From the IMG/VR virus record IMGVR_UViG_3300031963_000072, positions 1-64,000 of that record: DNA of 64,000 nt, one strand, 5' to 3'. The notes under the pieces are model-generated. The model saw nothing but the letters and a program-made list of their open reading frames with translations, did not search any database and was not told the origin of the DNA. This DNA is from a virus. The translations under genes were made by a program, and so were the position numbers. Shown here piece by piece: positions 1 to 64,000 of this stretch. Positions within the stretch are counted from its first letter, which is position 1, and each line of letters starts with the position of its first letter.

Positions 1-400
1 CCTTATCGGTAACGGAGTTATCCTTAAACACAAGAGTTCCATCACGATAGAAATCCTTCAATTCACACTCCTCAATCACCTGGATTGGAAACATTTCATC
101 TGGTGGAAGATTAGGAAACTTCAAATCACTCATCTGGTTTCGAAACAGATTTAGGATACGAATAACCTCACGATAAGAAGAACCACGTGCAACTACGAGA
201 TGTTGGATGTTCGGATTATTCCTGTAAGATTCCAGAACTTTGAGAACTAAACTTATGGTTCTTCCAGTATTTCGTAACCCACCACACTCCATCAAACCAT
301 CCCGTACATTCTCGTTATACCTACGTGTGGAGTACACATCAGGATCCTCGAGGGGAACGAGGGTATTGTTATTGTAGATTTTTAGATTTTGTTCTTTCAT
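1..400 (-). CDS. hypothetical protein, truncated by the window edge
   Basis: My translation from ATG 400 (MKEQNLKIYNNNTLVPLEDPD...FKDNSVTDK) is open to position 1. Not in the ORF track because it has no stop. Promoter-like sequence directly upstream. Confidence 0.7.
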   Translation of the reverse strand, partial: MKEQNLKIYNNNTLVPLEDPDVYSTRRYNENVRDGLMECGGLRNTGRTISLVLKVLESYRNNPNIQHLVVARGSSYREVIRILNLFRNQMSDLKFPNLPPDEMFPIQVIEECELKDFYRDGTLVFKDNSVTDK

Positions 401-406
401 ACTATC

Positions 407-434
407 ATCCTATCACTCCCATGGGAACTTTACA
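407..434 (-). promoter_or_regulatory. sigma70-like early promoter (TGTAAA ... TAGGAT)
   Basis: Minus strand gtgtaaagttcccatgggagtgaTAGGATgatagtATG; same layout recurs before several other genes. Confidence 0.5.
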
Positions 435-675
435 CACCTCTCGCGAACTGATCACATAACCACCCGATCTCACCCCGAGGGGAGAGAACCCGGTACCACA
501 ATGTACTGTTCAATCCCTCCACACACGTATCCAACACGAGGAGGAGATCCGAGTTCCAAACGTATTCACCCGTTCCCCACAGGGTGTGATCGTTCCTCAC
601 GGTGGGATCCCGAAAATCATGGGGAAACAATCTCACCCCATCAATCGTGGAAGTACACAGATCACCGATCCTCAT
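430..675 (-). CDS. small SH3/KOW-like protein (GDL family)
   Basis: MRIGDLC start, C-terminal YRVLSPRGEIGW; ATGA overlap with upstream gene. Confidence 0.75.
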   Translation of the reverse strand: MRIGDLCTSTIDGVRLFPHDFRDPTVRNDHTLWGTGEYVWNSDLLLVLDTCVEGLNSTLWYRVLSPRGEIGWLCDQFARGV

Positions 676-965
676 TCCACACCTCCGGGTTCAACGTGTT
701 CCGTATACTCATCACTCACCCACACGATCCCGAGGGAGGGAGAAAGAACTTTCAAATTCCACTCACCCCTCTTCCAGTTGGTTCCCTCGTAGGAGAACCC
801 GTACGCATGGAGGAATACGAGGAGATCTCCCACCTCCACCCGTTGTGAGGATCCACCACCCTCGAGGGAATCATTCCACACAAGATGGGATCGAGTTACA
901 CGTATCAGTTCACCAGAGGAATACCTCCAATCGTTCCGGATGGGATACTCGTGTTCGTACCTCAC
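672..965 (-). CDS. small SH3/KOW-like protein (GDL family)
   Basis: SGELIRV, VGDLLVF and KVLSPSLGIVWV motifs; GTGA overlap. Confidence 0.7.
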   Translation of the reverse strand: MRYEHEYPIRNDWRYSSGELIRVTRSHLVWNDSLEGGGSSQRVEVGDLLVFLHAYGFSYEGTNWKRGEWNLKVLSPSLGIVWVSDEYTEHVEPGGVE

Positions 966-1126
966 GAGATCACCACGAAGTTGAACCCCAACCAGGTTTC
1001 CACCCTCCCGAGGGAGGTGAGGATCCGGTATCTTCCGGGAAACTCCTCCACAACCACCTCGAGAATGATACCTGTGAGGTGGTTGTGTTTCACGGTGGTG
1101 AACCGAACCATATCACCGGGTTTCAC
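962..1126 (-). CDS. small SH3/KOW-like protein (GDL family)
   Basis: Start moved to GTG 1126 (MKPGDMV...GIILE...YRILTSLGRVETW), which overlaps the upstream TGA. Confidence 0.75.
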   Translation of the reverse strand: MKPGDMVRFTTVKHNHLTGIILEVVVEEFPGRYRILTSLGRVETWLGFNFVVIS

Positions 1127-1323
1127 GAGAGAATCTCCCAATCTCGTTCCCATCCCGCGTATTCCCAGGTTACCTCATCCACCTTACCATCCTCCCACAG
1201 GATCCGGATCCAAGAAACATTGGGAGAGGATGAGGGGTGGTGTTCGAGGAGAGTTCCAATCCAGGTTCTGTTCTCTGGATTCCATTTGTGTGGATGGTAC
1301 GCGAGGAGGGTTCCGAGTTTCAC
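1123..1323 (-). CDS. small SH3/KOW-like protein (GDL family)
   Basis: Start moved to GTG 1323 (MKLGTLL...IGTLLE...IRILWEDG), coupled to the upstream stop. Confidence 0.7.
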   Translation of the reverse strand: MKLGTLLAYHPHKWNPENRTWIGTLLEHHPSSSPNVSWIRILWEDGKVDEVTWEYAGWERDWEILS

Positions 1324-1556
1324 GAGATCACCTGGAAGTGGTGCACCATCTCCGATTCCGTGAGGAGTAACCGGATCACCCTCCCGCCCTCTGTGGGAAC
1401 GGAGAGGTAGATCTCGTTGTACCACCGCGTGAGTGCGTGATCCTCCCGTGTGAACCCGATCACCATCCCAATGAAACTCTCCGGGAACGCGAGGCACGAT
1501 AAGTACGAGGTGGCGGGAACACCGGGTGCGAGGGTGATGAGATCGCCGAGTTTCAT
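1320..1556 (-). CDS. small SH3/KOW-like protein (GDL family)
   Basis: MKLGDLI, IGMVIG; ATGA overlap. Confidence 0.75.
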   Translation of the reverse strand: MKLGDLITLAPGVPATSYLSCLAFPESFIGMVIGFTREDHALTRWYNEIYLSVPTEGGRVIRLLLTESEMVHHFQVIS

Positions 1557-1732
1557 GAGATCACCTCGAGGAACTCACCCGTGAAAATGAGATCCTCACC
1601 TGTATCGGAACGAAACCCGAAGTAATCGTAACCCCACACGCACTTCTTGCGGGAGAGCACCTGAACCAACCACCTCTTCTTCGGTGATACCCGGCCCCAA
1701 GCGAGGAAACAATCAGGTTCCCAACCTTCCAT
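1553..1732 (-). CDS. hypothetical protein (59 aa, not in ORF track)
   Basis: My translation: MEGWEPDCFLAWGRVSPKKRWLVQVLSRKKCVWGYDYFGFRSDTGEDLIFTGEFLEVIS*. Stop overlaps the next ATG; TAGGAT lies 6 nt upstream of the start. Confidence 0.65.
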   Translation of the reverse strand: MEGWEPDCFLAWGRVSPKKRWLVQVLSRKKCVWGYDYFGFRSDTGEDLIFTGEFLEVIS

Positions 1733-1764
1733 GGTGCCATCCTACTATGGTGGGAGTGAACTTT

Positions 1765-2049
1765 TCACGCGAGTTCGTACCATTTCTCGATGTAATCCGC
1801 GCGATTCCAGTTGAAATCAGGTGCGCGAGCACCACGGGTTCCTCCATCACACCACATGATGTGGAAACACCGGATCCCGAGTGATTCATCCCGCCCCGTT
1901 CGGAGAATATCAGGAGGTAAACGAGGATCACCGTGTAGCATTACCGCCTCATCGAGTATGAACCCAGTGTAGTTGTGTTCATCCGGATCGAGATCGCCCT
2001 CCCAGGTTTCTCGCAGGTACACGATGAGATCACCTGGAGAGAAACTCAT
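1765..2049 (-). CDS. small SH3/KOW-like protein (GDL family)
   Basis: Start moved to ATG 2049 (MSFSPGDLIVY...TGFILDE...FHIMWCDG). Confidence 0.7.
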   Translation of the reverse strand: MSFSPGDLIVYLRETWEGDLDPDEHNYTGFILDEAVMLHGDPRLPPDILRTGRDESLGIRCFHIMWCDGGTRGARAPDFNWNRADYIEKWYELA

Positions 2050-2210
2050 GCGTGAACCAACCATTCGTGGTGGCACTCGTAGATCTCCCCGTGGCAGGTG
2101 AGTAAACGTGCCTGCCTCCCGAACACGGGATCCGCGAACTCCCCCAGGTAGATCGAGAGGATGTTCTCCCGTCCAAACCCACGTGATAACACAAGATCAC
2201 CAGGTTTCAT
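2046..2210 (-). CDS. small SH3/KOW-like protein (54 aa, not in ORF track)
   Basis: My translation: MKPGDLVLSRGFGRENILSIYLGEFADPVFGRQARLLTCHGEIYECHHEWLVHA*; ATGA overlap downstream. Confidence 0.7.
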   Translation of the reverse strand: MKPGDLVLSRGFGRENILSIYLGEFADPVFGRQARLLTCHGEIYECHHEWLVHA

Positions 2211-2415
2211 ACACAATCTCGTAGAACTGATGGATCATACTGATGGGAACGAGATCGATCGTGAGGTGATCGCTCCAGAAGATCTTCGCATCAGGTTCCT
2301 CACCCCTCGGATCTGGAACGATCTCGAGGATGATGCCCACGAAGTTGTAGGTTTGTGGATCCTCCCCGGGTTTCCTCCGAGCTCGAGCGTAGGTGATCAC
2401 ATCACCCGGTTTCAC
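2197..2415 (-). CDS. small SH3/KOW-like protein (GDL family)
   Basis: GTG start, KPGDVI...VGIILE...KIFWSD. Confidence 0.7.
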   Translation of the reverse strand: MKPGDVITYARARRKPGEDPQTYNFVGIILEIVPDPRGEEPDAKIFWSDHLTIDLVPISMIHQFYEIVYETW

Positions 2416-2746
2416 CCTTATCCTCCTCATCCGCTCCGAACATGTTAAGGAGAGGATCGCTCAGGTGTTCCTTCGTGATGGGAAATCCCTTGAAATCTCG
2501 GGATGCCCAATCCATCCACACGATGAACCACCGGGTGATCTCCTCATCAGGCCCGATGATCAACCAGCCTGCGAACCACTCATCGCTTCTCCATCGCCAG
2601 AAATCGATCGCCTGTGCCGTGGTGAAGGCGATTCCAAAAGTATCATGGATCACACGTTTGATGCGTGCAACATCTTCCACCGAGTGGTATTCGCTCTCTC
2701 GATATGCCTCGAATGAGCGGTTCACTTCTTCTTGAGTGTACTTCAT
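2402..2746 (-). CDS. hypothetical phage protein
   Basis: 114 aa with WxWxS..xAGW motif; promoter-like TGTAAA...TATGAT upstream. Confidence 0.7.
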   Translation of the reverse strand: MKYTQEEVNRSFEAYRESEYHSVEDVARIKRVIHDTFGIAFTTAQAIDFWRWRSDEWFAGWLIIGPDEEITRWFIVWMDWASRDFKGFPITKEHLSDPLLNMFGADEEDKGETG

Positions 2747-2756
2747 AGTGATTCCA

Positions 2757-3011
2757 TCATAATACGTGGTGAGAGATTTTTACATCCGGTTGATGTAGGA
2801 ACGCATCCTCAATCCACCCAATGTTTCCGGTGGGTGTGAGGATCCTGCTCCAGCCCACGGATTCATCGAGAACGAGAGAAAGTTCACCCACGTGAATCAC
2901 ACCGGATACGTCGAGGGAGTAGAGACGGGAGTAGAGAGGCAACTCCCTGCGTTCCTCCTCCGCAATAGTATCATAGATCTCACGGAACACAACGAGGGCA
3001 CCGGGTTTCAT
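2757..3011 (-). CDS. small SH3/KOW-like protein (GDL family)
   Basis: MKPGALVV ... WSRILTPTGNIGWI. Confidence 0.75.
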   Translation of the reverse strand: MKPGALVVFREIYDTIAEEERRELPLYSRLYSLDVSGVIHVGELSLVLDESVGWSRILTPTGNIGWIEDAFLHQPDVKISHHVL

Positions 3012-3199
3012 CTTCGCAACCCGATGCGCTTGATCGTTCCAACTCTCGCAGATCTCACTCCCGAGCGGGAGAAGAGAACACGGAACACGCCTTCATTCCA
3101 CGAACCGCCCAATATGATGCCTACATCATTGATGGTGGTGCCACGATCGGAATCATCATAATCATAGGAGTACCACGCAACGAGATCACCCGGGTTCAT
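3008..3199 (-). CDS. small SH3/KOW-like protein (GDL family)
   Basis: MNPGDLVAW, VGIILG, FRVLFSRSG. Confidence 0.75.
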   Translation of the reverse strand: MNPGDLVAWYSYDYDDSDRGTTINDVGIILGGSWNEGVFRVLFSRSGVRSARVGTIKRIGLRR

Positions 3200-3693
3200 C
3201 GAGCAGGAACGAAGGCACCACCATCCCAGTACTTAGCGCAGTTCACGAAACCCGGATAGTTACAGTAGAGGAACCCCGCCTCCTCGGGAGATGGGATACG
3301 GGTGTTCGATTCACGAGCGGGAGTTGCACCTGCACCTGCCGGAGCGGAACTGTAGTACGGGAAGAACCTGCAGAAGGAATCGAGCCTCCTCGAGATATCC
3401 ACACAACACACGTGCTTCGTATCATCACAGGTTTCAACGAGTGAACATGCACGTGAGCAATCGTAGGTGTGAACAACACCGCAACCGAGATCTCGGGTGA
3501 AGGTACCACAAGATTTGGAGCACACCTCGCGTTCGTTGGCATCCCGTGGAGTGCATCCTGCCTGAGGAGCAGGTGTAACTGTGGCATCCGGGCGATCGTG
3601 GGAGGGAAGGGCCTCGCGGGAACGAGCGATGGATGTGCGAGGATCATCGCATGCGGCAAGAAGGATGAAGGATAGGGTGATGAAATTTCTCAT
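3196..3693 (-). CDS. cysteine-rich putative lipoprotein
   Basis: Signal peptide with lipobox LAA|C and a Cys-rich segment; SD-like AGAGGA upstream. Confidence 0.7.
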   Translation of the reverse strand: MRNFITLSFILLAACDDPRTSIARSREALPSHDRPDATVTPAPQAGCTPRDANEREVCSKSCGTFTRDLGCGVVHTYDCSRACSLVETCDDTKHVCCVDISRRLDSFCRFFPYYSSAPAGAGATPARESNTRIPSPEEAGFLYCNYPGFVNCAKYWDGGAFVPAR

Positions 3694-3709
3694 GTTTCCT
3701 CTGTGGTGT

Positions 3710-3949
3710 TCAATCTACACTAGCGGTATCGCACTGTACACGATTATTATATCGAGAAACCGCCCTCAATTCGTATCCCCACAATCTCGTGTAGCCTCGA
3801 ATCATCGGATCCCAACATTCCCACTCCTCATAACCGGGCATAGGAAATCGAACCCGCAATGCGAGGTAAAACCTCCCGCCCTTCTTCGCGGAGAATCCCA
3901 CATATTGTAGGAGATCCCCGGTGGTGAAAGCACCCACCTCCTCTCTCAC
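3710..3949 (-). CDS. small SH3/KOW-like protein
   Basis: FTTGDLLQY motif; coupled to the upstream gene. Confidence 0.6.
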   Translation of the reverse strand: MREEVGAFTTGDLLQYVGFSAKKGGRFYLALRVRFPMPGYEEWECWDPMIRGYTRLWGYELRAVSRYNNRVQCDTASVD

Positions 3950-4215
3950 GTGCGCACCACATCGAGATCATCTGCATTCACCCAGCCGATGAGATCGCCC
4001 ACGGAAACCTTCACCCCCGTTCCGTGGTAGAAGCGAGAGCGGGCCACGGGATCCTTCCCATCGATCACCTCCAGCACGAGTCCAACAGCATCATTTGGGA
4101 ACCGCCCGATCATGTGCGGAAGTTCTCCCTCGTGGGATTCCCAGGATTCGAAGATATCTCCACCAAAGTAGTGCGGGTGTATCACTCGAGCACGGACGAG
4201 ATCACCTGGTTTCAT
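3946..4215 (-). CDS. small SH3/KOW-like protein (GDL family)
   Basis: Start moved to ATG 4215 (MKPGDLV...VGLVLE...LIGWVNADDL). Confidence 0.75.
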   Translation of the reverse strand: MKPGDLVRARVIHPHYFGGDIFESWESHEGELPHMIGRFPNDAVGLVLEVIDGKDPVARSRFYHGTGVKVSVGDLIGWVNADDLDVVRT

Positions 4216-4466
4216 AGGGTCCACCAATATTCCTTCCTTGCCCATCCCGATTTTCCGTTGGGCATGAGCAGCCGAACGAAGTGATCTTGAACCTCAAGCA
4301 CTGTTGAGGTGGTTCCTGGTTGAATCCATAGAAGTGCAGCAACGAACCGCATCCGCTTCGCATCCTCGAGAGTATCGAAGAGACATGTGCGATCGATCTG
4401 CGTGAGAGTTGCGAGCTCCGGTGGCTCATCGCTCCTGCCCAGCTGCACGAGGCAACCTGGGCTCAC
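4212..4466 (-). CDS. small SH3-like protein (GDL family)
   Basis: SPGCLVQL ... VRLLMPNGKSGWA. Confidence 0.7.
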   Translation of the reverse strand: MSPGCLVQLGRSDEPPELATLTQIDRTCLFDTLEDAKRMRFVAALLWIQPGTTSTVLEVQDHFVRLLMPNGKSGWARKEYWWTL

Positions 4467-4470
4467 GGTA

Positions 4471-4824
4471 TTACCTCTCTTCGGGATCCTCGGGAAGCCT
4501 CCCTGCGTAGGTTGCGAGGAATCTTTTGAGTGTTTTCACGATGGAGCTGTAGCCTACAGTGGAGATGGCTCCACTCATAGTACCTGCGAGCATCGATCCC
4601 AACAACTCCTCTCCAAAGGCAGAGGGGGTGGGAACTCCAAACTTGTGGAGCGGTATTCCGAAGAGAGCGCCCGTAAGCATTGCGTGGAGGGGAAATGTGA
4701 TCCAGAAGATCCGTCTCCACCCTGTGGAGGCATCCCCCAGAGGCACGATCAGTTTCTTCGATACCTCTCCGCCCATGCCGATGAGAAAGGGCATCACGAA
4801 AATTGATACGATCCATTCGTTCAT
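4471..4824 (-). CDS. small multi-pass membrane protein (holin-like topology)
   Basis: Three hydrophobic segments and a charged C-terminus. Confidence 0.6.
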   Translation of the reverse strand: MNEWIVSIFVMPFLIGMGGEVSKKLIVPLGDASTGWRRIFWITFPLHAMLTGALFGIPLHKFGVPTPSAFGEELLGSMLAGTMSGAISTVGYSSIVKTLKRFLATYAGRLPEDPEER

Positions 4825-4833
4825 GATCCATAA

Positions 4834-5043
4834 CTATTCCCCAACCTCGCAGCCGTGCAGGAGAAATTGCGCAATCCAACCCCTCCGCCCATCTCCAACG
4901 AGCACCTCCACGTTGCCGCCCGTGGGATCCTCTCCCAACACGATGAGCATCGTGCCCGCAGGCAACTTATCCCACGGAAACATCGGAGAATCCTGGTACA
5001 GGTAGGCGGGAGATGCAAGCGCGAGGAGGGAACCTATCCTCAA
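4834..5043 (-). CDS. small SH3-like protein (GDL family)
   Basis: RIGSLL ... VEVLVGDGRRGWI. Confidence 0.7.
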   Translation of the reverse strand: MRIGSLLALASPAYLYQDSPMFPWDKLPAGTMLIVLGEDPTGGNVEVLVGDGRRGWIAQFLLHGCEVGE

Positions 5044-5255
5044 GGAGTGGCCTCCTCGAAGAGATCGAGAACATCATCGGCATCGTGGGTGGAAACGATG
5101 CCATCCGGGAAGAGCAACCGCATCCCGCCCCGCTCGTGATCCCAGCCCAGGTAGATGGGAGTGCGGGAGTGGGAGAGAACCTGGCCCTCGCGCCCGAGTT
5201 TCGGCACGAGGAGGGCACCGGTGGGAATTCGGGCGGGGAGCTTCCGCGTTCTCAT
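5040..5255 (-). CDS. small SH3/KOW-like protein
   Basis: PTGALLV ... MRLLFPDG; coupled overlaps. Confidence 0.6.
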   Translation of the reverse strand: MRTRKLPARIPTGALLVPKLGREGQVLSHSRTPIYLGWDHERGGMRLLFPDGIVSTHDADDVLDLFEEATP

Positions 5256-5518
5256 CCCATCCCCTTCACGGTGAGGCTGGTGGATGGTGCCACGGTGCCG
5301 ATGCTGATATCACCTCGAGAATCGATGCGAAACCGTTCAAATTTCGGGGTGATCGCCCAGAGAACGGTGAACGCACCCCTACCTGCCAAATTCGCAGAAT
5401 CGATGATGATCCCCGAGGAGTGGGCGGCAGAGGCGAGGTGGCGAACCTGCGAACCGATGGTGAGGGGGCCACCATCGAGGGATTCGAGCTCGTAATCGAG
5501 TGCGCGTGTGGTTCTCAT
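5252..5518 (-). CDS. small SH3/KOW-like protein
   Basis: TIGSQVRH, SGIIID, FTVLW. Confidence 0.6.
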   Translation of the reverse strand: MRTTRALDYELESLDGGPLTIGSQVRHLASAAHSSGIIIDSANLAGRGAFTVLWAITPKFERFRIDSRGDISIGTVAPSTSLTVKGMG

Positions 5519-5736
5519 TCTTCAAGTCCCGGAAAATCCTGAAGGGTGAGAGTTGGCATGTCGAGCGCCTTCATCATCCACATGAGATCCTGACGCAGTT
5601 CACGTGTACTCTCTCCGAAAGGCCTCGATGCATTCATCGTGTACATCTTCGGCTTGCCGTCTTCATCGTAGTACACCTCGTGGATCTCATAAGATTTCCC
5701 ACCATCGAGGCTCATCACTCTATAGTTCCAGGACAT
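5515..5736 (-). CDS. conserved phage hypothetical protein (WNYRV...IHEVYY)
   Basis: Start moved to MSWNYRV; motif recalled from common phage small proteins. Confidence 0.7.
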   Translation of the reverse strand: MSWNYRVMSLDGGKSYEIHEVYYDEDGKPKMYTMNASRPFGESTRELRQDLMWMMKALDMPTLTLQDFPGLEE

Positions 5737-6242
5737 TTTAGTTTCTCCAGCGTTGATTTGGCCCACAAGAGCTCGTGTTTCTTCCTAAACCTAAAAGAAA
5801 ATCCGCCTCTCTTGAAGAGGTCGGAGTCTTGAGGAACGGGTATTAATTCGCTAAGTTCAAACTTCTTGCTAAGAGAGTGTTCAACTTTAGTTATGAGAAC
5901 TGTGGTATCGTGATCAATATAAAAATCCCACCAGTCTTCGAATTTCTTTTCAGACTCTCTCAAGACCCGAAGCGTTCTTACGAATCTATCCAGTCTGTCT
6001 CCAACAACGCCATGAGCTCTTTGTATATTCGTATGACTCCCTCTAGCAGCTTCTTCAAGCGCAGAACGAGAAATGTGAGTCGGGCGCCAAGTATCTTCCA
6101 TTGTAAATCCTCCCACTACTTCCTCGAAAGCTCTTTGGACGCATATGGGAGGAATTATGCCGCCTTCGAGTAGATTTCGACAAGAAAGATAAAAGGTTTG
6201 AAGCGCTTCTTTTTCAGACGCAGAAGGTTCTCTAAGAGACAT
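5715..6242 (-). CDS. hypothetical protein, possible His-Me finger (HNH-like) nuclease
   Basis: RAHG ... VLITKVEH pattern; AT-richer than its neighbours; own promoter TGTAAT-17-TATGAT. Confidence 0.55.
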   Translation of the reverse strand: MSLREPSASEKEALQTFYLSCRNLLEGGIIPPICVQRAFEEVVGGFTMEDTWRPTHISRSALEEAARGSHTNIQRAHGVVGDRLDRFVRTLRVLRESEKKFEDWWDFYIDHDTTVLITKVEHSLSKKFELSELIPVPQDSDLFKRGGFSFRFRKKHELLWAKSTLEKLKCPGTIE

Positions 6243-6272
6243 GAGTATATCATATCATCGACTGCAAGAGGA

Positions 6273-6542
6273 TTACATCACGGGAAGTAAATCCCAATAA
6301 TCAGCCCATCCTACAGCATCGCCTGCGATTATTCTGCAACTCACACCTTCATGCACAGCGAGGATGAGGCCCAGAGTTCCTATTGGAACATATCCTGCAG
6401 GATCTTCTGACTTCAAAGCGAGGACAGGATCGGTCCACAGGTACACTCCCATTAATCTGGGAGAACCCTTCAGACATACTAATTGTCCGATTTTGTAAGA
6501 ATATTCTGTTCTATCATCCAGTCCCACGCTGCACCCATCCAC
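6273..6542 (-). CDS. small SH3-like protein (GDL family)
   Basis: YKIGQLV, GTLGLIL, VGWAD; start uncertain. Confidence 0.65.
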   Translation of the reverse strand: MDGCSVGLDDRTEYSYKIGQLVCLKGSPRLMGVYLWTDPVLALKSEDPAGYVPIGTLGLILAVHEGVSCRIIAGDAVGWADYWDLLPVM

Positions 6543-7177
6543 CTATTATATCCCATCCTCGTGGAGTGGATCCCATCTCCCCCTCGTGGCTTCTCGATCG
6601 CCTCAGATTCGAAGTAGTGAGTAGCATATTTCTTGATGAGTGCACGTTCATCAGCGATGTGTGGGATTCGTTTGGAGGAGATGTCTGGTGGGCCCAACCA
6701 GACGAGCACTGCGCCCGAATCTTCCACGATCTTCACGAACTCTCCGTAGAGAGTCTCGTACTTTTTGGAACGATCGTAGATGATCGCATCGTTGGTGCCG
6801 AGGGACACAACAACAAGCTCCGGTCGATTCCTCTCTAGGTCACTCTTGACCCATTTCATCCACTGGAAGATGGAAGTCCCACTCACCACATGGGACACGG
6901 GCATGTATCCGCCCTTCCGTGCGAGGGAGATGAACTGAGGTTCCATTCCCACCGCGAGTGAATCTCCAATGAGCATCACGGTGGCACCCGGGCTCACCGT
7001 TGGAAAGTACTGAGAACCACAATCGAACTCCCACTGCTCGTGTGGCACCTCTTGAGGTTTCACCTCTTCAGCCGCAGGAAGCGGCCTACTCACGCAAGAA
7101 ATTAACGCGATTGTTGTTAGGAATATTCCTGCTTTTGTCACGAAAGTAATATTATCACATAATTGATGGTTTTTCAA
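6479..7177 (-). CDS. SGNH/GDSL hydrolase, putative lipoprotein
   Basis: GDSL, GTND and DGIH blocks; hydrophobic N-terminus ending LISC. Confidence 0.85.
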   Translation of the reverse strand: MKNHQLCDNITFVTKAGIFLTTIALISCVSRPLPAAEEVKPQEVPHEQWEFDCGSQYFPTVSPGATVMLIGDSLAVGMEPQFISLARKGGYMPVSHVVSGTSIFQWMKWVKSDLERNRPELVVVSLGTNDAIIYDRSKKYETLYGEFVKIVEDSGAVLVWLGPPDISSKRIPHIADERALIKKYATHYFESEAIEKPRGGDGIHSTRMGYNRWMGAAWDWMIEQNILTKSDN

Positions 7178-7192
7178 TCAACTCTCCGCAAT

Positions 7193-7199
7193 ATAGTTA
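7193..7199 (+). promoter_or_regulatory. putative late-promoter motif ATANTTA (ATAGTTA)
   Basis: 10 nt upstream of the yeaH ATG; motif recurs before about 17 genes. Confidence 0.5.
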
Positions 7200-7209
7200 T
7201 GATTAACGC

Positions 7210-8370
7210 ATGAGCATTTTCAAGGAACATCGAACAAACGCGGATAGAGTTGCGAGTGATCGCAGGAGGCACAAGGAGAAGATCGATAAGGCGATACGTG
7301 AGGGCATCCACCACATCGTTGCGGACGAATCGATCATCGGCCAGAACGGCAAGCAGAAGTTTCGTATCCCCGTTCGTGGTATTAAAGAGCACAAGTTCGT
7401 TTATGGAGATAACGGCAAGCAGGTTGGCTCCGCACCTGGGCGAGATGTGAGTAGAGGACAAAAGCTAGGTGGTAAGGATCGTGGTAAGCCTCAGAGACCT
7501 GATAAGCCTGGTAGTGAATCCGGTGAGGAGTACTATGATGTTGAGATGGGCCTTGATGAGCTCGCCGAGTACCTCTTCTCGGATCTTGGGCTCCCCGATC
7601 TCCAGAGAAAACAGCTCACGAACATCTCCTCACACAAGTTGAAGCGAAATGGATACAGGCCACAAGGCATCATTCCCCGCCTCGATCGAAAGAAATCCGC
7701 GATCGCCCGCATCAAGAGGATGAAGGCTGCAGGATTCGATCCTGAGACCGTTGAAGAAGGAGAAACGTTTCCCTTCCATGAAGATGATCTCAAGTACAGG
7801 CACTACAAACTAAAGGATGAACCATGCACCAACGCAGTTGTGTTCTTTGTGATGGATGTTTCCGGCTCAATGGACCAGAAGAAGAAGTTTCTCGCGAGGT
7901 CGTTCTGTTTCCTGATGTACCAGTTCCTCCGAACGAAGTATGAGAACATCGAGGTGGTGTTCATCACCCACGACGTGGAAGCCCATGAGGTGAACGAAGA
8001 GGCCTTCTTCACGAAGGGAACTTATGGCGGCACGATAGCGTCAACGGGTTTGGTGAAGGTGAATGAGATCATCGAGGAGCGTTTCCATCCGTCCGCCTGG
8101 AACCTCTATGCAGTGCACCTATCGGATGGTGATAACTTCGACTCAGATAATGGCAAGTACCTCGAAGCTCACGCGAAGCTGGAATCGATGGTGCAACTCT
8201 TTGGATATGTGGAGCTGGAACCCGAGAAGAGCTATATGGAGGAGAACAAACTCTCCAAGGTGTTGATGCCTCGGATACGAGAGAACTCCCGATGTGTTAC
8301 AATCCAGAGTAAAGATGATGTTTGGCCTGCGTTCAGGGAGATCCTCAACGCATCGAAGGGAGAGCAGTGA
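7210..8370 (+). CDS. yeaH: YeaH/YhbH (DUF444) vWA-domain protein
   Basis: DRRRHKEKI, IPVRGIKE, FHEDDLKYR, MIDAS DVSGS, SDGDN. Confidence 0.93.
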   Translation: MSIFKEHRTNADRVASDRRRHKEKIDKAIREGIHHIVADESIIGQNGKQKFRIPVRGIKEHKFVYGDNGKQVGSAPGRDVSRGQKLGGKDRGKPQRPDKPGSESGEEYYDVEMGLDELAEYLFSDLGLPDLQRKQLTNISSHKLKRNGYRPQGIIPRLDRKKSAIARIKRMKAAGFDPETVEEGETFPFHEDDLKYRHYKLKDEPCTNAVVFFVMDVSGSMDQKKKFLARSFCFLMYQFLRTKYENIEVVFITHDVEAHEVNEEAFFTKGTYGGTIASTGLVKVNEIIEERFHPSAWNLYAVHLSDGDNFDSDNGKYLEAHAKLESMVQLFGYVELEPEKSYMEENKLSKVLMPRIRENSRCVTIQSKDDVWPAFREILNASKGEQ

Positions 8371-9668
8371 TGGATTACAACCTTTCTGACCTACAGGAAT
8401 GGGATGAGAAGATCTGTGCAATCGCACGGAAGCATGGACTTGATTGGTTTGACATAGAATACGAATTTATAGATTATTATTCAATGATTGGTGCCATGGC
8501 CTTTCACGGGTTGCCATCCCACTTCAACCACTGGAGTTTTGGCAAGTCCTTCGAGCGTACCCACCACATGTACAATGCGGGCCAGGAAGGTCTTCCATAT
8601 GAACTTATAATTAACTCAAATCCTTCGCTCGCCTACATGATGCGGGAGAACCCACTTCCTCTGCAGATCCTCATCATGGCCCACTGCGTTGGCCACTCCG
8701 ATTTCTTCAAGAACAACCGCACGTTTAAGGGAACACGTCCGGATACCATCGTTGGCAGGTCACGAGCCGCGAAGAAGCGGTTCCAATCCTATGTGGAAGA
8801 TCCCTCCATCGGAATTGATCTCGTGGAGCAGGTTATCGATTCGTGCCACGCGGTGCAGTTTCAGATCCAACGTCCCGGTGCGATACGCAGAACTCGGCAG
8901 GAGATCATCGACCACCACAAGGAGAAACTGAAGGAGGATCCTGAAGCGGATTGGCTCGACACCACGCACAATCCCCTCGAACCTGATTATGATATTCTCA
9001 GTTTCATTGCAGAAAATGGGCGGATACCCTCCTGGAAGCGAGACATCATTGAGGTGTGCAGAGATGAGGGGCGGTACTTTTGGCCACAGATCCAAACGAA
9101 GATCATGAATGAGGGCTGGGCCAGCTACTGGCACTACACCATCCTCCATGAGCTCGATCTCCCACCTGAGATCCACCTCGCATTCATCAAATCTCACAAC
9201 CAGGTGATCCGCCCCCACATCGGTGGCATCAATCCATACCACCTCGGTTTTCATCTCTTTCAACGCATCAAAGAGAGACACGGTGTGGATGAAATGTTCA
9301 TCGCCCGCGAGGTGCACCACGATGGAGCCTTCCTCCGTCAGTACCTCACCCAGGAGGATTGCGAGGAGTTGAACCTCTTCTCCTACTCGCGGAAGCCCAA
9401 CGAGGATGTATCGGTTGATGATGTTTCCGATGAGGAGGGGTGGGAGGAAGTGAAGCGCAACCTCGTTGCCCAGGTGGGCGGAGGCTCCATCCCTGTTCTC
9501 TTCGTGAACGATGTGCGGAAGGATGGTTCCATGGCTCTCGGTCACGAGCACGATGGTCGAGACCTCGACATGAAGGAACTAAAGGCCACCCTCCAGCACG
9601 TAAAAACATTGTGGGAATACGATGTTAATTTGGACACAATTATTGACGGAAAGTACATGAAGTTCTGA
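8370..9668 (+). CDS. spoVR: SpoVR/YcgB family protein
   Basis: HWSFGK, YELIINSNP, AHCVGHSDFFKNN, TKIMNEGWASYWH, NPYHLG; start moved to ATG 8370, which overlaps the yeaH stop. Confidence 0.93.
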   Translation: MDYNLSDLQEWDEKICAIARKHGLDWFDIEYEFIDYYSMIGAMAFHGLPSHFNHWSFGKSFERTHHMYNAGQEGLPYELIINSNPSLAYMMRENPLPLQILIMAHCVGHSDFFKNNRTFKGTRPDTIVGRSRAAKKRFQSYVEDPSIGIDLVEQVIDSCHAVQFQIQRPGAIRRTRQEIIDHHKEKLKEDPEADWLDTTHNPLEPDYDILSFIAENGRIPSWKRDIIEVCRDEGRYFWPQIQTKIMNEGWASYWHYTILHELDLPPEIHLAFIKSHNQVIRPHIGGINPYHLGFHLFQRIKERHGVDEMFIAREVHHDGAFLRQYLTQEDCEELNLFSYSRKPNEDVSVDDVSDEEGWEEVKRNLVAQVGGGSIPVLFVNDVRKDGSMALGHEHDGRDLDMKELKATLQHVKTLWEYDVNLDTIIDGKYMKF

Positions 9669-9714
9669 TTTTTTGATTACAATAAACACACCTACTGCGA
9701 GGAACACCTGAAAA

Positions 9715-11649
9715 ATGAGCGTAAAGAACACACTCCTGAAGAAGATCACAGAAGCACGAGAGAAATCAGCGAACGAGAAGAAGTTCGAAGGCAACCTTCT
9801 CGATTACATAGAGCTGGTTGAGGCAGATCCATCGATCGTGAAAACAGCACACCAGCGGCTCAACGATGCCCTCACGGAGCATGGATCCTACGTGATGCCG
9901 GACTCAGATCCGAGGAAGCATAAGATCTTCGACGGAGAGAACATCAAGATCCACAAGTACTTCGAGGGTGAGTTCTTCGGAATGGAGAAAGTCCTTGCGA
10001 AGGTGATGAACTTCCTCGATTCTGCCGCCCATCGTGGTGAGGAATCTCGTCAGGTACTCCTCTTCATGGGCCCTGTCGGTGCAGGTAAGTCAGCCCTTAC
10101 GGAGCACATCAAACGTGCCTTGGAAGGTAAGAAGTATTACCACCTGAAGGGAGATCCCCACCGTGGTGAACCACTTCAGCTAATCCCGCGCTCCCTCCGC
10201 GGAGATTTCGAATCCGCCCTTGGAGTGAAGATTGAGGGTGACATCTCACCAGTAGCTCGCCACAAGCTCCTCAATGAGCTCGGCGGTAAGTACGAGAACT
10301 TTGCGGTGGAAGAATCATCCTTCTCCCAGCGTGCTCGAAGGGGTGTGGGTGTGGTTCCTCCCATGGATGCCAACTCACAGGATGTTTCGGTCCTCATCGG
10401 ATCAGTTGACATCTCCAAGTTGGACAAGTATGCAGAGGATGATCCTCGTGCTCTCTCCCTCAACGGTGCATTCAACGTAGGTAACCGTGGCATCGTGGAG
10501 CTCGTCGAGGTGTTCAAGAATGAGATCGAGTTCCTCCACACAATCATCACCGCGACACAGGAGAAGAGAGTTCCCTCGCCTGGTAAGTCGGACATGTTGC
10601 ACTTCGACGGTGTTATCATCGCCCACTGTAACGAGGCCGAGTGGAATCGTTTCCAGAGCGAGCACACCAATGAGGCCATCCTCGATCGCATCGTGAAGGT
10701 CTCTGTTCCCTACTGCCTCGAGTTGAACCAGGAGATGAAGATCTACGAGAAGATGCTCTCCAAGTCGGACTTCAAGCACCACATCGCTCCGCACACCCTC
10801 AAGGTGGCCTCGATGTTCTCCGTCATGTCACGTCTCAAGCCCTCGGCCAAGTGTGATCCACTCACCAAGATGAAGATATACAATGGTGAAGAGGTGCTGG
10901 AGAAGGGGCGTGTCAAGAAGGTGGACATCAAGGACCTCCGCGAGGAGGCGAAGCACGAGGGCATGGACGGAATCTCCACCCGCTTCGTGACGAAATCCAT
11001 CGACCATGCTCTTTCCAACTCTGAGAAGGGCATTGTGACGCCAATCTCCGTGATGGACTCGCTCACGAAGATGGTGAAGGAACAGATCACAGATGAGGCC
11101 TTCAAGAAGACCTGCCTCGAACTCCTCCAGAAGACTGTCCGAGACGAGTACCTCAAGATCCTCGAGACCGAGATCGCTAAGGCCTTCGTCACCGCCTACG
11201 AGGAACAGGCCCAGTCGCTCTTCAACTCCTACCTCGACAACGCTGAGGCCTACGTAACCCGTGCCAAGGTGAAGGACAAGGTCACGAAAGAGGAACGCCT
11301 TCCAGACGAGGAGTTCATGAAGTCGATCGAGGAGAACATTGGAATCGCAGGCTCAGCCAAGGATGGCTTCCGTGGCGATGTTACCGCCTACATGTTCGCG
11401 AAGATGAGGCGAGGCGATAAGGTGGATTACAGGGCCTACGAACCCCTCCGTGAGGCCATCGAGACCTACCTCATCAACTCCGTCAAGTCCTTCGCTCGTA
11501 TCGTGACGAAGTCCAAGTCACGTGACAAGGAACAGCAGGAGAAGTACTCAGAGATGGTCACGACAATGTGCAAGGACTACGGTTACACGCCGGAATCTGC
11601 TGAGGAAATACTTGCGTTTGCCGCGAACAACCTCTGGAGAGATTCTTAG
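9715..11649 (+). CDS. prkA: PrkA/YeaG AAA+ ATPase (annotated Ser kinase family)
   Basis: FFGME, Walker A GPVGAGKS, DDPRALS, GNRGIVE, AHCNE, EGMDGISTRF. Confidence 0.95.
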   Translation: MSVKNTLLKKITEAREKSANEKKFEGNLLDYIELVEADPSIVKTAHQRLNDALTEHGSYVMPDSDPRKHKIFDGENIKIHKYFEGEFFGMEKVLAKVMNFLDSAAHRGEESRQVLLFMGPVGAGKSALTEHIKRALEGKKYYHLKGDPHRGEPLQLIPRSLRGDFESALGVKIEGDISPVARHKLLNELGGKYENFAVEESSFSQRARRGVGVVPPMDANSQDVSVLIGSVDISKLDKYAEDDPRALSLNGAFNVGNRGIVELVEVFKNEIEFLHTIITATQEKRVPSPGKSDMLHFDGVIIAHCNEAEWNRFQSEHTNEAILDRIVKVSVPYCLELNQEMKIYEKMLSKSDFKHHIAPHTLKVASMFSVMSRLKPSAKCDPLTKMKIYNGEEVLEKGRVKKVDIKDLREEAKHEGMDGISTRFVTKSIDHALSNSEKGIVTPISVMDSLTKMVKEQITDEAFKKTCLELLQKTVRDEYLKILETEIAKAFVTAYEEQAQSLFNSYLDNAEAYVTRAKVKDKVTKEERLPDEEFMKSIEENIGIAGSAKDGFRGDVTAYMFAKMRRGDKVDYRAYEPLREAIETYLINSVKSFARIVTKSKSRDKEQQEKYSEMVTTMCKDYGYTPESAEEILAFAANNLWRDS

Positions 11650-11667
11650 TCAATCTCTAAAAGCAAG

Positions 11668-11700
11668 AAAGGCTCAGAGGATTCCTCTGAGCCTTTTTTA
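11668..11700. terminator. bidirectional intrinsic terminator
   Basis: aaaGGCTCAGAGG-att-CCTCTGAGCCttttt between convergent prkA and clpP. Confidence 0.85.
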
Positions 11701-11703
11701 GTA

Positions 11704-12306
11704 TCAGCCGAACGAATATTCTACATCAATCTTTAACTTTAGTTCCGGAACACGCAGGTGGTTGGCCAATCCATGCGATTGAGCCTCCGTGGCATCGAGG
11801 TACCAGTCCGCGTGAGAACGCTCGTGGATCATCTTGAGGAAGTATTCCTCTTCCTTGCCGCAGTTGGTTGCCATCTCCCGGTATAGCCATTGGTTCAATC
11901 GATCGGATTCCTTGGCATCCGCCTTGATCTCCTCCACCTTGCCGTGCGCTCCGGTGGAGACATCGTGGATCATGATGGTTGCGTGCTTATCCATGTAGCG
12001 GTGGCCGAAGGCACCGAAGGAGAAGAGGAGGGCACCACAACTCATCGCTTTGCCCTGAACGATCGTGGCCACCGGGATCTTGGAGGCCTTGATGTTGGCC
12101 ACCATGGAGAGGAGGGAGTAGACTTGCCCCCCATAAGAATCTATAATGACGGGCACGATGGGTTGGCCGGTGTTCTGAGCCTCACTCATCGAGTCAGAGA
12201 ACTTCTTTGCCGATTCTTCATCGAACTTATTCACTCGAATCACCACGGGTTGCTTCCGCAGTTCCACTTCACCGATCAGTTTCGAAATATCTCGTAGTAC
12301 GTTCAT
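11704..12306 (-). CDS. clpP: ClpP-type serine protease
   Basis: IDSYGG, AMSCG (Ser), IMIHD (His), DWYLDATEA (Asp). Confidence 0.88.
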   Translation of the reverse strand: MNVLRDISKLIGEVELRKQPVVIRVNKFDEESAKKFSDSMSEAQNTGQPIVPVIIDSYGGQVYSLLSMVANIKASKIPVATIVQGKAMSCGALLFSFGAFGHRYMDKHATIMIHDVSTGAHGKVEEIKADAKESDRLNQWLYREMATNCGKEEEYFLKMIHERSHADWYLDATEAQSHGLANHLRVPELKLKIDVEYSFG

Positions 12307-12716
12307 GTGTGCTTCTTTCTCCAGTTGTAGTATCTAACCAAGGCGTGATCACGGGGAGGAGCGGGAGGCAGTGTTCCCTTCACGAAGATCTCCCAGGCTG
12401 CAGCAGCATAATCACCGATGCCTGGGAGCTCCTTCGCATGCTGCCAGTTTGACCCCAGATAATATTGCGACATTTTTATTAGGTTACTAGCCCTCCTATT
12501 TCCAAAGCCTAATCTGACAATGACCTGGGCCAACTCTCCGTGGTCTGCCGCGGCCATGGCCTTAGCATCTGGATACTTTGAAAACAATCGTGGCAACACT
12601 TTCTCCATGGCAGCCCGTGTGGTGCAGTTGAGAAGCATGCAGGCGACAAGCAGCTTCCATTCATTGGGCCACAAGTCCTCTTGAATGAGAGAGTAAGGAG
12701 AACGGGGAGGTATCAT
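12303..12716 (-). CDS. HhH-GPD DNA glycosylase, MBD4-like
   Basis: PPRSPYSLIQE, WKLLVACMLLN, HhH LPGIGDY, PRDHAL: closely parallel to the MBD4 glycosylase domain as I recall it. Confidence 0.85.
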   Translation of the reverse strand: MIPPRSPYSLIQEDLWPNEWKLLVACMLLNCTTRAAMEKVLPRLFSKYPDAKAMAAADHGELAQVIVRLGFGNRRASNLIKMSQYYLGSNWQHAKELPGIGDYAAAAWEIFVKGTLPPAPPRDHALVRYYNWRKKHT

Positions 12717-13687
12717 CCTGTGTATCTTCTAGAAGTATGAACAAAGTTGGATTGAAAGTTAGCAGTCAAATCACACAGTGTTCTTTCAAAGAATACGACA
12801 GATTTTTTATCTTGGACTACTTTCCTCCTGTGCCATTTCCACTTAAAGGAGTCAAAATCCAAAGAGCAATTAAAAATTGTAGTCCCTGAATATGCCAAGT
12901 TTAAATCTTCGGAATCCGCAAAAGAAGAAAATCTATGCATCTCAACAAGCTGTTCAAATCCTCCGTGCATACACAGAAGCGGTCTGTCATCTCCGTCTAG
13001 CTTTTCTGTAACTTCACAAGTAACGTTGTTTTTTGACAAGATGTGATGCCCTAGAACAGAAGGCTTAGCACCAAGCAAATTTTCTTTGCTGCACGCAACT
13101 ATATACTCGCCGCCGTGGGACAAAAAATCATTGTATATCTCTGAGTTTTTAATTGAACTTATAAGATCTCCTGATCCGCACGGCCTGAGTACGGGACAAG
13201 ACTCCCTAATCTCGAGCAAATTGTCTGCTCTAAGCAGGAAGGTCTGATAGCTGAAGATTAAAGCTGCTTTACTTCCTACTGATTCACATATCTTTCTCAC
13301 GGCATCTTCGTGGGAAGGATCGACCAAAATCCAGACTTCTTTCACCCACGAAAGACGCATCAAGATCATTCCTAGCTGAGAAATATTAGAAGCTGGCAAC
13401 TCCGAAAGAAGATTTTCATGACAAATAACAGCGTGAGCAGCTTTCCCAGATACGAGTGCTTCTCGTCCCGTCCAAAAAGAATCTAGCTCAATGTGTTCAT
13501 GCTTAATAAGATTGCATTCAGTTGGTGCTTCGGGTGAAACAACAGTGTAGTCTCTTGGCTTTGATACAAGATCTAGAAAGTCAGCTATCTCTAGACCCCC
13601 ATCTCTATTTACTCTTTCGATGCAATCTACGGGTAGATTTTCAAGTTGTTCTTGTAGCTCAGAAAGAAATCCCGGGAATGATTTCAT
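12713..13687 (-). CDS. degenerate UDP-sugar pyrophosphorylase (UGP/UAP)-like protein
   Basis: PCGSGD, GGEYI, ENLL, CEVTEK, FFER resemble PxGHGD, NxDNL, MEVTxK; the N-terminal GGxGT loop is absent. Confidence 0.55.
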   Translation of the reverse strand: MKSFPGFLSELQEQLENLPVDCIERVNRDGGLEIADFLDLVSKPRDYTVVSPEAPTECNLIKHEHIELDSFWTGREALVSGKAAHAVICHENLLSELPASNISQLGMILMRLSWVKEVWILVDPSHEDAVRKICESVGSKAALIFSYQTFLLRADNLLEIRESCPVLRPCGSGDLISSIKNSEIYNDFLSHGGEYIVACSKENLLGAKPSVLGHHILSKNNVTCEVTEKLDGDDRPLLCMHGGFEQLVEMHRFSSFADSEDLNLAYSGTTIFNCSLDFDSFKWKWHRRKVVQDKKSVVFFERTLCDLTANFQSNFVHTSRRYTG

Positions 13688-13717
13688 GAACCTTATTGTA
13701 TTTAATAACTCACAATT

Positions 13718-14566
13718 TTATAATGTCAATTTGTCGCCTTGAATGCACTGCAGGACTTTTCTGAAAGAATCCCCGTACTGGGAGCGTAGCAGAGTCTCCG
13801 GATCTTCCCACTTTGCTATTCCTTCATGAGAGGAAGTTAATTGACCTGAGAACTTAACGGCTCTGAAGAAGTAGATGTTTTTCTCGCCCATCTTTTGCTT
13901 GCACAAATAAACAAGCTTGTCTGCGACGATTCCTGTTTCTTCATACAGCTCTCTTGCGGCAGCATCTTCAGGCGTTTCTCCCACCTCGATGCCACCTCCA
14001 GGCATGTTCATATTTTTTATGTCGCCGCCTCGAGAAACAGCGAGAACTTTATTGCCCGAAGTTACTAAAACTATAGATGCGCCATCTACGGCAGGAACCT
14101 CTTCTGAAGCCAAGTCTTTTTCAAGTGAGGAATTTAGACTTCTTACACTTTGTGCATTCCTGATATTGCCTGGTGCTTCATATCTACGCAGACCAGACAT
14201 TGAAAAATCACTATCCATCTCTAGGAGGGGAGAAGACTTTAGCCTACTGTGAAATTTTTTCTTAAGTGCTCTTGAAAGCAGCTTTCTTGTAACTTTTTGG
14301 TCTCCGCCTGATCTACGAAAAAATTCTTTGTATTTCTCAGAAGCGTAATTCCTAATGTCACTCTCAAGGTCATCTTTAACCTCTACACCGTATATCTCTT
14401 CCGCCATCTCGAGCCAGCCGTCGACGACGTCGTTTATGTTTGTAGTCTTCGTAAAAAAAGATCTCATGAGATCTTTTGCAGAAGCTGATCCTCTTTCTCT
14501 GTCTTTTAGGTAAAAAATTCCCTCTAGAACCTCTTCTACGTACTCTTTTAAAAGTTGATTTTTCAT
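13718..14566 (-). CDS. NUDIX hydrolase with N-terminal extension
   Basis: Nudix box GGIEVGETPEDAAARELYEETG; N-terminal LLKEYVEEVLE peptide. Confidence 0.9.
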   Translation of the reverse strand: MKNQLLKEYVEEVLEGIFYLKDRERGSASAKDLMRSFFTKTTNINDVVDGWLEMAEEIYGVEVKDDLESDIRNYASEKYKEFFRRSGGDQKVTRKLLSRALKKKFHSRLKSSPLLEMDSDFSMSGLRRYEAPGNIRNAQSVRSLNSSLEKDLASEEVPAVDGASIVLVTSGNKVLAVSRGGDIKNMNMPGGGIEVGETPEDAAARELYEETGIVADKLVYLCKQKMGEKNIYFFRAVKFSGQLTSSHEGIAKWEDPETLLRSQYGDSFRKVLQCIQGDKLTL

Positions 14567-15039
14567 GAAGAGCTCTTTTTGCTTTCAACAAACTTTCTTG
14601 TCATTCCTACGACATCAACGATCTGACCTGCAGCCCTTCGTGCATCGATCTCGAAAGGATTGTCATAGTAAGAATCGCTTCCCGTACATCCCAAAGAAAT
14701 ACCTGCTTGAATCCCGTAATAAAAAATAGGCCAAAAGATGCCGAGTCTCATCATCTGGTCAACATGCTTTTGTTCATGTCTAAGAACAATCATCTTGTCA
14801 GCAGGAGGATATTTGAGAACTACCACTTGACCCGTAGCATGCCCGGCCCAACGTGTCCACTGCTTTGCGAGCCACAATGGTATTTTATCGTTATTGATGG
14901 TCCACACAAGGGCATCACCTTCGACGCCATACCAACGATACCAACCAAGAGCCGTATACACTCCAACGTAGCAGAGGCCAAAAAGTGTAAGAGGAGAGGC
15001 CCATGCATAACCTAAGTACTTCTTTAAAGAACTCCACAT
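14563..15039 (-). CDS. membrane-associated HExxH metallopeptidase-like protein
   Basis: Hydrophobic N-terminus, HEQKH, YYDNPFEIDA. Confidence 0.65.
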   Translation of the reverse strand: MWSSLKKYLGYAWASPLTLFGLCYVGVYTALGWYRWYGVEGDALVWTINNDKIPLWLAKQWTRWAGHATGQVVVLKYPPADKMIVLRHEQKHVDQMMRLGIFWPIFYYGIQAGISLGCTGSDSYYDNPFEIDARRAAGQIVDVVGMTRKFVESKKSSS

Positions 15040-15059
15040 GATGCCTGTCTCCCGTTAAA

Positions 15060-16268
15060 CTACTTTCCCCCAACTATTTTTGAGACCGGCTTGGTGCTCC
15101 ACATGCGACACGACCAAAAAGCGGCCTTTGTCCTGTCAGAAGCGCGTTTTGTTCCACATCCGTGACGTGCTCTAAAACTCTTGCGAGCCTTTGGATTGTC
15201 GCGGCGAATCTCCATTCCCTTGGAGCCGAAATTGACCTTCTTGACGTTGCCCGTCTTCTTGTCTTTGACGTACACCTTAAACTTCGCAGTGTCACCCTTC
15301 ATAGGCTTGCCGAGGGGAACTTCACGTCCCTTGTACTCGGCCTCGAGCTGTAGATTTTCGCCCATCAGGTTAGAATGAATGAGTTCTGCGACATGCGACT
15401 TCATGTCAGACTTCGTTAGTCCCAATGCAGGTCCCCACATCTTCCACTCTGGGTTAAGAACGAAGAAGCCTTCTGCTGCGTCCATTGCAGCTCCCTCGGG
15501 ATCATCGAATTTCTCGCCCTCAAAGTCGGCTGCGAACATCTCTATGGCAGTCTGGTACTGATTCTGGACGTTTCCTGTTGGTTCAACGCCCTCATAATCA
15601 GGCTCATCGTCCATGTACCTGCTTGGACGTTTGACGTGCTTGTAATCGGGATGAACATAAGAAGAACCTGCTTTCTGACCTCGAGCGAGGAAGACTTCGC
15701 CTGTGTCCTCATCCACATACTCACCACCAGCAACCTCTTCCGGATCCATCGCCGCGATCAAATCGAGGAGTTCGCGGCGTGGAAGGTACACGTCGTCTCC
15801 GAGACCTTCGAAAAGCGTCTCTTCGTGGATCGCCTCTTCGATTGCATCGTAGTTAAGTTCGAATTCCTCAAGAAGACCTGCAGTCTTGAGCGCTGCACCT
15901 TCTGCAACGATGATCTTAAGCACAGAATCAGGAAGCCCTTGGAGACCTTCGTGTCTCCGCCCCATGCCCATCTTCGAAGGAAAATTGTCGGCAGGATGAT
16001 CCTCTGGTGAATGGACAGGTTCCTGTGCAAGCGCCGGAGATGTGTCTAAGTCATCATCCATGTCTGCCTTGTCATGTGACATGGAACCTTCATAGGAAGA
16101 TTTTGCGAACGTCAACTCCTGCTCGAGCTCAGAGTCAGTAAGGCTTTCGAGTTCTTCCTGTGTAGGTCCGATGAAACTTATGCCCACGTTGTCTGCGTAT
16201 TCCTCATTGTACATGAGGATGCTGTCGATAAGATCTTGACGCCTGGACTCTGATAGTGCTCTTCTCAT
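15060..16268 (-). CDS. acidic protein with basic C-terminal domain (DUF5754-like)
   Basis: KVYVKD..VNFG..RKSFRARHGC..FWSC; ATACTTA upstream. Confidence 0.75.
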   Translation of the reverse strand: MRRALSESRRQDLIDSILMYNEEYADNVGISFIGPTQEELESLTDSELEQELTFAKSSYEGSMSHDKADMDDDLDTSPALAQEPVHSPEDHPADNFPSKMGMGRRHEGLQGLPDSVLKIIVAEGAALKTAGLLEEFELNYDAIEEAIHEETLFEGLGDDVYLPRRELLDLIAAMDPEEVAGGEYVDEDTGEVFLARGQKAGSSYVHPDYKHVKRPSRYMDDEPDYEGVEPTGNVQNQYQTAIEMFAADFEGEKFDDPEGAAMDAAEGFFVLNPEWKMWGPALGLTKSDMKSHVAELIHSNLMGENLQLEAEYKGREVPLGKPMKGDTAKFKVYVKDKKTGNVKKVNFGSKGMEIRRDNPKARKSFRARHGCGTKRASDRTKAAFWSCRMWSTKPVSKIVGGK

Positions 16269-16273
16269 GGCTG

Positions 16274-16299
16274 TAAGTATTACGAAGATTGTATAGTTA
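16274..16299. promoter_or_regulatory. back-to-back ATANTTA motifs (divergent putative late promoters)
   Basis: ATACTTA on minus (16274-16280) and ATAGTTA on plus (16293-16299), each 5 nt from an ATG. Confidence 0.6.
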
Positions 16300-16304
16300 T
16301 GAAC

Positions 16305-16763
16305 ATGAAGATAACGCTTAGAGAATTAAAAAAGATAATAAGAGAATCGGTGAGAGATCAAGTAATCGACGAAGGATTTCTCGACTCCCTCAAACGTGCA
16401 ACAGCAGCTGCCGCTGTTGGAGCAAGCCTCATGTTTCCTTCCTCTGCTGCTGCAAATGTTCCAAGCGGAGGAGAGACATACACGGCAGAAGAGACTCCGG
16501 AAGAGGACAGACCATTTACAATCATGGACGAAGAAGGAAAACCTCACAATTTTTATCTTGTGACATACGTGAGAGTAGATGGAAAGCGTTACGCTGCTAT
16601 GGAATCAGAAGAAGACGAATTGCTCTATCTGTTTCGCGTGATGATCTCCAAGCGAGGAGATGTCACTTTTAAAGCAATTGAAAATGATACAGAATGGGAA
16701 AGAGTAAAGGAAGCGGTTGAGGAGGAACTTGGTCCTGACGAAGAAGAAGAAAACAAGATCTAA
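16305..16763 (+). CDS. DUF1292-like protein with MKITLRELKKIIRE leader
   Basis: IMDEEG..F..VDGKRYA..IENDTEWERV pattern; start moved to ATG 16305. Confidence 0.7.
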   Translation: MKITLRELKKIIRESVRDQVIDEGFLDSLKRATAAAAVGASLMFPSSAAANVPSGGETYTAEETPEEDRPFTIMDEEGKPHNFYLVTYVRVDGKRYAAMESEEDELLYLFRVMISKRGDVTFKAIENDTEWERVKEAVEEELGPDEEEENKI

Positions 16764-16768
16764 ACATG

Positions 16769-16800
16769 AGAAACGGCGGTTTAGTTACCGCCGTTTCTTA
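16769..16800. terminator. bidirectional terminator
   Basis: AGAAACGGCGGT-ttagtt-ACCGCCGTTTCT between convergent genes. Confidence 0.85.
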
Positions 16801-16802
16801 TT

Positions 16803-17045
16803 TCACGTGTGACTCTTTACAATTTCTCTAATTAAAGATCTTAGGGCTCTAAGACTGCGTGTCTCTTCGAGAGAAGATTCTTCTAACGCAAGTTCTTTAA
16901 TAGCATTACGAAGGTCTTCATCAGACCACTTGCTTTGATCTAAGTGCGGGCGTACTCCATTTTTCTCTTTGTAGATATCAGAGAATTGCGACAAGAGTTG
17001 ATCCCTGTCCATCATGTCGACATTTTTAAAGAATTCTTCGTGCAT
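16803..17045 (-). CDS. hypothetical protein
   Basis: SDIYKEKNGVRP motif, C-terminal LRSLIREIV; ATAATTA upstream. Confidence 0.7.
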   Translation of the reverse strand: MHEEFFKNVDMMDRDQLLSQFSDIYKEKNGVRPHLDQSKWSDEDLRNAIKELALEESSLEETRSLRALRSLIREIVKSHT

Positions 17046-17054
17046 AACGTGTAA

Positions 17055-17885
17055 TTATCGACCACTCCAGAGATTGTCAAAGGAGGAGGTGAACTTCTCC
17101 CACGCACCTTCTTTTACCATGGAATTGAAACCGTAACCGGCGAACACTTCCTTGACGGTGTCCCAGTTCTTGGCGGGCACTGAAGAAGTCATCTGTATCA
17201 CCTCCTCTTCCGTCCACTCCTTGAACTTGATTAGGTCGTAGTTGCGATTGAAGATGGGCTCCACCTCCGACTTGGCCACGTATTCCTTGAGGAGGACTGG
17301 GTTGAGGGCGATCTTCTCAGCGGTCTTGTCACCGATGCCTGACACACCCGGGATGTTGTCTGTGGCATCGCCGCGGAGCGCTTTCCAGACCACATAGTCG
17401 TATTCAGGTGCTTCCACGAACTTCTTCTGGACTGGGTTATAGAGCTTGAGATTGGGATGGTCCTGCAGGAGCTGGATGAAATCCGTGTCGGAAGAGACGA
17501 GGACCCAGTCAACAGCGGAGGAAGATCGTTTGATCAGGTTGGCCAGGGTGTCGTCACACTCGCAGGTGGGGTGGCGGACCACGGAGACCGGAAAGTGCTT
17601 CTGAAGGAGGTCCACGATCACGTCCTTTTGCTTGAAGAACTTCTCCAGCTCCTTTGCGCGGGGGTCATCGGGCTCCACCTTACGGTTGGCCTTGTACTCG
17701 CCCATCGCCTCGTAGCGATGGACAGGTCGACCTTCGAGTGCCACGTAGATCCGTGTAGGTTTGAACTGATCGACCAGCGCCTTGAACTGACGGAAGAAGT
17801 TGAATACTACAGGCGCAGGACCCATCTGGAAGCCGCTTCGGGCACGGTGGGCCTGATTCATGAAATCGATTGCGAGAATGGTCAT
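17055..17885 (-). CDS. 5'-3' exonuclease / flap endonuclease (T4 RNase H-like)
   Basis: IDFMN, YKANR, ECDD, SSDTDF, GDATDNIPGVSGIGDKTA. Confidence 0.92.
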   Translation of the reverse strand: MTILAIDFMNQAHRARSGFQMGPAPVVFNFFRQFKALVDQFKPTRIYVALEGRPVHRYEAMGEYKANRKVEPDDPRAKELEKFFKQKDVIVDLLQKHFPVSVVRHPTCECDDTLANLIKRSSSAVDWVLVSSDTDFIQLLQDHPNLKLYNPVQKKFVEAPEYDYVVWKALRGDATDNIPGVSGIGDKTAEKIALNPVLLKEYVAKSEVEPIFNRNYDLIKFKEWTEEEVIQMTSSVPAKNWDTVKEVFAGYGFNSMVKEGAWEKFTSSFDNLWSGR

Positions 17886-17932
17886 GCACCTATCCTAACA
17901 TAGGGTGCTGGCAGTTTGCACTGCGCTGAAGT

Positions 17933-18196
17933 TTACTTGCGTCCGAGAATGTATTCGACTTTGGTCTTTGTGTATGGTCTAAGCGCGGGATCTGCAAGAA
18001 GCGCTGCAGCGCTCTCAGGGTCTAGGCCTCTAAGCTCCGCAGTGACAGCGCTGACTTGCTCTTGACCGCGCTGATAGGCGCGTGCATCATCAGACATCTG
18101 ATAGTCCCAGTCGACTCTGTTGAGTCTGTTGACGAGGTCTGCCATTTCTACTTCTTCCTTGATGATTTGCTTGAGTTCGCTGAGTCTGATCTTCAT
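17933..18196 (-). CDS. hypothetical protein with MKIRLSELKQIIKEE leader
   Basis: Leader peptide, DWDYQMSDD motif; ATAATTA upstream. Confidence 0.75.
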   Translation of the reverse strand: MKIRLSELKQIIKEEVEMADLVNRLNRVDWDYQMSDDARAYQRGQEQVSAVTAELRGLDPESAAALLADPALRPYTKTKVEYILGRK

Positions 18197-18214
18197 GTCT
18201 CTCTCCGCTGCTAA

Positions 18215-18361
18215 TTATTCGAGAGAAATGGAATATGGTACGTTTGGGAAGATTACAGAGACTTTATCCTGTGCCTCCACGTAGTCCTTGGCGTACAACG
18301 TGAACTCCTGAGTACGGCCATTGGTGTAGAAGAGGTGCGCTCGCCACTTGAGCATGGTCAT
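18215..18361 (-). CDS. hypothetical protein (48 aa, not in ORF track)
   Basis: MTMLKWRAHLFYTNGRTQEFTLYAKDYVEAQDKVSVIFPNVPYSISLE*; ATGA-coupled to the upstream gene. Confidence 0.55.
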   Translation of the reverse strand: MTMLKWRAHLFYTNGRTQEFTLYAKDYVEAQDKVSVIFPNVPYSISLE

Positions 18362-18549
18362 TCTGACACCCCCAATTCTTCGTTGTCGAAGTGGAAGTAC
18401 TCATCGATGGCATTGCCGATCTCACGGATTACGTGCTCTCGGATCATCGCCTCCGTGGGATTGTCAGTGTGCTTGTGGGCACGCTGCCAACCCCACTCGA
18501 AGCCCTCTTCGAGGGCACGCTGTAGAACTCTGTAGGATTTCACTCTCAT
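18358..18549 (-). CDS. hypothetical phage protein
   Basis: GWQRAHKHTDNP motif; coupled overlaps. Confidence 0.7.
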   Translation of the reverse strand: MRVKSYRVLQRALEEGFEWGWQRAHKHTDNPTEAMIREHVIREIGNAIDEYFHFDNEELGVSE

Positions 18550-19130
18550 TGTTGCCTCACATACTTCTTGATGACGTTGCGACCAGTGCGTTCGACCGGC
18601 GGGACAAAGTCCATTTCGAGCAGGTCAAAGAAGTCTTGCTCCTCGTAGACCGGGAGTTGAGTACCGTCAGGCATAGTAGGCATAACTTCTGTCATGCGGC
18701 CGCCACCTGACAGCTTCTTCCACCGAGCAAAACATCCAGGAGTGAAGCCGTTGAATGCATTACCGTCAGAACCTGCAGCGCTACCGGTACGCATGAGAAA
18801 GAGACCGCCCCAGTTCTCAGGCTTGGCAATAAAGAGGTCGAGGTTCATTCCTTCATTAAGTCGAACACGAACATACCGTGAGTCAGGCTTTGGAGTCCAC
18901 GGAATGACTCCAGGAACGCTTGGTTTAATCGTTTGACCGACATCGCCTAGCAATTGTAGAAGTTTTTCTCTGTCAGCCACAATAGCAACCAGCTCGATGT
19001 CACCAACGACGGGCTTCTCCCGCCGAATAGAACCTGCAATCTCGATCCTATCCATTGCAGGAGCAATGTGATTGCGAACCTTGTCAGCGATGTTACGTGC
19101 TTCGGATAGTTCGATCTTGCCAATTCCCAT
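18546..19130 (-). CDS. minimal DNA polymerase X-family protein
   Basis: IAGSIRR, GDIELV, DLF, RTGS, E..F..L.M.FVPPVER. Confidence 0.85.
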   Translation of the reverse strand: MGIGKIELSEARNIADKVRNHIAPAMDRIEIAGSIRREKPVVGDIELVAIVADREKLLQLLGDVGQTIKPSVPGVIPWTPKPDSRYVRVRLNEGMNLDLFIAKPENWGGLFLMRTGSAAGSDGNAFNGFTPGCFARWKKLSGGGRMTEVMPTMPDGTQLPVYEEQDFFDLLEMDFVPPVERTGRNVIKKYVRQQ

Positions 19131-19251
19131 GAATCTAGGATATCATAACAAGATCGAACTTTTCACAAGTTCACGCAACATTTTTAACTTTACGTCAAAG
19201 CTGCCACTTCCAGCAGTTTTTCAACATTGTTGATGATGTTGAAATAACAAT

Positions 19252-19722
19252 TTAAAACTTTGGAAGTTTGACTCTTACTACGGATCCGTCAGGCATTGTC
19301 ACTGTGGAATCATCTTCATGATCTTCGACAACATTTTTTCTATTTAACAAGTGAGACTGCTGAAGCATAGAATCGTTTCTTGTAACGAAATCGGGAAGAT
19401 TCTGGATTGTTTGTGGTGTGACGTGTGATTTAGGACCCGCATACCACACGTTTGACTTGTCTAAAGCATTGTCTATCAGCTTGTTGACTTGGGCGGTCGC
19501 TCTTTGTATTAGTGTCTGCCTGAGAATTTCAGGAGATTCAAAAACTTCTCCATCGACTTGATCGAAAGTTAATTTCGTCTCTTTCTCAGGACCAGCCTGA
19601 AGAATGTAACTAACTTCTTCGCCTGCTAGAGTTTTTTTGGTTATGACCTCTACCACTTGCATTGGGTAGACTTGACTTTTCTTGTTGAGAATGAAGAAGA
19701 GAACTTGACCAACAGTGTACAT
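19252..19722 (-). CDS. hypothetical protein (N-terminal KOW-like)
   Basis: YTVGQVLF start; MPDGS C-terminal motif. Confidence 0.7.
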   Translation of the reverse strand: MYTVGQVLFFILNKKSQVYPMQVVEVITKKTLAGEEVSYILQAGPEKETKLTFDQVDGEVFESPEILRQTLIQRATAQVNKLIDNALDKSNVWYAGPKSHVTPQTIQNLPDFVTRNDSMLQQSHLLNRKNVVEDHEDDSTVTMPDGSVVRVKLPKF

Positions 19723-19724
19723 AA

Positions 19725-20063
19725 TCAGCCCTCTTCAAAATTCTCTTCTGCGGACTCTTCTTCTTCAGATCCGTCAGAAGAAAGGTGGAAAACGCTCATG
19801 GGAGGCGGACCAACAGGAGCAACTATGTAATCCGGAGCTTCATCATTAACAGGGACGTTAGCGGCTTCACAAATGGCAGCAATCTTGTCCCAGAGCTTCT
19901 CTTCAAGAAATGCTCTGTCTTCAAGGTCTGCCAAATGCTGGCTGAGAGTCTTATTTACGTCCGGAGGCAAGACGACACTGAACAGATCTCTTAGATGAGC
20001 AATTTCTGTGCGAGTGAGTCGCAAATCATAGGTCTTGCGCTTCTTAATCTTTTCCTTCTTCAT
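19725..20063 (-). CDS. hypothetical protein
   Basis: ORF in a coupled operon. Confidence 0.65.
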   Translation of the reverse strand: MKKEKIKKRKTYDLRLTRTEIAHLRDLFSVVLPPDVNKTLSQHLADLEDRAFLEEKLWDKIAAICEAANVPVNDEAPDYIVAPVGPPPMSVFHLSSDGSEEEESAEENFEEG

Positions 20064-20263
20064 GGAGTCTCCTGATACCTGCTTCCAGGCTGATTTGGTT
20101 CATTAGAATCTGTACACTCAAATTTGTGACTTGTAGCGTGAGGACACCGCTTGTTACCGCACTTGATGCAGACTACCATCCTGTACAATACGGGGTTATC
20201 AATTCCAAGTTCAGGCCTGTTGATGCAATTGTAACAAGCGGTACACCTCTCTTCTTCCATCAC
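20060..20263 (-). CDS. small Cys/His-rich phage protein
   Basis: CxxCGNKRCPHA..H...C..SNEP.QPGS. Confidence 0.7.
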   Translation of the reverse strand: MMEEERCTACYNCINRPELGIDNPVLYRMVVCIKCGNKRCPHATSHKFECTDSNEPNQPGSRYQETP

Positions 20264-20553
20264 GCCTCCGCCGGATCTACGAGAGCTTCCATGAAGAGGT
20301 CGAAAGTATCCTTGTGATCCACAGAAGACTGGATCTTGACGACCTTAAGCGCAGCTTGAAGTGTCTTCATGTCAAGCTTCTCCGAATATTCCTCTATGAC
20401 AGATTTCCTGTCCTCCTTGAGGAGTTCCATCTCGTTGTCAATATTTTCAATACGACCTACAAACTCCTTGACGAGATCGCGAAGTGCATTGATCTCATCA
20501 GGTTGAAGATGTGCTACGTTGTATTGCTCAGGTGATTGCTTCTTCTTGGGCAT
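20260..20553 (-). CDS. GapR/DsbA (DUF2312)-like dsDNA-binding protein
   Basis: LRxxVxRIExxxxE...EDRKxV...DxKTL pattern. Confidence 0.7.
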   Translation of the reverse strand: MPKKKQSPEQYNVAHLQPDEINALRDLVKEFVGRIENIDNEMELLKEDRKSVIEEYSEKLDMKTLQAALKVVKIQSSVDHKDTFDLFMEALVDPAEA

Positions 20554-20585
20554 GCATCTATGATACTACCCCAACTAGAAATTGT

Positions 20586-21626
20586 TCAGAGAGACTTGAT
20601 TTTTTGAATCACTTCCCTAAAGTCTGAAACGTACGGGGACTCTTCTGGAATACCAGCGCTTAAGACACTATCGACCTGTGACTGCAGATTTTTTATGTAG
20701 AAGTCCTTCATTGACTTTCTAGTCGCATTTATTAACATTTTTTCTGCAGCTTCTTTTTCTTCTCCCTGAAGCTGTTTAATCTTTTCTGCTTCGGGAATCT
20801 TCTTTCCAGTTATGCGCTCAAGATCTTCTATCGTTCTGGAGTCTTTTAGTATTTGAACAGCTTGCGCATAGACATTTTTTAGAGAATTTTTGTAAATTTT
20901 GCTAGCAGCATCTTGTATTGCCTGGAAGTCACGAGATCCTGAAAGCGCCTTTCTTAGGAATTTCTTGTTGCTGAGTATCTTTTTTGCAGCTTCTTCCTCA
21001 GACACTTCTCTCAAAATGGATTCACCAACAGACTTCCTTCTAGCTGAATCTCCGAAATTATTACTCATAACCTTGTCAAAAAGAGAATCCGAAGCGCCCC
21101 CTGTTAAAACAGAAAGCACGTCTTTGGCTACTCCGGGCGCCTTATGAAGAGCCAATGCAGAGAGGGCAAGATCAGGCGCAGTCATGAATGCAACGAAAGC
21201 AGCGTCTGTCGAACTGAGCGCCTTGTTAGTGCGTTCATATACGTCCTTGTATTGGCTTCTAATCTTATTGATGTCTTCCTTCTCTTTTCTGAAAATTTCA
21301 GAGTATCTGGCTCCGAGAACGGGTATGAGCGTCGTTAAGATTGTAGCAAATCCAACCGTAAGAAGAGTCCTTCCTTTTCTCGTGATTTCCTTGGACTTGC
21401 CAACGGCAGTCTTAAAAACGTCAGTGAAGGGAGTTATAAAAGTATTCTTTAAATCTTCTTTGCTACCAAATGCCATTCCGTGTGGACCAGCAGCTGCGGA
21501 TATGTCACCGGCAGATATGCCGGCGTCAGAGAGAGTAGAAGCTCCAAAGGAATCTTCTGACAGTAAAGTTCTTACATACTCTTTTAAAAGGTGAGAATCA
21601 GAATCAGCAGCTTTATTTTTTGACAT
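20586..21626 (-). CDS. hypothetical protein (LLKEYVRTLLSE leader)
   Basis: Long ORF; start moved to MSKNK. Confidence 0.75.
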   Translation of the reverse strand: MSKNKAADSDSHLLKEYVRTLLSEDSFGASTLSDAGISAGDISAAAGPHGMAFGSKEDLKNTFITPFTDVFKTAVGKSKEITRKGRTLLTVGFATILTTLIPVLGARYSEIFRKEKEDINKIRSQYKDVYERTNKALSSTDAAFVAFMTAPDLALSALALHKAPGVAKDVLSVLTGGASDSLFDKVMSNNFGDSARRKSVGESILREVSEEEAAKKILSNKKFLRKALSGSRDFQAIQDAASKIYKNSLKNVYAQAVQILKDSRTIEDLERITGKKIPEAEKIKQLQGEEKEAAEKMLINATRKSMKDFYIKNLQSQVDSVLSAGIPEESPYVSDFREVIQKIKSL

Positions 21627-22800
21627 TTGACGTTCGCTTTCTAGAAGCCACCTTCTTTTCTTTGTCCCCGAGATGTGACAAAACCTGAGATTCTGCATCT
21701 GCTGCGAGGCCAATTCTCCCTCCTTGCGTAAAAAATTTCACGCCAAGTGCACTCTTTGGAGAAAAAGTAAAAGCTCCATTGTGATACCAAATTATTCCTT
21801 CAGCTTCACCTACAGCAGCTTCAACTGCCGCAGCGCTTATCAAACGATATAATTCTGTGATCGAAAGAGATCCATAAGTGGAAGGGTAAGAATTGGAAAG
21901 AGCACCGAGTATCTCTGGAAGAAGTTTGGCGAAATCTTTCATTCCCATCTCAGCAAATTTAGAAATGTCAATGACGCCCGTCCTTGCAATTTGCTTTAAA
22001 ATGGGGGTGTTGGTAATTAATTTGTCGGAAGTAGAACCCATCTTGCTTCCAACACTCGGCTTACCTTCTTTTACGTGCCAGGTGGCCGTTCCTATCGTCA
22101 CGTCATACGGGCTGTTAGAGCTTCCTAATTTTGTTTCGGGGAACATTAGCGGTAATGCAAGTTCACCTCTGCCTATTTGAGTACCTGCCGTCACAGAGGT
22201 TCTTAAGTCTGCTATCTCTTGAAGGACTTCAGGGACTTCTACGACGCCAACAGGTTGCCTATTTTCTTTGTCTGATAAAATTGCAGATATTTCAGCTGGA
22301 TAGCTCCTTGAGAAAAATTTCTTCAAAACATTTTGAATTGCTGCATTTTGAGGATAGCTTTCACTCAAGAGTCTTTCAATTTCGATTGCAACTTCAGGAT
22401 GTTGATCATATCCTGATAGAAAAGATTCTGGGTCAAACTTCTTGATTCCAAGCTCTTTGCTTATGAAGTCTTTCAATAGATCTAGCTTGTCATCCGGTAT
22501 GTCGTAGTCCTCGTCGCCAATTTTTACATAGGATTCGCTAAGTTCTTCCCGAAGTCTTGCTGAGTGCCTCTTTGCAGAGGAAAGTTCTGACTTTAGTTTT
22601 GAAATTAGCCTAGAGTAATTTGCTCGAGCCTCTGAACCTCTACGCTGTCTGTCTCTCCAGCGAACTAGATCTACAATTCTCATTTCGAGATCTTCTATGT
22701 GTTCCTGAGAACCCCAGGGTGCCTTACCGTCTGTTACGTCGGCTTCGCGAATTCTTGTCTCAACAAGTAAGCTTACGTAGCTTTTTAAAGCTTCAATCAT
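21613..22800 (-). CDS. hypothetical protein, possible PD-(D/E)xK-like domain
   Basis: GRGE..PYDV..HVK; N-terminal ALKSYVSLLVE. Confidence 0.65.
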   Translation of the reverse strand: MIEALKSYVSLLVETRIREADVTDGKAPWGSQEHIEDLEMRIVDLVRWRDRQRRGSEARANYSRLISKLKSELSSAKRHSARLREELSESYVKIGDEDYDIPDDKLDLLKDFISKELGIKKFDPESFLSGYDQHPEVAIEIERLLSESYPQNAAIQNVLKKFFSRSYPAEISAILSDKENRQPVGVVEVPEVLQEIADLRTSVTAGTQIGRGELALPLMFPETKLGSSNSPYDVTIGTATWHVKEGKPSVGSKMGSTSDKLITNTPILKQIARTGVIDISKFAEMGMKDFAKLLPEILGALSNSYPSTYGSLSITELYRLISAAAVEAAVGEAEGIIWYHNGAFTFSPKSALGVKFFTQGGRIGLAADAESQVLSHLGDKEKKVASRKRTSNVKK

Positions 22801-22984
22801 CTGTGTCTCCGGCTGCATTTTTCATCGCAGCAATCAGGTAATACTTGATGTGAACATCTGTGACGCTTTCGGCGTCTTTTAAGTTGAAAGCTTCTCTAAC
22901 TCTTTCCACAAGCTGAGAAGAAACATCAACAGATGCGACTTGACCGCTCTTCATGGCTAATTCGACGGTTCTTGAGGCTATCAT
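22793..22984 (-). CDS. hypothetical protein
   Basis: Short ORF in operon. Confidence 0.55.
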   Translation of the reverse strand: MIASRTVELAMKSGQVASVDVSSQLVERVREAFNLKDAESVTDVHIKYYLIAAMKNAAGDTDD

Positions 22985-22989
22985 TTTTC

Positions 22990-23571
22990 TTACTTCTTTT
23001 TTGGAGAAATAGGAACGGGTCCTGATGTATCTTCTGCTGAAGGACTCTTCTCGACCTTGTCTTTTTCAGGTGCCTTTATAACATTCGGCTTAATTGTTCT
23101 TTTTTCACCACCAGCTTCTGATTTTTTCATTTCTACGCTAGCGGGAGTGTCGCTGGGATCTGTTGCTTGATCGGGAGATATTTCTCCCGTGACTATTTGA
23201 CTCAAGCCCTTCAAGAAAGCAAGTAGTGCAGTTTTTTCAGCCTGACTAAGGCTGTTGACGTATTCGTCCATCTTTCCTTCTATTGCAGAATCTTTAAAAG
23301 ACTTTCCTGCTCGAATAGTGTTGAGTTTATCCACTATGTCTTTCGTGGTAATCTCACCTTTTTTCAGCTTCTCTTTCTCAGAATCGACAGTCTTTGAAGA
23401 TTGCTGCTGGTCATTTGAAGAAGCTTCCTCGTCTTCTTCTTCAAGCGGAGCTTGACGATTCTTTTCTTCAACAGCGTTTCTATACAGTTTTGACTTGATG
23501 CTCTCTTTGACAATCTCTTCGATTGCCTTAGAGAGAGACTTTTTTGTTTGAACCTTTGAGATTTTTTCCAT
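22990..23571 (-). CDS. hypothetical protein
   Basis: KLNTIRAGKS motif; ATATTTA upstream. Confidence 0.75.
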   Translation of the reverse strand: MEKISKVQTKKSLSKAIEEIVKESIKSKLYRNAVEEKNRQAPLEEEDEEASSNDQQQSSKTVDSEKEKLKKGEITTKDIVDKLNTIRAGKSFKDSAIEGKMDEYVNSLSQAEKTALLAFLKGLSQIVTGEISPDQATDPSDTPASVEMKKSEAGGEKRTIKPNVIKAPEKDKVEKSPSAEDTSGPVPISPKKK

Positions 23572-23597
23572 GAGATTGCACCACAGCTTAAATATGA

Positions 23598-23990
23598 TCA
23601 GCTTTTGATTAGATCAACGCCAAGAACACACATCTTATTTTGTCTGTCAATTTCGAGCATCTTCGTTGAAGTAACATCAAAGGGGCCTTCAATACATAGC
23701 TCATCATTACCAAAGCGCAGGTAGAGCACCCTGCAGGAAAGCTTGCTGTTCGAGACTTCTTTAATGACTTGATATGCTTCATTCAGGCTGGTATATATGT
23801 CTACCTTTAGACACTGACAATTATTTTCTATGGAAATTCCTGACAAATTTCCTAGTATTAGATCGAATTCAAATTCAAGAGCAACGACAAAAGAACTATC
23901 ACTTGGTTTTTCGGTCACTTCTTGGTCGAGGTCTTGTATTCTACCTCGCAAAGAATCACTCATAATAAGTCTATCGTCATCTTGAATCAT
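23598..23990 (-). CDS. hypothetical protein
   Basis: ORF in operon. Confidence 0.65.
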   Translation of the reverse strand: MIQDDDRLIMSDSLRGRIQDLDQEVTEKPSDSSFVVALEFEFDLILGNLSGISIENNCQCLKVDIYTSLNEAYQVIKEVSNSKLSCRVLYLRFGNDELCIEGPFDVTSTKMLEIDRQNKMCVLGVDLIKS

Positions 23991-24357
23991 GGGATAGACT
24001 ATACACTACGTCTTTGTATAGTTCATCTGCATGTCTTGCATACTCGCGATCGAGCTCAGTAATCTGATCTAAATTATGTGTCTGAAGCGTGAGAGTAACT
24101 TCTTCATACTGCACAGTGATCGTGGCGTGATGACCAGCTTTTTCTTCGTGGATTAAAAGCTGTCTTACGAAGTCATTTCTTAATTCATTAGAAATAAACT
24201 TAAATGTCTTAATAAGAGAATTATTTGACTTTTTCCATCTGTCAGTCGCTATGACAGGTACGTCTTTCCCACGAGGAGTAACAGGTAGCTTGCCAAAGTC
24301 CATTGGCCTTCTTGCTCTATCAAGAAACTCTTCGTGAAGACGTCTCAGGTGACTCAT
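23977..24357 (-). CDS. pterin-4a-carbinolamine dehydratase-like protein
   Basis: KTFKF, GHHATI, THNLDQITELD; start moved to MSHLRR (ATGA overlap). Confidence 0.8.
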   Translation of the reverse strand: MSHLRRLHEEFLDRARRPMDFGKLPVTPRGKDVPVIATDRWKKSNNSLIKTFKFISNELRNDFVRQLLIHEEKAGHHATITVQYEEVTLTLQTHNLDQITELDREYARHADELYKDVVYSLSHDSR

Positions 24358-25109
24358 AAAATGACACAGCCTCCAACAACCGCAGCCTCGGTGAAAGAGG
24401 ATCCGTGGGTCCAAACGTTCTTCTTTCTATCGATCACGCAAGAGCCTCCCTTGAACTTGAGATCGCGCTCCTTGCCTACACGGTTAGAGACAACCACATT
24501 AGCGCTTGTCTCCTCGGCGAGTTCGACCCACGTGGAGTCTGGATAACCATAGTCAGATCCCCAGTTTGTGAGAAGTGCGATCGTGTCCACTGAACCCTTC
24601 TTGTAGAAACGCTGTTCGTTCTTGTAGAACTTATACGAGTCTCTGTAATTGTTCATCACGTCGCGACAGATTAGGACACCTGTGCGACCTGCTCGGGTCA
24701 CGATGACTGGGTGGAGCTGTTCAGAAGACTCAGCCCAGAGGTTGTCTGAGCCCCATAGATTGTGCTTCTGGCAATTCCCAACTAATCCGCTTGGTCCAAC
24801 AATGGCTGCAGAATTATAGAATTTTCCTTCACACACCTCAACATATCCGAACACGATGTGTGTATTGAAACGCTGAGCTATAGGAAGGAATGCTTCAGTC
24901 TGGTAGCCGTTCTTGTTCTGCGCGCAGTCCGCGGCTTCTCGCTTGCTGTTGAGAACGTAACCGCTAAGGCACAACTCTGGGAGGACGACCAGAGATGCAC
25001 CTTTAGCGGCAGCCTCGAAAACAAGCTGAGTGGCTGTCTGGAGATTGGCATAAACATCGTGCAATTCGGGCTTGAACTGCACGGCGGCTACGATAGGAGT
25101 TTCCATCAT
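24354..25109 (-). CDS. carbon-nitrogen hydrolase (nitrilase superfamily)
   Basis: Triad Glu (LPEL), Lys (QKHNL), Cys (ICRD); NRVG, GGS. Confidence 0.9.
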   Translation of the reverse strand: MMETPIVAAVQFKPELHDVYANLQTATQLVFEAAAKGASLVVLPELCLSGYVLNSKREAADCAQNKNGYQTEAFLPIAQRFNTHIVFGYVEVCEGKFYNSAAIVGPSGLVGNCQKHNLWGSDNLWAESSEQLHPVIVTRAGRTGVLICRDVMNNYRDSYKFYKNEQRFYKKGSVDTIALLTNWGSDYGYPDSTWVELAEETSANVVVSNRVGKERDLKFKGGSCVIDRKKNVWTHGSSFTEAAVVGGCVIL

Positions 25110-26146
25110 TCCTCTTCAGCACATCTCGTGCAGATTCTTGGATAGCCTTTGCCGCCGTTTGACTCGTATTCCTTCTTGTCGCTGAGCTTCATGTTCTTGC
25201 CGCACTCAGGACATTTTGGACCCGACTCAGTCTTCTTTTCAGTAGCTTCGCTGACCTCGCCGGCGGAGTTCACGTATGGAGCTCCTGGAGCGACGAGGCG
25301 CATCTCACGCTTGACGTACTTGTCAAGGAACTCACGGAAACCGTCAAGCTCAGACACCATGTTCGGATGGTCTTTCATGAGCTGTACGTCAGCAGAAGTG
25401 AGCTCACCCGAGCTGTTGAGAAAATCAATGTAATCACTCATAGCTTTGAGGACAACAATTTGAAGATCGTCTTGATCCATTTTCGAAGCAAACTTGACCT
25501 TTGCCATCGCTTTTTCTGCAGCCTGTTTTGCACCCGACTCAGAAGCGTATCCAAGTTCCTGAGCTATCTGCTTGAAAGATGCACCGCCAATGTCTGTCTG
25601 CATAACATTCTTTCTCTCACGACCAGCCGCAGGTGCGTCGGCTCTAACCATGGGTGCAGCGTCTTCATCATCTCGCCACTTATCCATCACGCCCTTGAGC
25701 TTGGACTTTCTCTTTTCGAGGTTACGCATATATTCTCCGCCATGGACTCCCGCTGGGATCTTTTTGACGGGAGGAAGCTCAGCTTCCTTTAGTATTTTAC
25801 GGATCACGGCCCTAACTGTCTCTTCGACCTTCTTGTCGTTCTTCATTTGTTCGTCCTCTTCTTGTGTTTTTTCGATTGCATCTTTCATAGCGCTAAAGAT
25901 GTCTTCAGCACAGTCATCAGATATGTCGTCAATCATGCCAGACAAAGCAGCACGTAATTCTTTTCTATTTGCAGGTTTGAAGTTGGAATTTTCTGGATTA
26001 GTGACTGCAGCTGACGGATCTACAACAGCAGAGACTGAAACAGGGGAGTCTGAGAGATCAGACGTAGACTCCCAGCCGACCGAAGGATTCATCATGGATT
26101 CGCGTATAAGCTCTCTAATTGCTTTTTCTGTCGTAATGATCTTCAT
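25106..26146 (-). CDS. hypothetical protein with HTH-like segment and C-terminal Zn ribbon
   Basis: Leader MKIITTEKAIRELIRE, SFKQIAQELG, CPECG..CTRC; start moved to 26146. Confidence 0.7.
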   Translation of the reverse strand: MKIITTEKAIRELIRESMMNPSVGWESTSDLSDSPVSVSAVVDPSAAVTNPENSNFKPANRKELRAALSGMIDDISDDCAEDIFSAMKDAIEKTQEEDEQMKNDKKVEETVRAVIRKILKEAELPPVKKIPAGVHGGEYMRNLEKRKSKLKGVMDKWRDDEDAAPMVRADAPAAGRERKNVMQTDIGGASFKQIAQELGYASESGAKQAAEKAMAKVKFASKMDQDDLQIVVLKAMSDYIDFLNSSGELTSADVQLMKDHPNMVSELDGFREFLDKYVKREMRLVAPGAPYVNSAGEVSEATEKKTESGPKCPECGKNMKLSDKKEYESNGGKGYPRICTRCAEEE

Positions 26147-26229
26147 CTCTTGCTCAAATTGAAAGATTGCAGTGAATTGCAGCAATTTGGATTACTACAT
26201 TAACTGCTATGTTAAGTATTATTCATACA

Positions 26230-26721
26230 TCAATTAGAAACTTGTCCTATTGCATATGCAGTTGCAATTGTGAAAATTACAGAGCTTGCAAATCCAATTC
26301 CAAACCATGTCGATCTGCTGGGTATGCTGCTTTTTAATTCAAGAAGTTCTTGCTCTGATCTAGCAAGCTCTTTCTCTAGCAATCGCACTTTGTTCTCACT
26401 TGAAGAAATTCTTGCGTCTTGAATGCTCTTTTCAGTAAGACACTTTGATTCCTGCTCTTTTAAATCAAAAAGTAATTTTGCTCTAGCAATACTGACGGCA
26501 GTGTCGACCTCTAACTTAAGTCGACTTTCAAAGACATTGTGGTCTGTTATTATTTTTATGGCTGCTGGTGGTGATAATAATATTCCGGGAAATGGAGCTG
26601 ACTGACCTTTTGACATGGGAAACAGAAAGGCGGCGTCTTCTTGCACATTGCTTTCAATTTTTTGTGCAAGGGCTCCTGAAGAAGTGAGAGTAACTAGCAA
26701 AAAGAAGATATAGTTTTTCAT
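26230..26721 (-). CDS. secreted coiled-coil protein with C-terminal TM helix
   Basis: Signal peptide, coiled coil, WFGIGF... TM segment. Confidence 0.65.
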   Translation of the reverse strand: MKNYIFFLLVTLTSSGALAQKIESNVQEDAAFLFPMSKGQSAPFPGILLSPPAAIKIITDHNVFESRLKLEVDTAVSIARAKLLFDLKEQESKCLTEKSIQDARISSSENKVRLLEKELARSEQELLELKSSIPSRSTWFGIGFASSVIFTIATAYAIGQVSN

Positions 26722-26723
26722 TT

Positions 26724-27137
26724 CTATCGCTTTGGAGAAGAAAGAACAGGAATCCCCAGTGCTTTGCTCATCTCTAAGCTTAGTCCTGCAGGATCTTCTT
26801 TGTATTTTTGTAGAAGCTTTTTGCTTTCTTCAACTCTAATATTTTCGATTTCTTTAAGTTTTTCTTCATGCTTGAGCAGAGAATTACTCAAATCTTCCTG
26901 CAGCTTTTTTAGATTTTCTTCGTGGCGTTTTCTCTCTTCAGCTTGAGAAGATAGAATCTTTCTCAATTCAGCATCGTGTATGTCCTGCATCTCTCTCAGC
27001 TTCTCAGAAGTCCTGACATTCTCTGATCTCAGATTTTCAGATACGCGATTTAGCAAGAATGCTGCAAGAAGAACTATGCATGCAGGTAAAATTGCAGGCT
27101 TCAAAAAATCATAGAGGCTCTTGAAAAAAGAATTCAT
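26724..27137 (-). CDS. N-anchored coiled-coil membrane protein (i-spanin-like topology)
   Basis: TM helix followed by a long coiled coil; start moved to MNSFF. Confidence 0.6.
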   Translation of the reverse strand: MNSFFKSLYDFLKPAILPACIVLLAAFLLNRVSENLRSENVRTSEKLREMQDIHDAELRKILSSQAEERKRHEENLKKLQEDLSNSLLKHEEKLKEIENIRVEESKKLLQKYKEDPAGLSLEMSKALGIPVLSSPKR

Positions 27138-27138
27138 T

Positions 27139-27453
27139 CTAGTTGGGCTTGTCAGGCTTATTTTTAGATATTGAAGGCAAAGAAGAATCAAGTCCTGTTT
27201 CTGCTTTCGTCTTCTTTAGAAGAAATTCTTGGACAACATATAAGTCGCTTATTGCCTTATTCTGATTATCAAGTGCAACAATAATTGACTCTATCGATCT
27301 CATGACTTGTGAAAGTTGCTGAGTTAACATGCTTACAGCTTTAGAAAGCATGTCAACATCTTGTGGCAAGTCTGCACTTTTCTTCAAGAGAGATGCGAGA
27401 AAATTCAGCACTCCTTCATTTTTTTCATTCGGGGGATCGTTGTTCGTTGTCAT
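27139..27453 (-). CDS. hypothetical coiled-coil protein
   Basis: ORF in operon. Confidence 0.6.
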   Translation of the reverse strand: MTTNNDPPNEKNEGVLNFLASLLKKSADLPQDVDMLSKAVSMLTQQLSQVMRSIESIIVALDNQNKAISDLYVVQEFLLKKTKAETGLDSSLPSISKNKPDKPN

Positions 27454-27733
27454 CGGATTCTTCAAGAAGATTGTACAATATCTCGCTATTGATATTGCTA
27501 ATCTTATGATTTTTATCGATCTTTTCGAGACTGTTAATTAATTTTTTCTTGGCAATTTTTTCAAGGAACTTTTCAGACTTGGTGCTATCCGAAACGGCAA
27601 ATTCTGCTGCTTCTTGAAAAAGATCTTGCATTGTAATGCCATGCCTAAAGAGTTTTTCTCTAAGAAGCGTGTGAGTTTCACGAGATAGTTTAACGTGAAC
27701 ACTCTTCTTGTTAAAAAAGATATCGGTCCTCAA
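27425..27733 (-). CDS. ribbon-helix-helix-like DNA-binding protein
   Basis: KSVHVKL strand followed by two helices (THTLLREKL, ITMQDLFQE). Confidence 0.55.
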   Translation of the reverse strand: MRTDIFFNKKSVHVKLSRETHTLLREKLFRHGITMQDLFQEAAEFAVSDSTKSEKFLEKIAKKKLINSLEKIDKNHKISNINSEILYNLLEESDDNEQRSPE

Positions 27734-28245
27734 GCCCCGCCAGCTCCTCCCATGGGACCTGCGGCACCAGCCTTAGGTGCCTGCACTTCATCGTCTTTCT
27801 CGGACTCAGACTGTCCTATCTCTATGCCATATGACTCTTGCAATTCAGCCTTAAATGCCTGAACGGCATCTCCCTCGTAGTTCTCAGAAAGATAGTTGGC
27901 AGCCCTGCGAAGTATTGTGTTCTTGACCTCGAGCAAAGAATCATAATTCTCAACAAGCCTCATGACATCTGAAACGAATGATCCCATGCTGATGTCTTCC
28001 AGTTTCGCCTTCTGCGGCTCTTCGGATTCCTCTTCTTCAGCTTCAGTTAGTTTACGCCAGTCCCATGTCAACTTGTTATGTGTGACTGATTCAAACTTTG
28101 CCTTGCTTTCTTCTTTTGCCTGAGATTCATACTGTGAGAGGTACTTGTCGATCTGAGAATCGACAGAATCTTCACCCGACTCCTTCTTCGGTTCTTCGTC
28201 AGCCTCTCGGAGAAGCCGCGCAAGTTCTTTCAAAGAATTCATCAC
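27730..28245 (-). CDS. hypothetical acidic protein
   Basis: LARLLRE leader, DSVDSQID, FVSDVMRL. Confidence 0.7.
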   Translation of the reverse strand: MMNSLKELARLLREADEEPKKESGEDSVDSQIDKYLSQYESQAKEESKAKFESVTHNKLTWDWRKLTEAEEEESEEPQKAKLEDISMGSFVSDVMRLVENYDSLLEVKNTILRRAANYLSENYEGDAVQAFKAELQESYGIEIGQSESEKDDEVQAPKAGAAGPMGGAGGA

Positions 28246-28967
28246 TTCACCACCGTTGCGATCGCCTCTGCTCTCTTGAAGCGGTCTTCGATGACCTGCC
28301 AGTTGAACTCACGCATCTGGGCGATGAGGTAGCTCTTCTTGTCGCTGAGGTAATCTTTATAGTATGCGTGCTCCCACATGTCCATGACGATGACTGGATA
28401 GAAACCGATAGGAACATCTCCGCTGTGGTGTGAGACCATGAAGTTAACATACTTCTTCAGGAACATGTGGTAACCGCAAACTGCCCATCCACTGCCTGCT
28501 GAAAGGGCACATGCCATGAAGTCACGTTGCCAGTCATCGAATGTACCAAAGTCTCTCTCAAGCTTGAGGTACGAGAGGGAGTCCATCACAACTTCACTGT
28601 GGGGATCAAAACAGTTTGCGAAGTAAAGCTCATGTAGCCACGTTGCGTTGAGGTTGTATGTCTCGTCGAGCTTGAGAGAACGATAATCAGAATGACGAGA
28701 GTTTACCTCTGATCGATTGGCTGTGTCAAGCTTTGCTGACACCTTGTTCAGAGATTCAATGTAACCCTTATAAAGCTCGCTATGAGAATCTTTGGTCTTC
28801 TGAGACACAAACTCTGAAACTTGCTTGAATTTCTTCTCTTGAGCGACATAAGACTCATCAAGCTTTTCTAAGGATATCTTCTCTTTCTTAAAGTGATCCT
28901 TTATGCTTTTTTTAACAATTCCGTCGACGTCGACGCCAGCAAGCAAATCCTTCTTATCATATGACAT
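28242..28967 (-). CDS. Fe/Mn superoxide dismutase-family protein
   Basis: H..LYKGY, LHELYF, GSGWAV, DMWEHAYY; start moved to MSYDKK. Confidence 0.9.
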   Translation of the reverse strand: MSYDKKDLLAGVDVDGIVKKSIKDHFKKEKISLEKLDESYVAQEKKFKQVSEFVSQKTKDSHSELYKGYIESLNKVSAKLDTANRSEVNSRHSDYRSLKLDETYNLNATWLHELYFANCFDPHSEVVMDSLSYLKLERDFGTFDDWQRDFMACALSAGSGWAVCGYHMFLKKYVNFMVSHHSGDVPIGFYPVIVMDMWEHAYYKDYLSDKKSYLIAQMREFNWQVIEDRFKRAEAIATVVK

Positions 28968-29229
28968 ATTCGTTCTCCAGTGTGTCTTTGTCAACAATGA
29001 ATAGCTTTCCCTCGGGTGTCTTAAGAATGGCATCTCTCGGTCCCACAGAAACTACCGTATATAAAATACCGTTGCGCTTAATTTTTAAGTCGGGTGAAAG
29101 AAGTGTCTTTTCTTTTCCGTCAACATTACCTTTAAAAGTAGCATCAACTTCTTCTGTAAGTCGAGCGAGTCTTGTTTCCCATTCTTCTCTCATAATTCTT
29201 ATGATATCTGCGTCTTCAAGCTTCTTCAT
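28957..29229 (-). CDS. hypothetical protein
   Basis: IIRIMREE leader; ATATTTA upstream. Confidence 0.7.
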   Translation of the reverse strand: MKKLEDADIIRIMREEWETRLARLTEEVDATFKGNVDGKEKTLLSPDLKIKRNGILYTVVSVGPRDAILKTPEGKLFIVDKDTLENEYVI

Positions 29230-29659
29230 GACTACTAAATATAACGTCAGAAAATCTATTTACGACAATGCCGCACGTTCGCAATATAGTCAATCCTGAC
29301 ACGTCTCTATATTCTTGATCATAAACTACTTCAGATATGTTGGCGTTCACTATTAACTTGGCACATTGCTGACACGGAGAGTGGGTCAAGTACATGATCT
29401 TGTTGCGATTGAAATTGTAATCACATTTGACCAAGGCATTGACTTCAGCGTGAATAAATCCACTGTGTCCTGGATCATTTGAGTCTGGTTGATGTGGACC
29501 ACCTCTGTAATTTCCATTGTATCCAAGAGCAAGCAGCCTTGTGTTATCATCGGATACAATGATTGTGCCTACCTTTAGCCTTGGGTCATAAGACCTTTCA
29601 GCTACAGTCTTGGCTATGGTCATCCACGTCTGATGCCACGTAGGTCTATTGACTTCCAT
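29216..29659 (-). CDS. dCMP deaminase
   Basis: RPTW, GYNG, HAE, SPCQQC. Confidence 0.92.
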   Translation of the reverse strand: MEVNRPTWHQTWMTIAKTVAERSYDPRLKVGTIIVSDDNTRLLALGYNGNYRGGPHQPDSNDPGHSGFIHAEVNALVKCDYNFNRNKIMYLTHSPCQQCAKLIVNANISEVVYDQEYRDVSGLTILRTCGIVVNRFSDVIFSSHEEA

Positions 29660-30227
29660 GTATTTTCTGTCTCTGGTCTATGGAGAGGTGGTGTGAATAG
29701 CATCTCGGCTCATACAGTTCTGAACCGCCAACTTCTATTTCTTCTCCTCCTGTCTGTTTCTTGTGCGTATAGTGTGCATCTCTACCACACACAGTACAGA
29801 CTGCAGTGCATTTCTCGACCTGGGTTGCCCAAACTAGCATTTTTTCTATTTCGCTAAATGGTTTTCCTGCAGCTGACATTTCAAGAGAAGAAACAACTAT
29901 TGTGAATCCATAAGTAAAAAGCCACGTCAAAGCATCTGCTGAACCTGGTATCATAAAAGCTTCATCGACTGCAACAACGTGCGGTTCTTCATCGAGGCTT
30001 GTCAGATATTCAAGTATTTCAGCCCCTGTTTTTACACATACGGCCGGGACCTTCCAACCGCTATGAGTGGCAACTTCACTATAGCTGTATCTATCGTCTA
30101 TATTTGGCTTAAAGATTACAATCTTTTTATGCTGATATTTGTATTTTTCAAGAGTTGAAAGAAGGCGACTTGTTTTTGAAGAAAACATTGGCCCGCAGTA
30201 AACAATAAACTCTGGGTTATTTAGCAT
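29646..30227 (-). CDS. tdk: thymidine kinase
   Basis: GPMFSSKT, DEA, CTVCG, YEPRC; start moved to MLNNPEF. Confidence 0.92.
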   Translation of the reverse strand: MLNNPEFIVYCGPMFSSKTSRLLSTLEKYKYQHKKIVIFKPNIDDRYSYSEVATHSGWKVPAVCVKTGAEILEYLTSLDEEPHVVAVDEAFMIPGSADALTWLFTYGFTIVVSSLEMSAAGKPFSEIEKMLVWATQVEKCTAVCTVCGRDAHYTHKKQTGGEEIEVGGSELYEPRCYSHHLSIDQRQKIHGSQ

Positions 30228-31189
30228 TTCTTTACCTCGTACCCTTTTACGATATCCCAGTTCTCTTCGTACCAAGCTATTGTTCTATCAAGACCTTCCC
30301 AAAATTGAACTTCAGGAACATATCCAATTTCTGACTTAATCAAAGACAAGTTTGCGTGCGTGTGCATCACATCACCAGGTCGCCAAGGAGCTGTAACATA
30401 CTTTGCATCTGGATACTTTTTAATTAAAAAATTAAGAATTTCTATGTTTTTCGTTTTGCTTCCACACGCGACGTTAAAATAATCTCCGTGAAATTCTTTT
30501 TCAGAAATGGCTGCCTTGTAGAAGGCCTGCGTTGCGTTGTCTACGTAACATAAGTCTCTTGATTGTGATCCGTCTCCGTCAGATCTCATGGGTTTTCCGC
30601 TTTTTATCGCAGTTAACCAGGCAGAAACAGCAGTTGAGTAAGGAGATCCGCCAAGCTGTCTAGGACCGAATACATTGAATAATCGCAAGCTTGCAGATTC
30701 AAGCTTATAATGCATCCAATATTGAATCAAATAGTCTTCTACGATAGACTTTTGCAAAGCATAGGGTGACTTAGGATTCTTCTGATATTCTTCTGAAGTA
30801 GGTAAAGTATCAGCGCCTCCGTAAACAGAAGAGGAGGAGGCAAATATAAATCTCTTTATATTCTTATTTGTGCAAGCATTGACTAAAGAAAGAGTCTTGG
30901 TCACGTTTGTTTCATGTGACTCAAGTGGGTGGTCGACAGAAAAAGAAACTCTTGGAATTGCCGCCAAATGAAAAACGTAGTCGTATGTTTTATCCTCAAT
31001 CTTCCGCAAAACTTCTCTGGAAGAAAAATCGTCGCAAAGAAATTCTTTGACAGACGGATTGACGTATTCCTTGTAACCGCTAGCCAGATTATCTACTACG
31101 GTGACTTCCCAACCATTAGAAATTAATCTGTCGGTCAAATGACTTCCAATGAATCCTGCACCGCCTGTTACTAATGCTCTTTTTTTCAT
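30221..31189 (-). CDS. NAD-dependent NDP-sugar epimerase/dehydratase
   Basis: TGGAGFIG, SSSSVYG, YALQK, NVFGPRQ, RPGDV. Confidence 0.92.
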   Translation of the reverse strand: MKKRALVTGGAGFIGSHLTDRLISNGWEVTVVDNLASGYKEYVNPSVKEFLCDDFSSREVLRKIEDKTYDYVFHLAAIPRVSFSVDHPLESHETNVTKTLSLVNACTNKNIKRFIFASSSSVYGGADTLPTSEEYQKNPKSPYALQKSIVEDYLIQYWMHYKLESASLRLFNVFGPRQLGGSPYSTAVSAWLTAIKSGKPMRSDGDGSQSRDLCYVDNATQAFYKAAISEKEFHGDYFNVACGSKTKNIEILNFLIKKYPDAKYVTAPWRPGDVMHTHANLSLIKSEIGYVPEVQFWEGLDRTIAWYEENWDIVKGYEVKKC

Positions 31190-31203
31190 AGGGTTAATTT
31201 AAG

Positions 31204-31521
31204 CTATTTTAGAATTCTTTTTATAATTTGAGTCTTGAATTTTTCTGGGAATTCAAATTGATCAGCATAATAAACGATAGACTCGTTCCACTCTTTCACC
31301 AGATGAGATTCTTCAACACCTGCCATGTCTTGTTCAATCTCAGTCCAGATTCTATGCAACAATTTCTTGTCGTTGATTACGTTGAAGTCTTCAGAAGCTG
31401 CCTCTACAAGATAGACAAAATTTTCAAAATTCTTAGGAGGTAATCTCCTCTCAATTACGATCTTTTTTATCTGATCCTGAAGAGAATCCCTGATAATTTT
31501 CTTTATTTGATAAATGTCCAT
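31204..31521 (-). CDS. hypothetical protein
   Basis: IKKIIRD leader; ATAATTA upstream. Confidence 0.65.
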   Translation of the reverse strand: MDIYQIKKIIRDSLQDQIKKIVIERRLPPKNFENFVYLVEAASEDFNVINDKKLLHRIWTEIEQDMAGVEESHLVKEWNESIVYYADQFEFPEKFKTQIIKRILK

Positions 31522-31531
31522 AAAGTAATTA

Positions 31532-32527
31532 TCAAGTTTTCCAGAAGCTGTAGAGATTCTTCTCTACTTCATAAGGCATTAACTTGACAGGACGCTGAGG
31601 CTGTGATGCAGCCCAGACAAACATTTTCTCTATTAGATCTTCGAAGTTTGTGTCATCTTTAAAGTTGAGATGTTCAATGGCTTTAGAATGATCACAATAG
31701 GCAATCTGAACTTCATCTCTTGCCTCAAGATGAACTACGCTTGTAGTATAGCCAAGTTTTTGAGCAACAGAGCAGAACATCTTTGAAGCCTCTAGAATCG
31801 ATATCTTAGAATCCGCGCCAATATTGTAGATCTCTCTATCACCTAGTGTCATCAAAGATTCAAAAGGCTCCATGTAATACTTGATGTCAGAAAAAGACCT
31901 GATCTGGGAACCGTCACCGTAGATGGTAATGGGCTGACCAGACAATGTTTGTCTAATCCAGATTCCAAGTACATTCCTGTATTTATCCCAGATATTCTGG
32001 TATATGCCGAACACGTTGTGAGGTCTTACTACCGAGTAGTTGAGATCAAATAAGCGAGAAGCGTGCTTCAGATCGAGCTCAACAGCGTATTTTGCAATTC
32101 CATACGGATCTTCAGGAGAGGGAACCATATCCTCTGTGTAAGGTGAGCTACATTCACTCCCGTAGACATCCATCGAAGAAGAAAATATTATTTTCTTTAC
32201 ACCGCCATTAATGCAACTGTTGATAACATTTGCAGAAGCAACCACATTGTTGGTGTAATTGAAGCTTCTAATAAAAGGACTCAATCCCACGGCAGCATAT
32301 GCAGCAAAATGATAGACATAGTCTGGTTTTGTGTCTTTGAAAATCTGTCCCACATTTTTTTGATCCGCTAAATTTACCTGGTGGAAAACCAGGCGTGAAT
32401 CAACGTTTTCAACATAACCTCCGCTAAGATCATCAATTCCAAAAACTTCGTGACCCTTGTCCAGCAGATGACGAGTTAGGTGAGATCCCAATAGACCAGC
32501 GCAACCTGTTACAATTATTCTAGACAT
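31532..32527 (-). CDS. NAD-dependent NDP-sugar epimerase/dehydratase
   Basis: TGCAGLLG, SSMDVYG, YGIAK, GDGSQIRSF. Confidence 0.92.
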   Translation of the reverse strand: MSRIIVTGCAGLLGSHLTRHLLDKGHEVFGIDDLSGGYVENVDSRLVFHQVNLADQKNVGQIFKDTKPDYVYHFAAYAAVGLSPFIRSFNYTNNVVASANVINSCINGGVKKIIFSSSMDVYGSECSSPYTEDMVPSPEDPYGIAKYAVELDLKHASRLFDLNYSVVRPHNVFGIYQNIWDKYRNVLGIWIRQTLSGQPITIYGDGSQIRSFSDIKYYMEPFESLMTLGDREIYNIGADSKISILEASKMFCSVAQKLGYTTSVVHLEARDEVQIAYCDHSKAIEHLNFKDDTNFEDLIEKMFVWAASQPQRPVKLMPYEVEKNLYSFWKT

Positions 32528-32535
32528 GAAATGAA

Positions 32536-33447
32536 TTATATCTTGTCGTTACGAACGTGGAGACTATTATAGCTTACGTCTAGAAGAATTTTACTAGGTT
32601 TCCAACTAAAAAATCTTGCAATTTCTGTAGAAAGATGAGACAAAAATCTCAAATCGGGAGAACCATTTCCCACAGAATCTGTGCTTCTTAATTGACAAAT
32701 GACTTTTAGATTGCCTTGTCTGTTAAGAAAATGTATTGAAGATATACACGTATCGCTAGAATAATAAAAGCGACGCGTGTCAAGATTCTGAGGAGTTTTA
32801 TAAGGATTGTCTCCGGCAGTCTCTCTAGAGATGATTTCTTTACACTTGCTCAATATCTCCTTAAAGTATTGAGCTTCATGCTCAATTTCTAGACAGTCTA
32901 CGTCGCTGTACTCTGGGGGTAGATTAAACCTTGCTCTAAACTGAACTTCTGCTTTCTCGTCCAATTTAGTCCACATTCTACTGAGAGAGCCAAAGACGGA
33001 AGGCGTAAGTTGCTCGTACTGATTTAGTGACTTCAAAGCCCTAGAAGTTAGAGATTCTCTATCGAGTTCTTCCCTGATGACAAGAACGTTGGGCAAAAAA
33101 GAAATCTTCTTGACTTCATCTTCAAAAATGTCGTGGAGGCGAACAAGGGAATCCTTGTCTTGAAAATCATCTCCTCTAACGCTAAGACGATCTATTAAAA
33201 CATCTTTTGCAGGTAATAGAACGATAAAGAAATTGTTTCCATCACACAGCTCTTCTCTAAGCGAATTTCTCAGATCTTCAGCAGCTGGCCTGTCGTACAG
33301 TCTAGCATAGCATAGCGTAGACAGATACGACCTGTCTCTAATATTCCTTATGTATGAAGTTGCCTTATTGAGGTTGGAATATAGAGAAGTTTTTCCGCTA
33401 CAATCAGGGCCTTCTATAACAACGTAATTGACCGGTAAGAATGTCAT
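32536..33447 (-). CDS. NMP kinase fused to a minimal thymidylate-synthase-like domain
   Basis: N-terminal EGPDCSGKT and DRSYLS; C-terminal RR, C, RSTD, D, SLH; start moved to MTFLPVN (ATGA overlap with dnaE). Confidence 0.75.
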   Translation of the reverse strand: MTFLPVNYVVIEGPDCSGKTSLYSNLNKATSYIRNIRDRSYLSTLCYARLYDRPAAEDLRNSLREELCDGNNFFIVLLPAKDVLIDRLSVRGDDFQDKDSLVRLHDIFEDEVKKISFLPNVLVIREELDRESLTSRALKSLNQYEQLTPSVFGSLSRMWTKLDEKAEVQFRARFNLPPEYSDVDCLEIEHEAQYFKEILSKCKEIISRETAGDNPYKTPQNLDTRRFYYSSDTCISSIHFLNRQGNLKVICQLRSTDSVGNGSPDLRFLSHLSTEIARFFSWKPSKILLDVSYNSLHVRNDKI

Positions 33448-36400
33448 GCCATTTGCCTCATCTTGAAAATAGATGTAGAAAATCCCCACTGTGCGTCGTG
33501 CTGAGCCTTGCAAACCCACAAAGTATAGGGAAGAATATCATCTTGTGGGGTACCCCATACTCTAAGCCTTGCAGTTCTGAATGTATTGTCAAGTGTCTTG
33601 ATTGCATAAAAGACTTTTCCGTTCTTTGTCTTCTTCTTCTCGACAGAAGAAGCGCAGAACCAGCCTATGCCCTCAGATCCTGCAGGAATATCGTGAATAC
33701 TGTAGACCTCTTTTTCCTCCACTTTCCGCATAACGTCCGGTGGAAACATTAAATCGCCGTCGACAGTTGAAGTCAGTTCGTATCTCACGCTTATCTTTTC
33801 AAATCTCTCCCAGTCTTCAACAGTCGAAAGTTCTTCTAGTAGAAAATCGAGTATAGGCATCACAGGCTCACCAAGCTTCTCCTTCTTCTTTAGCTGAGAA
33901 GCAGTGAGACCGTAATAGCCCTTTCTAAGGGTCTCATAGTTATCGCCCTCTGTCAGGGCCATCAAGACCTGCCTATGGTTTGAAACCCTCCCGTACTGAA
34001 AGTCTTCAAGGGATTCAAGCCCTTCGATCTTACAAAGAGATGTTAGAACCGTCTTGTTAATCTTACTCGGCTTCCATTCTCCGTTATCGTTGAACAGAAT
34101 GTCGCTAAGATTCTTGTAGGGTCTTGAGTAAATGATTTCGTCGACTGCGGCCGCACCGATACCTTTCACCGATGTAAGCGGCGGAACAAATGCTTGGGCT
34201 TCGTCAGAATATTGCCACTCTTTGCCAGAATAGTTGATATCGATCTTAGAGAAGGCGTACCCAATCGTCTTAATCTCAGAGATTGCCTTGGCTAGTGCGT
34301 CGGGATTACTGTTTTCCGACTGTAGAATTGTAGCGAGCCATTCTTTCTCGTAATGGGTGTGTAGCCATGCTGCATAGTAGGAGTCAAGTGCATAGGCAAC
34401 CGAGTGAGACTTGTTAAAGCCGTACAGAGAGAAGAACTCGATCTTATCGAACAGCTCGTGCATCATCTTTTCGGGAAGATTATGAAGGCGTTTCGCACCT
34501 TCAACAAACTTCTCACGGAGTGCTGCACGTTCGCCACCCTTCTTGTCTGCCGTGTCGAGAGACTTCTTGACAAGAGTTTTTCTCATTTGGTCGGCTTCAC
34601 CCTCAGTGAATCCTGAAAGTTCCATTGCAAGAAGCATGAATTGCTCCTGGAATGTGATGAATCCTCTCGTTGCGCCGAGAACCTTCTCGATGAGAGGGTG
34701 ATCGTACTTGATCTTCGATAGATCCTTACCAGCATCGACGTACATGTTGTGCACGTTCGCCTTGAGAGGACCAGGTCGATAGATTGCTGTTACCGCAGCA
34801 AGTTCGTCGATGTTATTAGGCTTCGCCTGCATGCAGAATTTGCGTGCGCCGCTGGCGGTAAATTGGAAAACTCCAACGAAGTTTCCTTTATGGTAAACAT
34901 GCTCCCAGACCTTGGGGTCGTCCTGCTTCACGTATCGGCAGTTGAGATGCTTGTCAAAGAATGCTTTGGTGTCTGTAAATGAAGGATTAGGATTACCCTC
35001 TTTGACAAGGATGCGTCTAATGCAGTTCTCTACGTCCTTGAGAAGCGTGAGACCCAAGAAGTCGAACTTAAGGAATCCGTTCTCCTCGAGGTTTCTGAAG
35101 TTCATGCCTTCAGACCAGGGAGTTTGTAGTTCACCACGGACACCAATGATTGGCATCGTAGCAGCCAAGTCATCAGGATCTGCAACGAGAACGCCACCTG
35201 CATGTCGACCTACAGATCGATTCTGCATGAAGAGCGTCTCAACGTGAGCAGCGACGTCGGGATACTTCTCCATGAACGCACGGTATTTCGGAGAATGCTT
35301 CATGCAGTCCTCATGCTTCAGGACGAAAACAGACTTTTCAGTATCGTCATCTCGGGCAAGGTTCATCACCTCATCCTGAAGCGGACCTGTCATCTCGTTA
35401 ACTTCCTCGAAAGGAACACTGTAGATCTTAGCGATGTCCTTGACAAGCGACTTAAGCTTCAAGGTATTGAAGTTGGAGACGGGTATGACGGCATCGTCGC
35501 CGAACAATTCTCGAGCTGCGTCGATCAGAGCATCTCGGTCACCAGCATCGGAGTCAATGTCAGGCCAAGCTACTTTCTGTCGATTGAGAAAGCGTCCCCA
35601 AAGCAAATTGTAGGGGATGGGATCGATCTGCGTAATACCAAGAAGAAAATTGACAAGAGATCCTGCGCCGCTGCCTCTTCCTGGGCCGAGGAGTGTCTTT
35701 GCCTCGGCCTTGTGGAAGATCTTATACATCGTCACGAAGTAAGAAGCGTGCCCAAGGAACTTGATGTCAGACAACTCCATCTTCGCACGTTCAACGTACT
35801 CAGGCTTGTCAGCGAGACCTTCGCGGACGAGTCCTTCCTTGACAAGTTCTGTGAGCTGCTGGAATGTAGACTTCTCTGGTGTATCTAAGTGAGGTAGTTT
35901 CGCCTTCGTAGGAATCCAGGTGTCTTCGCACTCCTGCCAGGCGAGGTCGTGAGTACGCTCGATGGAATCTCTAACTAATTCTTCTGTCCCTCTGTAGAAG
36001 TCGTACTGTTCGTAGGACGCCTTGTACTCGTCCCACATCTGCGAGGCATTTTTGGGGTACAGCTCACACTTGAGATCTTCAAATTTAGGAAGAGCAGACT
36101 GTTCTAGCTTGGCACCCATCCACCCAAGCTTCTTGTACAGCTCGCGAGCCTGCCATTTAGAAGGATCCGGGTAGTGAGAATCGCAGGTTGAAACGAGCGG
36201 GATACCTGTCTTCCTGTGAAGTTCTATGAGATACTTGTTAACAGTGTGCTGTTTTTCAAGCTTATTGAATTGCAGCTCGAGGAAAAAGTTGTTACGCCCG
36301 ACAGACTCTACAAATCTGTCTGCTACATTCTCAATGTCATTGAGAATCTCGATCTCAGACTTACCGTGAGCCTCACCGAGCAGAATTTTGGAAGAAAAAT

Positions 36401-37040
36401 AGCCGCCGAGGCAGGCGGTCGACCAGATGATGTCGCTTCCATACTTCGACAAGAGATCAAAGTCAATTCTTGGGTATCGATAGAATCCATCCTTGTATGA
36501 CAGTTTCACAAGTCTGTAGAGGTTTGCGAGACCGTTCTTGTTTTTTGCGACTGCCACCAGGTGGTAACGTCGTTGCCAATCTTTCGATTTAACGTCGACC
36601 GTCTTGGTCTCATTCTCGTCCTCTACGACAAGACCTCCCTGTTCTTCTTCGTCTGCATCGACGTCTGTAGGAGTCTTTGCTCTCTTCTCTGCCTCAGCAG
36701 CGGTCTTGGCGTCTTTGATGGACTGTTTATGAGCTTCGTAGTCGATCGACCACTGAGACAGAGATGGAACGAAGTAGAACTCAACACCGTAAAGCTGCCT
36801 ATACTTAATGCCCTTCTTGACAACCTTGGCAGCAGCGTTTTTAGCGTGGGCGTGTCCGTTGCCGTTGCCGTGATCTGTCAAAGCCCAAGCATCCATGCCT
36901 TGAGACTCTGAGGTGACAAATGAGATATGGGATTCAGGATAGCCGAGTCCGTCGAAAGTGCTAAATCCTGAGTGGGAGTGTAAACCAACAAATCGTGTCG
37001 GCGGCCTGATTTCATCCAGCGTCTTGATGAGACTTGACAT
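33444..37040 (-). CDS. dnaE: DNA polymerase III alpha subunit (family C)
   Basis: PHP domain (HSH, TDHG, DSHY), GRGSGAGS, PDIDSD, KFDFLGL, FNKSH; start moved to MSSLIK; no intein seen. Confidence 0.96.
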   Translation of the reverse strand: MSSLIKTLDEIRPPTRFVGLHSHSGFSTFDGLGYPESHISFVTSESQGMDAWALTDHGNGNGHAHAKNAAAKVVKKGIKYRQLYGVEFYFVPSLSQWSIDYEAHKQSIKDAKTAAEAEKRAKTPTDVDADEEEQGGLVVEDENETKTVDVKSKDWQRRYHLVAVAKNKNGLANLYRLVKLSYKDGFYRYPRIDFDLLSKYGSDIIWSTACLGGYFSSKILLGEAHGKSEIEILNDIENVADRFVESVGRNNFFLELQFNKLEKQHTVNKYLIELHRKTGIPLVSTCDSHYPDPSKWQARELYKKLGWMGAKLEQSALPKFEDLKCELYPKNASQMWDEYKASYEQYDFYRGTEELVRDSIERTHDLAWQECEDTWIPTKAKLPHLDTPEKSTFQQLTELVKEGLVREGLADKPEYVERAKMELSDIKFLGHASYFVTMYKIFHKAEAKTLLGPGRGSGAGSLVNFLLGITQIDPIPYNLLWGRFLNRQKVAWPDIDSDAGDRDALIDAARELFGDDAVIPVSNFNTLKLKSLVKDIAKIYSVPFEEVNEMTGPLQDEVMNLARDDDTEKSVFVLKHEDCMKHSPKYRAFMEKYPDVAAHVETLFMQNRSVGRHAGGVLVADPDDLAATMPIIGVRGELQTPWSEGMNFRNLEENGFLKFDFLGLTLLKDVENCIRRILVKEGNPNPSFTDTKAFFDKHLNCRYVKQDDPKVWEHVYHKGNFVGVFQFTASGARKFCMQAKPNNIDELAAVTAIYRPGPLKANVHNMYVDAGKDLSKIKYDHPLIEKVLGATRGFITFQEQFMLLAMELSGFTEGEADQMRKTLVKKSLDTADKKGGERAALREKFVEGAKRLHNLPEKMMHELFDKIEFFSLYGFNKSHSVAYALDSYYAAWLHTHYEKEWLATILQSENSNPDALAKAISEIKTIGYAFSKIDINYSGKEWQYSDEAQAFVPPLTSVKGIGAAAVDEIIYSRPYKNLSDILFNDNGEWKPSKINKTVLTSLCKIEGLESLEDFQYGRVSNHRQVLMALTEGDNYETLRKGYYGLTASQLKKKEKLGEPVMPILDFLLEELSTVEDWERFEKISVRYELTSTVDGDLMFPPDVMRKVEEKEVYSIHDIPAGSEGIGWFCASSVEKKKTKNGKVFYAIKTLDNTFRTARLRVWGTPQDDILPYTLWVCKAQHDAQWGFSTSIFKMRQMA

Positions 37041-37046
37041 GGTGTT

Positions 37047-37075
37047 ATTGTAATGCAATCGTATTTTACTTTACA
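37047..37075 (-). promoter_or_regulatory. sigma70-like promoter of dnaE
   Basis: TGTAAA-17 nt-TACAAT, 6 nt upstream of the ATG. Confidence 0.6.
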
Positions 37076-37078
37076 CTA

Positions 37079-37105
37079 AAAGAGCGGCCCGAATGGACCG
37101 CTCTT
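37079..37105 (-). terminator. intrinsic terminator
   Basis: AAGAGCGG...CCGCTCTT hairpin with a T-run on the minus strand. Confidence 0.65.
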
Positions 37106-37125
37106 GAAACTATGATCTGATTAGA

Positions 37126-37587
37126 TCACTCAATTTCCTTGTCGTAAGGCTCGTAGAGCATCTTACCTGCATCACTGCAACGATTGAGGTAATCCTCGAG
37201 CTGCTCGAAGGTAGTACACACCTTGATGCCAGATCGACTGAGCATCAAGTTGAACTTAGCACCTTGCGGGAGATTCTCGCAGAAGTAGATGATCTTGCGA
37301 TCTAGAGCGAATGCTGCGCCGGCCTCCCAGATCGTGCCAATGTCTCTGTACGTGGTGTTGACGAGGGTGAAGTCACACTCACGGATGTGCTTCATGTTGC
37401 CCTTAAACACGTTGTCCTGAACCTCTAGAGAGGCGTCTGGTGGGCATACGAAGATCCGGCGAGGCGAGGCGAGCTCGATCCAGTCAGAACGACTGTCGAA
37501 CACTGCCTCGAGCTTCGTGAGCTGCTTGTCTTGGTCTGGCGAAAACCAACCGCTTGCGAGGTAAACAGCTTGCTTACGATCAAACAT
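37126..37587 (-). CDS. nucleoside 2'-deoxyribosyltransferase / dNMP N-glycosidase family
   Basis: VYLASGWF, DIGTIWEAG, NLML. Confidence 0.85.
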   Translation of the reverse strand: MFDRKQAVYLASGWFSPDQDKQLTKLEAVFDSRSDWIELASPRRIFVCPPDASLEVQDNVFKGNMKHIRECDFTLVNTTYRDIGTIWEAGAAFALDRKIIYFCENLPQGAKFNLMLSRSGIKVCTTFEQLEDYLNRCSDAGKMLYEPYDKEIE

Positions 37588-37769
37588 TATTGACTCCTCT
37601 TCTTAAATTCGTTTCTGCGTGCTTCCATCTCTACCCAAACATCATCGTGCGTGAGGACGATGCTGAGACACTGTGTCACTGCATCTGTGATCTGATCGTT
37701 GATGCCCTTTGGCATGCTCATGTTCTGCATAACGTGCGTAATGAGTTCGAGATCGTCCATCTTCTTCAT
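37587..37769 (-). CDS. hypothetical protein
   Basis: Short coupled ORF (MKKMDD...). Confidence 0.55.
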   Translation of the reverse strand: MKKMDDLELITHVMQNMSMPKGINDQITDAVTQCLSIVLTHDDVWVEMEARRNEFKKRSQ

Positions 37770-37770
37770 G

Positions 37771-38754
37771 TTACTTGTTACCCTTCCAGGCATCGTGTTG
37801 TGCCTTAAGTCCATCCCAGTCTTTCATATCTGCGTTCCACAGTTCGGTGAACCTCTTCTGTGGACCATCTCCGTGCGTACCGTTGATTTCCTCCCTCGTG
37901 CACTGGTAGATCGTGTCGTTTGGGTGGAACTCAAACTTGTCGTTCTTCGGAATTGGCCAGTATAGGTTAGTGCCACGAGACACGAACTTGTCACCTTCCT
38001 TCACTCGGAAGGTCTTGATGTAGTGCATATCGGGCTTGTTGAAGTCAATCACCGAGGTAAATTCAGGAATTACCTTGGCAACTTCCACCGCCATTCTCGA
38101 TGCCAGGAGGTTATCGGCAGCAGGCTGGATCTGTGTGTCCATGCGCTGGTAGATGAAACCGATGAGGTCCTTGAGGGAGAGGCGCATGTAGTAGAACGAG
38201 GTCATGCACTTCGGAAGAACAAGACGTGCATCCATCATAGAGACTACCTTGGAGTCGACCATCTCAGCATACAGTTCCTTGGAGTCATTCACGATCTTCT
38301 CCCATCGGCGAAGGAAGTCAGGGGAATTCTGCACAGGCTCTGGGATCACGACGTCATCATCACGAAGGTCACGGTCACCAGTACACTGGGCGGCGAAGGT
38401 GCCGGCTCGGTGACGGATGATATGGGTCACCTCCTGGAAGGACAGGCCACTGAGTCGGAAGGTGAATCCGAGGCATTCCATTGGGGCAGGAAGAGTGCGA
38501 CCACCGAACACGTCCTCGAGGTTCTTGGATAGTTCTTGCTGAGACACACCTTCTGTCGGGTCGATGTCAGGACGGTCTGCCCACGTGGCCTTGACGTAGT
38601 GCCATGCCACGTTCCACGCCTGTTGGCGGGTCGGATGATCGACAAGTTCCACTTTGAGGGCGTCGAGGTTATTGAGGAAAGTGGTCTTCGGTTCTTGACC
38701 GAACTTGAGGACCATTGGGAGTTCGATTGGTTCTAGGTCTTTGTTGATGGGCAT
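37771..38754 (-). CDS. non-canonical ThyX-family flavoprotein
   Basis: PMECLGFTF, HIIRHR..TF, DARLVLP, FIYQR; the ThyX SxR motif is replaced by CTG. Confidence 0.75.
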   Translation of the reverse strand: MPINKDLEPIELPMVLKFGQEPKTTFLNNLDALKVELVDHPTRQQAWNVAWHYVKATWADRPDIDPTEGVSQQELSKNLEDVFGGRTLPAPMECLGFTFRLSGLSFQEVTHIIRHRAGTFAAQCTGDRDLRDDDVVIPEPVQNSPDFLRRWEKIVNDSKELYAEMVDSKVVSMMDARLVLPKCMTSFYYMRLSLKDLIGFIYQRMDTQIQPAADNLLASRMAVEVAKVIPEFTSVIDFNKPDMHYIKTFRVKEGDKFVSRGTNLYWPIPKNDKFEFHPNDTIYQCTREEINGTHGDGPQKRFTELWNADMKDWDGLKAQHDAWKGNK

Positions 38755-38811
38755 GGTTTCTCCGAAAAGAGGTGCGTCAATGGCATCATTATAGACACCA
38801 AGGAAGAGATA

Positions 38812-39369
38812 TTACAATAGCTGGTTAAGTGCGTCAAGGAAAGATTTTTGTAGAAAATCTGGTATTGCTCTGCGATAGTCTACTGGGCGGAAGGCATGTC
38901 GATCAACAGCAACGTTGAAGTGATTGTCATGATCTGGTGTGTCTGCACGGTGCGTGTGACCGTGAACGACATGCTCGACCATACCCAGAGTAGAAATGTC
39001 TAGCCCACGAGAAATTGCGTCTTCGAGAGGATAATGTACGAGCAGAACTCCCCCAAGATTAACGTGTGTGAGAACTCTCTCGAATCCGGCGTTCAGATAC
39101 CATCCGTCAGGAAGGTGATCATGATTGCCTCTAATCAGAATCTTTCTACACCTGAGCGACTGTATGATCGATAGTAATTCTTCGTGTCTACCCTTGAGAC
39201 TTGCTGTAAGATCTCCCACGAAGATCATTAAATCTTGAGAATTTGCAACTGCATTTAGCGAAGCAAGCATCTCACGATTCATGTGATCGACGTCAGAAAA
39301 GGGTCGACCACAATACTTGATTATGTTCTCGTGAAAGAAGTGGTGATCTGAAGAAAAGAATACATTCAT
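38812..39369 (-). CDS. calcineurin-like metallophosphoesterase
   Basis: SDHHFFH, GD, GNHD, HYP, HGHTH. Confidence 0.9.
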   Translation of the reverse strand: MNVFFSSDHHFFHENIIKYCGRPFSDVDHMNREMLASLNAVANSQDLMIFVGDLTASLKGRHEELLSIIQSLRCRKILIRGNHDHLPDGWYLNAGFERVLTHVNLGGVLLVHYPLEDAISRGLDISTLGMVEHVVHGHTHRADTPDHDNHFNVAVDRHAFRPVDYRRAIPDFLQKSFLDALNQLL

Positions 39370-41036
39370 GCCTTGATTACAGATCTTACATAAGATCTGA
39401 TCAAGTTTTCATTCTTAGATTTAGAGGAAGAGATACTCGACATCGCACGCCAGACTCCGAGCTTCTCTTTCTTTCCGAGCCAGTCCGGTAGATTTTGAAT
39501 GAAACTCTGTGAGTCACCAGAACTGAGATAACCTCTCATTGCAGTTCCGCTGATGCCTCCCGTAGTAGATCTAGATACTGCAATTGGAACTATTCTGCCC
39601 TTCATCTCTGGGTTCTTGGCAAGAATGGCATCTACCCTCTGTTGTGCATCGTTCTCGCCTGCTGAGTCAACTCCGCCGTAGAGACGAACTACAGTCTTCT
39701 TGCCCCTGCTGACAAGGTCCTTCGCAATCAGAAGCGCCTCTCTCATAGGGGCATCCGAGAATCTAATAATAACTTTATCTCCGTACTGAGATGAGATTCC
39801 CGGGATATAGAAGTCACGCCACAACGGAATCATGTCCTCAGCGGTAACTTCTTCTCTTCCTCCCGTAGAAACAAACACTATGACAGAATCATTTCCGTCA
39901 GAGACTGCCTGTCGTATAAGAGAGTCGTGGCCTGCATGGAAAGGTTTAGCAGCCATCGGTATAACAGCAACTTTGTTGGCCCTGTGTGAGCCCGTGCCAA
40001 GAAGTCTTAACTTTGCAGTCAAAAACACGTCTTCCTGCACATTTATGACAGACTTGACCGGATGCGTTGGAAGATCATCGCTCAGGCCATAGACCTCTGA
40101 CGAGAGACGCTGAAGCATCTCAGAAGGATCGCCGGGAGGTAGACGGTCTAGAATGTCATCGACGAGTTCATTAACGAGACGCCAGTATGCTGTCTCCTCA
40201 TCCTCAGTGCCTTTGTAGCGGGATTGTTTTGCGCCGCGAGCATCTTTGCTATGTTGGTCTGCCGCTAGAACCTTGAGTAGTTGCTTCTCAGACATATCGT
40301 CATCTCCGACTTGAAGAACAACTCCTTCCGCAGGGCCGCCGAGTGATGACTCAAGCTGAGAGAAGACGTCTGCAGCCAATTTGACTATAGACATAGGGTC
40401 AGAAAAATCTGTTTCTTTAAATCCTTTAGAGAACAACTCGCGGAGTGAGGGATCGATGCATCCTTTAATGATTGACTCACGAGAGGAAAGATTTCCGTCA
40501 AAAACTACAGGGAATGCGCCTAGCTGCAAGATCTCTCTATGTCTGTTGAGCTCTTCGGAAGAATCTATGAAGTTTGATGAAGAAAAGAGCTGACCTCTAG
40601 AGACTGCGTACTTAGTAGGACCGAAACCGACGAGATACATGCCGTGTTTTCGAGCATAATCTCTCGTAATGGTAGGCTTGTTCTGCACAAACTCCACAAA
40701 AAATTCTGTGTTTGTGGGAATCGCCGCTGTACCTGGATGCACTTTTCTTAGGTGGTCGTGAACAAATTTATACTGAGAAGTACCGAGTGCTGCTGACTTG
40801 ATGTCTTTGTCGCGCTTTTCAAGACCTTGAAATTCCGTGGGATACAAGACATTACCCTTGTAGGCGACTATCCAATTCTTTGTGTAATCTTGATTAAACT
40901 TCTGGTCGTTTCGAATGAGAGTCAGCTTAGTACCGTCGACCTTTTCGACAGCAACAATGTGTTTCCTAACGAAGTCTGCCGCCTTCTTCGGATTTGTAAT
41001 TGCTTTCGATAGAGCCTTGATCGAAATGTCAAGCAT
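39366..41036 (-). CDS. ligase-like (EKxDG) domain fused to a HIGH-type nucleotidyltransferase
   Basis: EKVDG and AEGVV in the N-terminal part; KPFHAGH and ISGTAMR in the C-terminal part. Confidence 0.75.
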   Translation of the reverse strand: MLDISIKALSKAITNPKKAADFVRKHIVAVEKVDGTKLTLIRNDQKFNQDYTKNWIVAYKGNVLYPTEFQGLEKRDKDIKSAALGTSQYKFVHDHLRKVHPGTAAIPTNTEFFVEFVQNKPTITRDYARKHGMYLVGFGPTKYAVSRGQLFSSSNFIDSSEELNRHREILQLGAFPVVFDGNLSSRESIIKGCIDPSLRELFSKGFKETDFSDPMSIVKLAADVFSQLESSLGGPAEGVVLQVGDDDMSEKQLLKVLAADQHSKDARGAKQSRYKGTEDEETAYWRLVNELVDDILDRLPPGDPSEMLQRLSSEVYGLSDDLPTHPVKSVINVQEDVFLTAKLRLLGTGSHRANKVAVIPMAAKPFHAGHDSLIRQAVSDGNDSVIVFVSTGGREEVTAEDMIPLWRDFYIPGISSQYGDKVIIRFSDAPMREALLIAKDLVSRGKKTVVRLYGGVDSAGENDAQQRVDAILAKNPEMKGRIVPIAVSRSTTGGISGTAMRGYLSSGDSQSFIQNLPDWLGKKEKLGVWRAMSSISSSKSKNENLIRSYVRSVIKA

Positions 41037-42243
41037 TGATCTTTATGCCTCTTCGTCTAAATGTTTCTGCTACTCTTACTTTATATTTCTTGTAGTAGTC
41101 GCTTTGCAACTTCTCAAGTAGGTCTTGATGACTTTGAAGGAATGGAAACTTCTGCATGAACAACGAGACAGCACCCATTTTTGCAGATCTGTCAACTTCT
41201 GGATTGTATGCGTCGAGAGCTTGCCCTTGCCCAAAAAGTTTGTCATTTACGAAATCTAAAAATACTGAGTCTATCTGCGAGTCATCAAGGTGATCCGACA
41301 TTAGCTGAAGTATGCCAACGAAGGAATCGAGGAGTTGCAATTCATTACCTACTGGTTCCTCGCCGAATATTAGCGAGAATATTTCTTTCTTGGTCCTGGC
41401 ATAAGTAGAAGAACTGGTTGGGATCTCTTTGAATGCTCTCATTCCGTTCACAATGACGGGAGAACCATCGGGCAAAAACTGTTGCTCAGCATTCGCTCTG
41501 AGCCCTCTGTCGACTGAAAAAGACAGTAGAGAAAGAGGTGAAGTCCTCTTTGCCACTTTTATTGCCTCTGGGGGCTCAAGTGGACTTTTAGGAGTTAGAA
41601 CTACAGCATCAATCTGCGTGGAAGCCGCTTTTGCAAGACCCCTGAGAATGTACTTATGAAAAACTCCCTTGATACCAGACTTGATGTCTTCCCAAGAAGA
41701 AGAATGACCGAACTTAGAAAATTCATCGGGACCTCCTGTTTTTCCATATTCGACTCCTTCGAAATCGATTTGTACATTAATAGGAGAATCTAGGTTCTTT
41801 GATTTGTAAGAAAAAAGAGAATTAATTTGGTGACCTTCCCCTTGATCTTCTTTATTTTGTCCTATGTAAGTCACGTTGGGAGTTATTGACCTTCCCTGTA
41901 CTTTGGCAAGAAGATCAAATATTGTCTTTAGCTTTTCGTGAGGAACAGTTAAGTCTATGTCGCCAACAGTAGGTTTGTACTCTACGAACTCTTCATCAGA
42001 CATCTGCTTGTTAAAAAGGTGCTCTGAAGATCCGTTAAACGCCTGACCTGAAGAGAGAAGAGAATCTCTTGTCTTCGAAGGCCAGATCGGCTCTCCAAAC
42101 ACCTTGTTGTGCATGTCGTCAAGCTTCTTAAGAGCATCCAGAAAATGTCTAGTGAACTCAGCTCTGCTTATGCTTCTGAAGTCTGGTTTTCCTGCCTTCT
42201 GGTATTTTCCTTCTACGTCTTTTACTAGAACATTACCGCCCAT
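41029..42243 (-). CDS. Pol-beta-superfamily nucleotidyltransferase
   Basis: NGSS, GDIDL, QIDF, KGVFHK; ATAGTTA upstream. Confidence 0.7.
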   Translation of the reverse strand: MGGNVLVKDVEGKYQKAGKPDFRSISRAEFTRHFLDALKKLDDMHNKVFGEPIWPSKTRDSLLSSGQAFNGSSEHLFNKQMSDEEFVEYKPTVGDIDLTVPHEKLKTIFDLLAKVQGRSITPNVTYIGQNKEDQGEGHQINSLFSYKSKNLDSPINVQIDFEGVEYGKTGGPDEFSKFGHSSSWEDIKSGIKGVFHKYILRGLAKAASTQIDAVVLTPKSPLEPPEAIKVAKRTSPLSLLSFSVDRGLRANAEQQFLPDGSPVIVNGMRAFKEIPTSSSTYARTKKEIFSLIFGEEPVGNELQLLDSFVGILQLMSDHLDDSQIDSVFLDFVNDKLFGQGQALDAYNPEVDRSAKMGAVSLFMQKFPFLQSHQDLLEKLQSDYYKKYKVRVAETFRRRGIKINA

Positions 42244-42279
42244 TCTTGTATCCTTCGTCTGATAACTATGAAGGTAATG

Positions 42280-43218
42280 TCAGAGGGTAGGAATAAATTC
42301 AACTGGATTTCTTTCCCGAGGAACATATACGACGTTATTGATTCCTCTGACCTCTTGATTATAAGACTTCTCAGGAACAAGAACCTTCACGCCATGTTTA
42401 GCATATTCTGCAGCATGCTTTGCAGAATCGTCTATCGCGAAATATTTACCCGTACTATAGAAGACTTGTTTAGAAAGCCAAATAAACTTTTCTGGAGCAA
42501 AAGCAACCCCATCTGCATCGATATCGTTTCTCTTGAGCCAGGTATAAGTGTCATAGAAGCACGCAAGCTCATTTGACGGTCTCGACGTAAGGATCTGAAT
42601 CCAGAAACCCTTGTCTTTGAGATAGTTTAGTAGATCGATATAGACCTCGTCACGCTCGAGCATCGCAAGACCATGACAGTCCATAAACTCTTTGAAATAT
42701 CCTTCGCTATTAACGCCGAGGCGTTTGAATTCTCGAACGTTATAGTACTCATCACTCTCAGGATCTATGAAATGGCCGCACTTTTTAGAAGACCACTCGC
42801 AGAACGACTTTCTGAAGTTTGCAAGAACATCATCCATGTCAAAAATAGCAACTGGCTGACCTTGCCACCGCCTGCCAGACAGCCTATGCCTGTAGTGGAG
42901 GAAGTCATCCTTTTGACTCAGAGCAGCTGCAAAATTATTCCCATCAATTTCCCAGAGGTTTAGGATGGCAAGAATATAACGATATGCATCAACAGTCTTA
43001 TAAAGAATCTTAGCCTTATCAACAGGCTCAGAAGCACAACGGTGATCTTTGTAATTAACAGACTCAACGATACCTGTCGCCTCTGAATGAAGAGCAAGCA
43101 CAAGAGTCTTTAATTGTTCTTCTCTTTGCTCATTAGTAAGGCTGGTGGCCTCGAAGAAAAGGTCCGAGAATGCTTTTTGAGCCTCTAAAGATTCGCTTAG
43201 ATTTGACCAATTCATCAA
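42280..43218 (-). CDS. degenerate all-alpha NTP-PPase domain fused to a HAD 5'-nucleotidase
   Basis: HAD motifs DMDDV, TSR, K, IDD; N-terminus resembles the neighbouring NTP-PPase. Confidence 0.75.
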   Translation of the reverse strand: MMNWSNLSESLEAQKAFSDLFFEATSLTNEQREEQLKTLVLALHSEATGIVESVNYKDHRCASEPVDKAKILYKTVDAYRYILAILNLWEIDGNNFAAALSQKDDFLHYRHRLSGRRWQGQPVAIFDMDDVLANFRKSFCEWSSKKCGHFIDPESDEYYNVREFKRLGVNSEGYFKEFMDCHGLAMLERDEVYIDLLNYLKDKGFWIQILTSRPSNELACFYDTYTWLKRNDIDADGVAFAPEKFIWLSKQVFYSTGKYFAIDDSAKHAAEYAKHGVKVLVPEKSYNQEVRGINNVVYVPRERNPVEFIPTL

Positions 43219-43592
43219 TAATCTTTCTTTAGTCTGTCGTGGATTATTCCATCTTTTCTAACGTAAGCATGAAACAACTCATCAGCATCAATTCCAAGCA
43301 TCACAAGAACTGACAGGAAGTAGTTAAAAGCGTCAACATACTCCTCAAGGAAAGCCTCGTGGTCGAAGTCTGCAACTTCTGTGGTCCTGTGAGGCTTCCA
43401 GTTCTTGAGGTGAGCAAGTGACTCAAACATTTCCTCTACACCCTTTAGAACGGTATCTCTCACGACTTGCTGAGATTCTTTCTTGGAGATGTCGACAGGC
43501 CAGTCTTGCAACACAGCAGGCCTCTTCTCTGCCAAATCTTTCATAAACTTCTCTCGAAGCTGAAGCATTTTTGTTAACTTACAACTATCCAT
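43215..43592 (-). CDS. all-alpha dNTP pyrophosphatase (dimeric dUTPase/dCTPase, MazG-like)
   Basis: EEMFE, WKPH, EEYVD, YVRK..R..DY. Confidence 0.82.
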   Translation of the reverse strand: MDSCKLTKMLQLREKFMKDLAEKRPAVLQDWPVDISKKESQQVVRDTVLKGVEEMFESLAHLKNWKPHRTTEVADFDHEAFLEEYVDAFNYFLSVLVMLGIDADELFHAYVRKDGIIHDRLKKDY

Positions 43593-43645
43593 GTCTCAAA
43601 CATCATATAAAAGAGAACTGTTATAGTACAATGATATTTATTGAC

Positions 43646-43984
43646 ATGAAACTTAGCATCAGACAAATTCTACAAGAGCGCTTTGGAGATCCAATAGGAA
43701 GTTATGCGGGAGATGCACCTGCAGGTGTAAGGAGCATAGAAGAAGAGCACTGCCCTCAATGCGGCATGGAAGACTGTGAGTGTGATCACACAAACGAGGC
43801 AGATTCATGCAATCAGTGCGGCTACATGGAAGTTGAAGGATCGTGTGGATGCACGCACGAAATCTCAGAAGCAAAGAAGAAGCGTGGACTTTGGGCAAAC
43901 ATTCATGCAAGAAGGAAAGCCGGTAAGCGTCCGAAACGCCCGGGTGAAAAGGGATATCCAAAGACGCTTGACGTTGACAAATGA
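43646..43984 (+). CDS. Cys-rich protein with basic C-terminal GLWANIH domain
   Basis: Start moved to MKLSIRQILQE, 5 nt after ATATTTA. Confidence 0.7.
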   Translation: MKLSIRQILQERFGDPIGSYAGDAPAGVRSIEEEHCPQCGMEDCECDHTNEADSCNQCGYMEVEGSCGCTHEISEAKKKRGLWANIHARRKAGKRPKRPGEKGYPKTLDVDK

Positions 43985-44010
43985 GAAACGGCCTCGAAAG
44001 AGGCCGTTTC
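43985..44010. terminator. bidirectional terminator
   Basis: GAAACGGCCTC-gaaa-GAGGCCGTTTC between convergent genes. Confidence 0.85.
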
Positions 44011-44022
44011 AGTTTTTGCTTC

Positions 44023-44592
44023 TTACTTTTTCTTTTTCTTTGCTTTTGACTTCTTTACAACAGCCCATGACTTAGAAGGATTGGCCGAGTTGACTCGTGC
44101 CATCGCCCATTGATGTTGAGACATTCCTTTGCGTGAACCGCTGGTCGCCCACGCAGCAAGGCCCTTCTTGTATTCAGCCTCTACGGATCCTGGTGTGAGA
44201 CCACGTTTCTCAGCCTTCTTACGAAGTGTCTCTTTTGTCTTTGCTGAAAGAGCCTCGTTAATCAGTTCGGATACAAGATCCTGCAAAAGTTCAAATCCTT
44301 CATTTACAGATTCAGAGTCTGAACGTGGCTTGTTTTTAAATCCTGGCTTCTCACGCTCTTTTTCTTCCATGTCGGCACGTAGCTCGTATGCACGCTTCCT
44401 GTCTGCAGGATTATCACTCTTTGCGAGCTCTTTAGCCTTATCGAGTTCTTGATCACGCTTAGTACCTTGCTTTGCGCCGTACTGCCTTGGATGAGGCCTG
44501 TCTTCAGGATCAACTCTCTTGCTAGCTTGTTCAAAGACATCTCTAATGAGATCTCTTAGATCTTCTTCTGTCAGAGTTAATTCTTGGTCCAT
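44023..44592 (-). CDS. DUF5824-like protein
   Basis: YKKGLAAW..GSRKG..QWAMARVNS. Confidence 0.7.
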   Translation of the reverse strand: MDQELTLTEEDLRDLIRDVFEQASKRVDPEDRPHPRQYGAKQGTKRDQELDKAKELAKSDNPADRKRAYELRADMEEKEREKPGFKNKPRSDSESVNEGFELLQDLVSELINEALSAKTKETLRKKAEKRGLTPGSVEAEYKKGLAAWATSGSRKGMSQHQWAMARVNSANPSKSWAVVKKSKAKKKKK

Positions 44593-44598
44593 GATAAA

Positions 44599-45201
44599 TC
44601 ACTTCTCGCTGGGCCACTTGCCCGTGGCCTTGTGCATCATCCACGCTGCAGCTGCCTCGGGATCGTCTGCCCATTTCTCAACCTTCTTCACCTTATCCTT
44701 AAAGGTCTTGGTTCCCTTGAGGATCTTCTGCGCAGTCTTCTTTGAAGGTCCCTTCTTCTTGGCTTCAGCGTGCATGCCGTGCTCTTCTTCGTAGGCTTGC
44801 ATCTTAGCATCACCCGTGAGGTATCCGTGAACCTGCTGGAGGTTCTCGTGCGCAACTGCAAGGTGGTTCTGAACCCAACCAGGAAGCTGATCATCACCGT
44901 CGAGAAGCTCACACACCTCATATGCCATCTCCTTCATGGATGCGAGCTGAGACTTAGCCATGTAGCCTTCGTCGTCGTGGGCCTCACCGTGCTCTGAACC
45001 GTGGAGGAAGCGGTCGTCATCATCGAAGTCGACAGCAGGCTCATGTTCGTCGCCAGCAACATAACCCCAGTTACCGCTCTTCCACGCGGCCATCTCGTCC
45101 TCAGTGATGCGATTCATCGCCTCTGAGAGTTGTTTCTTCGGCTGTGATTTGCTTACTTCCTCTGCGATGAGTTTACGGAGCATCGTTGCTGTGAGTTTCA
45201 T
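44599..45201 (-). CDS. hypothetical protein with MKLTATMLRKLIAEE leader
   Basis: EGYMAKSQL..LPGWVQ motif. Confidence 0.75.
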   Translation of the reverse strand: MKLTATMLRKLIAEEVSKSQPKKQLSEAMNRITEDEMAAWKSGNWGYVAGDEHEPAVDFDDDDRFLHGSEHGEAHDDEGYMAKSQLASMKEMAYEVCELLDGDDQLPGWVQNHLAVAHENLQQVHGYLTGDAKMQAYEEEHGMHAEAKKKGPSKKTAQKILKGTKTFKDKVKKVEKWADDPEAAAAWMMHKATGKWPSEK

Positions 45202-45749
45202 TGTGGCATTATCCTTTGCTTGAGAAGGTAGATGTGTCCTTCGTGCTTGTCCTCGATTCCGGCGAGGAGATTGTCGAGACCACGTGTGAGAGTTCCGCAG
45301 GCCTTCATGTGCTCAACGAGGTGAGCAACAACTTTCAGGAAATTCATCTCTGCGAGATAGGAACGCTTGGCCAGCTCGGTGGGTTGCGGAATTGTGGATG
45401 TCATGCCGTATCCCTGAATGAGCTTGCAGAGTTGATTGTGGAGAAGCGCGATGTCGACGTTTGCCGTGGATCCAAGTCCGATTGCCTTCTCAGCGATGGA
45501 ATCGATCTCTCCTGTGACACCCTCGTAAAGGCGGGAGAAGAGTAAGTGGTCGCCATAGAAGGGATCGCCTTTTGTCGTCCAGTGGTGGTTCTGGTGCACA
45601 GATGCGAGGAACTTGAGGTTTGCGAGGAGCACAGAGAGTTCTGGGTAGGGAACTCCTCCCCATTCAGCAACCATGTTGTCGGTAACAATTCCAAGATTGG
45701 GCTCCACTACGAGAGCCATTTCAAGAGTTTCTACGAGTCTTCTCTTCAT
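45198..45749 (-). CDS. dps: Dps/ferritin-like protein
   Basis: HW..KG..F..H..F..LY..D..AE ferroxidase pattern. Confidence 0.82.
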   Translation of the reverse strand: MKRRLVETLEMALVVEPNLGIVTDNMVAEWGGVPYPELSVLLANLKFLASVHQNHHWTTKGDPFYGDHLLFSRLYEGVTGEIDSIAEKAIGLGSTANVDIALLHNQLCKLIQGYGMTSTIPQPTELAKRSYLAEMNFLKVVAHLVEHMKACGTLTRGLDNLLAGIEDKHEGHIYLLKQRIMPQ

Positions 45750-45756
45750 TACATTC

Positions 45757-46902
45757 TCACTTCAAAGTAAGGTTAAAGCTGACTGAATCGAGGGCAGCTC
45801 CTGGTCCCCACGAGAGACGGTAGGGCTCTCCCTCGAGTGCCTGACGCTTGTTCCAAGAGTCTACGTAACGATCGAGAGCGTTCTCAGCCGTGACAGTCAT
45901 CTTACCACCAGGGACTTTCGCATTTACAGGAATGAGCGTCTCCTTGTGGTTGCCCTCACCGAGGCGATACTTCTTGATGCCAGCTGGAACAGAGGCCTTA
46001 CGAATGCTGAAGACCTTCTCAGCTTCTTCGATGTACTGAGAATTGGAAAGACTGGATTCTACCAGGTCGGCCGCAGGATCATTTCTGTCTTCAATGACAG
46101 GCAAGACTGCATCGTCGAGGTGAGATTCACGAAGCAAGCGGGCTGCTATAGCCTTGAGCGACCCCTCTCCGAGAACTTCCTCTTCACGAGCTTTTATGCA
46201 GTCATAAATGCATTTGAGAAGTTTCTCCCTGTCCAACTTAACTCCTGTAGTAGAGTAATGGCTGGCAACTACTCGTGTCGCGACCGTCTCTTCCCAATTT
46301 CCTTCGATATTACCGCCGTATTCTTTACAAAGCTTGCTTGCAAGTCTTTCGTACCAGCTATCTGGTAAGTCTTTACCTGTGCTGCGGGTCTTGACTGCAT
46401 CTCCAAGTGGCTCTTCTCCATACATGTCAAATGGTTCTTCAACAGGTTTGACGTTTGGGAGACCTGATTCTTGTAGCCTCTTTTGTTTCACTATTGTCAA
46501 TAGCTGATCATCATTAGGGAACTTCCTGATAGACTCTTTTAAAGATCCGTAAGGAAGGCGTTTTGCTACTGCACATCTTACTGAAGAAGAAGGATCACTG
46601 AGAAGTCTCTCAGCAAGTCTTATTGGAAGCAATCTAGCTGCAAGCTTTCTTACTTCTGAGTGCTTGCTCATTAAAGCTTCCACCAAGATAGACGTTTTTG
46701 CAGACTTGTAGTCCGTCTGACCCGTTGATTCAAAAAAATCCAGCTGTTCATTTGCAGCTTCCGCGACTCTCTCGCAACTTTTGGAGACCATGACGGGAGG
46801 GCCAAAAACGCGAAAGAGCTCGTCGCGAATTGCTGAATTCTTCTGTTCTTCTTTTATCGTTATCTTTGCTACTCGCTGCAGCTCTTCAAGCTTCAGATCC
46901 AT
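45757..46902 (-). CDS. hypothetical protein with HEAT/LRV-like repeats
   Basis: SEVRKLAARLL and SSVRCAVAKRL repeats; ATACTTA upstream. Confidence 0.7.
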   Translation of the reverse strand: MDLKLEELQRVAKITIKEEQKNSAIRDELFRVFGPPVMVSKSCERVAEAANEQLDFFESTGQTDYKSAKTSILVEALMSKHSEVRKLAARLLPIRLAERLLSDPSSSVRCAVAKRLPYGSLKESIRKFPNDDQLLTIVKQKRLQESGLPNVKPVEEPFDMYGEEPLGDAVKTRSTGKDLPDSWYERLASKLCKEYGGNIEGNWEETVATRVVASHYSTTGVKLDREKLLKCIYDCIKAREEEVLGEGSLKAIAARLLRESHLDDAVLPVIEDRNDPAADLVESSLSNSQYIEEAEKVFSIRKASVPAGIKKYRLGEGNHKETLIPVNAKVPGGKMTVTAENALDRYVDSWNKRQALEGEPYRLSWGPGAALDSVSFNLTLK

Positions 46903-46952
46903 ATTGAAAAGACTCCTAGTTTCTAAGTATTAAGCGCAAATGAAATCATACG

Positions 46953-47141
46953 CTATTTAGTGGACAACTTCATGTCTTTGGCCCACGAAGCTATCTTTTT
47001 CTTGGCGTCGTCTCTCACAAGAACGCTCTTTTTCTTAAATGCAGGATCGTCTAGAAGTTCTTCCGTATAGGATTCTTCAGGCTGTGAACCACTAATAGCC
47101 TTTCTAACAATCTCTCGCAGCTGTCCTAGAGTAATCTTCAT
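46953..47141 (-). CDS. small protein with MKITLGQLREIV leader
   Basis: ATAGTTA 6 nt upstream. Confidence 0.7.
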   Translation of the reverse strand: MKITLGQLREIVRKAISGSQPEESYTEELLDDPAFKKKSVLVRDDAKKKIASWAKDMKLSTK

Positions 47142-47677
47142 GAATAGTAACTATTAAACTGAAAGAAAGAAGACCAGTCAGGGTGCCAAGTTCCAGTAGG
47201 ACTCACATCCCAGAAATGAGTCATTAACGGGATAGAAGGCGGCTTCCTCAAATGCATCCCAGACTCAGAAAGAAGTCTCGATCCTTTTCTAATATTGCAC
47301 TTTTTACAAGCAGAAACACAGTTCTTCCAGTCTGTAGTTCCGCCTTTAGAACGCGGAAGCACGTGGTCGATCGTGATGGTCTTGTAGTCCAGATTTATTC
47401 CGCAATATTGACATTGCCAGTTATCACGGTTAAATAAGACTCTTTTTCTAAAACGTGGAGTAGAGTACTTGCGTGTCACCCGTTCGAAGAGCCGAACGGT
47501 AGCAGGAACCCTATAGGCACTACCGGGAGTCGTGTAGACATCATCCCACGCGCTAGGAGATTCTCCCACCGTAATTACCTCAGCCCTGCATTTAAACAGC
47601 AGATTGAGAGCACGAATAGACGATACGAAGTTAAGTGGTGTCCAATCAGCATTGAGTAGGAGAACGTTTCTTTTCAT
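47138..47677 (-). CDS. HNH endonuclease
   Basis: VLLLNA, RD..CQYCG, TIDHVLPRSKGG, N..ACKKCN..KG; start moved to MKRNV. Confidence 0.9.
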   Translation of the reverse strand: MKRNVLLLNADWTPLNFVSSIRALNLLFKCRAEVITVGESPSAWDDVYTTPGSAYRVPATVRLFERVTRKYSTPRFRKRVLFNRDNWQCQYCGINLDYKTITIDHVLPRSKGGTTDWKNCVSACKKCNIRKGSRLLSESGMHLRKPPSIPLMTHFWDVSPTGTWHPDWSSFFQFNSYYS

Positions 47678-47739
47678 TTCAGCTCCTAAGATCGGCGGCT
47701 TTGATGTAAATATCTTTCCGCTGATCGGCATCGAGGCCC

Positions 47740-48525
47740 TCATCGCTTTCTTTTCACGGTCCTCAAGTTTTCTACTGCATCATCAAAAATCTTTTCATCT
47801 TTCTCTATGCATATCCAGTTACGCTTCAGGCCTTGAGCTGCATAAGCAGCTGTCATGGATCCACCAAAGGGATCCATGATCCAGTCACCCTCATTGGTGT
47901 TTGCGAGGATAGGGATCTCAAAAACCTGGAGTGGTTTCTGAGTGGGATGCACCTTTCCTGAAAAGATCTCAGTGATATCTGTCCAGACGTTTGTGCGCCT
48001 GTAGAACTCGCTCTTAGCGGGATACTTGGCGTTGTAACCAGCATATCCTCGCTTCGTGTCGAGGTAGGGAACATTGAAGGTAGCAGGCTTCTTGATGTTA
48101 CCCTTCACCATGTACAGAACTTCCTCACGGGTGGAGAGATAGTTGTGTTGTACTCCGTAGGCCCGCTTCTTGTGCCAAGTGATGAGGTTGGAGATTCGCA
48201 TGGGCGTTTCGTACTCAACGCGGTGTGCATACTCAAAGAAAGGGCGGAAACCCGGAATACCGTATCCACCCCACACGTACATGGCACCACCGTCCATGAT
48301 TAAATCGGAGAATGTGTTGGTCCATTCCACCATCCAATTTACGAACTTTTTCTGTCCGTCGTGCCACTTGTCCCACTCCTCATCGATGATGTTGCCGTAA
48401 GGAGGATCCGTGACGACTGCCTTCAGTTTGGAATCGCCGAGAACGTTCTTGATCTCATCGATCACCTCTTGTGAGGTGCAGTCGCCACAGATCGCCAGGC
48501 CGTCTTCGAATTTCTCAATCTTCAT
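47740..48525 (-). CDS. N6-adenine/N4-cytosine DNA methyltransferase (beta class)
   Basis: DPPY precedes HPTQKP and DPFGGS. Confidence 0.9.
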   Translation of the reverse strand: MKIEKFEDGLAICGDCTSQEVIDEIKNVLGDSKLKAVVTDPPYGNIIDEEWDKWHDGQKKFVNWMVEWTNTFSDLIMDGGAMYVWGGYGIPGFRPFFEYAHRVEYETPMRISNLITWHKKRAYGVQHNYLSTREEVLYMVKGNIKKPATFNVPYLDTKRGYAGYNAKYPAKSEFYRRTNVWTDITEIFSGKVHPTQKPLQVFEIPILANTNEGDWIMDPFGGSMTAAYAAQGLKRNWICIEKDEKIFDDAVENLRTVKRKR

Positions 48526-48950
48526 GTTGCTCTAATCTTATCAATTAGCTCGTCAGTGTTCAACTTGCGAGTGAGTCTCTTCTCCTGGCAAGGATCACAG
48601 AGGGTGCGGATCCACCCACCTGGTTGCTTATGACCGGGCACTCCACAGTCCTCACAGATCTTGTGAGACATTGCCTCGGCCATTCGGATGGCACCCCACA
48701 TCTCTTCGTTGCCACCATAGATGTAGAAGCGAAGGCCACCGAACTTCTCCTTCACCTGAGCGGCGAGAGGCTGTGCGGCCTCTTTCTCTTCCTCAGGGAG
48801 CCTGTAAATGACGTTATACGCCTCGTTCTGAAGGACTGCGCAGAGAGAGTCGATGATGTCGTACCAGCCATCACCGCACTCTGTGTACTTTAGATTGATA
48901 AAAATCTTTGGGTATTTCTGAAAAAGCTGCTTCTCTTTATCGGGACTCAT
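48522..48950 (-). CDS. conserved phage protein with Zn finger
   Basis: CGDGW, QVKEKFGGLRFY, CEDCG, GWIRTLC. Confidence 0.8.
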   Translation of the reverse strand: MSPDKEKQLFQKYPKIFINLKYTECGDGWYDIIDSLCAVLQNEAYNVIYRLPEEEKEAAQPLAAQVKEKFGGLRFYIYGGNEEMWGAIRMAEAMSHKICEDCGVPGHKQPGGWIRTLCDPCQEKRLTRKLNTDELIDKIRAT

Positions 48951-48977
48951 GATTCATGAGTATAGTACTAATTTCAG

Positions 48978-50708
48978 CTATATTACATTCTTAGTATGCT
49001 TTTTCGATTCTAGCTTGAGGTAGTCTGGGAGGGCGTCCAGAATGGCCTCGATAGACTTTGTGTCAATCCCTTCGAGATCGTCTTGAATTGTCTTGATTAG
49101 ATTGGCGTGCTTGCCGCCGCTGTCTTTGGAAGTGTTAATAAGCAGGTCTCTTGCTTTTAGCTTAACAAAATCAATCTCAGCGGGTATTCTCTTCAGGCCT
49201 CTAATCGCATCTTTCTTGTCTTTGGAGGACTTCGAAGAAGTAAAATTGCTTTCTGCTTGATTCAAGATTTTTATGATGAGATCAACTGATGTGTCCCCTA
49301 TCATTTTCTTGCCGTCAGGATCCATTTCGTCTAGTATGTCGACAATGTCCTCTATTGACTTGCTGTCATCGACCTTCTTTTTAAATTCCGACTTCTTCTT
49401 ATTTTCTTCACCAGACTTCTTAACTTTGTCTACAATAGCGTCTATTTCCTTGTTAAGGTTCTCAGGCTCTTTTGAAAGCTTTAGATTCTTAACGATGTTT
49501 TTTAGTGCTATGACTTCACCCTCAGCAGGAGATTCATCCTTCTCTATCTTTTGAATGAATTCTTTGCCATCCTTGTTGTTTTGTAGCGCATTCTTGACTT
49601 CTTCTGGTACTTCCATCTCTAAGAGATTTTTTACCCATTGACGTGTCGATCCTTTCGAATGAATGAGCGCCATCTGTGCATCAATCACGTCTTTCATTGT
49701 TAGCGTATAAATGTTTGATTTTCTTTGGGTAGATTCAGCAACAGAAAATGAAGATCTTAGCTTGCCCTTCTTTAAAAGAGCAGAAAGAACTCTTGAAACA
49801 GTCTTTTCATCTTGCTGCGACTTATCCTGAACATACTTCACAAAGTCTTTCACCAAAGCTTTTGGATTTTCTTTTGCCTTCTCAGCTGCTGCGCTGGGAT
49901 CGACTCCTTTTTCTTCGGATCTGCCGGCAGCAACAGCAGATGCTAACGCATCAAGCGATGTAACTGGTTTGGCACTTGTGTCAGCTGTCGAAGATGTCTT
50001 GGCAGCAGAGCCCATCATGTCTTTGACTGAGTCCTGTATTTCGCTTGAAACAGGATTTGATGTGACTGTCCTTATCAATTGAACAAGCTTCGGTGCTGGC
50101 ATCATCATGATGTCGTCAACAAGCGTTTCTATGCTGTTGACGTAAGGCATTCCTCCGCTGGAAGCACCAAAGAAAGATTTTAGATTTGCAAAGACTCCTT
50201 CTGGAACGAAAGCCTTTTTTAAGTTCTTTTGAACATTCTTGATACCATTGTCATCAAGCTGCTTCATGAGAGGCTGATCAGACTTTTCATCGAAGTTAGG
50301 GGCATTGTTTTTAATAACGCTTGCAGCATCTTTGAGACCTGTCTCGAGCGCGTTTAGCAGCATGGTAGCCTTTAGAATAGGGTTTTTTCCTGCCTTTGCT
50401 CCAAATTTTTGTGCAATCGCCGTGGCTCCTTTTTTTAACAAAGAACCCATGCCGCCACCAGTAAAATCATTGACATCGTTGCGCGCGTCGGTGATTGCTG
50501 CTCCGAGTGAATCTTTAAGATTTGGATCAGACAAAGCTATCTTTTCTATAGATGCTAGCCTATCGAGAACACGCGTAGCTTTTTTTAAATCTTCTGCATC
50601 TAAAACTTCCATTATCAGTAATGCAGTAGATTCAGCTAGAATTCTCTCTTGAATTTTTTGTTCTATCACAAGCTTGTTAAGATCTGAGTGCACGGGTTTT
50701 TTTGACAT
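48978..50708 (-). CDS. large helical hypothetical protein
   Basis: 576 aa with repeated L/I-x-E motifs; ATAATTA upstream. Confidence 0.75.
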   Translation of the reverse strand: MSKKPVHSDLNKLVIEQKIQERILAESTALLIMEVLDAEDLKKATRVLDRLASIEKIALSDPNLKDSLGAAITDARNDVNDFTGGGMGSLLKKGATAIAQKFGAKAGKNPILKATMLLNALETGLKDAASVIKNNAPNFDEKSDQPLMKQLDDNGIKNVQKNLKKAFVPEGVFANLKSFFGASSGGMPYVNSIETLVDDIMMMPAPKLVQLIRTVTSNPVSSEIQDSVKDMMGSAAKTSSTADTSAKPVTSLDALASAVAAGRSEEKGVDPSAAAEKAKENPKALVKDFVKYVQDKSQQDEKTVSRVLSALLKKGKLRSSFSVAESTQRKSNIYTLTMKDVIDAQMALIHSKGSTRQWVKNLLEMEVPEEVKNALQNNKDGKEFIQKIEKDESPAEGEVIALKNIVKNLKLSKEPENLNKEIDAIVDKVKKSGEENKKKSEFKKKVDDSKSIEDIVDILDEMDPDGKKMIGDTSVDLIIKILNQAESNFTSSKSSKDKKDAIRGLKRIPAEIDFVKLKARDLLINTSKDSGGKHANLIKTIQDDLEGIDTKSIEAILDALPDYLKLESKKHTKNVI

Positions 50709-50736
50709 GACGCTTTCATTAATTATAACACAAAAG

Positions 50737-50766
50737 AAAAACGGCAGAAATTTTCATTTCTGCCGT
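50737..50766 (-). terminator. intrinsic terminator
   Basis: ACGGCAGAAA...TTTCTGCCGT hairpin with a minus-strand T-run, downstream of hsp20. Confidence 0.75.
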
Positions 50767-50794
50767 AAGGAAGTGATTAATCTGCTCTGTCTAT

Positions 50795-51187
50795 TTATCT
50801 CGTCTTAATTTCTATTGTTCTTGTCTTTGCAACAGTAGTTTTACCAAAAGTTAATGTCAAAACACCGTCTTCGTGTGTCGCTGTGACAGTTTCTGGATCG
50901 TAGTCCCTTGAAAGGACATATGAGTACTTAAATTCTTCGCCCCGAAGTTTTCCTGTCACTTTAATGTCTCTCCCCGTTGCCTGAACGGAAAGATCTTTTG
51001 ACTTGACTCCTGGTAAATCAACGGAGAGATGAAGTTCATTGTCCTTCTCTTCAGTCCTGTACACAGAGGAGCTTGTATGTACTCTCGTTCGTGTCGTGTA
51101 GGGGGTCGAGTAAAGGTCCTCTAGTGTACGAAGGGTGTCGAAGAGAGTCGGGGTCTTCAGCATCGAATCGTAGTACTTGTTCAACAT
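50795..51187 (-). CDS. small heat-shock protein (Hsp20)
   Basis: DLPGV, ATHEDGVLTL, IEI. Confidence 0.88.
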   Translation of the reverse strand: MLNKYYDSMLKTPTLFDTLRTLEDLYSTPYTTRTRVHTSSSVYRTEEKDNELHLSVDLPGVKSKDLSVQATGRDIKVTGKLRGEEFKYSYVLSRDYDPETVTATHEDGVLTLTFGKTTVAKTRTIEIKTR

Positions 51188-51277
51188 CTATTGTTCTCCT
51201 GTGGTCTTGAGGCTCATTGCCTCGTGATCCTACGATAATCATCCCCTCGAAGAAGGTAACCCCTTGAGTAACTTTTT

Positions 51278-51526
51278 TTAGATCAAGAGATCTCTAGTGA
51301 TCTCTGCCTCTGCCTGCTTCTTTGCAGCTTCGGCAAGTGACTTCTCGTGCATCTCTGCGACCAGCTTGACGTACTCGGAATCGAGAGTGAGAGTTCCCTC
51401 TTCCTTTGGATCCTCCACGAGACGGACCTGTCGGAGTAGGTCAGCACCGTCGATACCGAAGATGACGGCTTCCTGAAAGATCTGGATCATTCTCATTGCA
51501 ACGCTGTCTGAAATCTTGTAACTCAT
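51278..51526 (-). CDS. hypothetical phage protein
   Basis: SD AAGGAG; ORF in operon. Confidence 0.7.
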   Translation of the reverse strand: MSYKISDSVAMRMIQIFQEAVIFGIDGADLLRQVRLVEDPKEEGTLTLDSEYVKLVAEMHEKSLAEAAKKQAEAEITRDLLI

Positions 51527-51537
51527 TTAATTCTCCT

Positions 51538-52128
51538 TTATGCCGGAATGTTTCTTGTAGTCTTTAATACCACGATTATTTCTGTAAACACAGATTCTTT
51601 TGGACGGTCTGACGCAACCACATGCGCCTCCTTAGGATGTTTGTTTACCCAGTCAGCGTATAGCTTTCTGACATTCTCCTGAAGCTTTGCGTCTTTCTCG
51701 TAAACATCTTCAGGTTCATGTTTGTGAGGCTCACCAAGAAGCACGAGAGTGAAGTCAGGTTTTCTCAACTTTTTATAAAAGTAATTCACGAATCCGTCAT
51801 CAACTCCAGCGGCTTTGCCGTAGACAGTAGTTGACAGACTCCACCTGTCGAAGATGAGATAGTCATACACATGATCAAGATCAGAGAGTTCTTTCGTCTG
51901 GAACAACCATCTATTTAGAAACTGGGTCAACTGGAATACTCTAGGAAACTTCTTGGCATGTCCTTTCTCAAGCATCCAATAAATGGCCTTGTAGGTCATC
52001 TCATCGTGAATGGGAACTTCGACAACCTTTGCCTTCTTGCCGCACTGCCAAAGATACTCGCACAGGAGCGCGCTCTGTGTAGCTTTACCAACCCTATCAG
52101 GTCCCTCAATCACAATGATCTTACTCAT
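51538..52128 (-). CDS. tmk: thymidylate (dTMP) kinase
   Basis: IEGPDRVGKATQ, DRWSLS, KPD. Confidence 0.88.
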   Translation of the reverse strand: MSKIIVIEGPDRVGKATQSALLCEYLWQCGKKAKVVEVPIHDEMTYKAIYWMLEKGHAKKFPRVFQLTQFLNRWLFQTKELSDLDHVYDYLIFDRWSLSTTVYGKAAGVDDGFVNYFYKKLRKPDFTLVLLGEPHKHEPEDVYEKDAKLQENVRKLYADWVNKHPKEAHVVASDRPKESVFTEIIVVLKTTRNIPA

Positions 52129-52784
52129 TCGAACGGTCCCCTCAGTTGTCCATCCTTTAACAGACCGAACGCCTCAAGTGTGGCATCAAACTGTCCTGTC
52201 TCCTTCACGAGACGGAGCATGTCACCTGCAAGGTCACGAACCTCAAGCTGTGCATGCGTGGAGTAACGTAACCGAAGGAAATGAACGAAGGATCGAAAGT
52301 TGAACATCACGTCGGCGGTGAGCTGGTTTCCATACGGAACGTACATTCGAGCAGACTCCTTGGCACGCTTCCGAGGAACTCCCTTCTTCTCCAGACGAGT
52401 TAACACCTCATGGTACTTGGAGAGAGATGCCTCCATGTGTTCCACATACTTTGTCTTCTCCTCCGCATCCCAATCGGTGGGAACGTAGTACTTATCGTCC
52501 TTCAGTTCCTTATAACGGGCAGATTCGCCATTGACAGAGACTCCAATTCGGTGCTTGATGAGATGGATGTGTGTGGCTATCTCGGTGGTGCAGAGGAAGT
52601 GGAGTGACGACTTCTCGAAGGGTGTCTCATGTCCGTTTTCAGCGAGCATCTTCAAGAGCTTGGGAATTCTCTCACGTTTCTCGTCTGTTAAATCACGAGA
52701 GGTGGAGGTCCATGCTGACAATGCGTGCGACTCATCTCCACCGTAGAAACCAATAAGTTCTACTCTGTTGGGTTGTTGTGGCAT
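52125..52784 (-). CDS. thyX: flavin-dependent thymidylate synthase
   Basis: HETPFE, KHR..SVNGESARY, ESAR, HAQLEVR. Confidence 0.92.
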   Translation of the reverse strand: MPQQPNRVELIGFYGGDESHALSAWTSTSRDLTDEKRERIPKLLKMLAENGHETPFEKSSLHFLCTTEIATHIHLIKHRIGVSVNGESARYKELKDDKYYVPTDWDAEEKTKYVEHMEASLSKYHEVLTRLEKKGVPRKRAKESARMYVPYGNQLTADVMFNFRSFVHFLRLRYSTHAQLEVRDLAGDMLRLVKETGQFDATLEAFGLLKDGQLRGPFE

Positions 52785-52796
52785 AACGCCATATTA

Positions 52797-53081
52797 CTAT
52801 ACGCTGCGTACGAATTTCAATAACTTCTCTTCGAGAAGTTCCTTCATTTCCTTCTCAAGCTCTTGAAGGACAGAATTTGCAGATGCAAGCATCTGTCGTT
52901 GCTTGGCAGGATCTTTTGACATCTGGCTGATGTGTCTACGAAGATGACGCTTGAGACCTTCAGTTGCATCAGATGCAACCTGAGAGAGTGCGAAATCAGG
53001 AATGCCTCGGGCATAGTCCTCTTTGAGGATAGACTTCACTTCCGAGGCAATCACCTGCTTAAGTGCTTGCTGCTTCTTCAT
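52797..53081 (-). CDS. hypothetical protein
   Basis: LKQVIASEVKSILKE leader. Confidence 0.7.
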   Translation of the reverse strand: MKKQQALKQVIASEVKSILKEDYARGIPDFALSQVASDATEGLKRHLRRHISQMSKDPAKQRQMLASANSVLQELEKEMKELLEEKLLKFVRSV

Positions 53082-53524
53082 TCCATTCCCTCAGGAGAAT
53101 TAACTCCTGATTCTTCAACGGCAAGTTTGCCAAGAGCGAGAACGTATCTGTCGATAGCCATCTTAATATCTGTCACAAGCTCCATCTCAAGTTCATAGGA
53201 GTTAAACTCCTCAAGATTGTCTCTCAGTATATCAGCTTTGACGGTCTTTCCAGTCAAGTCGTAATACATGTTTGAAAGTTCAGCGTAGACCTTCTTGTTA
53301 ATGGGTGTAAGAACTTGCTGTGAATAATTTGTCATCTCGTCATCGAGCGCTGCAACGAGCTGACCAGGCATGTCACTTGGATCTGCATTCTCAAAGAGAA
53401 AACTTTCCTGCGCGACAGACTTCTTCCTGTTCTCGTACATGCTCTCATGGAGGTTCTTTCTAACTTCTGCCTCCTCGTTGATGAGGCCTGTGATCTTCTC
53501 AAGTTGTCTCTGGGTAAGTTTCAT
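53078..53524 (-). CDS. hypothetical protein with MKLTQRQLEKI leader
   Basis: ATAGTTA upstream. Confidence 0.7.
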   Translation of the reverse strand: MKLTQRQLEKITGLINEEAEVRKNLHESMYENRKKSVAQESFLFENADPSDMPGQLVAALDDEMTNYSQQVLTPINKKVYAELSNMYYDLTGKTVKADILRDNLEEFNSYELEMELVTDIKMAIDRYVLALGKLAVEESGVNSPEGME

Positions 53525-53546
53525 TTTCGACTCCGAACTTAACTAT

Positions 53547-56060
53547 TCACCCACACTTGGAATTTCCGCAGGATTTGCACGTTAAGCAACCTTCCTGATA
53601 GACGAGACCGTCTGTAGCTCCGCAAGACGAGCACTTCTTGTCGGAAGTAGACTTCGTTCCATCTGGGATATAGCTCTTAAGAACTCGAGCGATGACTCTT
53701 GAGAAGCTCTGCATGTCGCTGTGCTTGTCCTTCTGAAGCTGCTCAGTGACATACTGGACGGGAATACCGTGGCGGAGGGCCAGCGAAAGTGAACGCGTGA
53801 ATGCTCCGTGGAGTGGATTGGCGAAGAGCTCGACCACATCCTTGAAGACAACAACGTCATCATCACCGACAGGAATGGAGAGGTTGTATGTCGCCACACC
53901 ATCCTTCTTGCCGTTCTTGATGAGTGTTCCGTGCTTCGCCTTCTTCGGTACTTCAACGTGCGAGGAGAGGCCACAGAAGACTTCATAAGGCTTGTCATCC
54001 ATCATGCCGACGAGGACGAGATAACTTTCAGAACCTGACGTACCCTTCACGTTAATTCTGTGAATATCACACTGTAATTCCTTAGGCCTCTTTGGTGCGT
54101 GGTTTTCTGTGATGCCCGTGGGTTGTCCGTCAGCCTTCTTTTCTTCTGCCTTTGGAGCATCGGAAACAAGGACACCGGTGCGGCAACCGTCACGATACAC
54201 CGTGAAGCCCTTGCAACCTGATTCCCAAGCTGCCATGTAAACTTGGGCAACAGTCTCCTTGGTTGTGTCATTTGGAAGGTTGCAGGTCTTCGAGAGAGAG
54301 TGGCACACCCACTTCTGAGCAGCGGCCTGAAGCTTCACTGACATCTCCCAGTCGACATCGTTGGATGTAGCCTTCCAGTATGGAGACTCCTCGATCACAT
54401 CGCCCTTGCCTGTGACTTCCATCCACTTCTTATAGCCGTGGTGGTAGACCTTGTACTCCTGCCACTTGTCACCCAACTGGTCCACGAAGTCGACACGAGA
54501 ATCAACATCATTTGGATTGACCTTCTTCCTGCGTGTGTAGGAAACGAGGAATGCCGGTTCAATACCGCTGGTTGTCTGCGTGAGACACGAGACCGAACCT
54601 GCCGGGGCCGTTGTAGTGAGGGCGATGTTTCTGCGGCCGTGCTTCAGGTAATCTGAACGAAGCTCTGGATCTGCCGAGATCACCTTCTGAATGAACTCGT
54701 GCTCCGCCTCGAGCTTGTGGGAGAAGATAGGGAAGGCGCCACGTTCGGCGGCCATTCGAACGGAAGAGCGATAGGCATTCACCTCGAGAACCTTGTAGAT
54801 CTCCTCGGTCTTGTCCACCGATTCCTGAGAACCGTAGCGGATGTTGAGTGCTGCAAGAGCATCGCCCATGGCAGTAATGCCGAGGCCTGTACGGCGACCC
54901 TTCGAAGCTGCATCCTTGATCTTGCGCCACAGGGCGAGTTCTGCGTGCTTCACAGCTTCAGACTCCGGATCCGACTCAATCTTGGAGATAATGGTGTCCA
55001 CTGCCTCGAGTTCGAGGTCTACGAGGTCATCCATCAGCCTCTGAGCAACCTTTGCGGCCCGACCGAATGCCACGTAATCAAAAGTGGCACCTGCATCATA
55101 TGGGTTCTTCACGAACTTGGCGAGGTTGAGGAGGAGGAGACGGCAGGAATCGTAAGGTGAGAGAACGATCTCACCGCATGGGTTGGTGGAGACAGAGCCG
55201 TAACCGAGAGAAGCATATGCCTCTGTAGGTGTAGCCTTCTTGACCGTGTCCCAGAAGAGGAGACCTGGTTCAGCTGAGGTCCAGGCTGCATCGATGATCT
55301 GGTCCCAGACTTCCTTGGCCTTGACCACCTTAGTAACCCTGGCATCAGAAGGCGATGCATCGACTGGCCACCGAAGGGTGTATTCGGAATCGTCCTTGAC
55401 GGCCTGCATGAAGTCGTCTGTAAGGCGAATGGAGATGTTTGCACCGGTAACCTTCTTAAGGTCACGCTTGATGTTGATGAATGTCTCGATCTCGGGATGA
55501 TTAACGGAGACGGTCAACATGAGAGCGCCTCTGCGGCCGCCTTGAGCGACTTCACGGCAGGTATTGGAGAAACGCTCCATGAAGACACCGATGCCGTCTG
55601 TCGTACCAGCTGCGTTCGCAGTGTGCATGCCTCGCGGACGAATGGTGGAGATGTCAAAGCCAACGCCGCCGCGGCGCTTCATGATCTGAGCCTGCTCCTG
55701 ATCGGCAAAGAGAATGCCACCATACGAATCCTCAGGGGCTGCGATGACGAAGCAGTTGGAGAGAGACTGGATCTTGTAGGGATTGCCCATCGCGGACATG
55801 GGAGAACCCTGTGGAACGATCTCCCACTTCGACAGGTACTCGAAGATTTCTTCCTCGCTGAGCGGGTTTGGGTACTTCGCCTCGATGCGAGCGAACTCCT
55901 TGGCGAGACGCCTGTGCATGTCCGCCGGTGCCTTCTCGAGGAGAGAACCAGTTGAATCTCGCAGAGCATACTTGGAGAGAAACACAGAGGCAGCCAACTC
56001 GTCGCCTCCGAAATACTCCAACGAACTTGCGTAAGCTTCTTCCTGTGTGTACTTAATCAT
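53547..56060 (-). CDS. nrdJ: class II (B12-dependent) ribonucleotide reductase
   Basis: SNCF, GGVG, TNPCGE, APAGS, YRDG, C-terminal Cys motifs; no beta subunit seen. Confidence 0.92.
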   Translation of the reverse strand: MIKYTQEEAYASSLEYFGGDELAASVFLSKYALRDSTGSLLEKAPADMHRRLAKEFARIEAKYPNPLSEEEIFEYLSKWEIVPQGSPMSAMGNPYKIQSLSNCFVIAAPEDSYGGILFADQEQAQIMKRRGGVGFDISTIRPRGMHTANAAGTTDGIGVFMERFSNTCREVAQGGRRGALMLTVSVNHPEIETFINIKRDLKKVTGANISIRLTDDFMQAVKDDSEYTLRWPVDASPSDARVTKVVKAKEVWDQIIDAAWTSAEPGLLFWDTVKKATPTEAYASLGYGSVSTNPCGEIVLSPYDSCRLLLLNLAKFVKNPYDAGATFDYVAFGRAAKVAQRLMDDLVDLELEAVDTIISKIESDPESEAVKHAELALWRKIKDAASKGRRTGLGITAMGDALAALNIRYGSQESVDKTEEIYKVLEVNAYRSSVRMAAERGAFPIFSHKLEAEHEFIQKVISADPELRSDYLKHGRRNIALTTTAPAGSVSCLTQTTSGIEPAFLVSYTRRKKVNPNDVDSRVDFVDQLGDKWQEYKVYHHGYKKWMEVTGKGDVIEESPYWKATSNDVDWEMSVKLQAAAQKWVCHSLSKTCNLPNDTTKETVAQVYMAAWESGCKGFTVYRDGCRTGVLVSDAPKAEEKKADGQPTGITENHAPKRPKELQCDIHRINVKGTSGSESYLVLVGMMDDKPYEVFCGLSSHVEVPKKAKHGTLIKNGKKDGVATYNLSIPVGDDDVVVFKDVVELFANPLHGAFTRSLSLALRHGIPVQYVTEQLQKDKHSDMQSFSRVIARVLKSYIPDGTKSTSDKKCSSCGATDGLVYQEGCLTCKSCGNSKCG

Positions 56061-56142
56061 GTTTAAAAATGTCTCCAAATGACGGGTTTATAACTATTTC
56101 GTCGAGTCGATAATTGCACTCAAGTTTCAGAACTCAATTATA

Positions 56143-57555
56143 TCACACTTCGGACGCAGGTTTTCCAAAATCCTTCTTAAGTTCTTTCCACTTGGAAAGA
56201 ATTGCCTTCTTTTGTTCATCTTCCACTGCGATGCTGTTAACTTCGGGAGAATCAGACTCTCCTGTAATGTCAAATTTACTTCTTGCTGTATTGATCTTTA
56301 TAGGATAGACTAGACCATCTCTACCAGCTCTGTTCTTTGCAATGTATAGACGGCCCCACCCACCTGCCTTTTCGTGGGGGCGACGTGAAACAGATACGAT
56401 TACATCGCAGATCATTGCCTTGCCGTAAGCCTCAGACATGTTCGTCATGTCGATGACTTCACTGTTTGCACCGTCCTTGTTGGACTGAGATGCCGTCCAG
56501 ATGGGAACGCCGATTTCCATTGCCATACCACGCAATTCCTCATAGACGAGCTTGAGTTCATGACGAAGAGAGTCGAACTGTCGAGAAGACCTCATGATGT
56601 CTGCATAGTCAATGATGACGATGTCAGGCTTAAACCCTTTCAAATCCAATCGCTCGATGTGTGACTTCAAAGTATAAACTGAAGCAGTATTTGTTGGATA
56701 TTCCTTGATGAATAGTCTTCCAAGACGAGTCTCATCGTAATACTTTGCAACCTCGTCTTTTCTATCCATGACTTCGTTTGAATCGATGTCGCAGAGATTG
56801 GAGTCATAACGAATACCCACAGCTGTTTCAGATAGCTCGAACGTGTAGTGGAGAACGTTCTTTCCTTCACGGAGAGCATTGGCTCCAATCATCGTGAGCC
56901 AGTGTGACTTACCGGAACCGGAGGCGCCGACGACACAGAGAAGTTCACCCTTGCCACTGCCACCGTTGAGGATCTCCTTCTTGTCGAGTTCTGGTAGACG
57001 AGTTGGGATTGTGTCGCGCTTTAGCTTAGTGAAACGGGCATCCATCTCGTTGAAGAAGTCGTGACCGACAGAAGGAGCTGTACCAACCTGAACTGCCTTC
57101 TTAATCGTCTCGACGATGGACTCGTACTTGTTTGCCTGCATCTGGTCGACGGCAGATTCAAGAGCCTTCTTCAAGGCTTGTTTACGACAGAACTCAAGAG
57201 ACTTCTCCTTGACGTATTGGAGGTCTCCTGGATCTGGGTTTGCCTTCATGCGTTGAAGATAATCGATGATCTGATCTCTGAGAATGACATCGGTTCCCGA
57301 CTTCAAGTCGTCCTTGATGATAGTCACAAGGAGCTGAAGGGATGGGTAAACCTTGTATTTACGAGAATATGCGAAGTACCTGTCGGCCAGGAACTTGAGG
57401 TAATTAACCTCAAAGTAGGAGATGTCAACAACCTCCATCATCTGCTCAGAGAACTTGTTGTCAACAAGAAGTGCCTGACAAAGCTTTTCTTGAAAGGATT
57501 TTCCAAACTGACCAAAGGAAACTCCGTTAATCTTATTTTCGTTTTCTTGCATCAT
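56143..57555 (-). CDS. dnaB: replicative DNA helicase (DnaB/gp41 family)
   Basis: GASGSGKS, IDYAD, TASQ, KNRAG. Confidence 0.9.
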   Translation of the reverse strand: MMQENENKINGVSFGQFGKSFQEKLCQALLVDNKFSEQMMEVVDISYFEVNYLKFLADRYFAYSRKYKVYPSLQLLVTIIKDDLKSGTDVILRDQIIDYLQRMKANPDPGDLQYVKEKSLEFCRKQALKKALESAVDQMQANKYESIVETIKKAVQVGTAPSVGHDFFNEMDARFTKLKRDTIPTRLPELDKKEILNGGSGKGELLCVVGASGSGKSHWLTMIGANALREGKNVLHYTFELSETAVGIRYDSNLCDIDSNEVMDRKDEVAKYYDETRLGRLFIKEYPTNTASVYTLKSHIERLDLKGFKPDIVIIDYADIMRSSRQFDSLRHELKLVYEELRGMAMEIGVPIWTASQSNKDGANSEVIDMTNMSEAYGKAMICDVIVSVSRRPHEKAGGWGRLYIAKNRAGRDGLVYPIKINTARSKFDITGESDSPEVNSIAVEDEQKKAILSKWKELKKDFGKPASEV

Positions 57556-58520
57556 TTATTCTCCGAAGTGAACTTTAGACCGTCGACGCATGAGAGATCG
57601 TAAAAGAATCCCTCGTAGTCAAAATCGCTAATGCCTTCCTTCAGCAGGAGTTTGATGAGACCCATCTTATTTACTGTGGGCTTAAATGTATCCACAGCAT
57701 GTTCTACACGTTTCATCTGATCGCCTGACAACATACTTCCGTCCAGGTGGACTAGTTGCCAATTTCTAGTGACAACACTGGATTCTTCTATGACTCGCTT
57801 GTAAAGAATTCCCTTTTGAGTATGTGCGTAACTGATAAGATCTTGCAAAATAATGGTGTCTTCGCTGCCTAACATTGGAAATTTCTTTGCTACGCTCTTA
57901 AATCCAAGACCTTGAATGCCAGGTATGTTATCTGAGTCGTCACCACACAAACACTTCGCAAGTGCGAAGTTGTGTGCTCTGATTCGAAATTCTTCGAAAA
58001 GGTCTTCATCAGTGATGAACTTTTTTCTGTATAGTGAATAGATCTTCACTTTCGATCCCAACAGCTGATACATGTCTTTGTCTGCAGATATGACAACCAC
58101 GTTCTTTTCTCTAAAAGGACCACGAACGAGAAATGCAACTATGTCATCGCCCTCACAGTCAGAGACGTATACCTGACATACAGGCACGTTCTTGAGCATG
58201 CTGAGAAGACTTATGAGTTGATGCTGCTTGTTCTCCTCAGTATCGGGAATATCGTCGGCATAAAATCGATTAAGCTTACCTGGTTTTCTATTCGCTTTAT
58301 ATTCTGGGTATATCTTGCGACGTCTTTGAGATCCTCCGCCTTCCCAGGTGATGTACACGCTTCTTGGCTGATACTCTCTGCAAAGGCGCTGCAGAGACTT
58401 GAGGAATCCTACACAGCCTCCCATTTGATATCCGTGTGAAGACATTTGTGGGAAAGCTGAGTAGGATCGCAAAAACATGTTCATGCCGTCCACAATGAAA
58501 ATTGGTCTCTCGTCAGGCAT
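57552..58520 (-). CDS. 5'-3' exonuclease (second copy)
   Basis: VDGMN, YKANR, EGDD, SADKD, GDDSDNIPGIQGLG. Confidence 0.92.
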   Translation of the reverse strand: MPDERPIFIVDGMNMFLRSYSAFPQMSSHGYQMGGCVGFLKSLQRLCREYQPRSVYITWEGGGSQRRRKIYPEYKANRKPGKLNRFYADDIPDTEENKQHQLISLLSMLKNVPVCQVYVSDCEGDDIVAFLVRGPFREKNVVVISADKDMYQLLGSKVKIYSLYRKKFITDEDLFEEFRIRAHNFALAKCLCGDDSDNIPGIQGLGFKSVAKKFPMLGSEDTIILQDLISYAHTQKGILYKRVIEESSVVTRNWQLVHLDGSMLSGDQMKRVEHAVDTFKPTVNKMGLIKLLLKEGISDFDYEGFFYDLSCVDGLKFTSENK

Positions 58521-58552
58521 GACTCGATTCTACTTTCTCATTCACATGTTTT

Positions 58553-58912
58553 TCAAGCAATCGTGATATTGCCGTACCAGTGCTTTCCTACACCTTCGCC
58601 AATATCAAACAGCGCTTCAAGACGAATATTTCCATCTCCAAACATCTTTGTTCTATAAAGTCGAAACTGCTCAAAATTGGCGACTGCTTTGTGACAGCAA
58701 GAGTTAAACTCCTTGCTCTTGACAGGAGTTTGCTTATCACTGAGAAGTAGTAGTTCACATACTTTATGAGGAGCACAGACCTTGTATTCCAAGATCTTTG
58801 CAGATCCAAACTTAGCAAAGCAATGCTTCGTAAGTTCCCGTTTGCAAGTAAGAATGGCCTCGAGAAGACCGTTAAAGTCTTCCGAGACCTTCCACGTTAC
58901 TTCAGTGTCCAT
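58553..58912 (-). CDS. hypothetical protein
   Basis: ORF coupled to the actin-like gene. Confidence 0.6.
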   Translation of the reverse strand: MDTEVTWKVSEDFNGLLEAILTCKRELTKHCFAKFGSAKILEYKVCAPHKVCELLLLSDKQTPVKSKEFNSCCHKAVANFEQFRLYRTKMFGDGNIRLEALFDIGEGVGKHWYGNITIA

Positions 58913-59988
58913 CAGAGAATCTGCGATGCAATGAGGCAGCCACGTGCCACGGCATGAAGAGGATCGGACGCATGACGAACTTCCTTAACAGGCAGTGGGA
59001 AATTGTTCTCTCTCAACTTCTTCTCAAAGTGAGAAACGAACCCCTTGGCCTTCGTGGTGCCGCCTGCAACGACTACTGGTAGTGGGTCCTTAAACTTAGG
59101 AAGAGCCTTGTGACCGTCCATGGCAGCAGTTAGCTGCTTCGTGGTGTAGTCGATGAGGCGATCATAATAAGAAGACACTGCAGCAAGGACCTGATTGTCG
59201 CTTGGCTTTCCAATCGTGAAGTCGCCCTGTTCCTTCTCTGCCTGAACAACAGAATCAGTCTCACCGGTAGCAACAGCAGCCATGCGATCGACCCAGTCCC
59301 CAGACTTAGTTGTGGAGAACTTAACGATAGGCTCTCCGTTTAGAATGACACAAACGTTAACCATACCCGCGCCCCAAGACAAGGCAACACCGGTATAGTC
59401 ATCGTCCGCAAGCTCCGAGTAACATAACGCCTCTGCTTCATTGATCGCCCGAGCTTCATAACCACATTCTTCGAGGACCTTCTTGACAACGTCCTCATGG
59501 TAGCCAACATCAAAATCATCATCTTCCTGATCTACTGGTTGTGCTGGTACACAGAAGACGAGTTTCTCACCTTTCTTTGTGGCCTTCCCAGCAACTTCCT
59601 TAAGTATATACGAGAGAACACGACGTGCGTCTTTTTCCTTGGAAGAGACAACGCCTCTGTACATGGGACGCTTAGCAGAGTCATTACGCTCCACTGCTTT
59701 CTCAATTGCGTCTTTACCTAGGATGATGTAGGAGCCATCTGCATCTTTTACGAAAACTTTTCCAGCAAGGCCCTTTTCGATCATCTTAGAAGCGATCGGC
59801 GTAGTGGGCTTAATCACATAGAAAGCGTCTCTAAAATCTTTGTAATCAACAGTTCCGCCTTCACCTTCTGATGCGAGAACAATAAATGAAGTTCCAACGT
59901 CTAATCCTTTAGCCATGCGCTTTTTTATCCTTTCATCTGTAACAGGTGCCTTTTTAGTTAAAAAACCTGCTCCGAAACCCGTTGCCAT
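58912..59988 (-). CDS. actin-like ATPase (MreB/MamK/FtsA superfamily)
   Basis: Phosphate-1 GLDVGT, connect EAEA, phosphate-2 SWGAG, adenosine AGGT, DPLHAVARG. Confidence 0.85.
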   Translation of the reverse strand: MATGFGAGFLTKKAPVTDERIKKRMAKGLDVGTSFIVLASEGEGGTVDYKDFRDAFYVIKPTTPIASKMIEKGLAGKVFVKDADGSYIILGKDAIEKAVERNDSAKRPMYRGVVSSKEKDARRVLSYILKEVAGKATKKGEKLVFCVPAQPVDQEDDDFDVGYHEDVVKKVLEECGYEARAINEAEALCYSELADDDYTGVALSWGAGMVNVCVILNGEPIVKFSTTKSGDWVDRMAAVATGETDSVVQAEKEQGDFTIGKPSDNQVLAAVSSYYDRLIDYTTKQLTAAMDGHKALPKFKDPLPVVVAGGTTKAKGFVSHFEKKLRENNFPLPVKEVRHASDPLHAVARGCLIASQIL

Positions 59989-59989
59989 T

Positions 59990-60313
59990 TTAACTATCTT
60001 TCATCTTCTTGAGTTGCGCTAGTTTGCTAGCAGCAGAAGATATGTTGTCGCTAGTAGTTGAAACAACACCTAGCTGCTTCCCTTTTGACTCCATTCCATC
60101 TGTGGAAATGTCAGTAACATACTTGGAATCATCTATGGAAATTTTTGATTTTACAGGATTGTTTTGCTTTTGCTCTCTTGCGACCGAAGACACAAAAGAT
60201 GTGGTGCCGCCTAAGACAGGAGAATCATTCCGGGAGAATGATCTCTTAAAGGTGTCTAGCGAACCGGCTATGTACCCCAAAGCAAACGTAAGAATGAATA
60301 AAAAACTTTCCAT
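59990..60313 (-). CDS. small N-anchored membrane protein
   Basis: N-terminal TM helix, soluble tail. Confidence 0.65.
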   Translation of the reverse strand: MESFLFILTFALGYIAGSLDTFKRSFSRNDSPVLGGTTSFVSSVAREQKQNNPVKSKISIDDSKYVTDISTDGMESKGKQLGVVSTTSDNISSAASKLAQLKKMKDS

Positions 60314-60315
60314 TA

Positions 60316-60744
60316 TTACTTCCCTGTGCTACCAAAGCCGCCTTCTCCTCTTTCAGTGCTGCTAAGAGTTTCTACGTGCTTCATGTCTGCATGAACGACA
60401 GGCATAAAAACCAGTTGAGCGATCCTGTCTCCCTTCTTGACAGTATAACGCAGGGAGTTGTGGTTTATAAGAAGAACTTTAATTTCTCCCCTGTAGTCTG
60501 AATCAATAATACCGGGAGAATTAAGGACGGTCAATCCGTACTTAAGCGCAAGGCCCGACCTAGGACAAACCTGTGCTACATATCCTCGAGGTATTTCAAG
60601 GTGAAGTCCCGTTGAGACAGAAGCCCATTTGCCGGGTGGGAATGTGACTTCTTCGCTGGCGACAAGATCGCAACCGGCAGAACCAGGAGTTGCGTAGAGA
60701 GGTGGTACCTGGTTTCTATATCCAACAATAATACTTTCACTCAT
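60316..60744 (-). CDS. dut: trimeric dUTPase
   Basis: AGCDL, RSGLA, GIIDSDYRGE, RIAQ, RGEGGFGSTG. Confidence 0.95.
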   Translation of the reverse strand: MSESIIVGYRNQVPPLYATPGSAGCDLVASEEVTFPPGKWASVSTGLHLEIPRGYVAQVCPRSGLALKYGLTVLNSPGIIDSDYRGEIKVLLINHNSLRYTVKKGDRIAQLVFMPVVHADMKHVETLSSTERGEGGFGSTGK

Positions 60745-61918
60745 CAGACGTTATCTCCTCTTCGATAAGCTGTTCAATTGTACCTGGATTGATAGACAAG
60801 GCAGCATCAATGACAGCATCAACATACTTCTTGTACTTCTCATCCTTCATTACTTCACCGAAGTCTGCCTTATAGAACTTCTTGGTGATGAGGACCTCTC
60901 CCGTCTTCTCAGAAGAAACGATGAGTTCTTTCCATGCACCCTCTCCCGTGATAGAGACCTTGTTGTCTTCAAAGACGACTCCTCCATTTTCCTTGCAGTG
61001 AGTGCGCACTTCGTCGAAGATGTACTCGTGCTCCACGATTCCCTTGCCAAAGATGATGTCAAACTCGCACTTCTTGAAGGGAGGAGCAACCTTGTTCTTC
61101 TTAAGAGTGCAGATGACGTGAATACCGATGATGTTGCCGTCCTTGTCCTTCACGGGCATGCCGCTTGTGAGGGAGATACGAACAGAAGCGTGGAAAGGAA
61201 TCGCCTTGCCGCCTGGTGTGGTGGTGGGATCACCGTACATGACGCCAATCTTGTCGCGGATCTGGTTGATGCAGATGAGCGTCACGTTGTTCTGCCCAAT
61301 GACACCTGTGATCTTGCGCATGCCCTTGGAGATGACGCGCGCCTGAAGACCGATCGTGTTGTCCTCATACTCACCGTCGAGTTCGGCCTTGGGTGAAGTT
61401 GCGGCGACTGAGTCCCAGATGACGACGATGGGAACGTTCTTTTCAACGATCTGCTTCGCTTTTGTGATGGTTGACTCGATAATAGAGAACACCTCTTCTG
61501 TGCAGTGAGTGTCGACGTAGACGAATCTCTTACGTACATCGATGCCCATATCGGACAACTTTTGGACTGGGGTAGCATTCTCCGTGTCCACGTAGACGAC
61601 AAGCCCGCCCATCTTTTGGGCGACAGCCGCAGCATGGTAAGCTAAATGTGACTTACCGCTTGAGGGAGCACCGGAAATCTCAATAATTCTACCTTCAGGA
61701 TAGCCACCATCAGCAGCATTCCTAATGGCATAGTTGAGTTGAATTGAGCCCGTATCAATCCATCGCTTCACGATGGTAGGTGCATCCATCTCAGAGAGAT
61801 TGTAAGCGACGCGAGTTCCAAATTCTTTGTTAATTGACGTGATGAGATCTTTCATCATGTCATCAACTTCTGACTTCTTGGAAAGAGACTGTTCAGTATC
61901 TTTTTCTTTTTTTGCCAT
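60737..61918 (-). CDS. recA: RecA/UvsX recombinase
   Basis: GRIIEISG, SGKS, DSVAA, NQIR, TPGG, KNKVAPP. Confidence 0.93.
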   Translation of the reverse strand: MAKKEKDTEQSLSKKSEVDDMMKDLITSINKEFGTRVAYNLSEMDAPTIVKRWIDTGSIQLNYAIRNAADGGYPEGRIIEISGAPSSGKSHLAYHAAAVAQKMGGLVVYVDTENATPVQKLSDMGIDVRKRFVYVDTHCTEEVFSIIESTITKAKQIVEKNVPIVVIWDSVAATSPKAELDGEYEDNTIGLQARVISKGMRKITGVIGQNNVTLICINQIRDKIGVMYGDPTTTPGGKAIPFHASVRISLTSGMPVKDKDGNIIGIHVICTLKKNKVAPPFKKCEFDIIFGKGIVEHEYIFDEVRTHCKENGGVVFEDNKVSITGEGAWKELIVSSEKTGEVLITKKFYKADFGEVMKDEKYKKYVDAVIDAALSINPGTIEQLIEEEITSDE

Positions 61919-61938
61919 TTTAATACTCTCTAATAATA

Positions 61939-61965
61939 ATGGCGCCCAGTTTTCCTGGGCGCCAT
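61939..61965 (-). terminator. GC-rich hairpin between ssb and recA
   Basis: ATGGCGCCCAG...CTGGGCGCCAT; weak T-tail. Confidence 0.65.
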
Positions 61966-61974
61966 CTTAAGACA

Positions 61975-62814
61975 TCAATCTTCGCCAATTAAGTCTGCAA
62001 ATGCATCATCTAGAGACTGCTTTTTAGATTCAGTCTTCTCAGGCTTCTTTGAAGGAGACTTCTTGTCAGGAGACTGCTTGACTTCAGCTACCAAGCTTTC
62101 AAGCTCATCAACGGGTTCTGCGCCGCGAGTTGAGCCACCATCCTGGGCGGGTTCACTGCCGCCACCGTTGAGCCAGTTATTAAGTACAGCTTCAATCTCT
62201 TGCGTCGACTTAAGTCTGTACATGTCGTCAATATTGGGGATATTATCCAGCCACTTCTGTGCCGTGGATGAGTCACTGTGAAGTGGCGTCGACTTACGTG
62301 CAGGATCGACGGTCGTGTCATTGAACTGCTTGCCTGGTTGCTTCGAGATCGTCACCTTGAGATCGAAGCCTTCGGACGGAGAGAGGATGTCGCCAACCTC
62401 TTCGTCGAGGAAGAATCCAAGCATTCTCTGGTAAACAAGTTTACCAAAGCTCCAAATCTGGACGCCTTTGTCCTCCTCGCCACGAACAATTACAGGGGCA
62501 TAGCAACGCATCTTTGGAGCTAGCTTCTTGGCGAGTACTCGGTCATCCGGCTTTCCGCTGCTATAGAGCTTTCTGATAAGATCATCGATAGGGTCGGGCT
62601 TTCCAAATTGCTTTGGTGTCAAAATACCTGAATTATCACCAATGTAATAAAACCACCTCTCTGCAAAAGGCTGACCATCTGGTGTGTTCTTCCAAGGCAG
62701 ACAACGAACCTTGTGTTCACCGAGTCCTGGCTTCCACATCTGTACCGAAGAAGTCTTCTTGACACCGCTGAGTTCTGCCACACGACGCTTAATTGCTTCC
62801 AAATCGATTGCCAT
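61975..62814 (-). CDS. single-stranded DNA-binding protein (gp32-like)
   Basis: WKP, VRCLP, DPI, GFDL, acidic C-terminal tail; sits next to recA; start moved to MAIDL. Confidence 0.8.
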   Translation of the reverse strand: MAIDLEAIKRRVAELSGVKKTSSVQMWKPGLGEHKVRCLPWKNTPDGQPFAERWFYYIGDNSGILTPKQFGKPDPIDDLIRKLYSSGKPDDRVLAKKLAPKMRCYAPVIVRGEEDKGVQIWSFGKLVYQRMLGFFLDEEVGDILSPSEGFDLKVTISKQPGKQFNDTTVDPARKSTPLHSDSSTAQKWLDNIPNIDDMYRLKSTQEIEAVLNNWLNGGGSEPAQDGGSTRGAEPVDELESLVAEVKQSPDKKSPSKKPEKTESKKQSLDDAFADLIGED

Positions 62815-62949
62815 GATTATTCCTATTCCTTTTCCTCTATTCGCCTGCAGACAATAGCACCACACCACGTGGTGAACCATCGCCGTTATTTGAATCCTCA
62901 AACTAACACAAGGAGGATTGACTGTTCAAAATAGTTGTCACAATAGAGA

Positions 62950-63240
62950 TCACTTCCAACGAGCAAAGTTCTTCTTGCTCTTCTTGAGCTTCTGACCCGG
63001 CTTCGTTGGGTTTGCGCCCACGTCTGCCGAGGAAGCTCCAAGAGGCGCGGTGTAACCTGCGATATTGGCGACAACGTTCATCTCGTCCATCTCTTCCTTC
63101 TCCTCTTCCGAATCCTTATTCGCATCATTTTTTTTGCTATCTTGCTTCTTAGATCCCTTTGGAATCATCTGATTGGGTACGCGATAATCAGTCACCTCTG
63201 CGAGGACTGCTTCTATGTACTGTCTCAGTAAAGCGCTCAT
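62950..63240 (-). CDS. hypothetical protein (LLRQYIEAVLAE leader)
   Basis: IAGYTAPLG motif; ATACTTA upstream. Confidence 0.7.
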   Translation of the reverse strand: MSALLRQYIEAVLAEVTDYRVPNQMIPKGSKKQDSKKNDANKDSEEEKEEMDEMNVVANIAGYTAPLGASSADVGANPTKPGQKLKKSKKNFARWK

Positions 63241-63259
63241 GAGGATAAGTATTCAAGAG

Positions 63260-63847
63260 TCAAAGATTCTTTTCCTGTTTGCAAGAAATATAGTCAGCAA
63301 GATGAACAATGTCCGCAAGGAGAGGCTCCTTCATCTTGTAAGGGGCGTTCTCTTCAGCGTATTGACCATCATTTAACTTGATTGCAAGCCATTCGTCTTG
63401 GGTCAGCTTTAAGCCAAAATGCTGACAAAGCCACACGCCTCTATCGGGAACAGTCATGTAGAGAATCTCTCTGTTATGCTTGTACATCTCACCAAGCTTC
63501 TCTCGATGCCAGTCTGAATCTTGGGGAAGATAATAATCTCTTTCGTGATCTCCTACCTTGCCCAGGTCGTGGAGAAGACAACCAATGATAAGAGAGTCCT
63601 TTGGGACTTCCCAATTAAAAGTCTTGCAAAGCTTGAGAGCATTGCTCAGTAGCCTAAGCGAGTGGTCAACTAAACCTCCGGGAAATGCAGCATGATACTC
63701 CTTCCTAGAAGAAGCAGGACACATAGCAAGTCTTTCACCTAGATGATCGACCAGTGCTAGTGCAGGAGCAGATCTATCTCCGAGCTTCTCCATGAAGCTA
63801 CGAAACTTATCAAAATTTTCTGCAATTTGTTCGGGAGTTAATTCCAT
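63260..63847 (-). CDS. HD-domain phosphohydrolase
   Basis: H..FPGGLVDH, LHDLGK, AD; start moved to MELTPE. Confidence 0.85.
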   Translation of the reverse strand: MELTPEQIAENFDKFRSFMEKLGDRSAPALALVDHLGERLAMCPASSRKEYHAAFPGGLVDHSLRLLSNALKLCKTFNWEVPKDSLIIGCLLHDLGKVGDHERDYYLPQDSDWHREKLGEMYKHNREILYMTVPDRGVWLCQHFGLKLTQDEWLAIKLNDGQYAEENAPYKMKEPLLADIVHLADYISCKQEKNL

Positions 63848-63861
63848 GCACATAATGATAA

Positions 63862-64000
63862 TCAATCTTCTTTGAGATGTTCAAACTTTACTGGAAAGGG
63901 AGACATGTATGTGGGAATGGACACTTCTTTGATGCTCATGACGTCTTCGATTCTGTCGCGACTGACATCTACTATCATTGCGTCGTGCAGCACAAAAAGA
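63862..64000 (-). CDS. C-terminus of a probable family A DNA polymerase-like protein (partial)
   Basis: My translation LFVLHDAMIVDV...FPVKFEHLKED* resembles PolA motif C (HDE, here HDA). Confidence 0.5.
   Translation of the reverse strand, partial: LFVLHDAMIVDVSRDRIEDVMSIKEVSIPTYMSPFPVKFEHLKED

Follow-up and report, generated by a model that had tools for sequence, protein, structure and literature searches.

The DNA analysed here (the window: positions 1 to 64,000, that is, 64,000 nt, of IMG/VR record IMGVR_UViG_3300031963_000072) belongs to an uncultured freshwater jumbo phage with a genome of ~300 kb and opens with an array of about 20 tiny genes (positions 2-5518, minus strand; 55-165 aa), which are co-oriented and mostly overlapping, as delineated from the chain of open reading frames, their translations and a protein alignment (alignment A1). 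Most of the encoded proteins belong to an SH3-like family with the pattern KPGDLV...GIILE...RVL.P.G..GW; the leftmost gene (2-400) is truncated by the contig end, and the reading frame in 4430-5045 was set by the phase of substitutions (14/71/27). One of 10 island proteins matched the Pfam family SH3_3, weakly (E = 0.0035; 17.9 bits, cut-off 27), and the AlphaFold2 model of a 77-aa member, comprising three strands and two helices, had a mean pLDDT of 63.8, too weak for a fold search.

Just beyond the array lies a conserved gene (5515-5736, minus strand) that is translationally coupled to it: a stop/start overlap, GAATGAG, ending at 5514 joins this gene to gene 5252-5518, and the same junction is kept in two relatives, L085 and L084. 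Another member of the SH3-like family (6273-6542, minus strand; a row of alignment A1) is located further to the right, as are yeaH, spoVR and prkA on the opposite strand. A consensus scan of 1-8200 for sigma-70-like promoters returned 9, no excess over shuffled sequences (6.7 ± 2.2). Elsewhere, the record encodes several proteins of nucleotide metabolism, namely, a dCMP deaminase, a divergent ThyX and a nucleoside deoxyribosyltransferase, as well as an N6/N4 methylase (47740-48525).

Besides the record that holds the window (G000), we compared records L083, L084, L085, G001, G002 and G005, together with Logan contigs from four sequencing runs (X1, X9, X10 and X11). L085 (contig of 222,862 nt) is a syntenic relative of the window at ~75% nucleotide identity, G002 is a complete record of 297,894 nt, and G005 comprises 211,097 nt. 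A protein search with DnaE matched 1,446 records, every one at less than 60% identity, and revealed no close relative among cultured phages.

Loss of GAC/GTC and GpC from one island

The first-pass annotation reported that GAC and GTC (jointly, GWC) as well as GpC are depleted at the left end of the window, and this observation is confirmed, in a form stronger than first described. Against expectations from base composition, GWC is absent from 1-2170 (0 versus 36.5 + 32.5, ~69 in total), and the whole purged stretch of the window (1-5520), which is part of an island extending leftwards past the contig, holds 3 + 5 = 8 GWC (at 2171, 2910, 2924, 4080, 4195, 4219, 4382 and 4713) versus 97.6 + 85.9 (~183) expected, an observed/expected ratio (O/E) of 0.04. 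GpC occurs only 6 times in 1-1380, where 82 are expected, and in YGCR contexts alone, with AGC, GCT, GGC and GCC each at 0; CpG (381/396), GATC (79 versus 21 expected), GAAC (56), GTTC (44) and GTAC (20) are abundant, as also stated. When all 2-, 3- and 4-mer classes were scanned without bias, the word-free stretch that stood out most in each of G000, G002, L084 and L085 was that of GAC/GTC, and in the pooled deep zone of the island (12.6 kb), 0 GWC were found versus 367 expected, every sequence context being missing. AGC/GCT is the most depleted of the 3-mers containing GpC (0.05 in the pooled deep zone), and the most enriched 3-mers are GAT/ATC (2.0-2.3) and AAC/GTT (1.3-1.5), which C-to-T changes at GWC would yield; the G+C content of the island, 0.49-0.55 versus 0.45, is not lowered.

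The depletion had been described as fading rightwards, which holds for GpC but not for GWC: counts of GpC per 500 nt, starting at position 1, rise gradually (2, 1, 8, 19, 14, 21, 26, 30, 31, 31, 37), whereas the loss of GWC ends in a step at 5520. Accordingly graded, a deep zone (1-1400) contains no GWC and almost no GpC (O/E 0.08; RGCY 0/21, RGCR 1/23, YGCY 0/19, YGCR 6/21), and in a middle zone (1401-5520) GWC is nearly absent and GpC partly depleted, RGCY first (O/E 0.69; RGCY 0.35, RGCR 0.68, YGCY 0.78, YGCR 0.95). The step itself (5514-5528, minus strand) falls between the end of the stop/start overlap and the last outside GWC, at 5526-5528; no non-coding stop signal was seen there, the border being, in G000 and L085, a gene overlap without intergenic DNA. 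The coupled gene beyond it has 5 GWC versus 7 expected, and the SH3-like gene outside the island, an internal control, is unpurged (GWC 6/8, GpC 12/14). A partial GWC halo spans yeaH, spoVR and the 5′ half of prkA (7210-10600, plus strand, opposite to the island genes; O/E 0.28, 0.44 and 0.48); in L085, the same genes have O/E of 0.73-0.94, and the lowest whole-gene value for PrkA among 69 relatives is 0.65. The effect is regional and spares the replication genes, as the first reading had it, with GWC O/E of 1.12 and GpC O/E of 1.00 in 12,001-81,920 of the record.

The data do not support placing the left genome end at 1-5520. Position 1 is an assembly break at which two JGI-type assemblies (G000 and L083) stop, and Logan contigs extend leftwards beyond it, by 1,023 nt in X1 and by 1,732 nt in X9. 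In L085, a 12.2-kb stretch internal to the contig lacks any GWC (~340 expected), and the DNA stays GWC-free for at least 5.8 kb beyond the point matching position 1. G002 and G005 each possess one island, 13-21 kb long and with normal DNA on both sides, and no other low-GWC zone occurs in their 297,894 and 211,097 nt, respectively. Islands measure 12-21 kb in relatives and at least 11-12 kb in the window lineage. In G005, GpC has two minima, at ~128 and ~138 kb, so that the minimum is not at one edge. The contig depth in X1 is 14.2 in the island and 12-12.9 in the flanks, which argues against a collapsed terminal repeat, and in these data, which consist of contigs only, no physical terminus was located. 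Contigs span 5520 in 4 of 4 runs, from at least 3 independent studies, so that the junction is no chimera. Assembly graphs break or branch in all four runs at a short repeat common to the paralogues (1089-1128; contig ends at 1089-1103), with one loose end, at 1128, shared by X1, X10 and X11 and a second repeat copy at 18719-18768 of L085.

Selection on the island DNA itself

The purge reflects selection on the DNA itself that changes codon and amino acid use, as the first-pass annotation held. The depletion survives codon-matched nulls (GWC 5 versus 56-133 under three nulls, z = -9.5 to -15), and coding is bent to avoid the words: Asp is encoded 102 times by GAT and twice by GAC, GTC accounts for 1 of 113 Val codons, and 5 of the 7 leftmost proteins contain 0 or 1 Ala. 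Codons ending in C are otherwise favoured in the same genes (ATC 64 : ATT 14, TTC 50 : TTT 15, CAC 30 : CAT 7). Furthermore, the purge is conserved over ~21-25% nucleotide divergence. In aligned island blocks, the window and L085 differ in 824 of 3,871 columns; random changes between the two would be expected to create ~87 GWC, and only 4 + 1 are present, indicating that purifying selection is still active. In L085, L084 and G005, depletion on the sense strand hits a word about as hard as its reverse complement (in L085, AGC 0.22/GCT 0.27, GGC 0.42/GCC 0.35, TGC 0.40/GCA 0.45, CGC 0.48/GCG 0.42), a pattern better matched by a reader of the duplex than by a strand-specific one.

The purge is positional and not bound to a gene family: in G005, three opposite-strand GIY-YIG homing endonuclease genes inside the island are purged (GWC 1/16, 0/15 and 6/19), and SH3-like paralogues outside the island border (121.5-124.0 kb) are unpurged. 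An IS200/IS605 element within the G002 island has a normal GWC content (TnpA-like ORF 4/9, TnpB-like ORF 26/27), so this lineage must be able to bear such sites at least for a time.

Possible readers of the words and rival explanations

The purge implies that this segment of the phage DNA is read by an enzyme recognizing words of only 2-3 bp. The earlier suggestion that the short cores of many host defence sites have been removed is unlikely, given that GWC is absent in every context (0 versus 367 expected); this argues for recognition of the 3-mer itself. To our knowledge, no enzyme reads plain GWC. In G000, L084 and L085, GpC loss within the deep zones follows a hierarchy (RGCY 0.00-0.05, RGCR/YGCY 0.00-0.23, YGCR 0.28-0.42), whereas in G005 and G002 it is context-independent, with all four classes at 0.29-0.60; thus, the lineages differ. 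According to PMC7019647, CviJI cleaves PuGCPy and, under relaxed conditions, also PyGCPy and PuGCPu, with PyGCPu unlisted, so that the order of loss in the former three records is CviJI-like. No nuclease or cognate methylase candidate emerged from our searches: the C5-methylase family PF00145 was not found in 4 of 4 records searched (G000, G001, complete G002 and G005); the N4/N6 methylase family PF01555 is present in G000 and G001 and absent from G002 and G005, both island-bearing; the family search of island proteins returned no nuclease; and among 22 ORFs selected by phyletic profile (in G002 and G005; not in G003, G004, G008 and G010), none of the 10 scanned was nuclease-like.

We tentatively propose, giving the idea a little less than even weight, that the island DNA sits unprotected while nucleases specific for 2-3 bp act, similar to the first-step-transfer DNA of T5. 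The purged part of the window would be the promoter-proximal portion of a larger island of tiny genes, from which purifying selection strips two self-complementary duplex words, GWC wholly and GpC in a graded fashion. These words would be recognition sites of double-stranded-DNA enzymes with a specificity of 2-3 bp, one reading GWC and the second behaving like CviJI, and a site within the segment would be near-lethal, with sites elsewhere being harmless. In the most likely scenario, the island would be exposed in the cell during the activity of frequent-cutting nucleases, which could be host enzymes or the phage's own, destroying host DNA in the way presumed for packaged chlorovirus endonucleases; meanwhile, as in the case of T5, the remaining genome would be either absent or shielded. 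Sites of the weaker reader would be purged only at the longest exposure, which would produce the nested gradients. As with first-step-transfer DNA, a site-free block coexists here with sites tolerated elsewhere in the genome (O/E 0.04 versus 1.12; no GWC in the 12.2 kb of L085). A further-reaching and more doubtful conjecture is that the island is the footprint of an undescribed double-strand GWC reader that works together with an RGCY/GpC reader of the CviJI kind, either in freshwater bacteria or in their jumbo phages. In its boldest form, ultra-frequent cutters carried or induced by the phage would liquidate host and rival DNA, and the phage would keep 12-21 kb clear of sites as a "safe chromosome segment", the only part able to lie bare in the cell meanwhile; immunity would then come from the absence of sites, not from modification.

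The first-pass annotation regarded the region as a candidate for first injection, and although the T5/T7-type logic is still the best available model, the placement of 1-5520 at a genome end is unsupported. Several observations weaken the first-step reading: the island is internal in the long contigs of three relatives (L085, G002 and G005), the GpC minimum of G005 is not at one edge, an IS element with normal GWC resides inside the G002 island, and there is neither a promoter excess in 1-8200 nor a nuclease or methylase candidate. In addition, the island genes run from the sharp border to the deepest zone, so that, if the deep end enters first, the genes would enter tail first.

The harmlessness of outside sites would require no timed DNA entry if the phage modified its own DNA at GWC and GpC after replication and the island had to stay unmodified, for example, for immediate transcription by the host polymerase or for factor binding, such that these contexts were removed; the first-pass annotation had raised contexts of the phage's own cytosine modification as its alternative, which gained no support here. 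The words are short and self-complementary, like the contexts of methylases and transglycosylases, and the dCMP deaminase, divergent ThyX, nucleoside deoxyribosyltransferase and N6/N4 methylase could feed a modification. We consider this explanation unlikely, albeit worth serious attention, given that C5-methylase was detected in 0 of 4 records, complete G002 included, that the N4/N6 methylase is missing from the island-bearing G002 and G005, that the candidate ThyA-like dCMP-modifying fusion (32536-33447) has no thymidylate synthase Pfam match at E ≤ 0.001, and that a mark slowing transcription would hardly yield 0 of ~340 sites over 12.2 kb. Less probable again, the island could be a mobile block swapped among related phages, with selection acting on the block anywhere, for example, during transfer or in co-infection warfare between phages, and not on entry order. 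Exchange is suggested by the X11 island, which differs in 2 of 4,792 nt when spoVR and prkA differ in 119 of 2,095 and 87 of 1,125 nt, by neighbours that vary with the genome (distance between the island and prkA ~4 kb in G000 and L085, ~15 kb in G005 and ~90 kb in G002), by alternative junctions at the gene borders 1128 and 5254 in several runs, and by the homing endonuclease genes and the IS element inside islands. However, mobility changes the site of selection, not the selecting agent, so that a GWC reader is still needed, and the border has kept its place at one gene junction in both G000 and L085 across ~25% divergence, which favours long residence.

The other explanations appear far less probable. 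Because GWC and GC, as classes, equal their own reverse complements, absence alone cannot separate RNA from DNA, and the co-orientation and tight coupling of the island genes would fit an early endoribonuclease cutting RNA at GWC and GC, with the island mRNAs kept site-free. Such protection of transcripts is very unlikely because the sense strand of L085, L084 and G005 has lost the non-self-complementary words AGC, GGC, TGC and CGC to the same extent as their reverse complements, because the opposite-strand homing endonuclease genes are purged as well, and because the loss of one mRNA among ~40 paralogues should not empty the island of sites. T7-type primases use 5′-GTC-3′ as their template word, and T4 primase uses GCT; an island kept without priming sites on both strands would lack GTC on each, that is, both GAC and GTC, and AGC/GCT is indeed the GpC 3-mer depleted most. 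A shade less probable still, this idea offers no reason for a single priming site being nearly lethal, and the RGCY hierarchy does not fit a primase. At the very bottom of the scale, we place context-specific mutation pressure (deamination of C in GC/GWC), an assembly artefact or a foreign insert. The enrichment of GAT/ATC and AAC/GTT is what C-to-T changes at GWC would leave, but the G+C content is not lowered, C-ending codons are favoured everywhere except for Asp and Val, and 0 of 367 sites could not be maintained by mutation alone against 824 substitutions; an artefact is countered by the four runs, from at least 3 independent studies, that span the 5520 junction.

Comparison with known systems of site avoidance

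The closest counterpart of the exposed segment that we favour is T5. As PMC10644984 has it, T5-like phages are restricted only when sites are located in the first-step-transfer DNA, and the mechanism by which T5 spares its own DNA while host DNA is destroyed is unclear. Our comparison with the pre-early region of T5 and BF23 rests on this source and on bioRxiv 10.64898/2026.04.02.716235, and the likeness consists in a block of ~5-8% of the genome with small, mostly uncharacterised genes, in which sites are barred yet harmless elsewhere. The T5 block, however, is in a ~10-kb terminal repeat and ends at a repeat-rich non-coding stop signal, whereas here no terminus was found, the depth is not doubled and the border is a gene overlap. 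Moreover, T5 avoids ordinary 5-13-bp sites case by case, whereas the present island has shed one 3-mer and one 2-mer across the board, at the expense of the proteins. No homologues of T5 pre-early proteins were seen in the family scans made.

In Murciavirus, according to PMC12455610, sensitivity to the Type I restriction-modification system Mme2I is set by motifs in the first-injected region only. Site selection in this Autographiviridae leading region is thus regional, as in our island, but the motif is a bipartite Type I sequence present at one or few sites, in ~40 kb podoviruses with known ends. Chlorovirus endonucleases recognize 2-4 bp, and the breakdown of host DNA, presumed to be the work of packaged enzymes, begins in under 5 min (PMC7019647). 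Viral enzymes with 2-3-bp specificity therefore exist, and the order of CviJI preferences matches the GpC depletion seen here. By contrast, chloroviruses protect the whole genome by cognate methylation and infect algae, not bacteria, whereas the present phage shows absence of sites in one island, with no C5-methylase found in 4 records and no CviJI-like gene identified; with PF00145 in 0 of 4 records and no nuclease among the scanned island proteins, the chlorovirus-type gene pair is lacking in the material searched. Finally, prokaryotic viruses undergo selection against short, mostly palindromic words, and such avoidance, as presented in PMC6286503, concerns 4-6-bp sites, is genome-wide and is usually partial, whereas here it concerns 2-3 bp and is regional and complete. 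Regional site avoidance is known for phage DNA that enters first; here, words of 2-3 bp are wiped from one island, and protein composition is affected.

Extent and specificity of the word depletion

A recount reproduced all the counts of the first-pass annotation, which had described positions 1-5520 of the window as purged of GAC and GTC (together, GWC) and, towards the far left, of the dinucleotide GpC. GWC is absent from 1-2170, where ~69 occurrences are expected, and is found 8 times in 1-5520 against ~183 expected; the ratio of observed to expected counts is 0.57 in 5521-12000 and 1.12 from 12000 to 81,920, the end of the underlying IMG/VR record (81,920 nt, class 'linear', CheckV completeness 25%). 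Counts of GpC per 500 nt climb from 1-2 at the far left to ~30 by 3.5 kb. GNC, previously named as the avoided word, had to be abandoned: in the middle zone, where GpC is partly depleted, the ratio is 0.03 for GWC but 0.65 for GGC/GCC, so that the word is GWC. In an unbiased scan of all 2-4-mer classes, GAC/GTC ranked top in the window record and in three relatives.

Codon- and amino-acid-matched nulls did not erase the GWC deficit (z = -9.5 to -15 in three protein-preserving nulls), and since it persists under the codon usage of the purged region itself, sites spanning codon borders are avoided as well. The reported Asp bias towards GAT was confirmed (102:2), even though the same genes elsewhere favour C-ending codons. 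The price of the purge is free codon choice and alanine, which accounts for 4 of the 433 residues in five of the leftmost proteins compared to 7.6% elsewhere. GATC and GAAC/GTTC are in excess as a consequence of GWC/RGC avoidance rather than as a separate signal: when GWC and RGC/GCY are forbidden, a resampling null reproduces their abundance (62 GATC observed vs 58.7±4.2; 82 GAAC/GTTC vs 72.8±5.6). The proteins of 1-5520 also differ in Lys (2.8% vs 8.2%), Arg (8.4% vs 4.6%) and Trp (2.8% vs 1.2%), and AAG/CTT stands at 0.51-0.63 of expectation in this region against 1.56 in the remaining genome.

The constraint on GWC is one of ongoing selection. In the aligned blocks of the purged region shared with L085, a syntenic relative, 824 of 3,871 columns differ; with ~10.6% of the possible single changes creating GWC, ~87 such words would be expected, whereas 4 and 1 are present, so that selection must still be acting.

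Assembly, occurrence and gene content

The purged array of tiny genes, hereafter the island, cannot be taken to start at a genome terminus, as had been proposed: position 1 is an assembly break. When contigs of four sequencing runs (X1, X9, X10 and X11) were mapped onto window 1-14000, all four runs spanned position 5520 (X1, 1089-10784; X10, 4559-7484; X11, 2042-6833; X9, 5447-6519), which excludes a chimera or misassembly, and contig depth over the island equalled that of the flanks. Two contigs extend past position 1, by 1,023 nt (X1, 2,126 nt long) and 1,732 nt (X9, 2,654 nt), and the L085 island likewise runs on beyond its match to this position. The window thus covers no more than the proximal portion of the island, and equating the contig end with the genome end was rejected as unproven. 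In 4/4 runs, the assemblies break or branch at 1089-1128, where a short inter-paralogue repeat is located. An identical loose end at 1128 in X1, X10 and X11 represents an alternative continuation, and at the gene border at 5254 both X9 and X10 proceed into GC-rich sequence containing GAC; these alternatives suggest gene-cassette variation in the array.

Several lines of evidence bear on the identity of the phage. With PrkA as the query, 80 related loci were retrieved from IMG/VR, of which several lie on 250-360-kb contigs; blastn of the 8-kb left end against cultured phages gave zero matches, and each of the 1,446 phage records matched by the DnaE protein was <60% identical to it (~27% for the best among the matches listed). 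Sequence comparison therefore assigns the phage to a clade of uncultured jumbo phages. The window encodes a DnaE-type polymerase, a class I/II-like ribonucleotide reductase, a DnaB-like helicase, a RecA/UvsX-like recombinase, SpoVR, PrkA and an actin-like protein of the Volactin family (Pfam, E 1e-67; 58912-59988, minus strand), a family named for a haloarchaeal actin, whereas the replication genes of this phage are of bacterial type. An N6/N4 DNA methylase (PF01555, E 8e-31) is encoded at 47740-48525 (minus strand); of the relatives, G001 carries two such genes, and G002 and G005 none. The left 9 kb are present in 20 public runs, 8 of them labelled 'fungus metagenome' and possibly the source of the record, and in independent freshwater metagenomes from 2017 and 2023.

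The island consists of co-oriented, mostly overlapping genes for proteins of 55-165 aa, many of which share the pattern 'KPGDLV...GIILE...RVL.P.G..GW' and form a single loose family. The family is possibly SH3-like, as a single SH3_3 match lies below the cut-off; an AlphaFold2 model of an island protein had low confidence, and a search of the ESM Atlas returned no usable match. Close relatives of island proteins were not found in IMG/VR (three queries), cultured phages or GTDB genomes. Transcription runs from the sharp border towards the GpC-poor depth. The border coincides with the point where the stop of gene 5515-5736 and the start of gene 5252-5518 overlap (GAATGAG); the nearest GWC on the outer side is at 5526. 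In L085, the border falls at the same gene junction, with the last GWC 75 nt inside, whereas the front in L084, a short contig, is more gradual (last GWC ~3 kb further in). Both borders in G005 lie within the array of SH3-like genes, so that family members beyond them are unpurged, as is the window paralogue outside the island (6273-6542). Beyond the border, yeaH-like, spoVR (PF04293, E 2e-116) and prkA (PF08298 and PF06798) genes are intact at 7210-11649 (plus strand), with neighbours on the opposite strand; they show partial GWC depletion (yeaH 0.28, spoVR 0.44, 5' half of prkA 0.48), which is not seen in L085 and, for the prkA region, contrasts with the PrkA of 69 relatives.

Islands in relatives and their residents

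Orthologues of the 77-aa gene at 2197-2430 were recovered from five metagenome loci. One of these, L085 (SXGU01435694.1), derives from a 222,862-nt contig and is ~75% identical to the window at the nucleotide level, window positions 8998, 5520 and 1 corresponding to 4421, ~7900 and ~14,400. L085 lacks GWC from 7972 to the fetched end at 20,231, that is, over 12.2 kb where ~340 are expected, and its GpC content, normal at 8-9 kb, drops to 0-0.2 of expectation past 12.5 kb. The island is also present on the short contigs L083, L084 and L087; L086 duplicates L085.

Among nine relatives whose records were covered entirely or mostly (for L085, 20,231 of 222,862 nt), 3 contain an island: L085, G002 and G005. 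G002 (297,894 nt, complete by CheckV, with a 123-nt end overlap) has its sole low-GWC zone at 57-70 kb, with 4 GWC in 57.0-63.0 kb, and G005 (211,097 nt) at 124.0-144.7 kb, including a GWC-free stretch of 6,668 nt. No island was detected in G008, G010 and G004, which are complete or nearly so, in G003 (60% complete) or in the parts covered of G001 (100,000 of 103,725 nt) and G014 (40,000 of 132,044 nt). Island proteins with an amphipathic N-terminus of the 'MKITVSQLRRIIREEV' type are encoded in G002 (56,840-57,687 and 62,887-63,099) and G005 (142,918-144,107). A link between the purge and the prkA neighbourhood was dismissed, given that at the 80 prkA loci from relatives no stretch without GWC exceeds 699 nt.

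Genes that reside within islands serve as natural experiments. The G005 island holds, on the opposite strand, three diverged GIY-YIG homing-endonuclease genes (130,258-131,151; 135,484-136,455; 141,366-142,346) with observed/expected GWC counts of 1/16, 0/15 and 6/19, respectively, in which GpC is near normal despite the loss of GWC, as well as a gene for a 546-aa transglycosylase-domain protein (8/51). By contrast, an IS200/IS605-like element in the G002 island (63,245-64,832), a pair of 146-aa Y1-transposase-like and 393-aa TnpB-like ORFs named by eye from motifs, is unpurged, with normal GWC. Thus, island residents are purged over time, of GWC faster than of GpC, whereas recent arrivals are unpurged. 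The three GIY-YIG proteins are 45-49% identical to one another, contain repeated 'WEDPE' modules and, in the sequence examined, are encoded only inside the island; G002 carries a second IS200/IS605-like pair at 49.2-51.1 kb.

Candidate readers of the avoided words

Regional avoidance of restriction sites is established for T5 and T7-like phages, to our knowledge so far only for ordinary sites of at least 5 bp. The island extends such avoidance to words of 2-3 bp: what is new is that a 3-mer class is missing over 12 kb, and a dinucleotide nearly so, and that this state is maintained across ~25% divergence. The open literature searched contained no account of a phage island lacking GWC or GpC, and we know of no reader of plain GWC. 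The strength of selection implies a reader that recognizes only 2-3 bp and works on a single defined segment of the jumbo-phage chromosome. We infer two readers of double-stranded DNA, one specific for GWC and the other for GpC/RGCY, such that a site in the island would be nearly lethal whereas thousands of sites elsewhere are harmless. In the window record, L084 and L085, GpC is lost first and furthest in the context RGCY, then in RGCR and YGCY, and last in YGCR, whereas in G005 and G002 all four context classes are depleted alike, which shows that the putative second reader differs between lineages. The hierarchy of the former three matches the cleavage order reported for the chlorovirus enzyme CviJI and its relaxed form (PMC7019647).

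The most economical scenario, and one that we favour tentatively, would combine restriction of leading DNA as in T5 with viral endonucleases of short specificity. The island would be DNA lying bare in the cell while frequent cutters are active, and the nested GWC and GpC fronts would reflect exposure differing in strength or duration. Restriction of T5-like phages depends solely on sites in the first-step-transfer DNA, and it is during the presence of this DNA in the cell that T5 breaks down the DNA of the host (PMC10644984; bioRxiv 10.64898/2026.04.02.716235); dependence on the leading region has been demonstrated for Murciavirus (PMC12455610), and some viruses possess endonucleases with sites of 2-4 bp, which are presumed to degrade host DNA in a matter of minutes (PMC7019647). 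Of the original interpretation, regional site avoidance is supported, and the placement at the left end of the genome is not. Several observations speak against the exposure of bare DNA: no terminus was found on the contigs, and depth is not doubled over the island; the border is a gene overlap rather than a stop signal, and the island genes point towards the deep zone (window 1-1400); G005 has two GpC minima, and G002 tolerates an IS element with normal GWC; sigma-70-like promoters are not in excess. Neither a nuclease nor a cognate methylase gene was found in the records searched and the ORFs scanned. The 22 ORFs present in G002 and G005 and absent from G003, G004, G008 and G010 are mostly island genes, and ten scanned ORFs (five from this profile and five other island genes) yielded no nuclease, the matches being to AdoMet decarboxylase, to an AT-hook and, weakly, to a PolX thumb; a ThyA-like lead was not confirmed by a family scan.

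Alternatively, the island could be a zone free of DNA modification, a possibility to which we give less weight than to exposure. That it is a travelling cassette appears improbable. In favour of a cassette, the island lies ~4 kb from prkA in the window and L085, ~15 kb in G005 and ~90 kb in G002, and in run X11 it is nearly identical to that of the window (differing at 2 of 4,792 nt, and the near flank at 1 of 1,184 nt) next to spoVR/prkA sequences that are 5-8% divergent, showing that island and flanks differ in recent history. Words that are not self-complementary are depleted on the sense strand to the same extent as their reverse complements in 3 of 4 sets, the exception being the window (AGC 0.26 vs GCT 0.50), which argues that the constraint acts on the duplex; protection of transcripts is very unlikely. 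A desert of primase sites is, if anything, slightly less credible still. Least plausible of all is a mutation bias or an artefact: the G+C content is undiminished and codons ending in C are preferred, which argues against a bias of the deamination type. Avoidance of CRISPR PAMs was considered: the I-D PAM GTH would remove GTT and GTA too, but these stand at 1.0-1.5, and no PAM known to us equals GWC. In G002 and G005, neither GC skew nor the strand map reaches an extremum at the island.

Identification of the reader would provide a new enzyme specificity and bear on a question known from T5, namely by what means a phage keeps its early DNA intact when it destroys that of the host. Word-free islands could, moreover, serve as a sequence-only marker of exposed or differently handled DNA in uncultured giant phages. 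Among other word-poor stretches, 9.9 kb of G008 (131,795-141,704) lack CATG (~35 expected) but were discarded as an analogous island, as they fall mostly within a gene for a 2,349-aa structural protein. In G004 (33% G+C, IMG/VR class provirus), several kb at one record end (343,524-357,664) lack the AT-rich 4-mers TAAA, AATT, TTAA and ATAT, and are probably flanking host DNA or an insert. Finally, the X11 sequence matching window 2042-13599 represents a mosaic strain, diverging by 5-8% over 8400-13599, with a replaced segment at 8372-8400, where 702 other nt take the place of 27 nt of the window.

What the first reader, a model, noticed from the sequence alone, without database searches (positions are those of the whole stretch)
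29216..43592. Candidate undescribed DNA base-modification pathway clustered around dnaE
Seen together: dCMP deaminase, Tdk, two NDP-sugar epimerases, the kinase-TS(Asp) fusion, DnaE, NDT, the atypical ThyX and the NTP-PPase/HAD pair. Known: T-even phages combine a TS-family dCMP modifier, a kinase, a dCTPase and sugar transfer to make glycosylated cytosine. Inference: an analogous but distinct pathway in a DnaE-using phage, possibly a sugar-modified cytosine. It may explain the MBD4-like glycosylase and the GpC/GNC purge if those are the modified contexts. No glycosyltransferase was seen in this window.
Basis: inference. Interest (0 to 1): 0.8.

Follow-up and report, generated by a model that had tools for sequence, protein, structure and literature searches.

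The report
Jumbo-phage nucleotide module, possible modified cytosine
A widespread group of uncultured freshwater giant phages keeps, next to its DNA polymerase gene, a nucleotide-supply gene cluster that includes a kinase fused to a stripped-down thymidylate-synthase-like enzyme shaped to grip cytosine nucleotides, which hints at, but does not prove, chemically altered cytosine in their DNA.

Summary
The block is not a chance grouping. Within 10 kb of the fusion gene, 80 of 80 IMG/VR loci hold DnaE, 70 of 80 hold TK and 70 of 80 hold dCMP deaminase. An SDR epimerase is present in 46 of the 53 loci that have both flanks.

The unusual element is a 303-aa protein whose start overlaps the dnaE stop (ATGA). 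It joins a YorR/Tmk-type kinase (Z 14.5) to a 140-aa minimal thymidylate-synthase fold (Z 8.5-10.0 to seven TS-superfamily chains; next hit 6.2). This domain keeps the catalytic Cys and carries Asp at the ThyA-N177 position, which selects cytosine.

A canonical ThyX and Tmk lie elsewhere in the window, so the fusion and the atypical ThyX are extra genes.

I read the block as ordinary dNTP supply plus a probable pre-replicative dCMP-modifying step of unknown chemistry (confidence 0.45).

The sugar part is unsupported. I found no GT1/GT2 match in the 81.9 kb held, relatives' GT clusters lie far away with their own SDRs, and there is no GpC purge (odds 0.92-0.95).

This scan noted the same fusion earlier on another genome (e1-5659294).

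The parts
29216..29659 (-). dCMP deaminase (147 aa)
   Evidence: Pfam dCMP_cyt_deam_1 2.9e-21, 75.7 bits. Found in 70 of 80 related loci.
29646..30275 (-). Thymidine kinase (209 aa)
   Evidence: Pfam TK 2.3e-38. Found in 70 of 80 loci.
30221..31189 (-). Extended-SDR UDP-hexose/HexNAc 4-epimerase-like protein (322 aa). It is the widely conserved SDR ortholog that lies downstream of the fusion.
   Evidence: Pfam Epimerase 5.6e-54. PDB 6dnt 4.7e-57, WbgU, WbpP. Under every NCBIfam equivalog cut-off. In the tree it falls in the clade of 50 'downstream' SDRs, support 0.998.
31204..31521 (-). 105-aa ORF of unknown function between the two SDR genes
   Evidence: No Pfam or PHROG match. No tblastn match in the 80 loci.
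31532..32527 (-). Second extended-SDR 4-epimerase-like protein (331 aa), lineage-restricted paralog
   Evidence: Pfam Epimerase 1.3e-47. PDB 4zrm UDP-glucose 4-epimerase 5.9e-45. Falls in a small clade of 6 in the SDR tree.
32536..33447 (-). Fusion protein (303 aa). Residues 3-147 form a YorR/thymidylate-kinase-type P-loop kinase. Residues about 160-303 form a minimal thymidylate-synthase-fold domain with Cys234, Arg254-Ser255, Asp257, Asp265 and His297.
   Evidence: Model pLDDT 94.1. N-domain: Z 14.5 to YorR 3kb2. C-domain: Foldseek top hits AfhB 9iqu 1.3e-05 and T4 dCH 2.4e-05. Domain-only model: Z 8.5-10.0 to 7 TS-superfamily chains, next hit 6.2. hhalign to T4 gp42 and RB69 gp48. Residue table for 78 homologs.
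33444..37058 (-). DnaE-type replicative polymerase (1204 aa). Its TGA stop overlaps the ATG of the fusion gene (ATGA).
   Evidence: Pfam DNA_pol3_alpha 1.5e-48, finger, PHP, HHH_6. Overlap read. DnaE within 10 kb in 80 of 80 loci. It is the immediate same-strand upstream neighbour in 52 of 77.
37126..37587 (-). Nucleoside 2-deoxyribosyltransferase (153 aa)
   Evidence: Pfam Nuc_deoxyrib_tr 49.3 bits. Family profile hits PDB 6evs at 5.5e-15, with Glu88 invariant in the family and aligned to a Glu of 6evs. Present in 5 of 5 large relatives.
37587..37814 (-). 75-aa ORF of unknown function
   Evidence: No family match.
37771..38754 (-). Atypical second ThyX (327 aa). It keeps RHR, but has Cys-Thr-Gly-Asp where the canonical ThyX of this same genome has Ser-Ala-Arg-Tyr. 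It also carries a conserved C-terminal extension of about 90 aa.
   Evidence: Thy1 65.2 bits. NCBIfam thyX 35.6 bits against a cut-off of 87.9. Alignment with 33 homologs and the canonical copy. 68% mean column identity. Present in 5 of 5 large relatives.
38812..39369 (-). Metallophosphoesterase (185 aa). Not part of the conserved module.
   Evidence: Metallophos_2 6.4e-07, phrog_547 3.3e-35. 0 of 80 loci.
39366..41036 (-). 556-aa protein with a C-terminal cytidylyltransferase-like (HIGH nucleotidyltransferase) domain. Not part of the conserved module.
   Evidence: phrog_27149 7.6e-35 over residues 2-345. Nearest Atlas clusters carry CTP_transf_like in 92-96% of members, score 0.95-0.96. 4 of 80 loci.
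41029..42243 (-). 404-aa viral protein, possibly a Pol-beta-type nucleotidyltransferase (a lead only). Not part of the conserved module.
   Evidence: phrog_19290 1.4e-51. Nearest Atlas cluster with a Pfam family: NTP_transf_2 on 33% of members, score 0.94. 0 of 80 loci.
42280..43218 (-). 312-aa fusion. The N-terminal 119 aa is a degenerate copy of the neighbouring NTP-PPase domain. The C-terminal part is a HAD 5'(3')-deoxyribonucleotidase-like domain with the Asp pair of motif I.
   Evidence: hhalign of the N-terminal part against the NTP-PPase family: probability 95%, E 3.6e-08, 109 columns. Three of the family's five invariant acidic residues are replaced. HAD part: NT5C 17.3 bits (under its cut-off); phrog_415 8.2e-11 (annotated polynucleotide kinase) scores best; phrog_2643 1.1e-06. 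Sequence.
43215..43592 (-). All-alpha NTP pyrophosphohydrolase (MazG / dimeric-dUTPase type, 125 aa). Substrate not assignable.
   Evidence: dUTPase_2 25.5 bits. phrog_12184 2e-16. The family profile gives only weak PDB hits to dimeric dUTPases (E 0.037) and dCTP pyrophosphatase 1 (E 0.2-0.7). Present in 5 of 5 large relatives.
51538..52784 (-). Canonical ThyX (52125-52784) and canonical thymidylate kinase (51538-52128). They lie outside the finding but bear on it.
   Evidence: Thy1 1.6e-35 and Thymidylate_kin 2.9e-12. A canonical ThyX plus the atypical copy are found in 4 of 5 large relatives.
12303..14566 (-). HhH-GPD glycosylase (12303-12716), UDP-sugar pyrophosphorylase-like protein (12713-13687) and Nudix hydrolase (13718-14566). 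They lie outside the finding and may be related to it.
   Evidence: HhH-GPD 45.3 bits. UDPGP 30.1 bits, over its cut-off of 22. Nudix PHROGs.

Best explanation
The stretch is the core nucleotide-supply block of an uncultured, DnaE-replicating jumbo phage from fresh water.

Most of its genes do ordinary work:
- dCMP deaminase and TK feed the thymidylate branch.
- NDT, an NTP pyrophosphatase and a 5'-deoxyribonucleotidase-like HAD protein recycle and rebalance deoxynucleosides.

Two genes are not ordinary.

(1) The 303-aa protein translated in tandem with DnaE joins a Tmk/YorR-type kinase to a 140-aa minimal thymidylate-synthase domain. The most likely mechanism is as follows. The TS-like domain binds dCMP, with Asp265 reading the cytosine face. 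Cys234 attacks C6, and a substituent is placed on C5 from a co-substrate that is probably not bound the way folate is in ThyA. The fused kinase then phosphorylates the product, a host NDP kinase finishes the triphosphate, and DnaE incorporates it. This would be a T4 gp42+gp1-like step carried in one polypeptide.

(2) A second, strongly conserved ThyX with changed substrate-contact residues sits in an NDT/NTP-PPase/HAD sub-cluster. Its substrate is unknown.

Shown here: fold, residues, fusion, coupling to dnaE, synteny, and redundancy with a canonical ThyX+Tmk.
Inferred: the substrate, the chemistry, incorporation into DNA, and any sugar.

The two epimerases are long-standing members of the module, but nothing here ties them to DNA.
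For: Fold:
- Full-length model, pLDDT 94.1, pTM 0.89.
- N-domain: Z 14.5, rmsd 2.6, 140 residues aligned to YorR 3kb2.
- Foldseek's 50 listed hits are all TS-family chains; the top ones are AfhB dCMP hydroxylase 9iqu (1.3e-05) and T4 dCMP hydroxymethylase 6l18 (2.4e-05).
- A domain-only model (pLDDT 92.9) was searched against 48,161 chains without Foldseek. The seven best are ThyA, the flavin dCMP monooxygenase 9iqc, T4 dCH and MilA (Z 10.0-8.5, 131-136 of 148 residues aligned). The next chain scores 6.2.

Residues:
- hhalign puts Cys234 on the Cys of T4 gp42 printed at 148 and Asp265 on the Asp printed at 179 (E 5.8e-05).
- The same Cys, Arg-Ser, Asp and His columns align with RB69 gp48 (E 2.9e-04).
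- PMC13326640 (sections 24 and 28, read) states that Asp at ThyA-N177 confers dCMP preference and that C146 is the catalytic Cys.
- Among 78 homologs, Asp265 is present in 78. Cys234, Arg254-Ser255 and His297 are each present in 77. The whole set, including the Arg-Arg pair, is intact in 76.

Coupling to dnaE:
- ATGA overlap with the dnaE stop.
- DnaE within 10 kb in 80 of 80 loci, and the immediate upstream neighbour in 52 of 77.

Redundancy:
- A canonical ThyX and Tmk lie at 51538-52784.
- Canonical plus atypical ThyX are found in 4 of 5 large relatives.

Precedent:
- In DLP3, RB69 and RL38J1 a YorR/Tmk-like 'nucleotide kinase' gene lies in the same cluster as the TS homolog that makes 5-hydroxy-dCMP (PMC13326640, Table 1). 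Here the two are fused.

Family size:
- 218 proteins at E <= 0.001 among 1283 candidates.
- 393 representatives at E <= 0.001 among 1.84 billion. Nearly all full-length ones are 290-330 aa with the domain at about 155-300.
Against: - No direct evidence that the DNA is modified. The public runs that hold this DNA are kept only as assembled contigs, which cannot show modification.
- The TS-like domain is about 105 residues shorter than T4 gp42 (141 against 246). It ends 6 residues after His297, so parts that close over the cofactor in ThyA may be missing.
- Pfam's Thymidylat_synt model matches nothing in the window protein or in 5 records.
- The ThyA-D169 position is Asp in 31, Glu in 13 and Asn in 34 of 78 homologs. 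This argues against one fixed cofactor contact. The window protein lacks the Asn that the published work uses to recognise 5-hydroxy-dCMP synthases.
- One complete relative (G007, 239.5 kb with terminal repeats) has lost Cys, Arg-Ser and His in this domain. It keeps the kinase P-loop, MazG, NDT and both ThyX genes. So the TS chemistry is dispensable there, and the other genes do not depend on it.
- The NTP-PPase cannot be called a dCTPase.
- The kinase could be a deoxynucleoside kinase rather than a dNMP kinase: M. mycoides dAK scores Z 14.1 against 14.5 for YorR.
Confidence: 0.45

Rival explanations
1. Ordinary salvage and pool sanitation, with no modified base. The block only recycles host nucleotides and cleans the dNTP pool for a large phage living in oxidising surface water. 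In this reading the TS-like domain is a dCMP/dUMP-binding regulatory or specificity module of a phage dNMP kinase, and the second ThyX is a divergent flavoprotein.
For: - The neighbourhood in relatives is full of housekeeping and repair genes: DHH phosphoesterase (50 of 77 loci), SOD-like (56 of 77), GMP reductase, Fpg, HhH-GPD, pterin carbinolamine dehydratase and DnaJ.
- The window also has a Nudix protein, RNR, and a canonical ThyX and Tmk.
- G007 keeps the kinase while the TS residues decay.
- The domain lacks about 100 residues of a normal TS, and no Pfam TS match exists.
- No dCTPase can be named.
Against: - Cys234, Arg-Ser, Asp265 and His297 are kept in 76-78 of 78 homologs at 25-57% identity. 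That is hard to explain for a mere binding module.
- The phage already has a Tmk.
- A fusion of a TS-fold domain to a kinase is the pattern expected for substrate hand-over.
- The closest solved relatives by fold are all enzymes that modify C5 of (d)CMP or dUMP.
Confidence: 0.3
2. The TS-like step makes a hydroxylated or hydroxymethylated cytosine, which is then glycosylated on DNA with a UDP-sugar prepared by the two 4-epimerases. The resulting sugar-modified cytosine would resemble those of T-even, RB69/DLP3 or RL38J1 phages.
For: - SDR epimerases flank DnaE and the fusion in 46 of 53 loci with both flanks. They are the immediate downstream neighbour in 41 of 77. Two old ortholog clades exist, one upstream of DnaE and one downstream.
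- Both window SDRs match UDP-hexose/HexNAc 4-epimerases best.
- A UDPGP-like pyrophosphorylase lies at 12713-13687.
- 34 of 78 homologs carry Asn at the D169 position, the published 5-hydroxy-dCMP synthase signature (PMC13326640, section 28).
- The one complete relative with a decayed TS domain has no Epimerase, GT1 or GT2 match at all. That is n = 1.
- Uncorrected for relatedness or truncation: 3 of 44 Asp/Glu-type loci lack an SDR nearby, against 16 of 34 Asn-type loci.
Against: - No GT1/GT2 match in the 81.9 kb held.
- None of the 10 conserved clusters absent from the window that were scanned with Pfam is a glycosyltransferase.
- GT clusters in G004, G005 and G006 lie far from the module. 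In G004 and G006 they contain SDR genes of their own, like the surface-glycan clusters described for jumbo phages (PMC7824862, passage from section 22).
- G008 (87% complete) has an intact fusion and two module SDRs but no GT1/GT2 match.
- The window protein itself has Asp, not Asn, at the D169 position.
Confidence: 0.12
3. The non-canonical enzymes make a modified pyrimidine nucleotide or nucleoside that does not go into DNA. One model is a MilA/MilB-like route: a TS-like CMP modifier plus an NDT-fold enzyme, with UDP-sugar chemistry, giving a small molecule. The product could also be a signalling or inhibitory nucleotide.
For: - MilA is among the seven TS-superfamily fold matches (Z 8.5).
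- An NDT-fold gene and UDP-sugar enzymes are in the same module.
- The ThyX-like protein has lost residues that, in the canonical copy, occupy the Ser-x-Arg-Tyr stretch.
Against: - The gene is translationally coupled to the replicative polymerase and sits among dNTP-supply genes.
- The fused partner is a Tmk/YorR-type kinase.
- The NDT matches true deoxyribosyltransferases, not CMP hydrolases.
Confidence: 0.05

Closest known systems
T4 dCMP hydroxymethylase gp42 with dNMP kinase gp1 and dCTPase gp56 (the hydroxymethylcytosine pathway)
   Same: - TS fold, Z 9.1 to 6l18.
- Catalytic Cys and the cytosine-selecting Asp align.
- A kinase acts on the same nucleotide.
- An all-alpha NTP-PPase, dCMP deaminase and TK are encoded alongside.
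   Different: - The domain is about 105 residues shorter than gp42.
- It is fused to a Tmk/YorR-type kinase, not a gp1-type one.
- No Pfam TS match.
- The polymerase is DnaE, not family B.
- No dCTPase can be assigned.
- No glucosyltransferase found.
Flavin-dependent 5-hydroxy-dCMP synthases (RB69 gp48, DLP3 gp80, HY126 AfhB; PDB 9iqu/9iqc) with their neighbouring YorR/Tmk-like 'nucleotide kinase' (PMC13326640, sections 24, 25 and 28 read)
   Same: - Best Foldseek hit is 9iqu (1.3e-05); Z 9.9 to 9iqc.
- Asp at the N177 position.
- A kinase of the YorR/Tmk type partners the TS homolog; the shared GPD-x-x-GK P-loop aligns with RB69 gp45 (E 1.4e-05 over 24 columns only).
- 34 of 78 family members have the D169-to-Asn signature.
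   Different: - The window protein has Asp at that position.
- The domain is 140 aa against 217-238.
- Kinase and TS are one polypeptide.
- No arabinose-5-phosphate isomerase, sugar kinase/uridylyltransferase or GT cluster lies beside it.
- The sugar genes present are 4-epimerases.
Bacillus SPbeta YorR (PDB 2axp/3kb2) and thymidylate kinases
   Same: The N-domain matches at Z 14.5 and at profile E 2.1e-12, with the same P-loop and Arg-Gly-Asp lid stretch in the printed alignment.
   Different: YorR and Tmk are single-domain proteins. YorR's own substrate is not established.
Canonical flavin-dependent thymidylate synthase ThyX
   Same: The 327-aa protein passes Pfam Thy1 (65.2 bits) and keeps RHR.
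   Different: - It fails the NCBIfam equivalog cut-off (35.6 against 87.9).
- It has Cys-Thr-Gly-Asp where the genome's own canonical ThyX has Ser-Ala-Arg-Tyr.
- It has lost the later Glu/Arg stretch.
- It has a conserved extension of about 90 aa.
- It coexists with a canonical copy.

Membership tests
Thymidylate synthase superfamily (ThyA / dCMP hydroxymethylase fold) | The TS fold | tested here: met
   With the domain-only model, the seven best of 48,161 chains are all TS superfamily (Z 10.0-8.5, 131-136 of 148 residues aligned, rmsd 3.1-3.6). The next chain scores Z 6.2. Foldseek probability is 1.00 for 9iqu, 6l18 and 1b5d.
Thymidylate synthase superfamily (ThyA / dCMP hydroxymethylase fold) | Catalytic Cys (ThyA C146) | tested here: met
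   Cys234 aligns with the Cys of T4 gp42 and of RB69 gp48. It is present in 77 of 78 homologs.
Thymidylate synthase superfamily (ThyA / dCMP hydroxymethylase fold) | Arg-Ser of the R166-S167 motif and the His that contacts the deoxyribose | tested here: met
   Arg254-Ser255 and His297 align with the matching columns of gp42 and gp48. Each is present in 77 of 78. The equivalence of Arg225-Arg226 to ThyA R126-R127 is my inference from the motif; the alignments do not show it.
Thymidylate synthase superfamily (ThyA / dCMP hydroxymethylase fold) | Complete cofactor (folate) site and a match to the curated family model | tested here: inconclusive
   Pfam PF00303 gives no match in the protein or in 5 records. 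The domain is 141 aa against 246 in gp42. The tools give no view of the pocket.
dCMP-specific branch (gp42, MilA, 5-hydroxy-dCMP synthases) | Asp at the ThyA-N177 position | tested here: met
   Asp265 aligns with the Asp of gp42 and gp48. It is present in 78 of 78 and is invariant in the 52-row alignment. The meaning of the residue is taken from PMC13326640, section 24.
5-hydroxy-dCMP synthases (RB69 gp48 type) | Asn at the ThyA-D169 position (the diagnostic proposed in PMC13326640, section 28) | tested here: not met
   The window protein has Asp257. Among 78 homologs the position is Asp in 31, Glu in 13 and Asn in 34.
Glycosylated-cytosine pathways (T-even, RB69/DLP3, RL38J1) | A DNA glycosyltransferase encoded with the TS homolog | tested here: inconclusive
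   PF00534 and PF00535 give 0 matches in the 81,920 bases held. That record is rated 25% complete, and only two GT families were searched. None of the 10 conserved clusters (absent from the window) that were scanned with Pfam is a glycosyltransferase.
Glycosylated-cytosine pathways (T-even, RB69/DLP3, RL38J1) | A dCTPase that removes dCTP from the pool | tested here: inconclusive
   An all-alpha NTP-PPase is present. Its family profile matches dimeric dUTPases (E 0.037) and dCTP pyrophosphatase 1 (E 0.2-0.7) about equally weakly.
ThyX (flavin-dependent thymidylate synthase) | Family model match plus the Ser of the ThyX motif (the RHR-X7-S motif is recalled, not taken from a call) | tested here: not met
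   Pfam Thy1 is passed (65.2 bits). NCBIfam thyX gives 35.6 bits against a cut-off of 87.9. The Ser, Arg and Tyr of the genome's canonical copy are Cys, Gly and Asp here.
Nucleoside 2-deoxyribosyltransferase | Family model match and the catalytic Glu | tested here: met
   Pfam 49.3 bits, over the cut-off of 28.8. The profile hits 6evs at 5.5e-15. Glu88 is invariant in the family and aligns to a Glu of 6evs. That this Glu is the catalytic one is recalled.
UDP-hexose 4-epimerase (extended SDR) | Family match, plus the Ser and Tyr-x-x-x-Lys catalytic motifs rather than the dehydratase Asp-Glu pair | tested here: inconclusive
   Pfam Epimerase is passed. NCBIfam galE gives 154.9 and 149.1 bits against a cut-off of 262.3. 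The best solved relatives are 4-epimerases. Tyr-x-x-x-Lys and a Ser-rich stretch can be read in the sequences printed; the meaning of these motifs is recalled.

The most novel reading that the evidence does not exclude
A whole clade of freshwater and marine jumbo phages replaces cytosine through a minimal, folate-independent thymidylate-synthase domain. The domain hands its product directly to a fused kinase and on to a DnaE replisome. The Asp/Glu/Asn variants at the D169 position would mark different C5 chemistries, and the module's 4-epimerases would supply a sugar that an unrecognised transferase adds to the DNA. The conserved second ThyX could be the flavin partner that the stripped-down TS domain lacks.
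Probability: 0.12. Interest if true: 0.88.

Novelty: new variant of a known kind. Interest (0 to 1): 0.62.

Why it matters
Phage pyrimidine hypermodification starts from TS-family enzymes. Every characterised one I saw is a full-size, stand-alone protein (PMC13326640).

This one is different. It is a 140-aa core that Pfam does not recognise, fused to a kinase and coupled to a DnaE polymerase. It occurs in about 400 protein clusters from uncultured phages.

If it is active, three things follow:
- The minimal catalytic unit of the superfamily is redefined.
- A new cofactor solution becomes likely.
- A large, abundant freshwater phage group is marked as probably carrying non-canonical cytosine. 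That would bias metagenomic sequencing and affect restriction and CRISPR sensitivity.

If it is inactive, it is a clean example of a TS fold recruited as a nucleotide-binding module.

Either outcome can be tested with one expression construct.

Tried and rejected
- Close cultured relatives: none. Megablast of the stretch against 50,697 phage records found nothing. tblastn with the fusion found 1 weak record (E 8e-4, 33% of the query). DnaE reaches at most 26.9% identity.
- Single-sequence PDB searches with the 125-aa, 312-aa, 404-aa and 556-aa proteins gave nothing usable.
- GpC/GNC depletion: not seen. These are raw odds only; no codon-aware control was run.
- Read-level evidence for modification: the one run search returned 20 rows from 17 studies, all kept as assembled contigs. 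I therefore did not use read laying, because contigs cannot show modification. The habitat labels are mostly freshwater. Ten rows may be the source sample.
- Homodimer test of the TS-like domain (complex prediction): no verdict (score 0.00, mark 0.42). I do not count it either way.
- Literature: four searches found no description of a kinase/mini-TS fusion. What I read: sections 24, 25, 28 and 29 and passages of PMC13326640; passages only of PMC7824862 and PMC8670742. Supplementary files were not opened and may list such fusions. The He et al. paper on HY126 AfhB was not found in the library; I know it only through PMC13326640 and the PDB titles.
- The idea that the 312-aa protein is a T4-type polynucleotide kinase/phosphatase was dropped. 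Its N-terminal part is a copy of the NTP-PPase domain, not a P-loop kinase.
- The idea that the NDT is a DNPH1/Rcl-type dNMP hydrolase is not supported. All 17 NDT-fold hits among the 19 listed are deposited as deoxyribosyltransferases. This is no proof against hydrolase activity.
- PHROG scans of the three largest ORFs beyond the window found nothing.

Full report
WHAT IS THERE

The stretch 29216-43592 is a run of minus-strand genes with short or overlapping junctions.
- dCMP deaminase (75.7 bits), thymidine kinase (132.3 bits), and two extended-SDR 'Epimerase' proteins (183.5 and 162.7 bits).
- A nucleoside 2-deoxyribosyltransferase (49.3 bits) and a Thy1/ThyX-family protein (65.2 bits).
- A 1204-aa DnaE with PHP, alpha, finger and HhH domains, and a 125-aa dUTPase_2/MazG-type NTP pyrophosphatase (25.5 bits; phrog_12184 2e-16).
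- A 312-aa HAD protein. Its NT5C match (17.3 bits) is under the cut-off; its best PHROG match is phrog_415 (8.2e-11, annotated polynucleotide kinase), with phrog_2643 (5'-3' deoxyribonucleotidase) at 1.1e-06.

Both SDRs match solved UDP-hexose/HexNAc 4-epimerases best (6dnt 4.7e-57, WbgU, WbpP; 4zrm 5.9e-45). Neither reaches any NCBIfam equivalog cut-off.

The N-terminal 119 residues of the HAD protein are a second copy of the NTP-PPase domain (hhalign probability 95%, E 3.6e-08). This copy has lost three of the family's five invariant acidic residues.

The three genes at 38812-42243 are a metallophosphoesterase, a 556-aa protein and a 404-aa protein. The nearest Atlas clusters of the 556-aa protein carry CTP_transf_like. 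The nearest family-bearing cluster of the 404-aa protein carries NTP_transf_2 on a third of its members. None of the three is a glycosyltransferase.

THE FUSION

The real start of the fusion gene is the ATG at 33447. It overlaps the TGA of dnaE (ATGA) and has a GAGG eight bases upstream.

An alignment of 27 homologs gave a confident model (pLDDT 94.1, pTM 0.89). Residues 3-147 are a YorR/thymidylate-kinase fold: Z 14.5, rmsd 2.6, 140 residues aligned to 3kb2, with Tmk chains at Z 13 and M. mycoides deoxyadenosine kinase at 14.1. The profile hits YorR at 2.1e-12.

For the whole model, Foldseek's listed hits are all thymidylate-synthase-family chains. They are led by the phage HY126 dCMP hydroxylase AfhB (9iqu, 1.3e-05) and T4 dCMP hydroxymethylase.

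I then modelled the last 148 residues alone from a 52-row alignment (pLDDT 92.9) and compared the model with 48,161 chains without Foldseek. The seven best are ThyA (Z 10.0, 9.8, 9.2, 9.2), the flavin-dependent dCMP monooxygenase 9iqc (9.9), T4 dCH (9.1) and MilA (8.5). Each aligns 131-136 residues spanning nearly the whole target chain. The next chain scores 6.2. So this is a TS fold with about 100 residues removed.

hhalign places Cys234 on the catalytic Cys of T4 gp42, Arg254-Ser255-x-Asp257 on its Arg-Ser-Asn-Asp, and Asp265 on its Asp179 (E 5.8e-05). The same columns plus His297 align with RB69 gp48 (E 2.9e-04).

PMC13326640 (sections 24 and 28) states three things. C146 is the catalytic Cys of ThyA. 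Asp at the N177 position gives dCMP preference. Asn at the D169 position marks the new flavin-dependent 5-hydroxy-dCMP synthases.

HOW CONSERVED

The family has 218 members at E <= 0.001 among 1283 candidates in the 90%-clustered collection. Almost all are 296-330 aa. In 1.84 billion 50%-identity representatives there are 393 hits (159 at 1e-10, 75 at 1e-30). The full-length ones carry the domain at about 155-300. A few 165-200-aa hits may be stand-alone forms or fragments.

A scan of IMG/VR gave 88 relatives, of which 80 loci were kept.

By tblastn with window proteins, the counts within 10 kb of the fusion are as follows:

| Gene | Loci of 80 |
|---|---|
| DnaE | 80 |
| TK | 70 |
| dCMP deaminase | 70 |
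| SOD-like protein | 59 |
| SDR (322 aa / 331 aa query) | 58 / 55 |
| NDT | 42 |
| ThyX-like | 34 |
| HAD | 24 |
| NTP-PPase | 23 |
| 556-aa protein | 4 |
| 404-aa protein | 0 |
| Phosphoesterase | 0 |

Many loci are cut by contig ends. In the 53 loci with at least 9 kb on both sides, the ORF-cluster counts are DnaE 53, TK 48, deaminase 48, SDR 46, NDT 32, ThyX-like 27, MazG 20 and HAD 17.

DnaE is the immediate same-strand upstream neighbour in 52 of 77 loci. An SDR is the immediate downstream neighbour in 41 of 77.

The usual order is MazG - HAD - ThyX-like - NDT - SDR - DnaE - fusion - SDR - TK - DHH - deaminase - SOD-like.

The SDRs form two old clades, one always upstream of DnaE and one downstream. 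The window has the common downstream ortholog plus a rare paralog, and it lacks the upstream one.

RESIDUES ACROSS THE FAMILY

In 78 proteins (77 loci plus the window, not dereplicated):
- Asp265 is present in 78.
- Cys234, Arg254-Ser255 and His297 are each present in 77.
- The whole set, including Arg225-Arg226, is intact in 76.

The D169-equivalent position is Asp in 31 (including the window), Glu in 13 and Asn in 34.

The single decayed protein comes from G007, a complete 239.5-kb genome with terminal repeats. It keeps the kinase P-loop.

IS IT ONE PATHWAY?

The phage has a canonical ThyX (1.6e-35) and a canonical Tmk (2.9e-12) at 51538-52784. So dTMP supply does not need the fusion or the atypical ThyX.

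Canonical and atypical ThyX coexist in 4 of 5 large relatives. The fifth is 70% complete.

The atypical ThyX is very conserved: 68% mean column identity, and present in 5 of 5 large records at E <= 1e-146. It keeps RHR. It has Cys-Thr-Gly-Asp where the genome's own canonical copy has Ser-Ala-Arg-Tyr. It has lost a later Glu/Arg stretch and carries a conserved 90-aa tail.

MazG and NDT are likewise present in 5 of 5 records, clustered with the atypical ThyX. This holds even in G007, where the TS-like domain is dead.

So there are at least two separable units: the fusion next to DnaE, and the MazG/HAD/ThyX-like/NDT sub-cluster.

In relatives the surrounding genes include a DHH phosphoesterase, GMP reductase, Fpg, an HhH-GPD glycosylase, pterin carbinolamine dehydratase and DnaJ. 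That is the look of a salvage, repair and pool-sanitation block.

THE SUGAR QUESTION

PF00534 and PF00535 find nothing in the 81,920 bases held for this genome. CheckV rates that record only 25% complete.

None of the 10 frequent clusters absent from the window that I scanned with Pfam, out of those found in the 80 loci, is a glycosyltransferase.

Three large relatives (G004, G005, G006) have multi-GT clusters tens of kilobases or more from the module. In G004 and G006 these clusters contain SDR genes of their own. This resembles the surface-glycan clusters described for jumbo phages (PMC7824862, passage of section 22).

G008 (87% complete) has an intact fusion and two module SDRs but no GT1/GT2 match.

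On the other side, G007, the genome with the decayed TS domain, has no Epimerase, GT1 or GT2 match at all. Also, loci with Asp/Glu-type fusions lack a nearby SDR in 3 of 44 cases, against 16 of 34 for Asn-type. That count is not corrected for relatedness or truncation.

A UDPGP-like pyrophosphorylase sits at 12713-13687.

These are hints, not a link.

OTHER CLAIMS

GpC is not depleted (odds 0.92-0.95; GNC 0.87-0.99). An HhH-GPD glycosylase exists at 12318-12647. The NTP-PPase cannot be assigned to dCTP or dUTP.

The public runs holding this DNA are kept only as contigs, so they say nothing about modification.

VERDICT

The best reading (0.45) is that the block is ordinary dNTP supply plus one probable pre-replicative dCMP-modifying step. 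That step would be carried out by a new, minimal, kinase-fused member of the TS superfamily, with unknown chemistry.

The reading without any modification remains serious (0.30). The sugar-modified-cytosine reading is possible but weakly supported (0.12).

Compared with known systems, it works like T4 gp42+gp1 and like the RB69/DLP3 5-hydroxycytosine clusters. It differs in domain size, fusion, polymerase type and the D169 residue, and it lacks a recognised transferase. I class it as a new variant of a known kind.

The same fusion was noted and followed up earlier in this scan on another genome (e1-5659294). I did not use that as evidence.

Noticed in passing
window 7210-11649 (+): Complete SpoVR-like / YeaH-like / PrkA(YeaG)-like trio on the opposite strand. 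The 644-aa protein matches phrog_22605 at 1.9e-130. It is 31-34% identical to 'serine kinase' genes of Thermus phages (phiYS40, TMA) and to Ralstonia phage RsoM2USA.
   Followed up: partly
window 58912-59988 (-): 358-aa actin-fold protein matching Pfam Volactin at 9.7e-68 (229.4 bits), a family named after an archaeal actin. It lies among replication genes (DnaB, exonuclease, UvsX, SSB).
   Followed up: no
window 12303-14566 (-): An HhH-GPD glycosylase, a UDP-sugar pyrophosphorylase-like protein (UDPGP 30.1 bits) and a Nudix hydrolase lie in a row. In relatives the HhH-GPD and an Fpg glycosylase sit directly upstream of MazG-HAD-ThyX-like-NDT.
   Followed up: partly
L076 10001-10858 (record G007): In a complete 239.5-kb relative the TS-like domain has lost Cys, Arg-Ser and His, while the kinase P-loop is kept. 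The same genome has no Epimerase, GT1 or GT2 match.
   Followed up: partly
fusion homologs in L001-L080: The ThyA-D169-equivalent residue is Asp in 31, Glu in 13 and Asn in 34 of 78. Asn is the published signature of 5-hydroxy-dCMP synthases. Asn-type loci lack a nearby SDR more often (16 of 34 against 3 of 44, uncorrected).
   Followed up: partly
L002, L003, L063, L076, L078: In several relatives dnaE is called as two ORFs with other ORFs between or beside them (for example 588 + 775 aa with a 306-aa ORF between). This suggests inserted elements or split polymerase genes.
   Followed up: no
window 28242-29033 (-): A 263-aa protein with an Fe/Mn superoxide dismutase C-terminal domain (1.8e-19) is a conserved member of the module, present in 56 of 77 loci. 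A weak ferritin-like match lies at 45198-45749.
   Followed up: no
window 47138-48525 (-): An HNH endonuclease (HNH_5 1.7e-16) lies next to a DNA methyltransferase (phrog_67 1.5e-40). So at least simple methylation of the phage DNA is likely.
   Followed up: no
whole record G000: CheckV rates the 81,920-base record as 25% complete. A relative of 284 kb is rated 100%. The phage is therefore probably a jumbo phage of roughly 240-330 kb. A baseplate-hub match (phrog_150) lies at about 76.5-77.3 kb of the record.
   Followed up: partly
window 24354-25109 (-): A 251-aa protein with a weak NAD-synthetase PHROG match (2.6e-08). Homologs lie in the conserved downstream part of the module in a few relatives.
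   Followed up: no
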